Assembly (NCBI RefSeq): GCF_006345805.1
Contig: NC_043006.1
Span: 4,092,001-4,156,000 of the forward strand
Reading direction: 5' to 3'
DNA: 64,000 bases
Origin: Octopus sinensis
Lineage: Eukaryota
In this document: positions 1 to 64,000 of the stretch, piece after piece
How the letters are laid out: each line of letters opens with the position of its first letter
How positions within the stretch are numbered: position 1 is the stretch's first letter
Notes under the pieces: generated by a model
What the model was told of the DNA's origin: nothing
Seen by the model: the letters and a program-made list of their open reading frames with translations, nothing else
The model's database searches: none
Translations under genes and position numbers: made by a program

Positions 1-2581
1 CCCTCTTTGATCTCTTTCGGCACCCTCTTTGATCTCTTTCGGCACCCTCTTTGATCTCTTTCGTGACTCCTCTTTGATCTCTTTCAGGACTCCCCTTTGA
101 TGTCTTTTGGCACCCTCTTTGATCTGTTTCGGCACCCTCTTTGATCTGTTTCGGCACCCACTTTGATCTCTTTCGGCACCCTCTTTGATCTCTTTCGGGA
201 CTCCTCTTTGCTCTCTTTCGGCACTCTTTGATGTCTTTCGGCACCCTCTTTGTTCTCTTTTGGCATGCACTTTGATCTTTTTCGGAACACCTCTGATCTC
301 TTTCGGCACACTCTTTGATTTCTTTCGCACCCTCTTTGATCTCTTTCCGGAGCCTCTTTGATCTCTTTCGGCACCCTCTTTGATCTCTTTCGTGACTCCT
401 CTTTGATCTCTTTCGTCACCCTATTTGATCTCTTTCGGTACCCACTTTGATCTCTTTCGGCACCCTCTTTGATCTCTTTCGGCAACCTCTTTGATCTCTT
501 TCGTGACTCCTCTTTGATCTCTTTCGTCACCCTCTTTGATCTCTTTCGGCACCCTCTTTGATCTCTTTCGGCACCCTCTTTGATCTCTTTCGACACCCAT
601 TTTGATCTCTTTCGGGACTCCTCTTTGATCACTTACGACACCCACTTTGATCACTTCCGGGACTCCCCTTTGATGTCTTTCGGGACCCCCCTTCGATCTC
701 TTTTGGGACGCCTCTTTGATCTCTTTCGGGACTCCTCTTTGATCTCTCTCGGGACCCTCTCTGATCTCTTTCGGGTCTCCTCTTTGATCACTTTCGGGAC
801 TCCTCTTTGATCTCTTTCGGCACCCTCTTTGATCTCTTTCGGCACCCACTTTGATCTGCTTTGGGACTCCTCTTTGATCACTTTCGGGACTCCTCTTTGA
901 TCACTTACGGCACCCTCTTTGATCTTTTTCGGCACCTACTTTGATCTCTTTCGTGACTCCTCTTTGATGTCTTTCGGCACCCTCTTTGATCTGTTTCGGC
1001 ACCATCTTTGATCACTTTCTGGACTCCCCTTTGAAGTCTTTCGGGACACCCCTTTGAACTTTTTCGGGACTCCTCTTTGATCACTTTCGGGACTCCACTT
1101 TGATCTCTTTCGGGACTCCTCTTTGATCACTTTCAGGACTCCTCTTTGATCTCTTTCGAACCCACTTTGATCTCTTTCGTGACTCCTCTTTGCTCTCTTT
1201 CGCACCCACTTTGATCTCTTTCGGGTCTCCTCTTTGATCTCTTTCGGGACTCCCATTTGATGTCTTTCGGGACTCCTCTTTGATCTCTTTCGGGACTCCT
1301 CTTTGATCACATTCGGGACTCCTCTTTGATCTCTTTCGGCACCTACTTTGATGTCTTTCGGGACTCCCCTTTGGTCTCTTTCGGGACTCCTCTTTGATCT
1401 GTTTCGTGACTCCTCTTTGCTCTCTTTCGGCACTATCTTTGATGTCTTTCGGCACCCTCTTTGATCTGTTTCGGCACCCACTTTGATTTCTTTCGGCACT
1501 CTCCTTGATGTCTTTCGGCACCCTCTTTGATCTGTTTCGGCACCCACTTTGATGTCTTTCGGGACTCCTCTTTGATCTCTTTCGGGACTCCTCTTTGATC
1601 ACATTCGGGACTCCTCTTTGATCTCTTTCGGCACCTACTTTGATCTCTTTCGGCACCCTCTTTGATCTCTTTCGGCACCTACTTTGATCTCTTTCCTGAC
1701 TCCTCTTTGATCTCTTTCGGCACTCTCTTTGATCTCTTTCGGCACCCTCTTTGCTCTCTTTCGGCACTCTCTTTGATGTCTTTCGGCACCCTCTTTGATG
1801 TCTTTCGGCACTCTCTTTGATGTCTTTCGGCACCCTCTTTGATCTGTTTCGGCACCCACTTTGAACTCTTTCGGGACTCCTCTTTGATCACTTTCGTGAC
1901 CCTTCTTTGCTCTCTTTCGGCACTCTCTTTGATGTCTTTCGGCACTCTCTTTGATCTCTTTCGGCACCCACTTTGATCTCTTTCGGGACTCCTCTTTGAT
2001 CACTTTCGGGACTCCTCTTTGCTCTCTTTCGGCACTCTCTTTGATCTCTTTCGGCACCCTCTTTGCTCTCTTTCGGCACCCTCTTTGATCTCTTTCGGCA
2101 CTCTCTTTGATGTCTTTCGGGACTCCTCTTTGATCTCTTTCGTGACTCCTCTTTGCTCTCTTTCGGCACTCTCTTTGATCTCTTTCGGGACTCCAATTTG
2201 AACTCTTTCGGGACTCCTCTTTGATCACTTTCGGCACCCTCGTTGATCTCTTTCGGGACTCCACTTTGATGTCTTTCGGCACCCTCTTTGATCTCTTTCG
2301 GCACACTCTTTGATCTCTTTCAGGACTCCCCTTTGATGTCTATCGCCCCCCTCTTTGATCTTTTTCGGCACCCTCTTTGATCTCTTTCGGCACCATCTTT
2401 GATCTCTTTCGGCACCCTCGTTGATCTCTTTCGGGTCTCCACTTTGATCTCTTTCGGCACCCTCTTTGATCTCTTTCGGAACGTTCTTTAATCTCTTTCG
2501 GCACCCACTTTCATCTGTCTCGGCAGTTTGTTTGATCTTTTTCGCGACCCTCTTAGATTTCCTCTTTGATCTCTTTCGGCA
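1..2581. repeat. Tandem satellite of 22/23-bp units (CCCTCTTTGATCTCTTTCGGCA / CTCCTCTTTGATCTCTTTCGGGA), pyrimidine-rich on + strand
   Basis: Units start at 1, 23, 45...; 22-aa periodic pseudo-ORFs (three 22-bp units = 66 bp) on the minus strand; array decays over the last ~250 bp and runs off the window's left edge. Confidence 0.95.
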
Positions 2582-5500
2582 GTGTTAGGGTTAGTGTTAA
2601 GGTTGAGGATCGGGTTAGAGTTAGGTTTACTTTTAGGGTTAGGCTTAGGCATAGGGTTAGGTTTAGGGTTAGGTTAGGGGCTAGGTGTTAGGGTTAGGGT
2701 TGAGGGCTAGGAGTAGGGTTACGGGTTTAGGGTGATGATTAGCATGAGAGATTTAGGGTTAGAGTATCGGGTTTAGGGTTATAGGGTTTGGGTTATGGTT
2801 AGGGTTTCGGGATTACCGTTAGGGTTAAGGGGTTAGTGGTTTGGGTTAGGGCTAGGGTTAGAGCTAAGGTTATGGCTAGGGTTGGGGTTAGGGTTAGGAG
2901 TTAGGGTTGGGGTTGGGGTTAGGTTGGGGTTAAAGTTTGGGTTAGAGTTGGGGTTATGGTTAGAGTTTAGGGTTGGAGTTAGGGGTTAAGGGTTATCGGT
3001 TAGGGTAAGGGTTTAGGAGTTAGGGTTAGGGTTAGGGGTTAGGGTTGGGGTTAGGTTTAGGGTTTGAGTTTGTGTTAGGGTTAAGGTTTAGGGTTAGGGT
3101 TTGGGTTAGGGTTAGGGTTTGGGTTAGGGTTAAGGGTTAGGTTTAGTGTTACTGTTAAGGTTAGGGTTAGGGGTTAGGGTTAGGGTTAGGGGTTAAGGTT
3201 AGTGTTAGGAGTTAGGGTTAGGGTTGGGTTAGGGTTTAGGGTTAGGGTTAAGGTTAAGGGTTAGGGGTTAGGGGTTAGTGTTTGGGTTAGGGTTAGGTTT
3301 AGGGTTTAGGGTTAGGGTTAGGGATAGGGTTAGGGTTAGGGTTGGGTTAGGGTTTGGGTTAAGTTTAGGGTTAGGGTTATGTTTAGGGGTTAGGGTTAGG
3401 CTTATGGTTAAGGGTTAGGGCTAGGGTTAGGGGTTAGAGGTTAGGGTTAGGGTTAGGGGTTAATGGTTATGTTAGTTTTAGCATTAAGGGTTAGGGTTAA
3501 GGGCTAGGGTTAGCGTTAGGGTTAGGGGTTAGGTTTAGGGTTAGGGGTAGGGGTAGGTTTCGGTTTAGGGTTATATTTAGGGTTTGGTTTAGTTTTAGGG
3601 TTAGGTTTAGTGTTTGGCTTATGTTTAGGGTTCGGGTTAGTGTTTGGCTTAGGGCTAGTTTTAGGGTAATGTTTAGTGCGAGGGTTAGGTTTAGGGTTAG
3701 GTTTAAGGTTTGGGTCAGGGTTAGGATTAGGGTTGGGGTAGGGTTCGGTTTAGGTTTGGGGTTATATTTCGGGTTAGGGTTAGGTTTAGTGTTAGGCTTA
3801 TGTTTAGGGTTAGATTTAGTATGAGTCTTAGGGTTAGGTTTAGGGTTAAACATAGCGTTAGGTTTAGGGTAGGTTGAGGGTTAGTTTTAGGGTTAGGTTT
3901 AAGGTTAGGGTTACGGTTATGTTTAGGGTTAGGGTTAAGTTTAGGGTAGGTTCAGTGTTAGTTTTAGTGTTAAGATTAGGGTTAAGTTTCGGTATAGGGT
4001 TAGTTTTAGGGTTAGGCTTAGGTTTAGGGTTAAAGTTAGGTTTAGTGTTTTGGCTAGGGTTAGGCTTAGATGTAGGTTTAGGTTTAGGGTTAGGGTTCGT
4101 TTTAGTGTAGGTTTAGTGTTAGGGTTAGTTTTGGGGTTAGGTTTAGTGTTAGGTTTAATGTTTGGGTTGGGGTTAGGTTTAAGGTTAGTGTTAGGGTAAG
4201 TTTGAGGGTTAGGGTTGTGTTTAGGGTTAGGTTTAGGGTTAGGTTTAGGGTTAGTTTTAGGGTTAGACTTAGGGTTAGATTTAGCGTTGGGTTTAGAGGT
4301 AGGTTTAGTTTTAGAGTAGGTTTAGTGTTAGGGTTAGTCTTAGTGTTAGGCTTAGGGTTTGGGTTAGGTTTAGGGTTAAGTTTAGGGTTAGGTTTAAGTT
4401 TAGGTTTAAGGTTGGGGTTAGGGTTAGGGTTAGGGTTGGGTTTAGGGTTAGTTTTAGGGTTAGGTTTAAGGTTTTGGTTTGGGTCAGGTTTAGGGTTGGG
4501 GCTAGGGTTAGGTTTAGGGTTAGTGTTAGGTTTAGGGTCAGTTTTAGTGTTAGGGTTATGTTTAGGGTTGCTTTTAGGTTAGGGTTAGTGTTAGGGTTAG
4601 TTTTAGGATTAGGTTTAATGTTTTGGATTAGGGTTAGGTTTAGGGTTTGTGTTAGGTTTAGGTTTAGGGTAGGTTTAGGGTTAGGTTTAGGGTTAGGTTT
4701 AGGGTTAGTGTTAGGGATAGGTTTTTGTGTTATGATTAGGGTTAGGTTTACAGTTTGGGTTAGGGTTAGGTTTAGCTTTAGGTTTATGGTTACTGTCAGT
4801 TTTAGAGTGGGTTTATGATCAGAGTTAGTTTTAGGGTTATGTTTAGGGTTATGTTTATGGTTAGGGTTAGGTTTAGAGTTAGGGTTATGGGTAGGTTTAG
4901 GGTTAGGATTAGGTTTACGGTTAGTTTTAGGGTTCGGGTTAGTTTTAGGGTTAGTTTTAAGGGTTGGGTTAGGTTTCGGTTCAGGGTTAGCGTTAGGTTT
5001 AGGTTTAGTTGTAGGGTTTGTGTTAGGTTTAGGGTTATTTTTATTGTAAGGGTTAGTGTTAGGGTTAGGTTTAGTGTTAGGTTTAAGGTTTAGGTCAAGA
5101 TTAGGTTTAGTGTTAGGGGTAGGGTTAGGTTTCGGTTTAGGGTTATATTTAGGGTTTGGTTTAGTTTTAGGGTTAGGTTTTAGTGTTTGGCTTATGTTTA
5201 GGGTTAGGGTTAGGGTTCGGTTTAGGGTTTGGTTTAGGGTTTCGGTTAGGGTTAGGGTCAGGGTTGCATTTAGGGTTAGGTTTGTGGTAGTTTGAGGGTT
5301 AGTTTTAGGGTTAGATTTAAGGTTAGGTTTGGGGTTAAGTTTAGGGTTAGGGTTAGGTTTAGGTTTAGATTTAGCGTTAGGGTTAGTGTCAGGGTTATGT
5401 TTCGGCTTAGGGTTATCTTTAGGGTAGGTTTAGTGTTAATTTTAGTGTTAGGATTAGGGTTAAGGTTAAGTTTAGTGTTAGTTTTAGGGTTAGGCTTAGG

Positions 5501-8500
5501 TTTAGGGTTAGGATTAGGGTTAAAGTTAGGTTTAGGGTTTTTTCTCGGGTTAGGGTTAGATTTAGGGTTAGGTTTAGGGTTAGGGTTTTTTGTAATGTAG
5601 GTTTAGTGTTAGGGTTCATTTTAGGGTTAGGTTTAGGGTTAGGGTTATGTTTAGGCTTAGGTTTAGATTTAGAGTTAGGGTTAGTTTTTGGGTTACAGTT
5701 AGTGTTACAGTTAGGTTTAGGGTTAGGTTTCAGTTTTGGGTTAAGGTTAGGTTTAGTGTTAGTGTTTGTGTTAGGTTTAGGGTTAGGGTTAGGTTTAGGG
5801 TTAGGGTTAGGGTTAGGGTTAGGTTTAGGGTTAGGTTTCAGTTTTGGGTTAAGGTTAGGTTTAGTGTTAGTGTTTGTGTTAGGTTTAGGGTTAGGGTTAG
5901 GTTTAGGTTTAGTTTTAGGGTTAGGCTTAGGTTTAGTGTTAGGCTTAGGGTTAAAGTTAGGTTTAGGGTTAGATTTAGGGTTTTGGCTAGGGTTAGTGTT
6001 AGATTTAGGGTTACGTTTGGGGTTAGGGTTAGTTTTAGGAAAGGTTTAGTGTTCGAGTTAGTTTTGGGGTTACGTTTAGGGTGAGGGTTACGTTTACGCT
6101 TTGGTTTAGTGTTAGTTGTAGGGTTACGTTTTTGCTTTGGGTTAGGGTAAGTTCTAAGGTTAGGTATAGAGTTAGGTTTAGCGCAAGTGTTACTTTTAGG
6201 GTAGGTTTAGGTTAGGGTTAGTTTTAAGGTTAGGTTTAGTTTATGTTAGGTTTAGGGTTCGGGTTAAATTTAGGGTTAGGTTTAGGGTTAGTGTTAGGGT
6301 TAGGTTTAGTCTTAGTTTTAGGTTTAGTCCTTGGGTTAGTGTTAGTTTTAGAGTTAGGGTTAGGTTTAGGGTTAGATTTAGGGTTTTGTTTAGACTTACG
6401 GCTAGGGTTAGATTTAGGGTTAGGTTTTAGGTTTATGGGCAGTTGTAGGGTAGGTTTAGGATTAGGATTACTTTAAGGGTTAGGTTTAGGGTTTGGATTA
6501 GATTTAGGGTTAGGTTTAGGCTTAGGTTTAGGCTTAGGGTTAGGGTTTGGGTCAGGTTTAGGGTTAGTTTTAAGGTTAGGTTTAGGTTTAGATTTAGTTT
6601 TAGGTTTAGGGTTAGGGTTAGTTTTAGGGTTCGATTTAAGGTTTAGGGTTAGGGTTAGGGTTTGGGTTAGGGTTAGCATTAGGTTTAGGTTTAGGGTTAG
6701 GGTAGGGTGAGGTTTATTGTTAGGGTTAGGTTTAGGGTACGTTTAGGGTTAGTTTTTCGGTTAGGTTTAGGGCTAGTGTTAGGGTTTGGCTTAGGGTTAG
6801 GTTTAGGCTCGGGTATAGGTTAGTGTTAGGTTTAGCGTTTGGGTTAGTTTTAATGTAGGTTTAGGTTAGGGTTAGTTTTAGGGATAGGCTTAGGGTTAGG
6901 TTTAGGGTTTGGTTTAGTTTTTGGGATATGTGTAGGTTTAGGGTTAGGGTTAGTTTTAGGGATAGGCTTAGGGTTAGGTTTAGGGTTTGGTTTAGTTTTT
7001 GGGATATGTGTAGGTTTAGGGTTAGGGTTAGTTTTAGGGTAATTTTTAGGGTTAGGGTTAGGTTTAGGGTTAGTTTTCGTATTTGGGTTAGTGTTAGGGT
7101 TAGGTTTAGGGTTAGGTTCAAGGATTGGGTTAGGGTTAGTGTTAGGGTTAGTATCAGGGTAAGGGTTAGGGTTAGGGTTACTGCTAGGTTTAGGGTTAGG
7201 GTACGTTTAGGGTTAGCTTTAGGGTTCGGTTTAGGGTTAGGGTTAGGTTTAGGTTTAGTTTTAGGGTTAGGCCTATGTTTTGGGTTAGGGTTGGGGTTAA
7301 AGTTAGGTTTAGGGTTAGGTTTAGGGTTTTGGCTAGGGTTAGGGTTAGATTTAGTGTTAGGTTTAGGGTTAGGGTTAGTTTTCGGGTAGGTTTAGGGTTA
7401 GGGTTAGTTTTAGGGTTATATTTAGGCTTAGGTGTAGGGTTAGGGTTAGTTTTAGGGTTAGTGTTAGGGTTTGTCTTAGGTTTAGGTTTAAGTTTTGGGT
7501 TAGGGTTAGGTCTAGGGTTAGGTTTTGGGTTAGGTTTAGCGTTAGGGTTAGTTTTAGTGTAGATTTAAGTTACGTTTAGATTTAGGATTAGGTTTAGGGT
7601 TCGCGTTAGTTTTAAGGTTAGGTTTAGGGTTAGGGTTAGGTTTAGGTTTAGGGTTAGTTTTAGTGTTATGGTTAGTGTTAGGTTTAGTGTTAGGGCTAAG
7701 GTTAGGGTTAGGGTTAGGGTTAGGTTTCGAGTTAGGGTTAGGTTTAGGGTTAGATTTCGGGTTTTGGTTAGGTTTAGGGTTAGGGTTAGTTTTAGGGTAG
7801 GTTTAGTGTTAAGGTTAGTTTTAGGGTTAGGTTTAGAGTTTAGGTTAGGTTTAGGGTTATGTTTAGGGTCTGTTTTAGGGTTAGGGTTAGGTTTTGGGTT
7901 AGTTTTAGGGTTAGTGTTAGTTTTAGTGTTAGTTTTAAGGTTTAGGTTTAGGGTTTGGCTTAGGGTTAGTGTAGGGTTAGGTTTTGGGTTAGGTTTAGTC
8001 TTAGGGTTAGGGTTAGGGTTAGGGTTATGTTTAGGGTTAAGGTTAGCTTTAGGGTTAGCTTTAGTGTTTAGGTTTTAGGGTTGGGGTTAGGGTTAGGTTT
8101 AGGGTTAGGATTAGTTTTAGGGTAGGTTTAGAGTTAAGGTTAGTTTTAGGGTTAGGTTTAGAGTTTAGGTTAGTTTTAGGGTTATGTTTAGGCTTAGGTT
8201 TAGTGTTAGGGTTAGGTTTTGGATTAGGTTTAGGGTCTGTTTTAGGGTTAGGGTTAGGTTTTGGGTTAGTTTTAGGGTTAGTGTTAGTTTTAGGGTTAGT
8301 TTTAAGGTTTAGGTTTAGGGTTTGGCTTAGGGTTAGTGTAGGGTTAGGTTTTGGGTTAGGTTTAGTCTTAGGGTTAGGGTTAGGGTTAGGGTTATGTTTA
8401 GGGTTAGTGTTAGCTTTAGGGTTAGCTTTAGTGTTTAGGTTTTAGGGTTAGGGTTTGGGTTGGGTTAGTGTTAAGGTTAATGTTACTGTTAGAGTTTAGG

Positions 8501-8580
8501 GTTTAGGGATAGGGTTAGGGTTCGGTTAAAGTTAGTGTTAGGCTTAGGAATTGGGGTTTAGATTTAGTGTTAGGGTTCGG
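2582..8580 (+). repeat. Degenerate interstitial telomere-like tract (TTAGGG with TTAGG, TTTAGGG, TTAGTG, TTAGTT variants)
   Basis: ~6 kb dominated by TTAGGG and variants on + strand; internal secondary duplications (about 5710-5800 vs 5820-5900, 6860-6940 vs 6945-7025, 7790-8080 vs 8120-8445). Confidence 0.95.
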
Positions 8581-8889
8581 GGTTTTTTGTGTGTTTTGTT
8601 TTCATTTGGTGACAGAATTGACTTTTTATCATTCTTGTAAATGAGTTTTATAAATTAATGTTTGCAAAGAGAAGCATTTTTTTGCTGTAAATTTGTAAAC
8701 ATTTATACAAATCTGTTGAAACCTAAGTCTTTCTGCAATATTGCTGTTTCGGTTTTATTTTTATTTTTAACTGTTTCGAACGGAGATGGTTACGAGTGCA
8801 TAGCTTTCGCGCTCTCTCCGACGGTTGCGATAACGTTGCCATCGAATGTCAACTTAACTGCAAGTTGAGTTGACAACGGTTGAGTAACC

Positions 8890-8932
8890 ATGAGCAGAGA
8901 GGATATTGTAGAGAGAAGGATTTGTCGAAGTG
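8890..8932 (+). CDS. Possible first coding exon of the ankyrin-repeat gene (MSREDIVERRICRS, phase 1)
   Basis: ATG at 8890 in a locally CpG-richer patch, donor G|GTTAGT at 8933; phase 1 is compatible with the exon at 10807 (G+AT=Asp). Could instead be 5'UTR or non-exonic. Confidence 0.3.
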
Positions 8933-9759
8933 GTTAGTACAGGGTTTATGTTGGAGATTAAGAAGAAACAAGATCACGAGTCAAAGTTGGGTGAGCCTTT
9001 GTGAAAATGGCAAGAGATCAACCCGTTTTTGTGGGAAGTGACCACTATATTTAGGAATGGCTAAGTGAGGAGACATAGCATAAGGCTTGTGTGTGGACTC
9101 CATGACAAATATTAATGCATGCGAATTTGCTCATTTATATCACACACATTCGACTCTGTCCATTTCACACAACTAGTTTCTATGTTTGCAGTTGGACAAA
9201 GAAATTATTCTGAGTTTGTTTAAATCATTCTTATTTTATTTGATTTGTTATTTTAATACAGTATGGTTTTTTTTTTAATTTAAAAAAAAATTAGACACAC
9301 CGAAAACAAGAATAAAAATTACAACCAGTGTTGGACTAATTTTATCATAGTTTTGTTAGCTTTGGCTGCTATTTCTAGCATATGGCTAGCCTGCTTCAAG
9401 GCCTATATATCGAGAGTTATCTCCGCTTACTTGCCATCGAACAGAAAATTTGAAATTAATTGGGACCCCGGATACGTTGCTACGGTTTAAAACTAAACTG
9501 AGGTAAGGCATTTTAATGTCATTTGGGGCCATTTAACGCTTCAATGAACATCCTTTCATCTGTCTGTGTGTCTATAAATTAATGATACGATATTAATTAT
9601 CGTAAATTTGCGTGATCCAATTAGGAAAATAATGTTTTCCTTTATGAAACTTACAAGGGAACTTTCTGGCGGTAACAGAGATGGAGGTAACACAGAGTAG
9701 AGTCTCTGTTAAGTCAGCCTGAAATTTTTCTCTATTCTACATTCCAACCTGCAATTTCC

Positions 9760-10015
9760 CTGTGCGTATATAGACGTGTATATGGAATCTTTGGTGCGCG
9801 CGCGTGTGGATGTGTGCAGATACGGGTGTATATAGTCGTGTTTGTGTGTGCGTATATAGACGTGTTTTACTCATTGCCTCTTTACATATTTTTTTGACAC
9901 ATTTTCCTGTATTTTGCCTTTAGCCCTGTTTTTTCTTGTGCGTATATAGACGTGTGTATGAACCGTTTATTGTGTGCGTATATAGACGTGCGGGTATGCG
10001 GGTATATAGACGTCT
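9760..10015. repeat. Short degenerate minisatellite built on TGTGCGTATATAGACGTG
   Basis: Motif recurs about five times with variable spacers. Confidence 0.6.
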
Positions 10016-10019
10016 GTGT

Positions 10020-10277
10020 TGACCAGACTATCAAATGCTGTTGCACATCGCTGGTCACAATGTGCTTTGCCTCATTTCATCTTTCAAGCAGACCAGTGAG
10101 TGTTCCCCCCCCTAATCATAAGACAAGTCTCTTGGAGGGTGATCCATTTACAGCTGAGTGGACTACAGCAAAGTGAAATGAGGTGTTTTGCTCAAGAATA
10201 AAAGGTACTGCTTAGTATGGGAATTGAACCCACAATCTAGCCACTGTGAGTGCAACACCTTAACCACTACGCCACAC
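10020..10277 (-). mobile_element. tRNA-derived SINE
   Basis: Minus strand GTGTGGCGTAGTGGTTAAGG (A box) ... GGGTTCAATTCCC (B box) followed by CTTGAGCAAAACACCTCATTTCAC core-like segment. Confidence 0.7.
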
Positions 10278-10806
10278 ACACACACACATGTATACATATA
10301 CATAGATGTACATATGTTTGTATATGCATGTATGTTAGCCATTTTTACGTCTGTTTTCCAGGCTAGCATGGGTTAGATGAATATGTATTTGATTATTTCT
10401 GGATCCCCTTCATGTCCTTAACCCTTACCTGTTGCTCAAGTAGGAGATCTCTTATTCCAATGGTCTATTCATCAACGGGAGAAATGATAACAATCTAATC
10501 GCCGAAAGCTAAGAAATTGTCAGAGACAACAAATGTAAACACACACACACACTTGTGTGTGTGTGTGTGTGTGTATGTGTGACCAGTGAGACTGGTGAGC
10601 AGATCAATGTAGCAAACCAAAAGATGCAATAAAATGATAGTTGTTAGGTTTATTAGTGTCAAGAAGAACATTCAGCTCTAAATAATTGTTGAGATAAGCT
10701 GAAGTTTCTAATATTCATGTAATTTCAAATTGCTCTTTATCTCATTTTATAAGTTCTCATTTTATAAGTTTTTAAAAACTATCTTACTTTCCTTTTTATT
10801 CAAAAG

Positions 10807-10892
10807 ATATGGATGTAAATAAGATTATGAGCAACATTCGGAATGGGGACTTTGAAGATGTGAAACGTCTTATGAAAACACAGCCCGAAAAA
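10807..10892 (+). CDS. Ankyrin-repeat protein exon (xMDVNKIMSNIRNGDFEDVKRLMKTQPEK)
   Basis: Polypyrimidine tract+AG at 10805-6, donor GTAAGT at 10893; ankyrin N-cap-like helix pair (NGDFEDVKRLM); ends in phase 0 matching the next exon. Confidence 0.7.
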
Positions 10893-11299
10893 GTAAGTTT
10901 ACCTAACCCTTGTACATAGATAATAGTTGTGATTATCACAGTCGTATTACCTTTTAGATCATAGATCTGCTCATTTACGGCAGCTGATCGAGTAAACCAA
11001 AGTTAAGAATCTTGACAATGATATTGCTTCTTCAATGTTGAATGTTTGTTTATTATTTGATACATAATATTAAATAACCAGATATATTTGTCCATAATAT
11101 TTCATTTCTTTCTTCACCTCTTTCCTCTAATCCTCATCATTTATTTTATAAATATTCAACCAGACAATGAGGCATGCCAGAATTGATGGAATGTGAGTGA
11201 GAGAGAGAAAGCCATCCTCACACACTGTGCAGTGGAGTATTCTGGCAGGAAATTTGTCAGTCCAAGAGATGGGGGACAGATGGATCCGATAGATAAATT

Positions 11300-12200
11300 A
11301 GTGACTTTGTCAAGAAATTCTCTTGCCATACACAGTTAAAAGGTTTTACCGGCGACGTCAAGGGCTACACTATTCCAAAACACTGGGGGAGTCACGTAGG
11401 AATGAGACCCCTGCTTGAACCAGCTTTATGGAACTGTACTGGGGCTCATTGAATAGAGAAAGATAGCCAAAGGGACAAAGATGATGGTTGTTTATGACGT
11501 TTTTACTTCGTAATTGAAATATTGGAAGTTAGAATCAGCAAATAGGACACTATCAGCAAGAATTATAAAACAGGGCTTCTCTAAGAGAGTAGTACTAGCC
11601 TTGGGTAGGGATTGTGGAAAATTTTATAAGGCGGCTGTGGTGGTACAAATATATATAAAACTCAATGTGTAGTTGAGTTTGGATCAGAAACTAAAGTGAA
11701 GCGGTGATGCATCAAACGTTCACTTATTGTGGAGTGGTAGTCACCCATGTCAAGACTAGGACCGAAAGGTAAATTAATCTGACCCCTGTGAGAGAACATT
11801 AAAAACCAGGGATATTGAATGATAGCAAGAAAAGGGGGCATTGAAAAACTATTAGTAAATGAAAAAGGGGCCATAATTGAAAAGTTTAAGAAGCACTAGT
11901 ATGGAATGATTCTAGAGATACTCTTGGTAAGAGACCAGAAAATGTGGCTTTTAATTTTGGAGGGAAGACAGCTGAGAAATGGTGAAATGCAGAAAAAACA
12001 TCCTTTAATTTCTTGATGACCATCATACATGTATTTCAGTGGTAGGTGAATGTCTGCCAGTTTAGTGAGGGTAGGTGTTTTCCTCAAGGTGAAGTCGATA
12101 GTGTGTTGTTTGTACAGGTGTAATAATACAGTTGTGTATGAACCACTCACACCTTCTTACATATTGTAATGGCTACAAACTAATGTAAGAAGCCCTGATA
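11300..12200 (-). mobile_element. Highly decayed non-LTR retrotransposon fragment (tentative)
   Basis: Broken minus-strand frames contain MGDY (endonuclease GDFN-like) and FWSLTKSIS motifs; no long ORF. Confidence 0.3.
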
Positions 12201-14121
12201 CTGCTGCTGCCTCATTTAGGCTCAAAATTCTGATCCCTACTTTCAGAATATTTGCACATATTTAGCTGTGATTGGTGTCGTTTTAAAGTTGTCGCAGATA
12301 TCTAATTACAAATAATTACAATTTGTAATAGATTCAGTGATTAACGTCAATGGATTTTCAATGTTTTCCTTGAGCTTATGCATGAACTGAACAGTCTTTC
12401 TAAGCCTTTTCGCAGCCAATAGCTGATCTCATGTTGCTGTTTCACCAGACACATGACACAAATGAAGATCCATGCTTCATTTCAAGCATCCTGTTCTTCT
12501 CTCACCATCATTTAAATCTCCTCCTTCATCATTATAGCATCAGTGTAGAATTTCATGAGCTTTTCCAGGAAATATAGAAAACTAAAATCCCTGTCTGACA
12601 TATTTAGAATCTACACAATTATTTCTGAGGGTTATAGCTCTTCACCTGTCCAATTACTTTATACCCCATCTTATGGTCTAATCTCTGCAGTTGGTTAGTG
12701 TAGATGGTTTCTCTTATTTACCTGTGCGTCTCCAAGTTTGAAATCTTGTCAGTGTTCTCTTCAATTCATAATTGATATCACAGATACCAGTAATAAACTG
12801 GAAGATTATCTCAACTGATTTTTTTTTTTTAACTAAAGACAGACATTTCATGTTTCATAAGAAAGACTCTTCCATCTACCATGAAACGGTATTTGTACTG
12901 GTTTCCCTCGATATTGCTCTGTCCACTTCTATGAAAGGACAGGAAGCACAAATCATGTAAAGAAAGACACCAATGGTCACCTAAAGTGCATGTCATAGTA
13001 TAACACAGAATAAAACTCATAAAGACATAAAAGGGAGCTGTAAAAGAACCATAAAAAGGAAAGGGTGCATAGGAACCTCGGATGTAGTTTTTCTGAATTA
13101 CAGAAAGTGTGGGTTTTTTTTTTGAAGGATACAGCTAACAACCAATGTAGATAGTTTATTCCATGCCTTGACAATTCTGAGCATAAAAATATTGTTTCTG
13201 ATATCATGGAAACTGGGATGGGTGGTTTTAAAAAAAAAATTTTTTATACTTTATAAGCATGTCTGAGAGTAGTAAAAGATATTAAATTGCAGAAGTGGTC
13301 AAAGTTGTTATTGAAAGATGAGGGATAATCTTGTGGGATTCTATCAAGTGAGTTGCTATAAATAAAAACGTTGTGTGGTGTGTGTGTGTGTGCGTGTGTG
13401 TGTGTGTGTGTGTGGTGTGTGTGTGTGGTGTGTCAATGCATGGAGAAGCAATATATTGTTAAGGAATAATAAGTGATAGAGAGAGGCTATTTTTGTGGTT
13501 GTACATCTGTGGACAGCTTCCAGTAGATCAGTATTCCAGACAAAAGGAGCATACCAGATTGGAGATGTAACCTATACATACATATCAGTATATATATAAA
13601 AATATGGATATAGTAATCTAATTAGGTGCAATGTCTAAGTTAAATGTTTGTGAGAATTTGAAGTTGTAGCTTTGCTGCCCTTAGACCAGTGGTAGCACTT
13701 GAACCACTGAAACTATACATACATACAATTTTAAGTACTATTTCAAGTACTGATATGTCTAATATTAATTGACACGTCCCCGAAACGGCCCATATTTTTG
13801 TAAGCTTCTATATGTATTATATTCTATGTACTATTCGCCGGAATTTTACTCGTCTTTTGATATGCCATATTTTTATTTTATTATCATTATATTCATTCCT
13901 CTTATTCTAACGGTTTTGAGCGTGTTATATGCAAAATTTATATTTATTTCTATATGATACTTATATATTACACGGACTGTATTGATATAAATTACTATAT
14001 AAGATTTGTATGTGTTTGGTCTATCCTTGAATGTTGTGATGTTCCTGTGGTTGTTGCTCGTATTGCCTCCCCTTGGAGAAAAAAGTACATATACGTGTGT
14101 GTATGTGTGGGTATATGTATA

Positions 14122-14500
14122 TGCATGGCTCAATGGTTAGGGGCAATCACGAGAGAGTGAGTTTGATTCCCAGTCTGGGCTGTGTGTTGTATTCTTCAGC
14201 AACACATTCTATTTCGTGTTGCTCCAGTTCACTCGGTTGTCGAAATGAGTTGCAATGTCACTGTTGCCAAGCTGTATCTGCCTTTCCATTCGATGACATT
14301 GATGGCATGGAGAGACAGGGAGGCTTGTATGCATGGGCAACTGCCAACAACCTTACACAGACTTATGGCTTGGAGGCTAACATTGTAAGGTGCAATCCCA
14401 TGGTCATTCATGACTGAAATGAGGTCTTTTCCATGGGGTTGGAAATCAAACTCCTTACCACACAGCCACACCTCTGTCTACAAGGTCTCCTGACTCATCT
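14122..14500 (+). mobile_element. tRNA-derived SINE (+) followed by the head of a second SINE (-)
   Basis: GCATGGCTCAATGGTTAG A box, GTTTGATTCCC B box, core segment TTGCTCCAGTTCACTC; 14440-14475 is the reverse complement of the AGGTGTGGCTGTGTGGTAAG SINE head type seen at 59620. Confidence 0.65.
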
Positions 14501-14743
14501 AGGGAGAGTGTAACTCTAAATAAGAGCAAACTCTGACTGCGAAACCCCCTGCAACATGACGTGTGTGTGTGCGTGTGCATGCATTTGGGCTGGTATGTGT
14601 GTGCATGCATGTATGTGTGTATCTTTCTTTGTCTTTCCTTTTTTTTCACTCCTGCATCTTCTTTACTCTTTCCTCTTCTCTCTCCCTTCTCTCTCTCTCT
14701 CTCCTTTAATATATTTCACATGTCTTCTCTTTCTTCTCTTCAG

Positions 14744-14895
14744 CTTAACCAAACAACTTCAAATGGTATTACATTCCTCATGACATCTTGTGAACGAGGC
14801 AGCATAAGGTTAATAACCTTATCAACAGAATCTGGCACTGATCTCAACATCAGCAACAAAAAGAACCAGACAGCTTTACATTCTGCTGTGGATAA
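14744..14895 (+). CDS. Ankyrin-repeat exon (LNQTTSNGITFLMTSCERGSIRLITLSTESGTDLNISNKKNQTALHSAVDK)
   Basis: Strong pyrimidine tract+CAG acceptor (14741-3), donor GTAAGG at 14896; G-x-T-x-L...G...G-x-D-L-N...TALH ankyrin consensus; 152 bp, phase 0 to phase 2. Confidence 0.85.
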
Positions 14896-15488
14896 GTAAG
14901 GCTTGAATTAACTAAAATCTTCAGATCTGCTTTTGTTTCAAAATTTCTTGCAATTCCAGACAAATTAAATATCCAAAGAGACCATAATAGTGGCAGTGTG
15001 ACACGATAACAACATGATAGTAGTAACCAAATAACATCTTTTTCTCATTTTCTCCATGAATCCTCTTCATTGAATCACAAAAATCTTTCTCATCATTTCT
15101 TTTGATAACAGATTCTTTTTGTTTTGGAGATATTCTTTGAGATGCAACAGTTCTTAAGATTGACGCAGTGTGATTCAGTGTCCTCTCCTGATATTGATTT
15201 AGGATAGAATTCGATGAATTTTTCTCTAAAGAAAATGTTATTTGAGGTCTAAAACAAGAAGAAAGATCCCGTTTGTTTGTTAGGGCAGTAAATAATCTGT
15301 AAATTTCTTACAGAAGTTATTTCTCACCTCCATCTATAACTTACTCAACACATTTTTATATGTATTGTATTTAGAATTATGCTTCATAGGGTCATCTCTA
15401 GACATGAAAACATTCTTTGAAGTTCTTATTATTTTTTATAGCTTCTGCAGTCAAAACAGTAAGAGGGAGAGAGAGAGAGCATGAGAGA

Positions 15489-15515
15489 GTTAGGGATTAG
15501 GGTTTAGGGTTAAGG
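15489..15515 (+). repeat. Short telomere-like insert (GTTAGGGATTAGGGTTTAGGGTTAAGG)
   Basis: Four degenerate TTAGGG units immediately left of the duplicated ankyrin segment. Confidence 0.7.
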
Positions 15516-15546
<31 letters not shown>

Positions 15547-15802
15547 TGTGTGTGTGTGTGTGTGTGTGCATTTGGGCTGGTATGTGTGTGTGCATGCATG
15601 TATGTGTATATCTTTCTTTGTCTTTCCTTTTTTTTCACTCCTGCATCTTCTTTACTCTTTCCTCTTCCCTCTCCCTTCTCTCTTTCTCTCTCTCCTTTAA
15701 AATATATTTCACATGTCTTCTCTTTCTTCTCTTCAGCTTGACCAAACAACTTCAAGTGGTATTACATTCCTCATGGCATCTTGTGAACGAGGCAGCATAA
15801 GG
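15515..15802 (+). pseudogene. Partial duplicate of the 14540-14810 intron/exon segment (truncated ankyrin exon from 15737: LDQTTSSGITFLMASCERGSIR)
   Basis: Near-identical to 14540-14810 including the acceptor; homology breaks after GCAGCATAAGG. Confidence 0.85.
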
Positions 15803-15839
15803 CAGCAGTCTAAGGTGAGCTGCCGTCGCGAAGTCTATT

Positions 15840-16448
15840 ATACGGTGACATGGTCCGCCCGTAAATTCCCGAAAGATGATAACAAATTATTTTTATTTAT
15901 ATATGTACATTTAAACTAATTAAATATTATTTTACAGCATAATAGAATTAAAATTTGTTAGATTGACACCCTTTCTGACAAAGAGCATTTGAGACACATA
16001 ATGCTTTATGAGTACAAAAAAGGAAACTCTGCAACCGAAGCGATTCAAAACACACACTCAGTTTATTGGAAGGAATGTTTGAATGAAAGAACTTACAGAA
16101 AGTGGTTTCAGCCTTGAAGATGAAGATCGAACAGAATGTCCAGCTGAGGTTGATGATAATCTCCTCGAGGCATTACTTGAAGAAAATCCTGCATTATCAG
16201 TTGAAGAATTGGCAATAAAGCTTAGTTCAAACCATACAAATGTTCATCGTCATCTTCAACAAATTGGTAAAGTTCCTAAACTTGGAAAATGGATGCCTAA
16301 TGAATTGTCCGAAAGCAACCGCAAATCCCGAGTTGACATCTGCTCTTCTCTCCATTCTCGCGAACTCATTTCACCCTTTTTGTATAGACTTGTAACAGGT
16401 GACAAAAAATGGATCTTCTATCGAAATGTTAAACGTCGTAAACAGTAG
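15840..16448 (+). mobile_element. Tc1/mariner (Mos1-like) transposase relic, N-terminal half
   Basis: KEHLRHIMLYEYKKGNSATEA HTH start (~15977), then FSLEDEDR...WMPNELSE...LVTGDKKWIFY (WVPHEL and TGDEKW motifs); frameshifted, stops at 16448. Confidence 0.9.
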
Positions 16449-16657
16449 GTATATGTGTGTGTTGCTGTTGTTGCTGTTTCTCTTCTACTTATCAACACAT
16501 GACTTCCCTTGAAAATGGAAGCCTTTCTTACAGCGACATTCGTAAGATCCTATAGTGTTGATGCATATCCTGTGTTTGTTTTTAGCACACGCTACATATT
16601 TACACTCGTCTATATCTGGAAAAGAAAGCAACAATTGCTTGTATACAAAACAGATAC

Positions 16658-16659
<2 letters not shown>

Positions 16660-16701
<42 letters not shown>

Positions 16702-16757
16702 CATTATTATTATTATTATTATTATCATTATTATTGTTATTATTATCATTATTATTA

Positions 16758-16794
<37 letters not shown>

Positions 16795-16805
16795 CATTAT
16801 TATTA

Positions 16806-16836
<31 letters not shown>

Positions 16837-17206
16837 CATTATTATTATTATATTATTATTATTATTATTATCATTATTATTATTATCATTATTATTATTA
16901 TTATTATTATCATTTTATTATTATTATTATTATTATTATCATTATTATTATCATTATTATTATCATTATTATTATATTATTATTATTATTATTATCATTA
17001 TTATATTATTATATTATTATTATTATTATTATTATTATCATTATTATTATTATATTATTATTATCATTATTATTATTATCATTATTATATTATTATTATT
17101 ATTATATATTATTATTATTATTATATTATTATTATTATTATTATTATCATTATTATTATCATTATTATTATTATCATTATTATTAATATTATTATTATTA
17201 TTATTA

Positions 17207-17237
<31 letters not shown>

Positions 17238-17238
17238 A
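16660..17238. repeat. (ATT)n microsatellite, ~580 bp, with ATC interruptions
   Basis: Direct reading; source of poly-Y/I/L pseudo-ORFs. Confidence 0.97.
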
Positions 17239-17239
17239 G

Positions 17240-17440
17240 AAGGCGGCGAGCTGGCAGAAACGTTAGCACGCCGGGCGAAATGCGTAGCTGTAATTTCGTC
17301 TGTCGTTACGTTCCGTGGTCGACTTTGCCTTTCATCCTTTCGAGGTTGATAAATTAAGTACCACTGAAACAGTGGGGTCAATGTAATCGACTAGTCCCCA
17401 CCCCCAAAATTTCAGTCCTTGAGCCTATAGTAGAGAGGAT
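17240..17440 (+). mobile_element. Octopus-type SINE (GGCGGCGAGCTGGCAGAAACGTTAGCACGCCGGGCG head)
   Basis: Characteristic head and GGTCGACTTTGCCTTTCATCCTTT body, ends in ATT tail; related copies at 49650 and 63985. Confidence 0.8.
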
Positions 17441-17462
17441 TATTATTATTATTATTATTATT

Positions 17463-19506
17463 CTATGTTTGACTTTTGCTTTATGTCTGTACAAGTTGGC
17501 TCCAAGTCTCACCCAGAGACTTCAGGAGACAACAGGTTGGAAGTTCACGTTGTTGTTATGCCCAGTGTGCCATATATTTGGGGTTTTTTTGGTGTTGTTC
17601 TAGTGAATGTCTAATACATAGTTTTAAAAAAAAAGTTTGTTTTAAACCTTGGGATTACATAGAGAGTATTTTGCGTAGGATATGAGCAGTTCCCATGAGC
17701 ACTATCTTTTGAATTTCTGCCATTTTGGGGTTTCCTGGTATCTGAGTTAGGTAGCAATCAGCCCCTTTCGCTATCATTCCCAGGGCACCTATGACAACAG
17801 GTATTGTTTTAGTTTTCAGTTTCCACATTTTGCTGATTTCTATTTCAAGATCTTTATATTTGCTCAGTTTTTGGTAGGTCTTGACAGATACGTTTATATC
17901 GATTGGGACAGTCATATCAATGAGGAGGCATGTTCTTTGTCTGAAGTCTTTCAATATGATGTCTTGCCTATTTGCATCTATCTTTTTGTCAGTTTGAATG
18001 GTGAAGTTCCAGAGGAGTGAGATGTGGTCATTTTCAAGCACTGGAGGTGGATTGTGTTCCCACCAGTTTTTTCCATGGGGCAAATCCAGGTTTTTGCAAA
18101 TTACCCAGTGAATATATTGTGCAGGTCTATCATGCCTGTTGAGGTACTCTGTAGGTGCTAGAAGACTGCATTTGGAGACAACATGATCAATGGTTTCATT
18201 TTGTCGGCATACACGACATGTTGGGCTACTGCCGTTCTTTAATATGTTGGCCTGGTAGTTTCTTGTTGGTAGGCATTGATCTTGAGCTGCGATGATAAAC
18301 CCTTCTGTTTCAGATTTTAAGCCAGAGGCCATTAGCCATTGATGGGTCAGGGCTTTATCAATATCTGCATTATTCGCTCTCTTTGGGTATTTGCCATAGA
18401 GAGGTTTTTCTTGCCATTTATTATTCAGAATATCTAAGGCCGCAGTTTTGGCACGGGTTTTCATGCGTTTAGCTTTTTCTGTGCTTGTTTCTTGTATGTC
18501 TATCTCTAATTCCGAAATTTGTTGTATTCAGAATTCACTTAGATATTCCTCTGCCTGTTTTGTTACTGAGTATGATGCTTTCTTGTTTTCATGTTTTGAG
18601 ACAAGTTTTAACATCCAGTCCTCACACTTTTTCAGGTAGGTGTCTAGGCCAATTGTAGCAATCTTCATTGTTATTGCCAGTTGCAAAAGCCCACGGCCTC
18701 CCTCTTTTCTTGGTAGATAAAGTCGATCTATATCTGCCTTAGGGTGGTGCATTCTATGCATTGTCAACAGTTTTCGTATTTTTCTGTCAAGCTGACATAT
18801 TTCAGTAATTGACCAGTTAACGATATTGAAACTGTAAGTCACAACTGGTATGGCTAATGCATTGATCGCTTCGATCCTGTTTCTTGCATTCAGCTCTGTC
18901 TTCAGTATTGCTCTCACTCTTCGATAACATTCTCTCCTGATCCTTTCCTTCATCTCTGAATGCCTTATTCCTTCTCCTTCAATTACCCCTAGGTACTTGT
19001 AGCTCTCCGCTGGGTCTAGTTCTTTTATGACATTCTGCTGGTCAAGGTTAACGTTAAATGTTTCTGTCATTTTTCCTTTGATAAAGGTAGCTTTTGCACA
19101 TTTATCGAGGCCGAATTGCATTCTGATGTCGTCACTGAATTGTTTGACAATCGCTAGTAAGCCCTTGAGTTGTTGGTCATTTTTTGAAAAGAGCTTTAAA
19201 TCATCCATGTAAATGAGATGATTTATATTTTTATCCAACATTTTATACCCGTATTGCGCGTCATTGAGCAGTTTTGAGAGAGGTATTAAGGCTAAACAAA
19301 AGAGGAGTGGTGACAGTGAGTCACCCTGGAAAATGCCACACGTAATTTTTACATCACCAGCATTTAGGGATTCATTGTCACTGTTCAGAGTTAGTGTGGT
19401 TCTCCATGATCTCATACTTACAGTGAAAAGGTTTCACAGAGTAGGTGCTATCTTATACATTTCCAGGCATTTCCTAATCCAGCAATGTGGTAGGCTATCA
19501 AAAGAC

Positions 19507-19510
<4 letters not shown>
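17463..19510 (-). mobile_element. 5'-truncated R4/Dong-clade non-LTR retrotransposon, family A copy 1 (RT + zinc knuckle + restriction-like endonuclease)
   Basis: FDSLPH, GIFQGDSLSPLLF, YMDDLKL RT motifs; CRVC...H....C knuckle, RHD, DIILKD...LLIDMTVP, K..KY, GALG RLE motifs; both ends flanked by (AAT)n; in-frame stops. Confidence 0.92.
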
Positions 19511-19562
<52 letters not shown>

Positions 19563-19616
19563 ATAACTTGAATCCAGTTACACCTATACGCGTGATGTCT
19601 GTTCTGCTTTACTTAC

Positions 19617-22600
19617 CAACGCATGTTGTATCGCGGAACTCGTACCCTGCATTACAGTCACATTTGTAGGATCCTTGTGTGTTGGTGCATTTCCCCTTTC
19701 CCCCGCATGGGTCTCCTGTGCACTCGTCTGTGTCTGGAAAGTAAAACAATTTTATGGCATGGATATAAATCTTATGTATCATCATTATCATCATCATCAT
19801 CATTAATCATCAATCATCATTAATCATCATCATCAATGAAGAATCATCATTAATCATCATAATCATTAGCAACATCATAATCATCACCACCATTATCATC
19901 AACATCATCGACATTATTATTATTATTATTATTATTAATATTATTATTATTATTACTTTTTTTTTTCTTCTTTCAAATTAGCTTCCATTTCTTGCCGAGT
20001 GTCTTCCCGACTCCTAGGGTAAGAAACTCATAGTATACATTGGTAGGCCATTAAACCAAACTCAATAGTTCGTTCATTTTTTATTTTTTTTAAGTTAAAT
20101 TAAAATACATGAACAGCAACAGTTCTCACATCGACAATACTCTTCTCAATACGTGTGATGTACCAGCTAAGACAATCTTTTGCACTTCTTGCAGGGATGG
20201 TAAGCCAGGGATCATTCGCATATAATTTTCGGTTCCCTTCTTGATCATTCCTAGTGCTCCTACGATCATTGGTATTGTAACCGCCTTGAGATGCCACATT
20301 TTCTCAATTCAATGAGTAGGTCTTTATATTTTCTGAGCTTGTCAAACTCTTTCGCTGAGATATTATGATCACAGGGGATGCTCATGTCGATCAATAGCAA
20401 ACTTTATGTTTTGGTCTTTCACAAAAATATCTGGTTTATTGGCCTTCATGGTTCGGTCTGTATGTACTGGAAAGTCCCACAGAATGGTTACATTTTCTCC
20501 TTCAGTTACAGCCTCAGGGAGGTGATTATACCACTTGTTGGCAGTTTTGATATTGTAATGCCGACTTATTAGCCAATGTAGATATTGGCCAACTCTGTCT
20601 TGTCTTAATTTATACTCCACTGGTGCTAAGACTTTACATCCAGAGATTAGGTGGTCCACTGTTTCAATCATGTCATTGCAGAATCGGCATTTTGGGTCTG
20701 CTCCATTTTTCATTACATTGGCCTGGTAGTTCCGGGTTAATAGGCTTTGATCTTGAGCAGCCAGGATGAAACCTTTGCTCTCTGCTTTTAGCCCTGAGCT
20801 CCGTAGCCACTGATCGGTTTGCTTCTGGTCAACATCAGCTTGTTTGCTACGGGCCACATATTTGCCGTGCAGAGGTTTCTCCTCCCACCTATCAGCCAAT
20901 TGCTCGTGCGCTTTTTTCGTTGCCATTATTTTCACCTTCTTTGCAACAATAGTTGCCGTACTTCCCTCGGGTTGTTCAGTTTGGGTATCCTGCACGAGAT
21001 CAATAGCAAATTTTTTACTTTCCTTTATGATAGAACGAAGCTTCTTTCGTCTCTCGTGATTTTCCACAAGCTTTAGCATCCAGTCATTCGTTATTTCGAG
21101 ATATTTGGCAATAATATTATTATTATTATTATTAATATTATTATGATTATTATTATTATTATTATTATTAATCATCATCATCAATCATCATCATCAATGA
21201 ATAATCATCATAATCATGAGCATCATCCTCATCATCAATCATCATTAATCATCATCATCAATCATCATCATCAATGAATGATCATCATTAATCATCATAA
21301 TCATTAGCAACATCATTATCATCACCAACATTATCACCACCATCATCATCAACATCATCGACATTATTATTATTATTATTATTAATATAACTTGAATCCA
21401 GTTACGCCTATACGCGTGATGTCTGTTCTGCTTTACTTACCAACGCATGTTGTTTCGCGGAACTCGTACCCTGCATTACAGTCACATGTGTAGGATCCTT
21501 GTGTGTTGGTGCATTTCCCGTTTTCCCCGCATGGGTCTCCTGTGCACTCGTCTGTGTCTGGAAAGTAAAACAATTTTATGGCATGGATATAAATCTTTTG
21601 TATCATCATCATCATCATCAATGATCAATCATCATCAATCATCATCATCAATCATCATCATCAATCATCATCATCAATGAATGATCATCATAATCATGAG
21701 CATCATCATCATCATCAATCATCATTAATCATCATCATCAATCATCATCATCAATGAATGATCATCATTAAACATCATAATCATTAGCAACATCATAATC
21801 ATCACCACCATTATCACCACCATCATCACCAACATCATCGACATTATTATCATTATTATTATTACTAATATAACTTGAATCCAGTTACACCTATACGCGT
21901 GATGTCTGTTCTGCTTTACTTACCAACGCATGTTCTTTCGCGGAACTCGTACCCTGCATTACAGTCACATGTGTAGGATCCTTGTGTGTTGGTGCATTTC
22001 CCCTTTTCCCCGCATGGGTCTCCTTTGCACTCGTCTGTGTCTGGAAAGTAAAACAATATTATGGCATGGATATAAATCTTTTGTATCATCATCATCATCA
22101 TCAATGATCAATCATCATCAATCATCATCATCAATCATCATCATCAATGAATGATAATCATGAGCATCATCATCATCATCAATCATCATTAATCATCATC
22201 ATCAATCATCATCATCAATGAATGATCATCATTAAACATCATGATCATTAGCAACGTCATAATCATCACCACCATTATCACCACCATCATCAACATCATC
22301 GACATTATTATTATTATTATTATTATTAATATAACTTGAATCCAGTTACACCTATACGCGTGATGTCTGTTCTGCTTTACTTACCAACGCATGTTGTATC
22401 GCGGAACTCGTACCCTGCATTACAGTCACATTTGTAGGATCCTTGTGTGTTGGTGCATTTCCCCTTTCCCCCGCATGGGTCTCCTGTGCACTCGTCTGTG
22501 TCTGGAAAGTAAAACAATTTTATGGCATGGATATAAATCTTATGTATCATCATTATCATCATCATCATCATTAATCATCAATCATCATTAATCATCATCA

Positions 22601-25600
22601 TCAATGAAGAATCATCATTAATCATCATAATCATTAGCAACATCATAATCATCACCACCATTATCATCACATCATCGACATTATTATTATTATATTATTA
22701 TTAATATTATTATTATTATTACTTTTTTTTTTCTTCTTTCAAATTATCTTCCATTTCTTGCCGAGTGTCTTCCCGACTCCTAGGGTAAGAAACTCATAGT
22801 ATACATTGGTAGGCCATTAAACCAAACTCAATAGTTCGTTCATTTTTTATTTTTTTTAAGTTAAATTAAAATATATGAGCAGCAACAGTTCTCACATCGA
22901 CAATACTCTTCTCAATACGTGTGATGTACCAGCTAAGACAATCTTTTGCACTTCTTGCAGGGATGGTAAGCCAGGGATCATTCGCATATAATTTTCGGTT
23001 CCCTTCTTGATCATTCCTAGTGCTCCTACGATCATTGGTATTGTAACCGCCTTGAGATGCCACATTTTCTCAATTTCAATGAGTAGGTCTTTATATTTTC
23101 TGAGCTTGTCAAACTCTTTCGCTGAGATATTATGATCACAGGGGATGCTCATGTCGATCAATAAGCAAACTTTATTGTTTTGGTCTTTCACAAAAATATC
23201 TGGTTTATTGGCCTCATGGTTCGGTCTGTATGTACTGGAAGTCCCACAGAATGGTTACATTTTCTCCTTCAGTTACAGCCTCAGGGAGGTGATTATACCA
23301 CTTGTTGGCAGTTTTGATATTGTAATGCCGACTTATTAGCCAATGTAGATATTGGCCAACTCTGTCTTGTCTTAATTTATACTCCACTGGTGCTAAGACT
23401 TTACATCCAGAGATTAGGTGGTCCACTGTTTCAATCATGTCATTGCAGAATCGGCATTTTGGGTCTGCTCCATTTTTCATTACATTGGCCTGGTAGTTCC
23501 GGGTTAATAGGCTTTGATCTTGAGCAGCCAGGATGAAACTTTCGCTCTCTGCTTTTAACACTGAGCTCCGTAGCCACTGATGGGTTTGCTTCTGGTCAAC
23601 ATCAGCTTGTTTGCTGCGGGCCACATATTTGCCATGCAGAGGTTTCTCCTCCCACCTATCAGCCAATTGCTCGTGCGCTTTTTTCGTTGCCATTATTTTC
23701 ATCATCATTGATCATCATCATCAATCATCATCATCATGAATGATCATCATTAAACATCATAATCATTAGCAACGTCATAATCATCACCACCATTATCACC
23801 ACCAACATCAACATCATCGACATTATATTATTATTATTATTACTTTTTTTTTTCTTCTTTCAAATTATCTTCCATTTCTTGCCGAGTGTCTTCCCGACTC
23901 CTAGGGTAAGAAACTCATAGTATACATTGGTAGGCCATTAAACCAAACTCAATAGTTCGTTCATTTTTTATTTTTTTAAGTTAAATTAAAATATATGAGC
24001 AGCAACAGTTCTCACATCGACAATACTCTTCTCAATACGTGTGATGTACCAGCTAAGACAATCTTTTGCACTTCTTGCAGGGATGGTAAGCCAGGGATCA
24101 TTCGCATATAATTTTCGGTTCCCTTCTTGATCATTCCTAGTGCTCCTACGATCATTGGTATTGTAACCGCCTTGAGATGCCACATTTTCTCAATTTCAAT
24201 GAGTAGGTCTTTATATTTTCTGAGCTTGTCAAACTCTTTCGCTGAGATATTATGATCACAGGGGATGCTCATGTCGATCAATAAGCAAACTTTATTGTTT
24301 TGGTCTTTCACAAAAATATCTGGTTTATTGGCCTTCATGGTTCGGTCTGTATGTACTGGAAAGTCCCACAGAATGGTTACATTTTCTCCTTCAGTTACAG
24401 CCTCAGGGAGGTGATTATACCACTTGTTGGCAGTTTTGATATTGTAATGCCGACTTATTAGCCAATGTAGATATTGGCCAACTCTGTCTTGTCTTAATTT
24501 ATACTCCACTGGTGCTAAGACTTTACATCCAGAGATTAGGTGGTCCACTGTTTCAATCATGTCATTGCAGAATCGGCATTTTGGGTCTGCTCCATTTTTC
24601 ATTACATTGGCCTGGTAGTTCCGGTTAATAGGCTTTGATCTTGAGCAGCCAGGATGAAACTTTCGCTCTCTGCTTTTAACACTGAGCTCCGTAGCCACTG
24701 ATGGGTTTGCTTCTGGTCAACATCAGCTTGTTTGCTGCGGGCCACATATTTGCCATGCAGAGGTTTCTCCTCCCACCTATCAGCCAATTGCTCGTGCGCT
24801 TTTTTCGTTGCCATTATTTTCATCATCATTGATCATCATCATCAATCATCATCATCAATGAATGATCATCATTAAACATCATAATCATTAGCAACGTCAT
24901 AATCATCACCACCATTATCACCACCAACATCAACATCATCGACATTATTATTATTATTATTATTAATATATCTTGAATCCAGTTACACCTATACGCGTGA
25001 TGTCTGTTCTCCTTTACTTACCAACGCATGTTGTTTCGCGGAACTCGTACCCTGCATTACAGTCACATGTGTAGGATCCTTGTGTGTTGGTGCACTTCCC
25101 CTTTTCCCCGCATGGGTCTCCTTTGCACTCGTCTGTGTCTGGAAAGTAAAACAATTTTATGGCATGGATATAAATCTTTTGTATCATCATCATCATCATC
25201 AATGATCAATCATCATCAATCATCATCATCAATCATCATCATCAATCATCATCATCAATGAATGATCATCATAATCATGAGCATCATCCTCATCATCAAT
25301 CATCATTAATCATCATCATCAATCATCATCATCAATGAATGATCATCATTAAACATCATAATCATTAGCAACATCATAATCATCACCAACATCATCGACA
25401 TTATTATTATTATTATTACTGATATAACTTGAATCCAGTTACACCTATACGCGTGATGTCTGTTCTGCTTTACTTACCAACGCATGTTGTTTCGCGGAAC
25501 TCGTACCCTGCATTACAGTCACATGTGTAGGATCCTTGTGTGTTGGTGCATTTCCCCTTTTCCCCGCATGGGTCTCCTTTGCACTCGTCTGTGTCTGGAA

Positions 25601-28600
25601 AGTAAAACAATTTTATGGCACGTATATAAATCTTTTGTATCATCATCATCAGCATCAATGATCAATCATCATCAATCATCATCATCAATGAATGATCATC
25701 ATAATCATGAGCATCATCATCATCATCAATCATCATTAATCATCATCATCATCATCATCATCAATGATCAATCATCATCAATCATCATCATCAATCATCA
25801 TCATCAATCATCATCATCAATGAATGATCATCATAATCATGAGCATCATCATCATCATCAATCATCATTAATCATCATCATCAATCATCATCATCAATGA
25901 ATGATCATCATTAAACATAATCATTAGCAACATCAATCATCACCACCATTATCACCACCATCATCACCAAAATCATCGACATTATTATTATTATTATTAC
26001 AATATAACTTGAATCCAGTTACACCTATACGCGTGATGTCTGTTCTGCTTAACTTACCAACGCATGTTGTTTCGCGGAACTCGTACCCTGCATTACAGTC
26101 ACATGTGTAGGATCCTGTGTGTTGGTGCATTTCCCCATTTTCCCCGCATGGGTCTCCTTTGCACTCGTCTGTGTCTGGAAAGTAAAACAATTTTATGGCA
26201 TGGATATAAATCTTTTGTATCATCATCATCATCATCAATGATCAATCATCATCAATCATCATCATCAATCATCATCATCAATGAATGATCATCATAATCA
26301 TGAGCATCATCATCATCATTAATCATCATTAATGTTAATCATCAATCATCATCATCAATGATCAATCATCATCAATCATCATCAATCATCATCATCAATC
26401 ATCATCATCAATGAATGATCATCATAATCATGAGCATCATCATCATCAATCATCATTAATCATCATCATCAATCATCATCATCAATGAATGATCATCATT
26501 AAATATCATAATCATTAGCAACATCATAATCATCACCACCATTATGACCACCATCATCACCAACATCATCGACATTATTATTATTATTATTATTAATATA
26601 ACTTGAATCCAGTTACACCTATACGCGTGATGTCTGTTCTGCTTTACTTACCAACGCATGTTGTTTCACGGAACTCGTACCCTGCATTACAGTCACATGT
26701 GTAGGATCCTTGTGTGTTGGTGCATTTCCCTTTTCCCCGCATGGGTCTCCTTTGCACTCGTCTGTGTCTGGAAAAAAACAATTTTATGGCACGTATATAA
26801 ATCTTTTGTATCATCATCATCATCATCAATGATCATATCATCAATCATCATCATCAATCATCATCATCAATGAATGATCATCATAATCATGAGAATCATC
26901 ATCATCATCAATCATCATCATCAATGAATGATCATCATTAACATCATAATATTAGCAACATCATAATCATCACCACAATTACCACCCATCATCTACATCA
27001 TCGACAAATTATTATTATTATTATTATTAATATATCTGAATCCAGTTACACCTATACGCGTGATGTCTGTTCTGCTTTACTTACAACAATGTTGTTTCAC
27101 GGAACTCGTACCCTGCATTACAGTCACATGTGTAGGATCTTGTGTGTTGGTGCATTTCCCCTTTTCCCCGCATGGGTCTCCTTTGCACTCGTCTGTGTCT
27201 GGAAAGTAAAACAATTTATGGCATGGATATAAATCTTTTGTGTCATCCTCATCATCATCAATGATCAATCATCACTCAATCATCATCATCAATCATCACA
27301 TCAATCATCATCATCAATCATCATCATCAATGAATGATCATCATAATCATGAGCATCATATCATCATCAATCATCATTAATCATCATCATCATCATCATC
27401 ATCAATGAATATCATCATTAAACATCATAATCTAGCAACATCATAATCATCACCACATTTCACCGCCATCATCACCAACATCATCGAAATTATATTATTA
27501 TTATTACTTATATAACTGAATCCAGTTACACCTATACGCGTGATGTCTGTTCTGCTTACTTACCAACGCATGTTGTTTCACGGAACTCGTACCTGCATTA
27601 CAGTCACATGTGTAGGATCCTTGTGTGTTGGTGCATTCCCCTTTTCCCCGCATGGGTCTCCTTTGCACTCGTCTGTGTTCTGGAAAGTAAAACAATTTTA
27701 TGGCATGGATATAAATCTTTTGATCATCATCATCATCAATGATCAATCATCATCAATCATCTTCATCAATCATCATCATCAATGAATGATCATCATAATC
27801 ATGAGCATCATCATCATCATCAATCATCATTAATCATCATCATATCATCATCATCAATGATCAATCATCATCAATCATCATCAATCATCATCATCAATCA
27901 TCATCATCAATGAATGATCATCATAATCATGAGCATCATCATCATCATCAATCATCATTAATCATCATCATCAATCATCATCATCAATGAATGATCATCA
28001 TTAAATATCATAATCATTAGCAACATCATAATCATCACCACCATTATGACCACCATCATCACCAACATCATCGACATTATTATGATTATTATTATTATTA
28101 ATATAACTTGAATCCAGTTACACCTATACGCGTGATGTCTGTTCTGCTTTACTTACCAACACATGTTGTTTCACGGAACTCGTACCCTGCATTACAGTCA
28201 CATGTGTAGGATCCTTGTGTGTTGGTGCATTTCCCTTTTCCCGCATGGGTCTCCTTTGCACTCGTCTGTGTCTGGAAAGCAAACAATTTTATGGCACGAT
28301 ATAAGTCTTTTGTATCATCATCATCATCATCAATGATCAATCATCATCAATCATCATCATCAATCATCATCATCAATGAATGATCATCATAATCATGAGC
28401 ATCATCTCATCATCAATCATCGTTGATCATCATCATCAATGAATATCATCATTAACATCATAATCATTAGCAACGTCATAATCATCACCACATTATCACC
28501 ACCATCATCAACATCAACGACATTATTATTATTATTATTATTAATATAACTTGAATCCAGTTTACACCTAACGCGTGATGTCTGTTCTGCTTTACTTACC

Positions 28601-31600
28601 AACGCAAGTTGTTTCGCGGAACTCGTACCCTGCATTACAGTCACATGTGTAGGATCCTTGTGTGTTGGTGCATTTCCCCTTTTCCCCGCATGGGTCTCCT
28701 TTGCACTCGTCTGTGTCTGGAAAGTAAAACAATTTTATGGCATGGATATAAATCTTTTGTATCATCATCATCATCATCAATGATCAATCATCATCATTCA
28801 TCATCATCAATCATCATCATCAATGAATGATCATCATAATCATGAGCATCATCATCATCATCAATCATCATTAATCATCATCATCATCATCATCATCAAT
28901 GATCAATCATCATCAATCATCATCATCAATCATCATCATCAATCATCATCATCAATGAATGATCATCATAATCATGAGCATCATCATCATCATCAATCAT
29001 CATTAATGTTAATCATCAATCATCATCATCAATGAATGATCATCATTAAACATCATAATCATTAGCAACATCATAATCATCACCACCATTATGACCACCA
29101 TCATCACCAACATCATCGACATTATTATTATTATTATTATTATTATTAATATAACTTGAATCCAGTTACACCTATACGCGTGATGTCTGTTCTGCTTTAC
29201 TTACCAACGCATGTTGTTTCGCGGAACTCGTACCCTGCGTTACAGTCACATGTGTAGGATCCCTGTGTGTTGGTGCATTTCCCCTTTTCCCCGCATGGGT
29301 CTCCTTTGCACTCGTCTGTGTGTCGGAAAGTAAAACAATTTTATGGCATGGATATAAATCTTTTGTGTCATCATCATCATCATCAATGATCAATCATCAT
29401 CAATCATCATCATCAATCATCATCATCAATCATCATCATCAATCATCATCATCAATCATCATCGTCAATGAACGATCATCATAATCATGAGCATCATCAT
29501 CATCATCAATCATCATTAATCATCATCATCATCATCATCATCAATGAATTATCATCATTAAACATCATAATCATTAGCAACATCATAATCATCACCACCA
29601 TTATCACCACCATCATCAACATCAATGATCAATCATCATCATCATCATCATCATCATCAATGATCAATCATCATCAATCATCATCATCAATCATCATCAT
29701 CAATCATCATCATCAATGAATGATCATCATAATCATGAGCATCATCATCATCATCAATCATCATTAATCATCATCATCAATCATCATCATCAATGAATGA
29801 TCATCATTAAACATCATAATCATTAGCAACATCATAATCATCACCACCATTATGACCACCATCATCACCAACATCATCGACATTATTATTATTATTATTA
29901 TTAATATAACTTGAATCCAGTTACACCTATACGCGTGATGTCTCTTCTGCTTTACTTACCAACGCATGTTGTTTCACGGAACTCGTACCCTGCATTACAG
30001 TCACATGTGTAGGATCCTTGTGTGTTGGTGCTTTCCCCCTTTCCCCGCATGGGTCTCCTTTGCACTCGTCTGTGTCTGGAAAGCAAAACAATTTTACGGC
30101 ACGTATAAAATCTTTTGTATCATCATCATCATCATCAATGATCAATCATCATCAATCATCATCATCAATCATCATCATCAATGAATGATCATCATAATCA
30201 TGAGCATCATCATCATCATCAATCATCGTTAATCATCATCATCAATGAATTATCATCATTAAACATCATAATCATTAGCAACGTCATAATCATCACCACC
30301 ATTATCACCACCATCATCAACATCAACGACATTATTATTATTATTATTATTAATATAACTTGAATCCAGTTACACCTATACGCGTGATGTCTGTTCTGCT
30401 TTACTTACCAACGCATGTTGTATCGCGGAACTCGTACCCTGCATTACAGTCACATGTGTAGGATCCTTGTGTGTTGGTGCACTTCCCCTTTTCCCCGCAT
30501 GGGTCTCCGTGCACTCGTCTGTGTCTGGAAAGTAAAACAATTTTATGGCATGGATATAAATTTTCTATCATCATCATCATATCAATGATCAATCATCATC
30601 AATCATCATCATCAATCATCATCATCATCATCATCATCAATGATGATCATCATAATCATGAGCATCATCATCATCATCAATCATCATCATCAATGAATGA
30701 TCATCATTAAACATCATAATCATTAGCAACATCATAATCATCACCGCCATTATCACCACCATCATCACCAACATCATCGACATTATTATTATTATTATTA
30801 TTATTAATATAACTTGAATCCAGTTACACCTATACGCGTGATGTCTGTTCTGCTTTACTTACCAACGCATGTTGTTTCACGGAACTCGTACCCTGCATTA
30901 CAGTCACATGTGTAGGATCCTTGTGTGTTGGTGCATTTCCCCTTTTCCCCGCATGGGTCTCCTTTGCACTCGTCTGTGTCTGGAAAGCAAAACAATTTTA
31001 TGGCACGTATATAAATCTTTTGTATCATCATCATCATCATCAATGATCAATCATCATCAATCATCATCATCAATCATCATCATCAATGAATGATCATCAT
31101 AATCATGAGCATCATCATCATCATCAATCATCATTAATCATCATCATCATCATCATCATCAATGATCAATCATCATCAATCATCATCATCAATCATCATC
31201 ATCAATCATCATCATCAATCATCATCATCAATGAATCATCATCATTAAACATCATAATCATTAGCAACATCATAATCATCACCGCCATTATCACCACCAT
31301 CATCACCAACATCATCGACATTATTATTATTATTATTATTATAAATAAACTTGAATCCAGTTACACTTATACGCGTGATGTCTGTTCTGCTTACTTACCA
31401 ACGCATGTTGTTTCACGGAACTCGTACCCTGCATTACAGTCACATGTGTAGGATCTTGTGTGTTGGTGCATTTCCCTTTTCCCCGCATGGGTCTCCTTTG
31501 CACTCGTCTGTGTCTGGAAAGCAAAACAATTTTATGGCACGTATATAAATCTTTTGTATCATCATCATCATCATCAATGATCAATCATCATCATCATCAT

Positions 31601-33197
31601 CATCAATCATCATCATCATGAATGATCATCATAATCATGAGCATCATCATCATCATCAATCATCGTTAATCATCATCATCAATGAATTATCATCATTAAA
31701 CATCATAATCATAGCAACGTCATAATCATCACCACCATTATCACCACCATCATCAACATCAACGACATTATTATTATTATTATTATTAATATAACTTGAA
31801 TCCAGTTACACCTATACGCGTGATGTCTGTTCTGCTTTACTTACCAACGCATGTTGTATCGCGGAACTCGTACCCTGCATTACAGTCACATGTGTAGGAT
31901 CCTTGTGTGTTGGTGCACTTCCCCTTTTCCCCGCATGGGTCTCCTGTGCACTCGTCAGTGTCTGGAAAGTAAAACAATTTTATGGCATGGATATAAATCT
32001 TTTGTATCATCATCATCATCATCAATGATCCATCATCATCAATCATCATCATCAATCATCATCATCAATCATCATCATCATGAATGATCATCATAATCAT
32101 GAGCATCATCATCATCATCAATCATCATCAATGAATGATCATCATTAAACATCATAATCATTAGCAACATCATAATCATCACCACCATTATCACCACCAT
32201 CATCTACATCATCGACATTATATTATTATTATTATTAATATATCTTGAATCCAGTTACACCTATACGCGTGATGTCTGTTCTGCTTTACTTACCAACGCA
32301 TGTTTTCGCGGAACTCGTACCCTGCATTACAGTCACATGTGTAGGATCCTTGTGTGTTGGTGCATTTCCCCTTTTCCCCGCATGGGTCTCCTTTGCACTC
32401 GTCTGTGTCTGGAAAGTAATACAATTTTATGGCATGGATATAAATCTTTTGTATCATCATCATCATCATCATGATCAATCATCATCAATCATCATCATCA
32501 ATCATCATCATCAATCATCATCATCAATGAATGATCATCATAATCATGAGCATCATCATCATCATCAATCATCATATAATCTCATCATCAATCATCATCA
32601 TCATGAATGATCATTAAACATCATAATCATTAGCAACATCATAATCATCACCACCATTATCACCACCATCATCACCAACATCATCGACCTTATTATTGTT
32701 ATTATTATTAATATATCTTGAATCCAGTTACACCTATACGCGTGATGTCTGTTCTGCTTTACTTACCAACGCATGTTGTTTCACGGAACTCGTACCCTGC
32801 ATTACAGTCACATGTGTAGGATCCTTGTGTGTTGGTGCATTTCCCCTTTTCCCCGCATGGGTCTCCTTTGCACTCGTCTGTGTCTGGAAAGTAAAACAAT
32901 TTTATGGCATGGATATAAATCTTTTGTATCATCATCATCATCATCAATGATCAATCATCATCAATCATCATCATCAATCATCATCATCAATGAATGATCA
33001 TCATAATCATGAGCATCATCATCATCATCAATCATCATTAATCATCATCATCATCATCATCATCAATGATCAATCATCATCAATCATCATCATCAATCAT
33101 CATCATCAATGAATCATCATCATTAAACATCATAATCATTAGCAACATCATAATCATCACCACCATTATCACCACCATCATCACCAACATCATCGAC

Positions 33198-33228
<31 letters not shown>

Positions 33229-36200
33229 ACTTGAATCCAGTTACACCTATACGCGTGATGTCTGTTTGCTTTACTTACCAACGCATGTTGTTTCACGGAA
33301 CTCGTACCCTGCATTACAGTCACATGTGTACGATCCTTGTGTGTTGGTGCATTCCCCTTTTCCCCGCATGGGTCTCCTTTGCACTCGTCTGTGTCTGGAA
33401 AGCAAAACATTTTATGGCACGTATATAAATCTTTTGTATCATCATCATCATCATCAATGATCAATCATCATCAATCATCATCATCAATCATCATCATCAA
33501 TGAATGATCATCATAATCATGAGCATCATCATCATCATCAATCATCGTTAATCATCATCATCAATGAATTATCATCATTAAACATCATAATCATTAGCAA
33601 CGTCATAATCATCACCACCATTATCACCACCATCATCAACATCAACGACATTATTATTATTATTATTATTAATATAACTTGAATCCAGTTACACCTATAC
33701 GCGTGATGTCTGTTCTGCTTTACTTACCAACGCATGTTGTTTCACGGAACTCGTACCCTGCATTACAGTCACATGTGTAGGATCCTTGTGTGTTGGTGCA
33801 TTTCCCCTTTTCCCCGCATGGGTCTCCTTTGCACTCGTCTGTGTCTGGAAAGCAAAACAATTTTATGGCACGTATATAAATCTTTTGTATCATCATCATC
33901 ATCATCAATGATCAATCATCATCAATCATCATCATCAATCATCATCATCAATGAATGATCATCATAATCATGAGCATCATCATCATCATCATCAATCATC
34001 ATCATCAATCAATGAATGATCATCATTAAACATCATAATCATTAGCAACGTCATAATCATCACCACCATTATCACCACCATCATCAACATCATCGACATT
34101 ATTATTATTATTATTAATTAATAACTTGAATCCAGTTACGCCTATACGCGTGATGTCTGTTCTGCTTTACTTACCAACGCATGTTGTTTCGCGGAACTCG
34201 TACCCTGCATTACAGTCACATGTGTAGGATCCTTGTGTGTTGGTGCATTTCCCCTTTCCCCCGCATGGGTCTCCTTTGCACTCGTCTGTGTCTGGAAAGT
34301 AAAACAATTTTATGGCATGGATATAAATTTTGTATCATCATCATCATCATCATCAATGATCAATCATCATCAATCATCATCATCAATCATCATCATCATC
34401 ATCATCATCAATGAATGATCATCATAATCATGAGCATCATCATCATCATCAATCATCATCATCAATGAATGATCATCATTAAACATCATAATCATTAGCA
34501 ACATCATAATCATCACCACCATTATCACCACCATCATCTACATCATCGACATTATTATTATTATTATTATTAATATATCTTGAATCCAGTTACACCTATA
34601 CGCGTGATGTCTGTTCTGCTTTACTTACCAACGCATGTTCTTTCGCGGAACTCGTACCCTGCATTACAGTCACATGTGTAGGATCCTTGTGTGTTGGTGC
34701 ATTTCCCCTTTTCCCCGCATGGGTTTCCTTTGCACTCGTCTGTGTCTGGAAAGTAAAACAATTTTATGGCATGGATATAAATCTTTTGTATCATCATCAT
34801 CATCATCAATGATCAATCATCATCAATCATCATCATCAATGAATGATCATCATAATCATGAGCATCATCATCATCATCAATCATCATTAATCATCATCAT
34901 CATCATCATCATCAATGATCATCATCAATCATCAATCATCATCATCAATCATCATCATCAATCATCATCTCAATGAATGATCATCATAATCATGAGCATC
35001 ATCATCATCATCAATCATCATTAATCATATCATCAATCAATCATCAATGAATGATCATAATTAAACATCATAATCATTAGCAACATCATAATCATCACCA
35101 CCATTATCACCACATCATCACCAACATCATCGACATTATTATTATTATTATTATTACTAATATAACTTGAATCCAGTTACACCTATACGCGTGATGTCTG
35201 TTCTGCTTTACTTACCAACGCATGTTGTATCGCGGAACTCGTACCCTGCATTACAGTCACATGTGTAGGATCCTTGTGTGTTGGTGCACTTCCCCTTTTC
35301 CCCGCATGGGTCTCCTGTGCACTCGTCTGTGTCTGGAAAGTAAAACAATTTTATGGCATGGATATAAATCTTTTGTATCATCATCATCATCATCAATGAT
35401 CAATCATCATCAATCATCATCATCAATCATCATCATCAATCATCATCATCAATGAATGATCATCATAATCATGAGCATCATCATCATCATCAATCATCAT
35501 CATCAATGAATGATCATCATTAAACATCATAATCATTAGCAACATCATAATCATCACCACCATTATCACCACCATCATCTACATCATCGACATTATTATT
35601 ATTATTATTAATATATCTTGAATCCAGTTACACCTATACGCGTGATGTCTGTTCTGCTTTACTTACCAACGCATGTTCTTTCGCGGAACTCGTACCCTGC
35701 ATTACAGTCACATGTGTAGGATCCTTGTGTGTTGGTGCATTTCCCCTTTTCCCCGCATGGGTCTCCTTTGCACTCGTCTGTGTCTGGAAAGTAAAACAAT
35801 TTTATGGCATGGATATAAATCTTTTGTATCATCATCATCATCATCAATGATCAATCATCATCAATCATCATCATCAATCATCATCATCAATCATCATCAT
35901 CAATGAATGATCATCATAATCATGAGCATCATCATCATCATCAATCATCATTAATCATCATCATCAATCATCATCATCAATGAATGATCATTAAACATCA
36001 TAATCATTAGCAACATCATAATCATCACCACCATTATCACCACCATCATCACCAACATCATCGACATTATTATTGTTATTATTATTAATATATCTTGAAT
36101 CCAGTTACACCTATACGCGTGATGTCTGTTCTGCTTTACTTACCAACGCATGTTGTTTCACGGAACTCGTACCCTGCATTACAGTCACATGTGTAGGATC

Positions 36201-36414
36201 CTTGTGTGTTGGTGCATTTCCCCTTTTCCCCGCATGGGTCTCCTTTGCACTCGTCTGTGTCTGGAAAGTAAAACAATTTTATGGCATGGATATAAATCTT
36301 TTGTATCATCATCATCATCATCAATGATCAATCATCATCAATCATCATCATCAATCATCATCATCAATGAATGATCATCATAATCATTCAGCATCATCAT
36401 CATCAATCATCATT

Positions 36415-36445
<31 letters not shown>

Positions 36446-39400
36446 ATCATCATCATCATCATCATCAATCATCATCATCAATCATCATCATCAATGAATC
36501 ATCATCATTAAACATCATAATCATTAGCAACATCATAATCATCACCACCATTATCACCACCATCATCACCAACATCATCGACATTATTATTATTATTATT
36601 ATTATTAATATAACTTGAATCCAGTTACACCTATACGCGTGATGTGTTCTGCTTTACTTACCAACGCATGTTGTTTCACGGAACTCGTACCCTGCATTAC
36701 AGTCACATGTGTAGGATCCTTGTGTGTTGGTGCATTTCCCCTTTTCCCCGCATGGGTCTCCTTTGCACTCGTCTGTGTCTGGAAAGCAAAACAATTTTAT
36801 GGCACGTATATAAATCTTTTGTATCATCATCATCATCATCAATGATCAATCATCATCAATCATCATCATCAATCATCATCATCAATGAATGATCATCATA
36901 ATCATGAGCATCATCATCATCATCAATCATCGTTAATCATCATCATCAATGAATTATCATCATTAAACATCATAATCATTAGCAACGTCATAATCATCAC
37001 CACCATTATCACCACCATCATCAACATCAACGACATTATTATTATTATTATTATTAATATAACTTGAATCCAGTTACACCTATACGCGTGATGTCTGTTC
37101 TGCTTTACTTACCAACGCATGTTGTTTCACGGAACTCGTACCCTGCATTACAGTCACATGTGTAGGATCCTTGTGTGTTGGTGCATTTCCCCTTTTCCCC
37201 GCATGGGTCTCCTTGGCACTCGTCTGTGTCTGGAAAGCAAAACAATTTTATGGCACGTTATAAATCTTTTGTATCATCATCATCATCATCAATGATCAAT
37301 CATCATCAATCATCATCATCAATCATCATCATCAATGAATGATCATCATAATCATGAGCATCATCATCATCATCAATCATCATCATCAATGAATGATCAT
37401 CATTAAACATCATAATCATTAGCAACGTCATAATCATCACCACCATTATCACCACCATCATCAACATCATCGACATTATTATTATTATTATTATTAATAT
37501 AACTTGAATCCAGTTACGCCTATACGCGTGATGTCTGTTCTGCTTTACTTACCAACGCATGTTGTTTCGCGGAACTCGTACCCTGCATTACAGTCACATG
37601 TGTAGGATCCTTGTGTGTTGGTGCATTTCCCCTTTCCCCCGCATGGGTCTCCTTTGCACTCGTCTGTGTCTGGAAAGTAAAACAATTTTATGGCATGGAT
37701 ATAAATCTTTTGTATCATCATCATCATCATCAATGATCAATCATCATCAATCATCATCATCAATCATCATCATCAATCAATCATCATCATCATGAATCAT
37801 CATAATCATGAGCATCATCATCATCATCAATCATCATCATCAATGAATGATCATCATTAAACATCATAATCATTAGCAACATCATAATCATCACCACCAT
37901 TATCACCACCATCATCTACATCATCGACATTATTATTATTATATTATTAATATATCTTGAATCCAGTTACACCTATACGCGTGATGTCTGTTCTGCTTTA
38001 CTTACCAACGCATGTTCTTTCGCGGAACTCGTACCCTGCATTACAGTCACATGTTGTAGGATCCTTGTGTGTTGGTGCATTTCCCCTTTTCCCCGCATGG
38101 GTCTCCTTTGCACTCGTCTGTGTCTGGAAAGTAAAACAATTTTATGGCATGGATATAAATCTTTTGTATCATTATCATCATCATCAATGATCAATCATCA
38201 TCAATCATCATCATCAATCATCATCATCAATAATCATCTTCAATGAATGATCATCATAATCATGAGCATCATCATCATCATCAATCATCATTAATGTTAA
38301 TCATCAATCATCATCATCAATGAATGATCATCATTAAACATCATAATCATTAGCAACATCATAATCATCACCACCATTATGACCACCATCATCACCAACA
38401 TCATCGACATTATTATTATTATTATTATTATTATTAATATAACTTGAATCCAGTTACACATATACGCGTGATGTCTGTTCTGCTTTACTTACCAACGCAT
38501 GTTGTTTCGCGGAACTCGTACCCTGCGTTACAGTCACATGTGTAGGATCCTTGTGTGTTGGTGCATTTCCCCTTTTCCCCGCATGGGTCTCCTTTGCACT
38601 CGTCTGTGTCTGGAAAGTAAAACAATTTTATGGCATGGATATAAATCTTTTGTGTCATCATCATCATCATCATGATCAATCATCATCAATCATCATCATC
38701 AATCATCATCATCATCATCATCATCAATGAATGATCATCATAATCATGAGCATCATCATCATCATCAATCATCATTAATCATCATCATCAATCATCATCA
38801 TCAATGAATGATCATAATTAAACATCATAATCATTAGCAACATCATAATCATCACCACCATTATCACCACCATCATCAAACATCATCGACATTATTATTA
38901 TTATTATTATTAATATATCTTGAATCCAGTTACACCTATACGCGTGATGTCTGTTCTGCTTTACTTACCAACGCATGTTGTTTTGCGGAACTCGTACCCT
39001 GCATTACAGTCACATGTGTAGGATCCTTGTGTGTTGGTGCACTTCCCCTTTTCCCCGCATGGGTCTCCTTTGCACTCGTCTGTGTCTGGAAAGTAAAACA
39101 ATTTTATGGCATGGATATAAATCTTTTGTATCATCATCATCATCATCAATGATCAATCATCATCAATCATCATCATCAATCATCATCATCAATCATCATC
39201 ATCAATCATCATCGTCAATGAACGATCATCATAATCATGAGCATCATCATCATCATCAATCATCATTAATCATCATCATCATCATCATCATCAATGAATT
39301 ATCATCATTAAACATCATAATCATTAGCAACATCATAATCATCACCAGTATTATCACCACCATCATCACCAACATCATCGACATTATTATTATTATTATT

Positions 39401-42400
39401 ACTGATATAACTTGAATCCAGTTACACCTATACGCGTGATGTCTGTTCTGCTTTACTTACCAACGCATGTTGTTTCGTTTCGCGGAACTCGTACCCTGCA
39501 TTACAGTCACATGTGTAGGATCCTTGTGTTTGGTTGCATTTCCCCTTTTCCCCGCAGGGTCTCCTTTGCACTCGTCTGTGTCTGGAAAGTAAAACAATTT
39601 TATGGCATGGATATAAATCTTTTGTATCATCATCATCATCATCAATGATCAATCATCATCAATCATCATCATCAATCATCATCATTAATGAATGATCATC
39701 ATAATCATGAGCATCATCATTAATCATCATCATCATCATCATCATCAATGATCAATCATCATCAATCATCATCATCATCATCATCATCAATCATCATCAT
39801 CATGAATGATCATCATAATCATGAGCATCATCATCATCATCAATCATCATTAATCATCATCATCATCATCATCATCCATGAATGATCATCATTAACATCA
39901 TAATCATTAGCAACATCATAATCATCACCACCATTATGACCACCATCATCACCAACATCATCGACATTATTATTATTATTATTATTATTATAATATAACT
40001 TGAATCCAGTTACACCTATACGCGTGATGTCTGTTCTGCTTTACTTACCAACGCATGTTGTTTCACGGAACTCGTACCCTGCATTACAGTCACATGTGTA
40101 GGATCCTTGTGTGTTGGTGCATTTCCCCTTTTCCCCTTTTCCCCGCATGGGTCTCCTTTGCACTCGTCTGTGTCTGGAAAGCAAAACAATTTTATGGCAC
40201 GTATATAAATCTTTTGTATCATCATCATCATCATCAATGATCAATCATCATCAATCATCATCATCAATCATCATCATCAATGAATGATCATCATAATCAT
40301 GAGCATCATCATCATCATCAATCATCGTTAATCATCATCATCAATGAATTATCATCATTAAACATCATAATCATTAGCAACGTCATAATCATCACCACCA
40401 TTATCACCACCATCATCAACATCAACGACATTATCATTATTATTATTACTAATATAACTTGAATCCAGTTACACCTATACGCGTGATGTCTGTTCTGCTT
40501 TACTTACCAACGCATGTTGTTTCACGGAACTCGTACCCTGCATTACAGTCACATATGTAGGATCCTTGTGTGTTGGTGCATTTCCCCTTTCCCCCGCATG
40601 GGTCTCCTGTGCACTCGTCTGTGTCTGGAAAGTAAAACAATTTTATGGCATGGATATAAATCTTTTGTATCATCATCATCATCATCAATGATCAATCATC
40701 ATCAATCATCATCATCAATCATCATCATCAATCATCATCATCAATGAATGATCATCATAATCATGAGCATCATCATCATCATCAATCATCATCATCAATG
40801 AATGATCATCATTAAACATCATAATCATTAGCAACATCATAATCATCACCACCATTATCACCACCATCATCTACATCATCGACATTATTATTATTATTAT
40901 TATCAATATATCTTGAATCCAGTTACACCTATACGCGTGATGTCTGTTCTGCTTTACTTACCAACGCATGTTCTTTCGCGGAACTCGTACCCTGCATTAC
41001 AGTCACATGTGTAGGATCCTTGTGTGTTGGTGCATTTCCCCTTTTCCCCGCATGGGTCTCCTTTGCACTCGTCTGTGTCTGGAAAGTAATACAATTTTAT
41101 GGCATGGATATAAATCTTTTGTATCATCATCATCATCATCAATGATCAATCATCATCAATCATCATCATCAATCATCATCATCAATCATCATCATCAATG
41201 ATGATTATATCATAATCATGAGCATCATCATCAATCATCAATCATCATTAATCATCATCATCAATCATCATCATCAATGAATGATCATCATTAAACATCA
41301 TAATCATTAGCAACATCATAATCATCACCACCATTATCACCACCATCATCACCAACATCATCGACATTATTATTGTTATTATTATTAATATATCTTGAAT
41401 CCAGTTACACCTATACGCGTGATGTCTGTTCTGCTTTACTTACCAACGCATGTTGTTTCACGGAACTCGTACCCTGCATTACAGTCACATGTGTAGGATC
41501 CTTGTGTGTTGGTGCATTTCCCCTTCTCCCCGCATGGGTCTCCTGTGCACTCGTCGGTGTCTGGAAAGTAAAACAATTTTATGGCATGGATATAAATCTT
41601 TTGTATCATCATCATCATCATCAATGATCAATCATCATCAATCATCATCATCAATCATCATCATCAATCATCATCATCAATGAATGATCATCATAATCAT
41701 GAGCATCATCATCATCATCAATCATCATAATCATCATCATCAATCATCATCATCAATGAATGATCATCATTAAACATCATAATCATTAGCAACATCATAA
41801 TCATCACCACACCATTATCACCGCCATCATCACCAACATCATCGACATATTATTATTATTATTATTATTAATATAACTTGAATCCAGTTACACCTATACG
41901 CGTGATGTCTGTTCTGCTTTACTTACCAACGCATTTGTTTCATTTTCACGGAACACGTACCCTGCATTACAGTCACATGTGTAGGATCCTTGTGTGTTGG
42001 TGCATTTCCCCTTTTCCCCGCATGGGTCTCCTTTGCACTCGTCTGTGTCTGGAAAGCAAAACAATTTTATGGCACGTATATAAATCTTTTGTATCATCAT
42101 CATCATCATCAATGATCAATCATCATCAATCATCATCATCAATCATCATCATCAATGAATGATCATCATAATCATGAGCATCATCATCATCATCAATCAT
42201 CATCATCAATGAATGATCATCATTAAACATCATAATCATTAGCAACATCATAATCATCACCACCATTATCACCACCATCATCTACATCATCGACATTATT
42301 ATTATTATTATTATTATTAATATATCTTGAATCCAGTTACACCTATACGCGTGATGTCTGTTCTGCTTTACTTACCAACGCATTCTTTTTCGCGGAACTC

Positions 42401-44856
42401 GTACCCTGCATTACAGTCACATGTGTAGGATCCTTGTGTGTTGGTGCATTTCCCCTTTTCCCCGCATGGGTCTCCTTTGCACTCGTCTGTGTCTGGAAAG
42501 TAATACAATTTTATGGCATGGATATAAATCTTTTGTATCATCATCATCATCATCAATGATCAATCATCATCAATCATCATCATCAATCATCATCATCAAT
42601 CATCATCATCAATGAATGATCATCATAATCATGAGCATCATCATCATCATCAATCATCATTAATCATCATCATCAATCATCATCATCAATGAATGATCAT
42701 CATTAAACATCATAATCATTAGCAACATCATAATCATCACCACCATTATCACCACCATCATCACCAACATCATCGACATTATTATTATTATTATTATTAT
42801 TAATATAACTTGAATCCAGTTACACCTATACGCGTGATGTCTGTTCTGCTTTACTTACCAACGCATGTTGTTTCACGGAACTCGTACCCTGCATTACAGT
42901 CACATGTGTAGGATCCTTGTGTGTTGGTGCATTTCCCCTTTTCCCCGCATGGGTCTCCTTTGCACTCGTCTGTGTCTGGAAAGTAAAACAATTTTATGGC
43001 ATGGATATAAATCTTTTGTATCATCATCATCATCATCAATGATCAATCATCATCAATCATCATCATCAATCATCATCATCAATCATCATCATCAATGAAT
43101 GATCATCATAATCATGAGCATCATCATCATCATCAATCATCATTAATCATCATCATCAATCATCATCATCAATGAATGATCATCATTAATACATCATCAT
43201 TAGCAACATCATAATCATCACCACCATTATCACCACCATCATCTCAACATCATCGACATTATTATTATTATTATTACTAATATAACTTGAATCCAGTTAC
43301 ACCTATACGCGTGATGTCTGTTCTGCTTTACTTACCAACGCATGTTGTATCGCGGAACTCGTACCCTGCATTACAGTCACATGTGTAGGATCCTTGTGTG
43401 TGGGTGCATTTCCCCTTTTCCCCCCATGGTCTCCTTTGTGGCACTCGTCTGTGTCTGGTAAAAAAAACAATTTTATGGCATGGATATAAATCTTTTGTAT
43501 CATCATCATCATCATCAATGATCAATCATCATCAATCATCATCATCAATCATCATCATCAATGAATGATCATCATAATCATGAGCATCATCATCATCATC
43601 AATCATCATTAATCATCATCATCATCATCATCATCAATGATCAATCATCATCAATCATCATCATCAATCATCATCATCAATCATCATCATCAATGAATCA
43701 TCATCATTAAACATCATAATCATTAGCAACATCATAATCATCACCACCATTATCACCACCATCATCACCAACATCATCGACATTATTATTATTATTATTA
43801 CTAATATAACTTGAATCCAGTTACACCTATACGCGTGATGTCTGTTCTGCTTTACTTACCAACGCATGTTGTTTCACGGAATTCGTACCCTGTATTACAG
43901 TCACATGTGTAGGATCCTTGTGTGTTGGTGCATTTCCCCTTTTCCCCGCATGGGTCTCCTTTGCACTCGTTTGTGTCTGGAAAGCAAAACAATTTTATGG
44001 CATGTATATAAATATTTTGTATCATCATCATCATCATCAATGATCAATCATCATCAATCATCATAATCATGAGCATCATCATCATCATCAATCATCATTA
44101 ATCATCATCAGCAATCATCATCATCAATGAATGATCATCATTAAACATCATAATCATTAGCAACATCATAATCATCACCACCATCATCACCAACATCATC
44201 GACATTATTGTTATTATTATTATTAATATAACTTGAATCCAGTTACACCTATACGCGTGATGTCTGTTCTGCTTTACTTACCAACGCATGTTGTTTCACG
44301 GAACTCGTACCCTGCATTACAGTCACATGTGTAGGATCCTTGTGTGTTGGTGCATTTCCCCTTTTCCCCGCATGGGTCTCCTTTGCACTCGTCTGTGTCT
44401 GGAAAGCAAAACAATTTTATGGCATGGATATAAATCTTTTGTATCATCATCATCATCATCATCAATGATCAATCATCATCAATCATCATCATCAATCATC
44501 ATCAATGAATGATCATCATAATCATGAGCATCATCATCATCATCAATCATCATTAATCATCATCATCAATCATCATCATCAATGAATGATCATCATTAAA
44601 CATCATAATCATTAGCAACATCATAATCATCACCACCATTATCATCAACATCACCGACATTATTATTATTATTATTATTATTAATGTAACTTGAATCCAG
44701 TTACACCTATACGCGTGATGTCTGTTCTGCTTTACTTACCAACGCATGTTGTATCGCGGAACTCGTACCCTGCATTACAGTCACATGTGTAGGATCCTTG
44801 TGTGTTGGTGCATTTCCCCTTTTCCCCGCATGGGTCTCCTTTGCACTCGTCTGTGT
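19617..44856 (-). CDS. Tandem array of 45 near-identical 117-bp phase-1/phase-1 exons, each a calcium-binding EGF domain ([39 protein letters not shown])
   Basis: Each exon bounded by TTTCCAG acceptor and GTAAGT donor; D-x-D-E-C and C-x-N-x4-Y-x-C-x-C cbEGF consensus. Apparently intact exons have their low coordinate at 19617, 21441, 21924, 22385, 25022, 25478, 28600, 30863, 31845, 32767, 33728, 34175, 34629, 35216, 35667, 36144, 36662, 37113, 37553, 38493, 38969, 40508, 40962, 41444, 42376, 42859, 43860, 44282, 44740 (each +116); about 16 others carry indels. Confidence 0.92.
19956..21113 (-). mobile_element. R4/Dong-clade retrotransposon 3' fragment, family B copy 1
   Basis: 271-aa ORF with CRFC...H....[18 protein letters not shown], then [12 protein letters not shown]; 3'UTR ends in A-run then (AAT)n; 5' junction also in (AAT)n. 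Confidence 0.9.
22722..23700 (-). mobile_element. R4/Dong family B copy 2 (shorter 5' end)
   Basis: Near-identical to 19956-20930; 5' end joined directly to ATG/ATC intron repeat at AAAATAATGGCAACG. Confidence 0.9.
23843..24820 (-). mobile_element. R4/Dong family B copy 3 (tandem duplicate of copy 2)
   Basis: Same ends and diagnostic variants ([10 protein letters not shown]) as copy 2; 228-aa ORF. Confidence 0.9.
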
Positions 44857-45114
44857 CTGGAAAGTAAAACAATTTTATGGCAAGGATATAAATCTTTTGT
44901 ATCATCATCATCATCATCAATGATCAATCATCATCAATCATCATCATCAATCATCATCATCAATCATCATCATCAATCATCATCATCAATCATCATCATC
45001 ATCATCATCATCAATGAATAATCATCATAATCATGAGCATCATCCTCATCATCAATCATCATTAATCATCATCATCAATCATCATCATCAATGAATGATC
45101 ATCATTAATCATCA

Positions 45115-45577
45115 TTAGCGGAACTCGTACCCTGCATTACAGTCACATGTGTAGGATCCTTGTGTGTTGGTGCATTTCCCCTTTTCCCCGCATGCGTCTC
45201 CTGTGCACTCGTCTGTGTCTGGGAAGTAAAACAATTTTATGGCAAGGATATAAATCTTTTGTATCATCATCATCATCATCAATGATCAATCATCATCAAT
45301 CATCATCATCAATCATCATCATCAATCATCATCATCAATCATCATCATCAATCATCATCATCATCATCATCATCAATGAATAATCATAATCATGAGCATC
45401 ATCCTCATCATCAATCATCATTAATCATCATCATCAATCATCCTCATCAATGAATGATCATCATTAATCATCATTAGCGGAACTCGTACCCTGCATTACA
45501 GTCACATGTGTAGGATCCTTGTGTGTTGGTGCATTTCCCCTTTTCCCCGCATGGGTCTCCTGTGCACTCGTCTGTGT
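45115..45577 (-). pseudogene. Two tandem truncated EGF exons (45474-45577, 45115-45218) lacking the donor and ending GYEFR-stop
   Basis: Acceptor TTCCCAG retained; exon fused at CCGC|TAATGA to intron repeat; 359-bp spacing. Confidence 0.85.
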
Positions 45578-45760
45578 CTGGGAAGTAAAACAATTTTATG
45601 GCATGGATATAAATCTTTTGTATCATCATCATCATCATCATCAATGATCAATCGTCATCAATCATCATCATCAATCATCATCATCAATCATCATTATCAA
45701 TCATCATCATAAATGAAGAATCATCATTATCAATGAACAATCATTATTAATATTATTATT

Positions 45761-47923
45761 CTATGTTTGACTTTTGCTTTATGTTTGTACAAGTTGGCTC
45801 CAAGTGTCACCCAGTGACCTCAAGACACAACAGGTGGGAAGTTCACGTTGTTGTTATGCCTAGTGTGCCATATATTTAGGGTTTTTTTTGGTGTTGTTCT
45901 AGTGAATGTCTAATACATAGTTTAAAAAAAAAAGTTTGTTTCAAACCTTGGGATTACTTGGAGAGTATTTTGATAATGATGATTGTTCATTTATGATGAT
46001 GAATGATAATGATGATTGATTATGATGATAAATGATGATTGATGATTGATGATGATGATGATGATAATGATTATACATAAGATTTATATCCATGCCATAA
46101 AATATGAGCAGTTCCCATGAGCACTATCTCTTGAATTTCTGCCATTTCGGGGTTTCCTGGTATCTGAATTAGGTAGCAATCAGCCCCTTTCGCTATCTTT
46201 CCCTATGACAACAGGTATTGTTTTAGTCTTCAGCTTCCACATTTTGCTGATTTCTATTTCAAGATCTTTATATTTGCTCAGTTTTTGGTAGGTCTTGACA
46301 GATACGTTTATATCGATTGGGACAGTCATATCAATGAGGAGGCATGTTCTTTGTCTGAAGTCTTTCTATATGATGTCTGGCCTGTTTGCATCTATCTTTT
46401 TGTCAGTTTGAATGGTGAAGTTCCAGAGGAGTGAGATGTGGTCATTTTCAAGCACTGGAGGTGGATTGTGTTCCCACCAGTTTTTTCCATGGGGCAAATC
46501 CAGGTTTTTGCAAATTACCCAGTGAATATATTGTGCAGGTCTATCATGCCTGCTGAGGTACTCTGTAGGCGCAAGAAGACTGCACTTGGAGACAACATGA
46601 TCAATGGTTTCATTTTGTTGTCGGCATAAACGACATGTTGGGCTACTGCCGTTCTTTAATATGTTGGCCTGGTAGTTTCTTGTTGGTAGGCATTGATCTT
46701 GAGCTGCGATGATAAACCCTTCTGTTTCAGATTTTAAGCCAGAGGCCATTAGCCATTGATGGGTCAGGGCTTTATCAATATCTGCATTATTCGCTCTCTT
46801 TGGGTATTTGCCATAGAGAGGTTTTTCTTGCCATTTATTATTCAGAATATCTAAGGCCGCAGTTTTGGCACGGGTTTTCATGCGTTTAGCTTTTTCTGTG
46901 CTTGTTTCTTGTATGTCTATCTCTAATTCCGAAATTTGTTGTATTCAGAATTCACTTAGATATTCCTCTGCCTGTTTTGTTACTGAGTATGATGCTTTCT
47001 TGTTTTCATGTTTTGAGACAAGTTTTAACATCCAGTCCTCAGAGTTGTTCAGGTAGGTGTCTAGGCCAATTGTAGCAATCTTCATTGTTATTGCCAGTTG
47101 CAAAAGACCACGGCCTCCCTCTTTTCTTGGCAGATAAAGTCGTTCTGTATCTGCCTTAGGGTGGTGCATTCTATGCATTGTCAACAGTTTTCTTATTTTT
47201 CTGTCAAGCTGACATATTTCAGTAATTGACCAGTTAACGATATTGAAACTGTAAGTCACAACTGGTATGGCTGATGCATTGATCGCTTCGATCCTGTTTC
47301 TTGCATTCAGCTCTGTCTTCAGTATTGCTCTCACTCTTCGATAACATTCTCTCCTGATCCTTTCCTTCATCTCTGAATGCCTTATTCCGTTCCCTTCAAT
47401 TACCCCTAGGTACTTGTAGCTCTCCGCTGGGTCTAGTTCTTTTATGACATTCTGCTGGTCAAGGTTAACGTTAAATGTTTCTGTCATTTTTCCTTTGATA
47501 AAGGTAGCTTTTGCACATTTATCGAGGCCGAATTGCATTCTGATGTCGTCACTGAATTGTTTGACAATCGCTAGTAAGCCCTTGAGTTGTTGGTCATTTT
47601 TTGAAAAGAGCTTTAAATCATCCATGTAAATGAGATGATTTATATTTTTATCCAACATTTTATACCCGTACTGCGCGTCATTGAGCAGTTTTGAGAGAGG
47701 TATTAAGGCTAAACAAAAGAGGAGTGGTGACAGTGAGTCACCCTGGAAAATGCCACACAAAAGTTTTACATCACCAGCATTTAGGGATTCATTGTCACTG
47801 TTCAGAGTTAGTGTGGTTCTCCATGATCTCATACTTACAGTGAAAAAGTTTCACAGAGTAGGTGCTATCTTATACATTTCCAGGCATTTCCTAATCCAGC
47901 TATGTGGTAGGCTATCAAAAGCC

Positions 47924-47928
<5 letters not shown>
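45761..47928 (-). mobile_element. R4/Dong family A copy 2
   Basis: Colinear with 17463-19510, same 5' truncation point and same two in-frame TGA stops; interrupted at 45973-46101. Confidence 0.92.
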
Positions 47929-47961
<33 letters not shown>

Positions 47962-48015
47962 ATAACTTGAATCCAGTTACACCTATAAGCATGATGTCTG
48001 TTCTGCTTTACTTAC

Positions 48016-48132
48016 CAATGCATGTTGTTCCGCTGAACTCGAATCCTGGATTACAGACACATGTGTAGGATCCGTGATTGTTGGTGCATCTCCCATGTGC
48101 CCCGCATGGGTTCCCTGTGCACTCGTTTCTGT
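48016..48132 (-). CDS. Divergent cbEGF exon ([39 protein letters not shown])
   Basis: TTTCCAG/GTAAGT boundaries, 117 bp, phase 1-1. Confidence 0.9.
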
Positions 48133-48261
48133 CTGGAAAGTAAAACAATTTTATTGCATGAATATAACACTTATGTATTATCATCATCACCATCAACATT
48201 AACATCATCATCAATCATCATCATTAATCATCATCATCATCATAATCTTATTGATATCACA

Positions 48262-48783
48262 TGCTTTCACTTCACTACCGAGCACAGCTCTGTGTACCTT
48301 GGGTATGTGCTGTGGTTTGTTGTGATGCTCTGATGGTTACTGTATTGAAAGTGCTTTACGTAGAATGTGTGCGGTACCTACGAGTGCTATTTTCTTTATG
48401 CTATATATATTTGTAAGTCCTGGTGTTTTTCTTATGTATTTGTCTGAATATTTTTTTATCATGCCTAATGCACCTACTATGATAGGAATTGTTTCTGCTT
48501 TCAGACTCCACTTTCGAGATACCTCTGTTTCCAGGTCTTTGTATTTTGAAAGTTTTTCCATTTCTTTTAGAGGAACGTTGTCATCTGTTGGTATTGATAC
48601 ATCAATCAGAATGCATTTTTTCCTTCATGATCTCTGTCAATTATGTCCGGCCTATTGGCCTCAATTTCTCTATCTGTGTAATGTTGCTTTCTCATTTCTG
48701 TGATCTTTTCTGGCGTGTACCTATACCATCTTTTTTCTGGTGTTATTCTATAGTGTGTGCATAGCTTCCATTGTATGTAGGTC
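48262..48783 (-). mobile_element. R4/Dong 3' fragment, family C copy 1
   Basis: LIDVSIP...EKLSKYKDLETEV...IPIIVGALG RLE C-terminus; 5' side abuts (AAT)n. Confidence 0.85.
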
Positions 48784-48814
48784 CTTATTATTATTATTAT
48801 TATTACTATTATTC

Positions 48815-49187
48815 AGTAGTTTTATTTTTATAGCGTGCTTTCTCTTCACTACCGAGTGCAGTTCTGGGTGCCTTGGGTATGTGCTGTGATTTGTTGTGAT
48901 GCTCTGATGGTTACTGTATTGAAAGTGTTCTGCGTAGGATGTATGCAGTGCCTAGTAGTGCAATTTTCTGTATGTTATATGTGTTTGTAAGTCCTGATGT
49001 TTTTGTTATGTATTTGTCTAAATATTTTTTTATCATGCCTAATACACCTACTATGATAGGAATTGTTTCTGTTTTTAGATTCCACATTCGAGTTACCTCT
49101 ATTTCCAGTTCTTTGTATTTTGAAAGTTTCTCCATTTCTTTTAGAGACACGTTGTCATCTGCTGGTATTGATACATCAATTAGAAAT
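48815..49187 (-). mobile_element. R4/Dong 3' fragment, family C copy 2
   Basis: EKLSKYKELEIEV...IPIIVGVLG; flanked by (AAT)n on both sides; diverged from copy 1. Confidence 0.85.
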
Positions 49188-49212
49188 TATTATTACTATT
49201 ATTATTATTATT

Positions 49213-49247
<35 letters not shown>

Positions 49248-49302
49248 TATTATTATTATTATAATGATTATTATTATTATTGTTGTTATAATAATAATAA
49301 TA

Positions 49303-49339
<37 letters not shown>

Positions 49340-49410
49340 TATTATTATTATTATAACTTGAAACCAGTTACAGCTATACGCGTAAATGTTGTCTATTCTG
49401 CTTTACTTAC

Positions 49411-49527
49411 CAGTGCATGTTCTGCTGTTAAAATGGAACCCTGGATGACAAACACATCTGTAGGATCCTAGTGTGTTGGTGCATCTCCCATGTGCCCCGC
49501 ATGGGTTCCCTGTGCACTCGTTTACGT
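49411..49527 (-). CDS. First cbEGF exon ([39 protein letters not shown])
   Basis: TTTTCCAG acceptor at 49528-9, GTAAGT donor at 49410; 117 bp, phase 1-1; not in the ORF track. Confidence 0.9.
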
Positions 49528-49648
49528 CTGGAAAATTAAAACAATTTTATTGCATGGATATTACACTTATGTTTCATCATCATCAACGTCGTCATCGTTG
49601 TAGTCCTCGTCTGCGTCCTCGTTGTTGTTGTGGTTGTTGTTATTATTA

Positions 49649-49860
49649 AGGTGATGAGTTGGCAGATTCGTGAACACGCTGGGCAAAATTCTTGGCGTAA
49701 TTTCGTCGTTCCGAGTTCAAAATCTGCCAATGTCGACGTTGTAATCCATCGTTTCGGAGTCGGTGAAATGAGCACCATTCAAGTATTAGGCTCAATGTAA
49801 TTGACTGACCCCCACCTGCTCCCCAAATATCAGGCCTTGTGGCTATTGTAGAATAAGTTA
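49649..49860 (+). mobile_element. Decayed SINE of the 17240 family
   Basis: GGTGATGAGTTGGCAGA head, GTCGAC body, CAGGCCTTGTGGCTATTGTAGAA tail. Confidence 0.7.
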
Positions 49861-50187
49861 GACGCACCATGTTCTTTTAACAGAACTCAGACCTTTCTCA
49901 GCTCAGTTGCTGTGGCAAAGGCATTATATACATCAAAATGGACATCAACTGGTCAAATATGGTGGACAGAAGACGAGACGACACGACGCTCATTTGCATA
50001 TTTTACAATATAAAACAGGAAAAAGAAAATGGAAGAAATAGCGATGTTTTTCTTCAAAGGATTGTGATACGAAAGAAAAAGGAAATTTGAAACGAGACCA
50101 TTGGTCGTTATATTTGGATATAAAATATAAAATATTAAGAAAATATTAGGCCTTATCTACACATAACACCCGGAGCGTTATTCTTAC

Positions 50188-50264
50188 CTCTGCACCTTCC
50201 AGGCGTGCCGATCCATCCTCTGCAGCATTTGTAACAAGTTGAATGAATTATTCTGTAAGCTACC
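50188..50264 (-). CDS. EMI-like domain exon, C-terminal half (VAYRIIHSTCYKCCRGWIGTPGRCR)
   Basis: CTCTCTTAACAG acceptor, GTAAGA donor; 77 bp, phase 2 to phase 1, joins in frame to the 49527 exon (G+AC=Asp); AYR...CC.GW...C EMI signature. Confidence 0.85.
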
Positions 50265-50724
50265 CTGTTAAGAGAGAGAAGGATAGAAAAGGAAAATATG
50301 AAAACAGAGCAGTGACGATAATTTTAGACAATCGCACATACATACACATATGACACACACACACACACACACACACGAGTCATACGCATGCACACGCGCA
50401 CACAAGTTACATTTTCAGAACTTACGCTTGTGTGTTTAGAAAATGTAATTTTCCCAAATAATGTGCTTTTTATATTCAAGGCTTTGATGAAGCTACAGGG
50501 TGTTACCCGGCTACTCAACCAACACACCACCACATCACACAGCAGAAACAGCTGTTAGCCAGTGAAGCTTATTATATAATTCCTCCGTTTTTCCAGTGAC
50601 ATCTTTTTCTTTTCTCTTGACACTCTATTCTCATCTAACATTGTATTCTACACCACACGTGTATTGAGGTCTACACCAGGTTGTTATATTCGCTATGCCT
50701 AAGCGAAATATTATATATATCATC

Positions 50725-51050
50725 ATCATCATCGTTTAACGTCCGTTCTCCATGCTAGCATGGGTTGGACGGATCGACCGGGGATCTGGGAAGCCAGAAG
50801 GTTGCACCAGGCTCCAGTCTTATCTGGCAATGTTTCTACAGCTGGATTCCCTTCCTAACGCCAACCACTCCGTGGATATATATATATCGAGGTGCAATCA
50901 CGGTTGTGTAGTAGGAAGCTCCACAACCACATTGTGTCAGTGTCAGTCCCACTGCCTGGCATTTTGGTCATGTGTCTTCTATTCTAAACTCCGTCCGACC
51001 GAAGCCTTGTGCGTGGATTCGGTAGACGGAGACTGAAAGAAGCCCGACGT
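50725..51050. mobile_element. Composite SINE/LINE-tail fragments
   Basis: CATCATCATCGTTTAACGTCCGTTCTCCATGCTAGCATGGGTTGGACGG motif and AAGCCTTGTGCGTGGATTCGGTAGACGGAGACTGAAAGAAGCCC segment shared with the 59616 SINE. Confidence 0.6.
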
Positions 51051-51418
51051 ATGTATATATATATATATATAAAGTTAATCCAAACAAGATAGCACAAAAA
51101 ACACAACAACGTGAGGACGTGGAACAAATATTGGACGGTCAGGAAAGGAAAGAAAGGAGGATTTATTGTTTCGAGCAGAGCTCTTTGTCGGAAACATAGG
51201 AGAAGGAAAGATCCAGAGAAGGGATGACAGAGGAAAAAAATCGCCAACGGTACACACGCGGTCACATTTTGAATGAACATATATATATATTATATTAAAT
51301 TAGAGATAAAACCACTATTAGGCAAATCATACAATGAAAAACTTAAGCCAATACATAAGATTATTTAATTTATATTATTTAAATATATAACAAAATTATT
51401 AAAAAATATAATTAATAT

Positions 51419-51486
51419 AACACTACGATCGTTTCATGGCTGTTAATTTCTTTAAATTTTCGAGTTACAATCATTCATCAGGTGTT
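51419..51486 (-). ncRNA. Type I hammerhead ribozyme candidate (left arm of element A)
   Basis: AACAC-CUGAUGA-AUG...CAU-GAAAC-GAUC-GUA-GUGUU: 5-bp stem I, stem II AUG/CAU extendable, palindromic stem III, GUA cleavage triplet. Confidence 0.75.
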
Positions 51487-51519
51487 TTAAATATTTAACT
51501 CGCCAAGTTAAATATTTAA

Positions 51520-51587
51520 ACCACCTGATGAATGACTGTAACTCGAAAATTTAAAGAAATTAACAGCCATGAAACGATCGTAGTGTT
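51520..51587 (+). ncRNA. Type I hammerhead ribozyme candidate (right arm of element A)
   Basis: CAC-CTGATGA(51525-31)-ATGACTGT...ACAGCCAT-GAAAC GATC GTA(51571-82)-GTG; one mismatch in stem I. Confidence 0.7.
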
Positions 51588-51803
51588 ATATTTATTATAT
51601 TTTTTAATAATTTTGTTATATATTTAAATAATATAAATTAAATAATCTTATGTATTGGCTTAAGTTTTTCATTGTATGATTTGCCTAATAGTGGTTTTAT
51701 CTCTAATTTAATATAATATAATATTTTACTATAAAATTGGATTCAATCCTAAATCTGATTTTTCCCTGTAAGTTTGGATTTATTCCCTAATATTTATTAT
51801 ATA

Positions 51804-51877
<74 letters not shown>

Positions 51878-52439
51878 TAATAATATTAGGGAGTAAATCC
51901 AAACTTACAGGGAAAAATTAGATTTAGGATTAAATCTAATTTTGTAGTATAAACATATATTATATTAAATTAGAGATAAAACCACTATTAGGCAAATCAA
52001 ACAGTGAAAATCATAAGCCAATACATAGAAATATCTTATTAAACTTTTAATACTTTTTGATAGTTTATAAAAAAATAAATAAATATAAAAATATAAAAAA
52101 TATTAAAAAATATATATAAAAAATAAAAAATAAATAATATAAATAAAAAAAATAAATAATTAAATAAAATAATGATAAAAAAATATATATTTATAATTCA
52201 TAAGTTTAAATTATTAATTTAAATAATTTTTTAAAATTTTAACTTTAATTTAAATATTTTAATTGGATTTTTATATTTTATATTTTATATTTTTTATATA
52301 TTTTTTAATTAATTTTATTTCTATGTATTGGCTTATGATTTTCACTGTTTGATTTGCCTAATAGTGGTTTTATCTCTAATTTAATATATATATATATATA
52401 TATATATGTATACATGTGTGTGTGTGTGTCTGTATTTGT

Positions 52440-52640
52440 GTGTTTGCATATGTCTTTCCACCATCGCTTGAGAACCGATGTTGGTGTGTTTACGTCCCTG
52501 TAGTCTAGCGGTTCGGCAATGGCGAACGACTGAATAAGTACTAGACTTACAAAGAATAAGCTGTAGGGTTGGTTTGTCAAACTAAAGGCTGTGCTCCAGC
52601 ATGGCCGCAGTTAAATTACTGTAACAAGTAAAAGAATAAT
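52440..52640 (+). mobile_element. SINE 3' half (59616 family)
   Basis: CATCGCTTGAGAACCGATGTTGGTGTGTTTACGTCCC...GTGCTCCAGCATGGCCGCAG. Confidence 0.7.
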
Positions 52641-52654
52641 AGAAGAAAATATCA

Positions 52655-52800
52655 CTTTATTGACAATTAAAATACAACAAAGATCAATCAATCGAAAAGG
52701 TAATCCCTCGTTATCGATCCCCTTTTGCCATCTTTCAGGCAAAGTTTTGAATCTTTTCATGCAGTAACTGGTCCTGAAGCGCAATGGCTTTGCTGGGATT
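52655..52800 (-). mobile_element. Mariner transposase C-terminal remnant
   Basis: YCMKRFKTLPERWQKGIDNEG resembles the mariner C-terminal LPERW motif. Confidence 0.55.
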
Positions 52801-53016
52801 TTCAGCAATGTGCAGTGTCGATCCGTTCTGGCTTTCAATACCAAAATTTAACACAATTACTTCCAGGATCTTCCAGAGGTTTTTTTATGTATTTAATATT
52901 TCTATATAAGTACTCATATCTACACAAATGTACACTAGTAAATTTAATAATAAAGTAGGAAGGAAGAACGTCAGAAATCTTTGGAAAAAATTACACCTAT
53001 CAAAGGTAATTATACC

Positions 53017-53510
53017 TGTTTAGGACAGGTATAATTACCAACACAGGAACAGGTATCATACATTAAAATGAAGCTGGTCCTTTGTGGATCACGTCCCTAC
53101 TTCTCAACATCCGTTTCTCTCAATAGCAATGTTCCACCTTCGAATGAGACCATGTATCCCTGCCCTGTAAAATTCTGTCGACTATTCTTTGAGCCACTTC
53201 TTCACTACAGTTTTCACTTCCTCGTCACTGGAATATTGTTTGCTTCTCAAACCCTCTTTCATGGGGCCGAAGAAGTGAAAACTGTAGTGACGAAATGGCT
53301 CAAAGAACAGTCAACAGAATTTTAAGGGGCAGGGATACATGCTCTCATTCGAAGGTGGAACATTGCTATTGAGAGAAAAGATGACTATGTTGAGAAGTAG
53401 GGATGTGATCAACAGAGGACCAGCTTCATTTTGATGTATGATACATGTTCCTGTGTTGGTAATTATACCCGTCCTAAACAAAATGGCATTACTTTTTGAC
53501 TCACCCTCGT
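53017..53510. mobile_element. Mariner-derived palindromic element: two transposase 3' ends head-to-head
   Basis: + strand 53268-53400 encodes EEVKTVVTKWLKEQSTEF..GIHALIRRWNIAIE..DYVEK*; 53017-53230 is its reverse complement; right end TTTTTGACTCACCCTCG-TA. Confidence 0.8.
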
Positions 53511-53700
53511 ATATATATATATAGGTTATAAAATGAGATAGGGGTTGAACAATTCAACCCACCATGGGATAACATATATCCAATATACTGCTAGATAGGT
53601 ACCCAACAAGACTAATACATAGATGTTAAAAATTGCCAAGCAATTAGTTCATCTATTGTATTATATGGGCAAAGGTAATAATATTACCGTAAATTAATAC

Positions 53701-54346
53701 TACAAAATTAGAAAATGGAGAAACATACTTAAATCAATAAAACATCAACTATCAGATGATACCCAATCAATACTTTATTACATCATTACATATCAGTAAA
53801 GGCATTATACAAAATATAAAGTAAATATAAATAGACAAGGAAATAGAAATATAAAATATAAAAAATAATATGTAATTATATCATATCTGACAGCTGTTTC
53901 GGCAGTAAGGGCAGTCATACCTCATTTAACCTATAAGCCATAAAGGCAGGTATAAATGAGGCATTAACAAGGATGCCCCACGACCTCTTCAGAGGATTTA
54001 ATTTGTTATAATTGTGAAAAAATTATTTTTTTCACAATTATAACAAATTAAATCCTCTGAAGAGGTCGTGGGGCATCCTTGTTAATGCCTCATTTATACC
54101 TGCCTTTATGGCTTATAGGTTAAATGAGGTATGACTGCCCTTACTGCCGAAACAGCTGTCAGATATGATATAATTACATATTATTTTTTATATTTTATAT
54201 TTCTATTTCCTTGTCTATTTATATTTACTTTATATTTTGTATAATGCCTTTACTGATATGTAATGGTGTAATAAAGTATTGATTGGGTATCATCTGATAG
54301 TTGATGTTTTATTGATTTAAGTATGTTTCTCCATTTTCTAATTTTG

Positions 54347-54348
<2 letters not shown>
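53701..54348. mobile_element. Fold-back element B: ~320-bp near-perfect palindrome centred at ~54024, hammerhead-like core on each arm
   Basis: Arms are reverse complements; CTGAAGA(54057-63)...GAAAC AGCT GTC(54149-60) on + strand, mirror at about 53884-53997 on - strand. Confidence 0.85.
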
Positions 54349-54397
<49 letters not shown>

Positions 54398-54454
54398 AGC
54401 AATTTAATAGACGCATGTGCCTCTATTGATCTGCGCTTCCCATAATAACAGGAA

Positions 54455-54527
54455 TCTTACTGAAGAGCCTACCTGAGTAAATAAATATTATTTTTATTGC
54501 TGAAATAGGCGAAACTGCAGTCTAAGA
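54455..54527 (+). ncRNA. Type I hammerhead ribozyme, complete core
   Basis: TCTTA-CTGAAGA-GCCTA(loop)TAGGC-GAAAC-TGCA-GTC-TAAGA: 5-bp stem I, 5-bp stem II with G10.1-C11.1, palindromic stem III, GUC triplet (cleavage after 54522). Confidence 0.85.
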
Positions 54528-54690
54528 AGAACTAAGTTTGTAAAAGTTTTTAATTTTCATCTCATTAAATTTATCCAGCTTTTGTGTATCTAGTACACAC
54601 TTCGCCTTTAATGTACTTATATATGAATAATATATGGCCTGTGCTAGAAACACCAGCGATAATAATTAATTCTATTATATCGCATTTGAC

Positions 54691-54721
<31 letters not shown>

Positions 54722-54794
54722 TCATAAATAAGGATAATATCGATATTATCAAGTGGTTAGCATGGGAATAGATACCATACAAAGGTAATAATTG

Positions 54795-54938
54795 TTTTAC
54801 AACTATAAATAAGGGTGTCTGAGAGACACCACCATGCTGAAATAGCAGTCAAATTCCTGGTGGTTTCTAGAGTCAGGGATTTGACTGCTATTTCAGCATG
54901 GTAGTGTCTCTCAGACACCCTTATTTATAGTTGTAAAA
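54795..54938. repeat. Small hairpin / MITE-like palindrome (65-bp arms, 14-nt loop)
   Basis: TTTTACAACTATAAATAAGGGTGTCTGAGAGACAC... vs ...GTGTCTCTCAGACACCCTTATTTATAGTTGTAAAA. Confidence 0.8.
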
Positions 54939-54957
54939 AACATATATATACACAAAA

Positions 54958-55019
<62 letters not shown>

Positions 55020-55121
55020 GCTGTCCCCTCGTTATCGAGTATGGCCATTGCTCGAAGCTTAATCAATGTTGTCATCGTGCAATGCCTGTGCAAGAAGATT
55101 TTTTTAAGTGAAGAAAGGCTG

Positions 55122-56377
55122 TGCACTGAGTCAATCACACTCACTAAGCAACAGCAGCCATAATCTGAAAAGAAGAACAAGTCAACATCATCGGTAACCA
55201 CTGGGCCGCAGGTTTTATGTCGGAATTATCCCAGTTACCTGAGTCACCTTCTAGAAGGATGCCCTAACAAAGGCTAGGAGTCCTTCACTCCCAATGGTTT
55301 AACCGCGCGATCGGGTTTTCAGTCCGATTATTTCTATGTCCCCGCGCATGATACAGCCTTAAGACATTTATTGGATGGCTGTTGACTCTCAAGAGTTCCT
55401 CCGCCCTTTGACGGGTTTTGTTTTTCATCCCGCAGGTGTCCAATAAACACCCTCCTCACCAAGCATATATATATATAAATTGAGGGTGAATACTTGATAA
55501 ATGTAAGCACCTGTATATGCCAGCTAGTGGCATAGGTGATAGGATATATGTATCAAAAGAAAAACAGGATGCAAAGGATTTTGCGGTACATATGTTTTGG
55601 GCTTTATTGAACAACTTATTCTTATATCAATGCATAATTGATATAACAGATAGATCAAAAGCCTTCTTCAGCCGCGTACAATTGCTACACCATATCACAT
55701 TATAAAAGGTTTGAGAAAAAACCGAGTTTCATTGGGAAAGTAAATCCTCATAGGCGAACATGGTATTATTAGATTCCAAAACAAATCGTCCATACCGTTT
55801 TTTCACTCGATATAGAATGAATACTGGGTAGATCCGTTATATCAATTATGCATTGATATAAGAATAAGTTGTTCAATAAAGCCCGAATCATATGTACCGC
55901 AAAATCCTTTGCGTCCTGTTTTTCTTTTGATACATATATCCTATCACCTATGCCACTAGCTGGCATATACAGGTGCTTACATTTATCAAGTATTCACCCT
56001 GAATTTATATATGTATATATATATATATGCTTGGTGAGGAGGGTGTTTATTGGACACCCTGCGGGATGAAAAACAAAACCCGTCAAAGGGCGGAGGAACT
56101 CTCGAGAGTCAACGGCCATCCAATAAATGTCTTAAGGCTGTATCATGTGCGGGGACATAGAAATAATCGGACTGAATACCCGATCGTGCAGTTAAACCAT
56201 TGGGAGTGAAGGACTCCTAACTTTTGTATGGGCATTCTTCTAGGAGAAGGTAACTCAGGTAACTAGGATAACTCCGACATAAAACCTGCGGCTCAGTGGT
56301 TACCGATGATGTTGACTTGTTCTTCTTTTCGGATTATGGCTGCTGTTGCTTAGTGAGTGGGATTTCATTGAGTGCTA
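55122..56377. repeat. Large inverted repeat, ~535-bp arms (55122-55655 / 55829-56377), ~175-bp spacer
   Basis: Arms colinear as reverse complements with scattered substitutions; include a decayed hammerhead (55583-55675, minus strand). Confidence 0.85.
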
Positions 56378-56434
56378 CAAATTATGAATTCGGAAAATAT
56401 TGCTAGTTACAGGAACTTTGCTCGTTAGAAGCCG

Positions 56435-56469
<35 letters not shown>

Positions 56470-56736
56470 ACAGCGCCACAAGTGAAGAGTGTAGATTGAG
56501 TAAGAAACAAAAGGTTGCTATATGAAATACCACATCATTAGCATTTATATTTAACAGGTGACCATATATCGGCAACGATAGAAATAAATAAGAATGTATA
56601 CATAGAAATTTCAAAATAGGAGAAGAGGAGGAAAATGCCGTTAGCTTGTGGTTTGCGTTATTGTGGATGCCGTTATATCGAAAGTTTACTCTGTAAAGAA
56701 AGATATAAAAACCGGAAAGTGTGGCCTCGTATTTAC

Positions 56737-56820
56737 GTGAATTTTTTACACCATCCGGAGGACCAGCACCAGGTTCGTCTTCTGTAGGTCACGCGTCGAG
56801 GACATGTCCATCTACATATC
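56737..56820 (-). CDS. EMI-like domain exon, N-terminal half (xICRWTCPRRVTYRRRTWCWSSGWCKKFT)
   Basis: CTTTTTTCAG acceptor, GTAAAT donor; 84 bp, phase 2-2, the only open frame; AC+G=Thr joins in frame to the 50264 exon. Confidence 0.75.
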
Positions 56821-57141
56821 CTGAAAAAAGAAAGGAATATATGTATTTGTATATATATATATATTTGTTATACTTCGGAATGGTCATTTTGCCTGTTTAA
56901 GCAATAAAAACACATGCACTATATATTTGGTGTTACTTTGCTTCAGTGTTATTTATTTTTTACATTAATCTTAATCTTATTTCGACCAGAGTTCTTTCGT
57001 CACACTCCTGTGACCGCATCAGTGATCCTTTGTTTTCTTTATTGGCTAAACTGGCAAAATAACCATTCCGAAATATAACAATATTGTTTTCAACACAGGA
57101 CTTCACATAAAAAATCTTGCACAACAAATATATAAACGTAT

Positions 57142-57202
<61 letters not shown>

Positions 57203-57249
57203 CTAGTTTAGCTCAGAGCTGCCATGCTGATGCACCACCGTTTTGTGCT

Positions 57250-57725
57250 ACACTGTTATTGTGACGAACCTCGTCTAATATGTCGCACTTGGTGAAGAAT
57301 GGAGTTTGATATAGCTACCCTCATTTGCACCTCTTGCCGTGAGGTAGGTTCATCTGGGACTCTTGACAGGAATTTGTCCAGCTTTGATTTAAAAACCGCT
57401 TCATCTACTTTGTGCAAGTTCCTCAGACTCTTTGGGAAAATATTAAAAAACTGTGGGCCCTTGAAACCCAGGCTGTTGCAGAAGCTGGTCCTGAAGCGTG
57501 ATGGCATTGCTGGGATCTTTGGCACTATGCAGTGTCGTCCCGTTCTAGCATTGGTGTAGCTTACAATGCCAAAATTTGGCACAATTCCTTCCAGGATCTT
57601 CCAGACGTATATTACTGCATACCTCTCCCGTCTTCTCTCCAGGGAGTAGAGTCTTAGCTGTTTCAACCTTTCCCAGTAGCTGAGCTGCTGCAAAGAGACG
57701 ATCTTCTTTGTGAATCTTCTCTGGA
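57250..57725 (-). mobile_element. CR1/L2-group LINE 3' fragment
   Basis: LSYWERLKQLRLYSLERRRERYAVIYVWKIL...FKSKLDKFL C-terminal motifs. Confidence 0.85.
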
Positions 57726-59019
57726 TTGCTTATATATATATATATATATATATATTTTATATATATATATATTATATTAAATTAGAGATAAAACCACTAT
57801 TAGGCAAATCAAACAGTGAAAATCATAAGCCAATACATAGAAATTAAATTAATTAAAAAAATATAAAAGTTAAAATTTAAAAATTATTTAAATATATATA
57901 TATGTATGTATATTTTTATATTATTTTATTTATTTATTTTTTAAAAAAATTATTTAAATATAAATATCAAAAAGTATTAAAAGTTTAATAAAAGATAAAG
58001 AGTAAAAACACTACGATCGTTTCATGGATGTAACGAATTCGAATAACAATAATTTAAATTCAATTAATAATTCGAATTATGGTTACAGTCAATCTTCAGA
58101 TTAATTGTAATATTTTAATAAATAATCAGAAATATTTAAACAATATTTTAAAGAAATAAATAATATAATAATTATACTTATAAAAAAACTCTATTATCAA
58201 ATTAGAAACTTAAAACTTAACGATTATGATTATATCAAAACATCTATTATAATGTTAAATATTAATTTTAATTTTTAAGTATTAACTTTTAAGGTAAGAA
58301 ACCCACCAATAATCTAATATCTGTAATAGTCAATATCTAATTACATAAATATTTTACAAAAAAAAATGACTATTATATATAAATTATCAATGAAAATATA
58401 TAAATGTATATAAATATTGTAATTAAGATCTAAAATAATCTCTATAAATAAATATATATGCACATATAATAAAAATTAATTGTTCATATTTAAAGATGAA
58501 ATAGCTAATTTCAAAAATACAAACAAACAAACAATCTTAAACGAACGCTATAGCAAATTAACTATCTTTATATCTCGTTGGCTAAATAATAACTTTCGGA
58601 AATCTTATATTTAAAATACTTAAAGAAATAATCAATTCGTAGTTATATAGTATCAAATAAATACTATAAATACAATAAATATATTTATCAATGAGAATAA
58701 AACTAGCAAATATCAATTCAAAAAGACAATATATAAGTTAAAATAATAATTATAAGAAATTTAAAACTACAATTAATGCTATTAATACATGTATATACAT
58801 AAACCTAACTTTAAACAACTCCTATACTTGCTATCAAACAACATATCTATCGCTAAGTAAAATCTTACGAATAAACTTAAAGTTAATATCTAATAATTAT
58901 ATAGAAAATTACGATAATTAGATCATTACATAAACAACGATATTTATACAAAAAAAAACAATATTATTACACCAAAGGCTTATAAAATATTAAAATTTAA
59001 AATTTAAAGATCTTAAATA

Positions 59020-59093
59020 TAAGATATATATATATATATATCATATACTTGTGTGTATATATATATATATATATATATGTACGTGTGTGCATG

Positions 59094-59143
<50 letters not shown>

Positions 59144-59264
59144 CATATATACATGTATATCTAAATATATATATATATGTATGTGTGTGCATGTATATAT
59201 ATATATATATATATACATACATATATACATGTATATCTAAATATATATATATGTATGTGTGTGC

Positions 59265-59306
<42 letters not shown>

Positions 59307-59328
59307 CATACATATATACATGTATATC

Positions 59329-59378
<50 letters not shown>

Positions 59379-59440
59379 ATATATACATACATACATATAT
59401 ACATGTATATCTAAATATATATATATATATGTGTGTGTAT
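59020..59440. repeat. Compound (TA)n/(TACA)n microsatellite with repeated ACATGTATATCTAAA unit
   Basis: Direct reading. Confidence 0.9.
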
Positions 59441-59615
59441 AATTTTAAAAGTGAATAAAAGAAAATGGAGAAGAAAAATGAAGATCCTTGGTTCGTTTTA
59501 TTTGTAATGCAAATTAAAAGAGGGAAAAAATACCTAAATGAGTGTAAAAAGAACCGCCTCAACCAACAAAATAATCCCAAAATATCCGATATATAACAAT
59601 ATTTAAGAATATTTT

Positions 59616-60345
59616 AGGCGCAGGAGTGGCTGTGTGGTAAGTAGCTTGCTTACCACCACATGGTTCCGGGTTCAGTCCCACTGCATGGCACCTTGGGCAA
59701 GTGTCTTCTACTATAGCCTCGGGCCGACCAAAGCCTTGTGAATGGATTTGGTAGACGGAAACTGAAGGAAGCCTGTCGTATATATATATATGTATAATAA
59801 TAAATATTAGGGAATAAATCCAAATTTACAGGGAAAAAATCAGATTTAGGATTAAATCCAATTTTATTGTAAAATATTATATAATATTAATTAGAGACAA
59901 AACCACTACTTTGTAAAACAAACAAGGAAAGACTTAATCAATACATAAAATTTTAATAAAAAGTAAAAAATAAAAAGTAAAAAATAAAAAATAAAAAGTA
60001 AAAAAGTAAAAAATAAAAAGTAAAAAATAAAAAATAAAAAGTAAAAAATAAAAAATAAAAAGTAAAAAAAAGTAAAAAATAAAAAATAAAAAGTAAAAAA
60101 TAAAAAGTAAAAAAATATATGTATGTATGTGTGTGCATATGTTGTGTATCTGTGTTTGTGTCCCCCAACATCGCTTGACAACCGATGTTGGTGTGTTTAG
60201 GACCCTGTAACTTAGAGGTTCGGCAAAAGAGACTGATAGAAAAAGTACTAGGCTTACAAAGACTAAGTCCTGGGGTCGATTTGCTCGACTAAAGGCAGTG
60301 CTCCAGCATGGCCACAGTCAAATGACTGAAACAAGTAGAAGAGTA
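59616..60345 (+). mobile_element. Composite tRNA-derived SINE interrupted by an element-A fragment and an (AAAAATA)n tract
   Basis: GGAGTGGCTGTGTGGTAAG head, GGTTCAGTCCC B box, body to ~59780, insert 59800-60115, 3' half to GACTGAAACAAGTA. Confidence 0.8.
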
Positions 60346-60589
60346 AAAAGAGAGTAAAAGAGTACACCATTTAACAGATAATTAGTCAGGCTTAATTATT
60401 ACAATGATAATTAACACTGTTATTGCCAACTTAATCAGTGGGACTTCATCACAGCGGAAAAAATAGAAAGGAAAGAGAAACGAAAAGGAAGAAAGAGAGA
60501 GAAAATCAATAAACAAATCGATGCTACATGTTAAATCGATGCTACATGTTATATCTGAGGAACTTTACGACCGATTGAAGGGTTAAGTC

Positions 60590-60919
60590 AAGCAATTAGC
60601 ATAGGTGTATTAATTAGTTTGTTTGTTCCTTCTGGAGTCATTCCTAGCTCATAAGGGCCGGTTTCCCGGTTTCCTCGGCGTATAGGTTTCCCACCTGGAC
60701 GGGACGCCGGTCCGTCGCAGGTGAGCTGCAAGATGCAGGAGGAAAGAGTGAGGATAAGTTGTGGCGAAAGAGTCAGCAGAAGTTCTCCATTACCTTCTGC
60801 TAGATCCGCGTGGAGCTTAGGTGTTTCGTTCATAAACACACACATCGTCCGGTCTGAGATTCGAACCCGCGATCCCTCGACCGCGAGTCCGCTGCTCTAA
60901 CCACTAGGCCATGTGCCTC
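60590..60919 (-). mobile_element. Young tRNA-derived SINE of a different family
   Basis: Minus strand GGCACATGGCCTAGTGGTTAGAGCAGCGGACTCGCGG...GGGTTCGAATC (intact A/B boxes, CpGs retained). Confidence 0.8.
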
Positions 60920-60954
60920 AACACCAACACCGGTTGTCAAGCAGTGATTGGAGA

Positions 60955-60991
<37 letters not shown>

Positions 60992-61024
60992 ACACCCACA
61001 CACACACACACACATCTCTTTCTC

Positions 61025-61392
61025 TCTTTTTACTTGTTTCAGTCATTTTGACTGCGGCCGTGCTGGAGCACTGCCTTTAGTCGAGCAAATCGACCCCGGG
61101 ACTTATTCTTTGTAAGCCCAATATCGGTATCTTTTGCCGAACCGCTAAGTGACGGGGACGTAAACACACCAGCATCGGTTGTCAAGCAATGCTAGGGGGA
61201 CAAACACAGACACACAAACATATACACACACATATACATATATACGACAAGCTTCTTTCAGTTTCCGTCTACCAAATCCACTCACAAGGCATTGGTCAGC
61301 TCGAGGCTATAGCAGAAGACACTTGCCCAAGATGCCACGCAGTGGGACTGAACTCGGAACCATGTGGTTGGTAAGCAAGCTACTTACCACAC
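61025..61392 (-). mobile_element. SINE of the 59616 family in inverted orientation
   Basis: Reverse complement of head, body and tail of the 59616 element. Confidence 0.8.
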
Positions 61393-61869
61393 ACACACAC
61401 ACACACACACACATACATATAGATATGTATTAATTTATATGAGTGTGTGTGAGTGAGCGGGTGGGTGTCCGTTTATCTCAACACCAGCAAAAGCCAAACA
61501 TATTGAACATTTTGAGCTACATAGCAATAGATACCAATCATGAAAACTAACAAATCACATATATAACCACACAAACATCACACACACACACCGATTATAT
61601 ATCATACCGAGAAAAACGCGCCAGACATATAATAATGAAATTATTGTATGCAGTGCTCAAGTGCACCACAACGTGTCAAAAGTGCGTATAAAGTATCTGC
61701 AGTAATGCACAAATGTCTGGAAAGTGAACAGTATATGAGTCAGATACATGCTTGCGTGTATATGGAGGGGAGAAAATCAGGTGTAGTGTTGGCGAATCTC
61801 AGGAAGCATGGAAGTTTTGAAGGATGCAGTGCCCCGACAACTAACAACCGATGCCGGCAGTCTGTTCCA

Positions 61870-62230
61870 TGCTTCAGCAAATCTTAGCGTGAAAAAATGT
61901 TTCTGAAAGTCATGGGAGGAGCTGCGCTGTTTCCTGACTTTGTAAACATGTCCACGGGTGTTAGACAGGTGGAGTTTGAAAAGGTGCTCAGAGTTATTGT
62001 TTGTAAGATGGTTAATAGTTTTATGGGTGTCTGCCAAGTCAGCTGCCAGACGTCGGAGTTTCAATGTATCCATGCCCAAGGAAGTAAGGCGTTCAGAATA
62101 TGGCAAATGCCTGATGGAGGGTATTCTCTTGGTTGCACGTCGCTGAACGGCTTCCAGACGATTAATATCCTGGGCAAGATAGGGGTTCCAGACCGGTGAT
62201 GCAAATTCCAGGTGAGGTCGCCATACAAAC
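61870..62230 (-). mobile_element. CR1/L2-group LINE RT C-terminal fragment
   Basis: RPHLEFASPVWNPY...LEAVQRRATKRI...YSERL...LRRL. Confidence 0.85.
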
Positions 62231-62479
62231 ATTATAACGCCTGTATTAACGCCACACAAACATTATAACACACATATAACGCCATCAAAACGAAATCCCC
62301 TGAAGGAGTATGGGTTTTCCAGAAACATAAATAGACGAACATGTAAAAAAAAAAATTGTTCGTGGATACATTCACGCATATTTATGGGAACGGAACGCCT
62401 GTCCTTTCCTCAACAAATAATTCGCAGTAAGTAGCCTTTTCTTCTATGCCTTGATCTGACAAAACACTGCTCAGAGTGG

Positions 62480-63660
62480 ACATTATAAACACACATGGCT
62501 TGAGATCAACTTGGAAACAACGCCACTTACTCAACGACCTCAGGTGTCGATGTATTGGCCATCAGTGAAACTAGACTCCGACCGACAAGCTTTCTTGACT
62601 ATTTTCGGGGGATATAAGATGTACGTATCTCCATGTCAACCTAGAATCGGAGTTAACGACTGTGTTGATCAGGAGAAGTCTGAATTCCTAGATAAGAACT
62701 ACCTTCCTGGCCCCAGAAAGTAAGTTGGTGGCCATGGACGTGAACTGTAGTGATGTGGAGAGAAGGGTGGTTTGAGACTGGTGGCTTTTTTACACCAACA
62801 ACAGCAGAACAGTCGGATTTCTTGAGACGTTTTGAGGTTTTCCTAGAAACGTTTCGATGGGCGACTGGAACACCGTCTTACACACACGTTTTGTTTGTGT
62901 GGGGCTAGCGACTAGAAGGCGGGTGGTAAAAGCCCTGCAAACCTGCTCAGACATTTGCAGCTGTTTGACAAGTATCGACCCTATTTTCCCGGATATTCAA
63001 ATGTAGACATGAAGGAATTGCCCCTGGTTATCCAGGTTGTATCTAGATAGGGTTTTCTGTAGGCCAGTAGGTAAAGATAACATATGATGTCCACTTTTCA
63101 AACTAATCGGCTACACAGACCACAAATTTGTGATCTATATGGTCGCCGTAGATAAGCTTAGAAGGCAGGGAGCCGGTTGCTGGAAGTTGAACAAATTACT
63201 CCCGGTGTGTCAATGCTACAGAGACCGAATTAGAGAATTAGTCAGGAGGACGTTGACAAGGGCACTTCTCAATAAGCGGGGGTTTGCTTTGAAAATGGCA
63301 ATTAGACTAGAATCAGTTTATTAAGGCGTTAGTGATAGAAAGGAATAAAATGAAGGGGTCTTAGAAACATAGAAGAGGCACTTTGGAAGGGCATTGCAAG
63401 CGACCTGCTGACCGCGAGATTGGCCCTGAGCCAATTCTTTGGCGTTAAACACGAAGGTTGCTCTGTTAGAGTTAAGGCGCATGTCAGAGCTAAAGCAAAA
63501 TGTGAAAACAAAGCCACAATTCGGTCTTTGGTTGGCCAAAATGGGCGCGTGGTACTTGAATTTGGGCGAATATATGCAGCATTTCAGCATCGGTTCGCCA
63601 AACGCTTGGGAAGAATAACAGCTCGGCAGATATCCCCGATCTGTGAGTCGACGAGCGGTG
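62480..63660 (+). mobile_element. Decayed L1/Tx1-clade LINE, AP-endonuclease region
   Basis: GDWN, YLDRVF, IGYTDHKFV, GAGCWKLN motifs spread over broken frames. Confidence 0.7.
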
Positions 63661-63703
63661 GCACTTCTTCTTCTTCTTCTTCTTCTTCTTATTATTATTA
63701 TTA

Positions 63704-63742
<39 letters not shown>

Positions 63743-63744
63743 CA

Positions 63745-63975
63745 TTATTCAAAAAGTTTGATTTGATCCCATAAAGTTTCGTAGCTCCGTTACAGGAATC
63801 TCGCTTGTTGAAGATTGGCGCATCAGAACCAGAATGTATCCAGAAAGTTGGTGGAACATCCCAGTAGAATCAGAAAGCCGGAGTAAACACAACGGACCCG
63901 ATATTGTTCTAAGGGACAGGAAAATAAGTCAAGCACTTTTGAAGAGATCATCTGCCCAGTCATATGTCAGTATCT
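63745..63975 (+). mobile_element. Decayed R4-type restriction-like endonuclease fragment after an (ATT)n tract
   Basis: WNIPVESESRSKHNGPDIVLRDRK resembles the W...H.RPDIV RLE motif. Confidence 0.5.
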
Positions 63976-64000
63976 CATCGTATTAAAGCGGCGAGCTGGC

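What the first reader, a model, noticed from the sequence alone, without database searches (positions are those of the whole stretch)
19617..56820. EMI-like plus ~47 cbEGF gene whose body is a 25-kb 'coding satellite' of interchangeable exons
Seen: two in-frame exons give an EMI-like domain, then two divergent cbEGF exons, then 45 almost identical 117-bp cbEGF exons, all phase 1-1, separated by homogenised ATC/ATT introns. About 29 array copies look intact. Known: EMI plus tandem EGF is the layout of the MEGF6/EGFL7 and CED-1/Draper/Nimrod-type extracellular proteins, and symmetric exons can be skipped or duplicated without changing frame. Inferred: a concertedly evolving, length-variable secreted or receptor protein, where both copy number and splicing set the rod length. 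Small per-exon variants (K/T, E/G, ETT/DTT/ERT/KTT) would add combinatorial diversity. Exons and introns homogenised together at this scale are unusual, and gene predictors would probably fragment the locus. I did not find a signal-peptide exon or a terminal exon in the window.
Basis: partly seen in the sequence, partly recalled or inferred. Interest (0 to 1): 0.85.

Follow-up and report, generated by a model that had tools for sequence, protein, structure and literature searches.

The report
Octopus cbEGF gene with amplified exon array
An octopus gene for a secreted rod-like calcium-binding EGF protein has, in this species only, copied one 117-bp exon plus its intron 47 times in tandem; this is the same kind of coding repeat as the human LPA kringle array, not a new kind of genetic element.

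Summary
On the minus strand lie a Cys-rich N-terminal module in two exons, two divergent cbEGF exons, and 47 (not 45) near-identical units of 359-756 bp. Each unit is one 117-bp phase 1-1 cbEGF exon plus a GAT/TAA-microsatellite intron. 29 units are fully intact.

I add four things:
- A terminal cbEGF exon at 16615-16485. Its donor is GT>AT and it runs into a stop, so the product looks secreted with no membrane anchor.
- The orthologous Octopus sinensis locus has the same exon design, but its 12 exons differ from one another. The homogeneous array is therefore a recent, lineage-specific amplification.
- Exons diverge between the species as fast as or faster than introns (dN/dS about 1.2) while every Cys is kept.
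- The array sits between two copies of a 2.4-kb duplication carrying the same truncated LINE, about 8 kb from a degenerate TTAGGG tract.

"EMI" is not confirmed: Pfam, PDB and homologue searches found nothing, and only a CCRGW signature remains. About a third of the units carry frameshifts, mostly 1-bp homopolymer indels that may be assembly noise. Expression, copy-number variation and splicing diversity are untested. It is a new member of a known kind (exon-intron coding VNTR, as in LPA KIV-2), of moderate interest.

The parts
56737..56820 (-). Exon A, 84 bp, phase 2-2: (x)ICRWTCPRRVTYRRRTWCWSSGWCKKF(T). It is the first half of the Cys-rich N-terminal module. It needs an upstream exon that was not found in the window.
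   Evidence: Acceptor ttttttcag and donor gtaaat read directly. No plausible signal-peptide exon in 56821-64000.
50188..50264 (-). Exon B, 77 bp, phase 2-1: VAYRIIHSTCYKCCRGWIGTPGRCR. It carries the CCxGW signature.
   Evidence: It is conserved with both splice sites in O. sinensis (L001 6301-6375; 87% nucleotide and 80% amino-acid identity).
49411..49527 (-). E1, divergent cbEGF exon: [39 protein letters not shown].
   Evidence: Its orthologue is L001 7087-7203 (88% nucleotide identity).
48016..48132 (-). E2, divergent cbEGF exon: [39 protein letters not shown]. Its 5' flank resembles E1, and its 3' flank resembles the last array unit.
45740..48015 (-). Intron before the array. It carries a 5'-truncated non-LTR retrotransposon (RVT_1 and zf-RVT parts). 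This is the upstream copy of a 2.4-kb direct duplication.
   Evidence: 17442-19835 aligns to 45740-48239. The LINE parts differ by 35 substitutions and 4 indels in 1925 bp. Pfam.
45118..45577 (-). Units u3 and u4. Both exons are truncated at base 102, run straight into a TAA stop and the microsatellite, and have no donor, so they are dead exons.
   Evidence: TRF reports period 362, 2.7 copies, 97% matches.
19617..44856 (-). Main array, units u5-u49. Each unit is a 117-bp phase 1-1 cbEGF exon (consensus [39 protein letters not shown]), conserved splice flanks, and a (TAA)n(GAT)n intron. All 29 fully intact units lie here.
20100..21184 (-). Retroelement fragment of a second LINE family, inside the intron between u49 and u48.
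   Evidence: zf-RVT. The block 19536-20943 is repeated at 22304-23710 with 98.6% identity.
22866..24829 (-). Two further copies of the same retroelement fragment, in the intron between u46 and u45.
17442..19616 (-). Intron after the array, holding the second copy of the truncated LINE and the downstream copy of the 2.4-kb duplication. A (TAT)n tract at 16660-17237 follows it.
16485..16615 (-). Terminal cbEGF exon: DIDECKYVACAKNKHRICINTIGSYECRCKKGFHFQGKSCVDK*. The phase-1 acceptor is kept, the ancestral donor GGTAAGTAA is now GATAAGTAG, and the frame stops 2 codons later.
   Evidence: AATAAA lies 417 and 587 nt downstream.

Best explanation
This is an octopus gene on the minus strand, spanning at least 56820 to 16485, for a secreted protein made almost entirely of tandem calcium-binding EGF modules.

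Shown:
- Each module is one 117-bp phase 1-1 exon.
- The design of one cbEGF per symmetric exon, with microsatellite-filled introns, is ancestral, because the Octopus sinensis orthologue has it.
- In the window's species one exon-intron unit has been amplified to 47 near-identical tandem copies.
- The array is embedded in a 2.4-kb direct duplication.
- It lies about 8 kb from a degenerate telomere-repeat tract.

Inferred:
- The amplification came about by unequal crossing-over and gene conversion, helped by the microsatellite introns.
- The product is a Ca2+-stiffened rod. The Cys-rich cap and the two divergent modules at the N-terminus would give specificity. The homogeneous, acidic array would act as a spacer or avidity element, with its length set by copy number.
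- The gene evolves fast at surface residues on a fixed Cys scaffold.
- Many of the 18 'broken' units are probably consensus errors of the assembly rather than real pseudo-exons.
For: Structure:
- 49 same-strand copies, 29 of the 47 array units fully intact, uniform splice sites and phase.
- Pfam EGF_CA at 7.9e-36, with the DxDEC and CxNxxxxYxC motifs.
- 33 complete six-Cys modules in the window.
- A terminal exon with a disabled donor and a stop.

Orthology:
- The O. sinensis contig is colinear with the window. Introns are 91-95% identical.
- It has 12 intact but mutually divergent 117-bp phase 1-1 exons, with ttccag/gtaagtaaa sites and (ATA)n/(ATG)n introns.
- Array units differ from each other by about 2.5% but by 12.5% from the best O. 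sinensis unit. The amplification therefore post-dates the species split.

Exchange between units:
- Variants are mosaic, all four K/T6 x GAA/GAT35 combinations occur, and the unit types are interspersed.
- There is a 3.35-kb offset at 96% identity.
- The same LINE lies before and after the array.

Fast evolution:
- Exons B, E1 and E2 are 83-88% identical between species, against 87-95% for their flanks.
- Fisher p = 0.02 and dN/dS = 1.23 for B+E1, with every Cys conserved.

Technical noise:
- In exons, private substitutions to indel events run 30:24. In the LINE pair outside the array the ratio is 35:4.
- The indels are mostly 1-bp deletions in short runs. They occur as often in exon as in flank, and about two thirds lie in units u29-u43.
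Against: - There is no expression evidence of any kind.
- No protein among 5.8 billion clusters contains the array peptide.
- As assembled, 12 units with good splice sites have lengths that would shift the frame, and a thirteenth (u43) keeps its length but scrambles its interior. Full inclusion gives no open frame.
- Indel and substitution densities are the same in exon and flank, and N:S is near neutral. Nothing therefore shows selection on the array itself.
- The first two units are dead.
- The noisy units also carry extra substitutions, so real decay is not excluded.
- The 5' end, including any signal peptide, is missing, so 'secreted' rests on the domain type and the lack of a membrane segment.
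- Only 30 of the 37.6 kb of the O. sinensis contig could be read, so a similar array there cannot be ruled out.
Confidence: 0.6

Rival explanations
1. The array is a decaying 'exon satellite'. An exon-intron unit was amplified as neutral DNA in a recombination-prone, telomere-repeat-adjacent region. The array is not translated, or the gene is now a pseudogene or ends before the array.
For: - 18 of 47 units are defective, including the first two.
- Indel density in exons (24 events per 117 nt) is not lower than in flanks.
- N:S among variants is near the neutral 4:1.
- No database protein carries the array peptide.
- Retroelements have accumulated inside the array.
Against: - The consensus and 29 units are perfect, with strong splice sites.
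- The terminal exon beyond the array is old (about 45% identical to the others) yet keeps every cbEGF consensus residue and the acceptor. This argues that splicing across this region has been maintained.
- The orthologous exons in O. sinensis are all intact.
- A near 1:1 ratio of substitutions to indels is unusual for natural decay.
Confidence: 0.27
2. Assembly artefact: the copy number is inflated or otherwise wrong because the assembler mishandled a shorter repeat.
For: - Such arrays are hard to assemble.
- Indel noise is concentrated inside the array.
- Some intron segments recur with identical TRF statistics about every 3.35 kb.
Against: - Units are not identical. There are distinct subtypes, unit lengths of 359-756 bp, unique retroelement insertions and a mosaic of variants.
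- The best multi-unit self-match is 96%, not 100%.
- A 26-kb array is within the reach of single long reads.
Confidence: 0.08
3. It is a membrane receptor of the EMI-EGF class (CED-1/Draper/MEGF10 or Nimrod/Eater type). Its transmembrane and cytoplasmic exons lie beyond the window, or beyond the exon I call terminal.
For: - There is a CCRGW motif just before the first EGF module.
- Divergent N-terminal repeats followed by homogenised repeats recall Eater (own knowledge; family features in PMC4073527 and PMC6852320).
Against: - No Pfam EMI hit.
- The repeats do not fit the NIM consensus CxPxCxxxCxNGxC (against PMC4073527).
- The last exon has no donor and ends in a stop.
- No further Cys-pattern exon lies in 8.6-16.4 kb, which is followed by transposon fragments and the telomere-like tract.
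Confidence: 0.05

Closest known systems
[quoted passage not shown]
   Same: The tandem units contain whole exons plus introns. They stay in frame, are nearly identical in both exon and intron, and copy number sets the length of a secreted protein.
   Different: Here the unit is about ten times smaller (about 470 bp) and holds one exon rather than two. The module is cbEGF rather than kringle. The introns are mostly microsatellite. Copy-number polymorphism and expression are unknown.
Drosophila/Anopheles Nimrod family, especially Eater (PMC4073527, PMC6852320)
   Same: A CCxG[YW] motif comes just before a long run of EGF-type repeats. Divergent N-terminal repeats are followed by many homogenised ones (the latter from my own knowledge of Eater). 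Secreted members (NimB) exist.
   Different: The repeats are calcium-binding EGF, not NIM. Each repeat is its own exon. No transmembrane segment was found. No sequence homology was detected.
Fibrillin/LTBP/fibulin-type cbEGF rods
   Same: Long tandem runs of cbEGF with the DxDEC and Asn-hydroxylation consensus. The best database hits by name are fibulin-, fibrillin-, LTBP- and ADGRE2-like proteins. A Ca2+-stiffened rod is expected (established knowledge).
   Different: There are no TB/8-Cys, fibulin-type or GPCR modules in the window. The modules are near-identical rather than individually conserved. Evolution is fast rather than strongly constrained.
EMI-domain proteins (EMILIN, multimerin, EGFL7, MEGF/CED-1)
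   Same: An N-terminal Cys-rich module ends in CCxGW-x-G-x3-C and is directly followed by EGF modules. There is a VAYR...CCxG match to the EMILIN-1 EMI domain (that sequence is from memory, so it is only a lead).
   Different: The module is 53 aa with 8 Cys, against about 75 aa with 7 Cys. It fails the Pfam EMI profile. The N-terminal third may lie in the missing upstream exon.
Mouse zonadhesin D3p repeats and sea-urchin uEGF/fibropellin genes (own knowledge; Zan: PMC9275260)
   Same: Lineage-specific tandem amplification of exon-intron units encoding Cys-rich extracellular modules, combined with rapid sequence evolution.
   Different: Different domains or organisms. I did not re-read these loci here, so the comparison is only a recalled lead.

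Membership tests
Calcium-binding EGF module (Pfam EGF_CA, PF07645) | Profile score above the gathering threshold | tested here: met
   122.5 bits against a cut-off of 27, with 5 stretches in a 5-module construct.
Calcium-binding EGF module (Pfam EGF_CA, PF07645) | Six Cys pattern, N-terminal [DN]-x-[DN]-[EQ]-C, and C-x-[DN]-x4-[FY]-x-C | tested here: met
   DTDEC / DVNEC / DRNEC / DIDEC and [10 protein letters not shown]. There are 33 complete six-Cys modules in the window.
EMI domain (Pfam PF07546) | Match to the family profile | tested here: not met
   No Pfam family at E up to 10 for the 53/54-aa module. No PDB sequence hit. No homologue sharing 5-mers.
EMI domain (Pfam PF07546) | About 75 aa with 7 Cys, ending in CCxG[WYF]xGxxC | tested here: inconclusive
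   The C-terminal signature YKCCRGWIGTPGRC is present. However, there are only 53 aa with 8 Cys, and the upstream exon is missing.
Nimrod superfamily | NIM repeats CxPxCxxxCxNGxCxxPxxCxCxxGY (PMC4073527) | tested here: not met
   The repeats read [27 protein letters not shown], which is the cbEGF type.
Nimrod superfamily | [quoted passage not shown] | tested here: inconclusive
   CCRGW (W in place of Y) lies 10 residues before the first module. A signal peptide exon was not found in the window.
CED-1/Draper/MEGF receptors | Transmembrane segment and cytoplasmic tail after the EGF repeats | tested here: not met
   The frame ends ...SCVDK* in an exon without a donor. This holds within the window only.
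Fibrillin/LTBP | TB (8-Cys) modules interspersed with cbEGF | tested here: not met
   Only EGF-type families were hit. No other Cys-rich exon was found on the gene strand.
Exon-intron coding VNTR (LPA KIV-2 type) | Tandem units each holding whole in-frame exon(s) plus intron, highly similar in both | tested here: met
   There are 47 units with 117-bp phase 1-1 exons. Cores are about 97.5% identical and introns about 90%.
Exon-intron coding VNTR (LPA KIV-2 type) | Units are present in the mRNA, and copy number varies between alleles | not testable with these tools
   No reads, transcripts or second haplotype were available.

The most novel reading that the evidence does not exclude
The locus is a hypervariable recognition gene of octopuses for immune, gamete or surface recognition. 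A fast-evolving N-terminal binding head sits on a rod whose length differs between individuals through copy-number change in a telomere-adjacent array, and between transcripts through stochastic joining of interchangeable phase 1-1 exons. Both the germline and the spliceosome would then generate diversity.
Probability: 0.12. Interest if true: 0.7.

Novelty: new member of a known kind. Interest (0 to 1): 0.4.

Why it matters
If the array is expressed, it would be one of the largest known in-frame arrays of single-exon units. It would offer a tractable invertebrate counterpart to LPA KIV-2 for studying how exon-intron units amplify and homogenise, and how the spliceosome handles dozens of identical splice sites.

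The contrast with O. sinensis dates the expansion to after the species split. The dN/dS of about 1 on a fixed Cys scaffold marks the gene as a candidate for adaptive evolution in cephalopods.

On the practical side, automatic annotation misses or garbles the locus, and its frameshifts may be a warning about polishing quality in repeats.

Tried and rejected
- **EMI identity.** Pfam at E up to 10, PDB sequences and a 5-mer homologue search all came back empty. I did not try to get round that with another tool, so no structure prediction of the spliced module was made.
- **Signal-peptide exon.** A scan of 56821-64000 for Met plus a hydrophobic stretch plus a phase-2 donor gave only two poor candidates inside low-complexity DNA. 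Rejected.
- **Species identification.** An exact look-up of a window LINE ORF found nothing on record.
- **Clean higher-order repeat.** The mean core difference is flat (5.2-6.1) at unit offsets 1-15. Only a weak 7-unit (3.35-kb) signal appears in whole-unit alignments.
- **Positive selection creating the array-type exon from E2.** dN/dS is 1.86. I rejected this as proof because E2's 5' flank is also divergent and E1-like. E2 and the last array unit therefore share only their 3' flank through a duplication or conversion event.
- **Non-coding RNA.** Rfam and tRNA scans of the window found nothing.
- **Literature.** Two full-text searches found no description of this octopus gene.


Full report
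**What is there**

Tandem Repeats Finder shows that 21-46 kb is a periodic array of about 360-480 bp units whose conserved part encodes, on the minus strand, a calcium-binding EGF module. BLAST with the 102-nt conserved part finds 49 copies, all in one orientation. Of these, 47 match at 91.7-100% identity (45 at 95% or more) between 19633 and 45578, and two match at 84-86% at 48032 and 49438.

Reading each copy on the minus strand gives a uniform exon:
- acceptor TTTTACTTTCCAG;
- 117 bp in phase 1-1, with consensus [39 protein letters not shown];
- donor GTAAGTAAAG;
- about 60 nt of conserved intron, then (TAA)n and (GAT)n microsatellite.

E1 (49527-49411) and E2 (48132-48016) are intact divergent exons. 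Of the 47 array units, 29 are perfect and 18 are damaged. Unit length is 359-756 bp with a median of 468, and the array has 44 BamHI and 44 MluI sites.

**The ends of the gene**

Upstream there are two exons: exon A (56820-56737, phase 2-2) and exon B (50264-50188, phase 2-1). They have good splice sites, join in frame and feed into E1. Together they encode ICRWTCPRRVTYRRRTWCWSSGWCKKFTVAYRIIHSTCYKCCRGWIGTPGRCR. Exon A needs a further upstream exon. I found no credible signal-peptide exon up to position 64000.

- It has the same phase-1 acceptor and is visibly homologous to the array unit.
- The donor GGTAAGTAA has become GATAAGTAG, so the frame runs two codons into a stop.
- The module is old, only about 40-49% identical to the others, yet it keeps every consensus residue.
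- I therefore read it as the true last coding exon. AATAAA lies 417 and 587 nt further on.
- No other six-Cys module exists anywhere in the window.

The product would be a cap, 2 divergent modules, up to 47 array modules and 1 terminal cbEGF module, with no membrane anchor.

**Domain identity**

A five-module construct scores 122.5 bits for Pfam EGF_CA against a cut-off of 27. The Ca-binding and Asn-hydroxylation motifs are present in all module types.

The 'EMI-like' cap is not confirmed:
- no Pfam family at E up to 10;
- no PDB sequence hit;
- no protein sharing three 5-mers among 5.8 billion clusters.

That alignment is a lead, not a test. It covers only the C-terminal two thirds of EMI, so the rest may lie in the missing 5' exon. 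The repeats do not fit the NIM consensus of the Nimrod family (PMC4073527).

**Relatives**

The only close database protein is a 165-aa Octopus sinensis model named 'adhesion G protein-coupled receptor E2-like'. It consists of three EGF exons fused to a transposase-like piece. Its contig (L001) is the orthologous locus:
- It is colinear with window 55.4-47.9 kb.
- Introns are 91-95% identical to the window.
- Exon B is conserved, with both splice sites.
- It holds 12 cbEGF exons. All are 117 bp, phase 1-1, with ttccag/gtaagtaaa sites and open frames, and their introns are filled with (ATA)n/(ATG)n.
- Those 12 exons differ from one another; for example they range from 91 to 104 of 117 nt identical to the array consensus.

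The window is thus from an octopus related to, but distinct from, O. sinensis. The 'one cbEGF per symmetric exon with microsatellite introns' design is ancestral.

The homogeneous 47-copy block is lineage-specific. Units differ from each other by about 5.5 of 217 core positions (2.5%) but by 12.5% from the best O. sinensis unit at L001 28807-29046. That unit's downstream intron is the one with (ATG)n.

**How the array was built**

- The intron before the array (45740-48015) and the intron after it (17442-19616) contain the same 5'-truncated non-LTR retrotransposon (RVT_1 and zf-RVT).
- The homology starts at the 3' end of the exon (E2 and the last unit u49) and stops about 230 bp beyond the LINE.
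- The LINE parts differ by only 35 substitutions and 4 indels in 1925 bp.
- E2's exon and 5' flank are E1-like, while its 3' flank is u49-like. This marks a recombination or conversion junction at the conserved exon end.
- Inside the array, a second retroelement fragment and its host unit have themselves been duplicated (19536-20943 against 22304-23710 at 98.6%).
- There is a weak 7-unit periodicity (offset 3350 bp at 96%).
- Unit subtypes are interspersed, and all four combinations of two exon polymorphisms occur. Units therefore exchange sequence.

All of this is the usual signature of unequal crossing-over and gene conversion. The microsatellite introns and the position about 8 kb from a 6-kb degenerate TTAGGG tract are plausible promoters of it. 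That last point is inference.

**Is it functional?**

For the gene as a whole:
- The orthologous exons and the old terminal exon keep all Cys and consensus residues and their splice sites. This is not expected of neutral DNA at these divergences.
- Between the two species, exons are no better conserved than introns. Exon B is 87%, E1 88% and E2 83-85% identical, against 87-95% for flanks. Fisher p is 0.02 for B+E1 against their introns.
- dN/dS is 1.23.
- A fixed scaffold with freely or adaptively changing surface residues is typical of recognition, reproductive and secreted defence proteins. The numbers are small, and gene conversion among exons may inflate them.

For the array itself, nothing shows selection:
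- Indels are as frequent in exons as in flanks.
- Substitution density is similar in exons and flanks.
- N:S is 11:3 for shared variants and 19:11 for private ones, against a neutral 4:1.
- As assembled, 12 units with intact splice sites have lengths that would shift the frame, and a thirteenth (u43) keeps its length but scrambles its interior.

I suspect that many of these defects are technical:
- They are mostly 1-bp deletions in short homopolymers.
- The ratio of substitutions to indels is about 1.2:1 in array exons, against about 9:1 in the LINE pair just outside the array.
- About two thirds of the events fall in units u29-u43 (26-33.4 kb), away from the array edges.
- These units also carry extra substitutions, so real decay cannot be excluded.

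No transcript-derived or annotated protein with the array peptide exists in the searched collection. That is weak evidence, because the species may not be represented there.

**Verdict**

- Most likely (about 0.6): a real, lineage-specific coding exon-intron VNTR in a fast-evolving octopus gene for a secreted cbEGF rod.
- Rival, about 0.27: the array is a non-translated or decaying exon satellite.
- Rival, about 0.08: the copy number is an assembly artefact.
- Rival, about 0.05: the gene is an EMI/Nimrod-type membrane receptor.

The kind of element is known. LPA KIV-2 has a 5.6-kb unit and 1-40 copies (PMC11462820). From my own knowledge, Eater and zonadhesin show comparable homogenised repeat blocks. 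This is therefore a new member of a known kind and of moderate interest.

Noticed in passing
window 2584-8581: A 6-kb tract of degenerate telomere-type repeats. TTAGGG lies on the + strand, only about 30% of units are perfect, and TTAGGT, TTAGTG and TTAGTT variants are common. It is flanked by other sequence on both sides, and its orientation is opposite to that of a true left-end telomere. It is therefore an interstitial or relic telomere array, or an assembly join. It lies about 8 kb from the gene's last exon.
   Followed up: partly
window 1-2558: A 22-bp satellite (CCCTCTTTGATCTCTTTCGGCA) of about 115 copies with about 83% matches. It abuts the telomere-like tract and runs off the window start.
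   Followed up: no
window 55133-56364: A near-perfect palindrome of about 1.2 kb made of three nested inverted-repeat pairs of 120-189 nt, 94-97% complementary. It lies inside the 6.4-kb intron between exons A and B, and is probably a foldback or MITE-like insertion.
   Followed up: partly
window 16083-16448 (+): A 121-aa ORF with a helix-turn-helix, resembling the N-terminus of a mariner-type transposase, lies directly downstream of the terminal exon on the opposite strand. The O. sinensis gene model for the orthologous locus also begins with a Transposase_1-like piece.
   Followed up: partly
window 48337-48561 and 48911-49150 (-): Two tandem copies of a LINE 3'-end fragment (MEKLSKYKDLE...) lie in the E1-E2 intron. 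They are also present in O. sinensis (L001 8655-9107 and 9646-10106, 91% identity), so they pre-date the species split. The array does not.
   Followed up: partly
window 57256-57693 and 61777-62259 (-): Two more ORFs (145 aa and 160 aa) that look like retroelement C-terminal fragments lie upstream of exon A. Pfam gave no significant family. The whole 57-64 kb stretch looks like repeat debris with (TA)n, (AC)n and AATAAAA arrays.
   Followed up: partly
L001 (O. sinensis VCDQ01005401.1) 26293-30426: O. sinensis shows its own small local amplification. Exons at 26293, 28034 and 29774 are close variants (DKDEC[KL]ATPCG[HA]QGTCTNNEGSYTCAC...) spaced about 1.74 kb apart, and the last two are separated by another exon type (28851). 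The locus is therefore dynamic in both species. The last 7 kb of that contig could not be read.
   Followed up: partly
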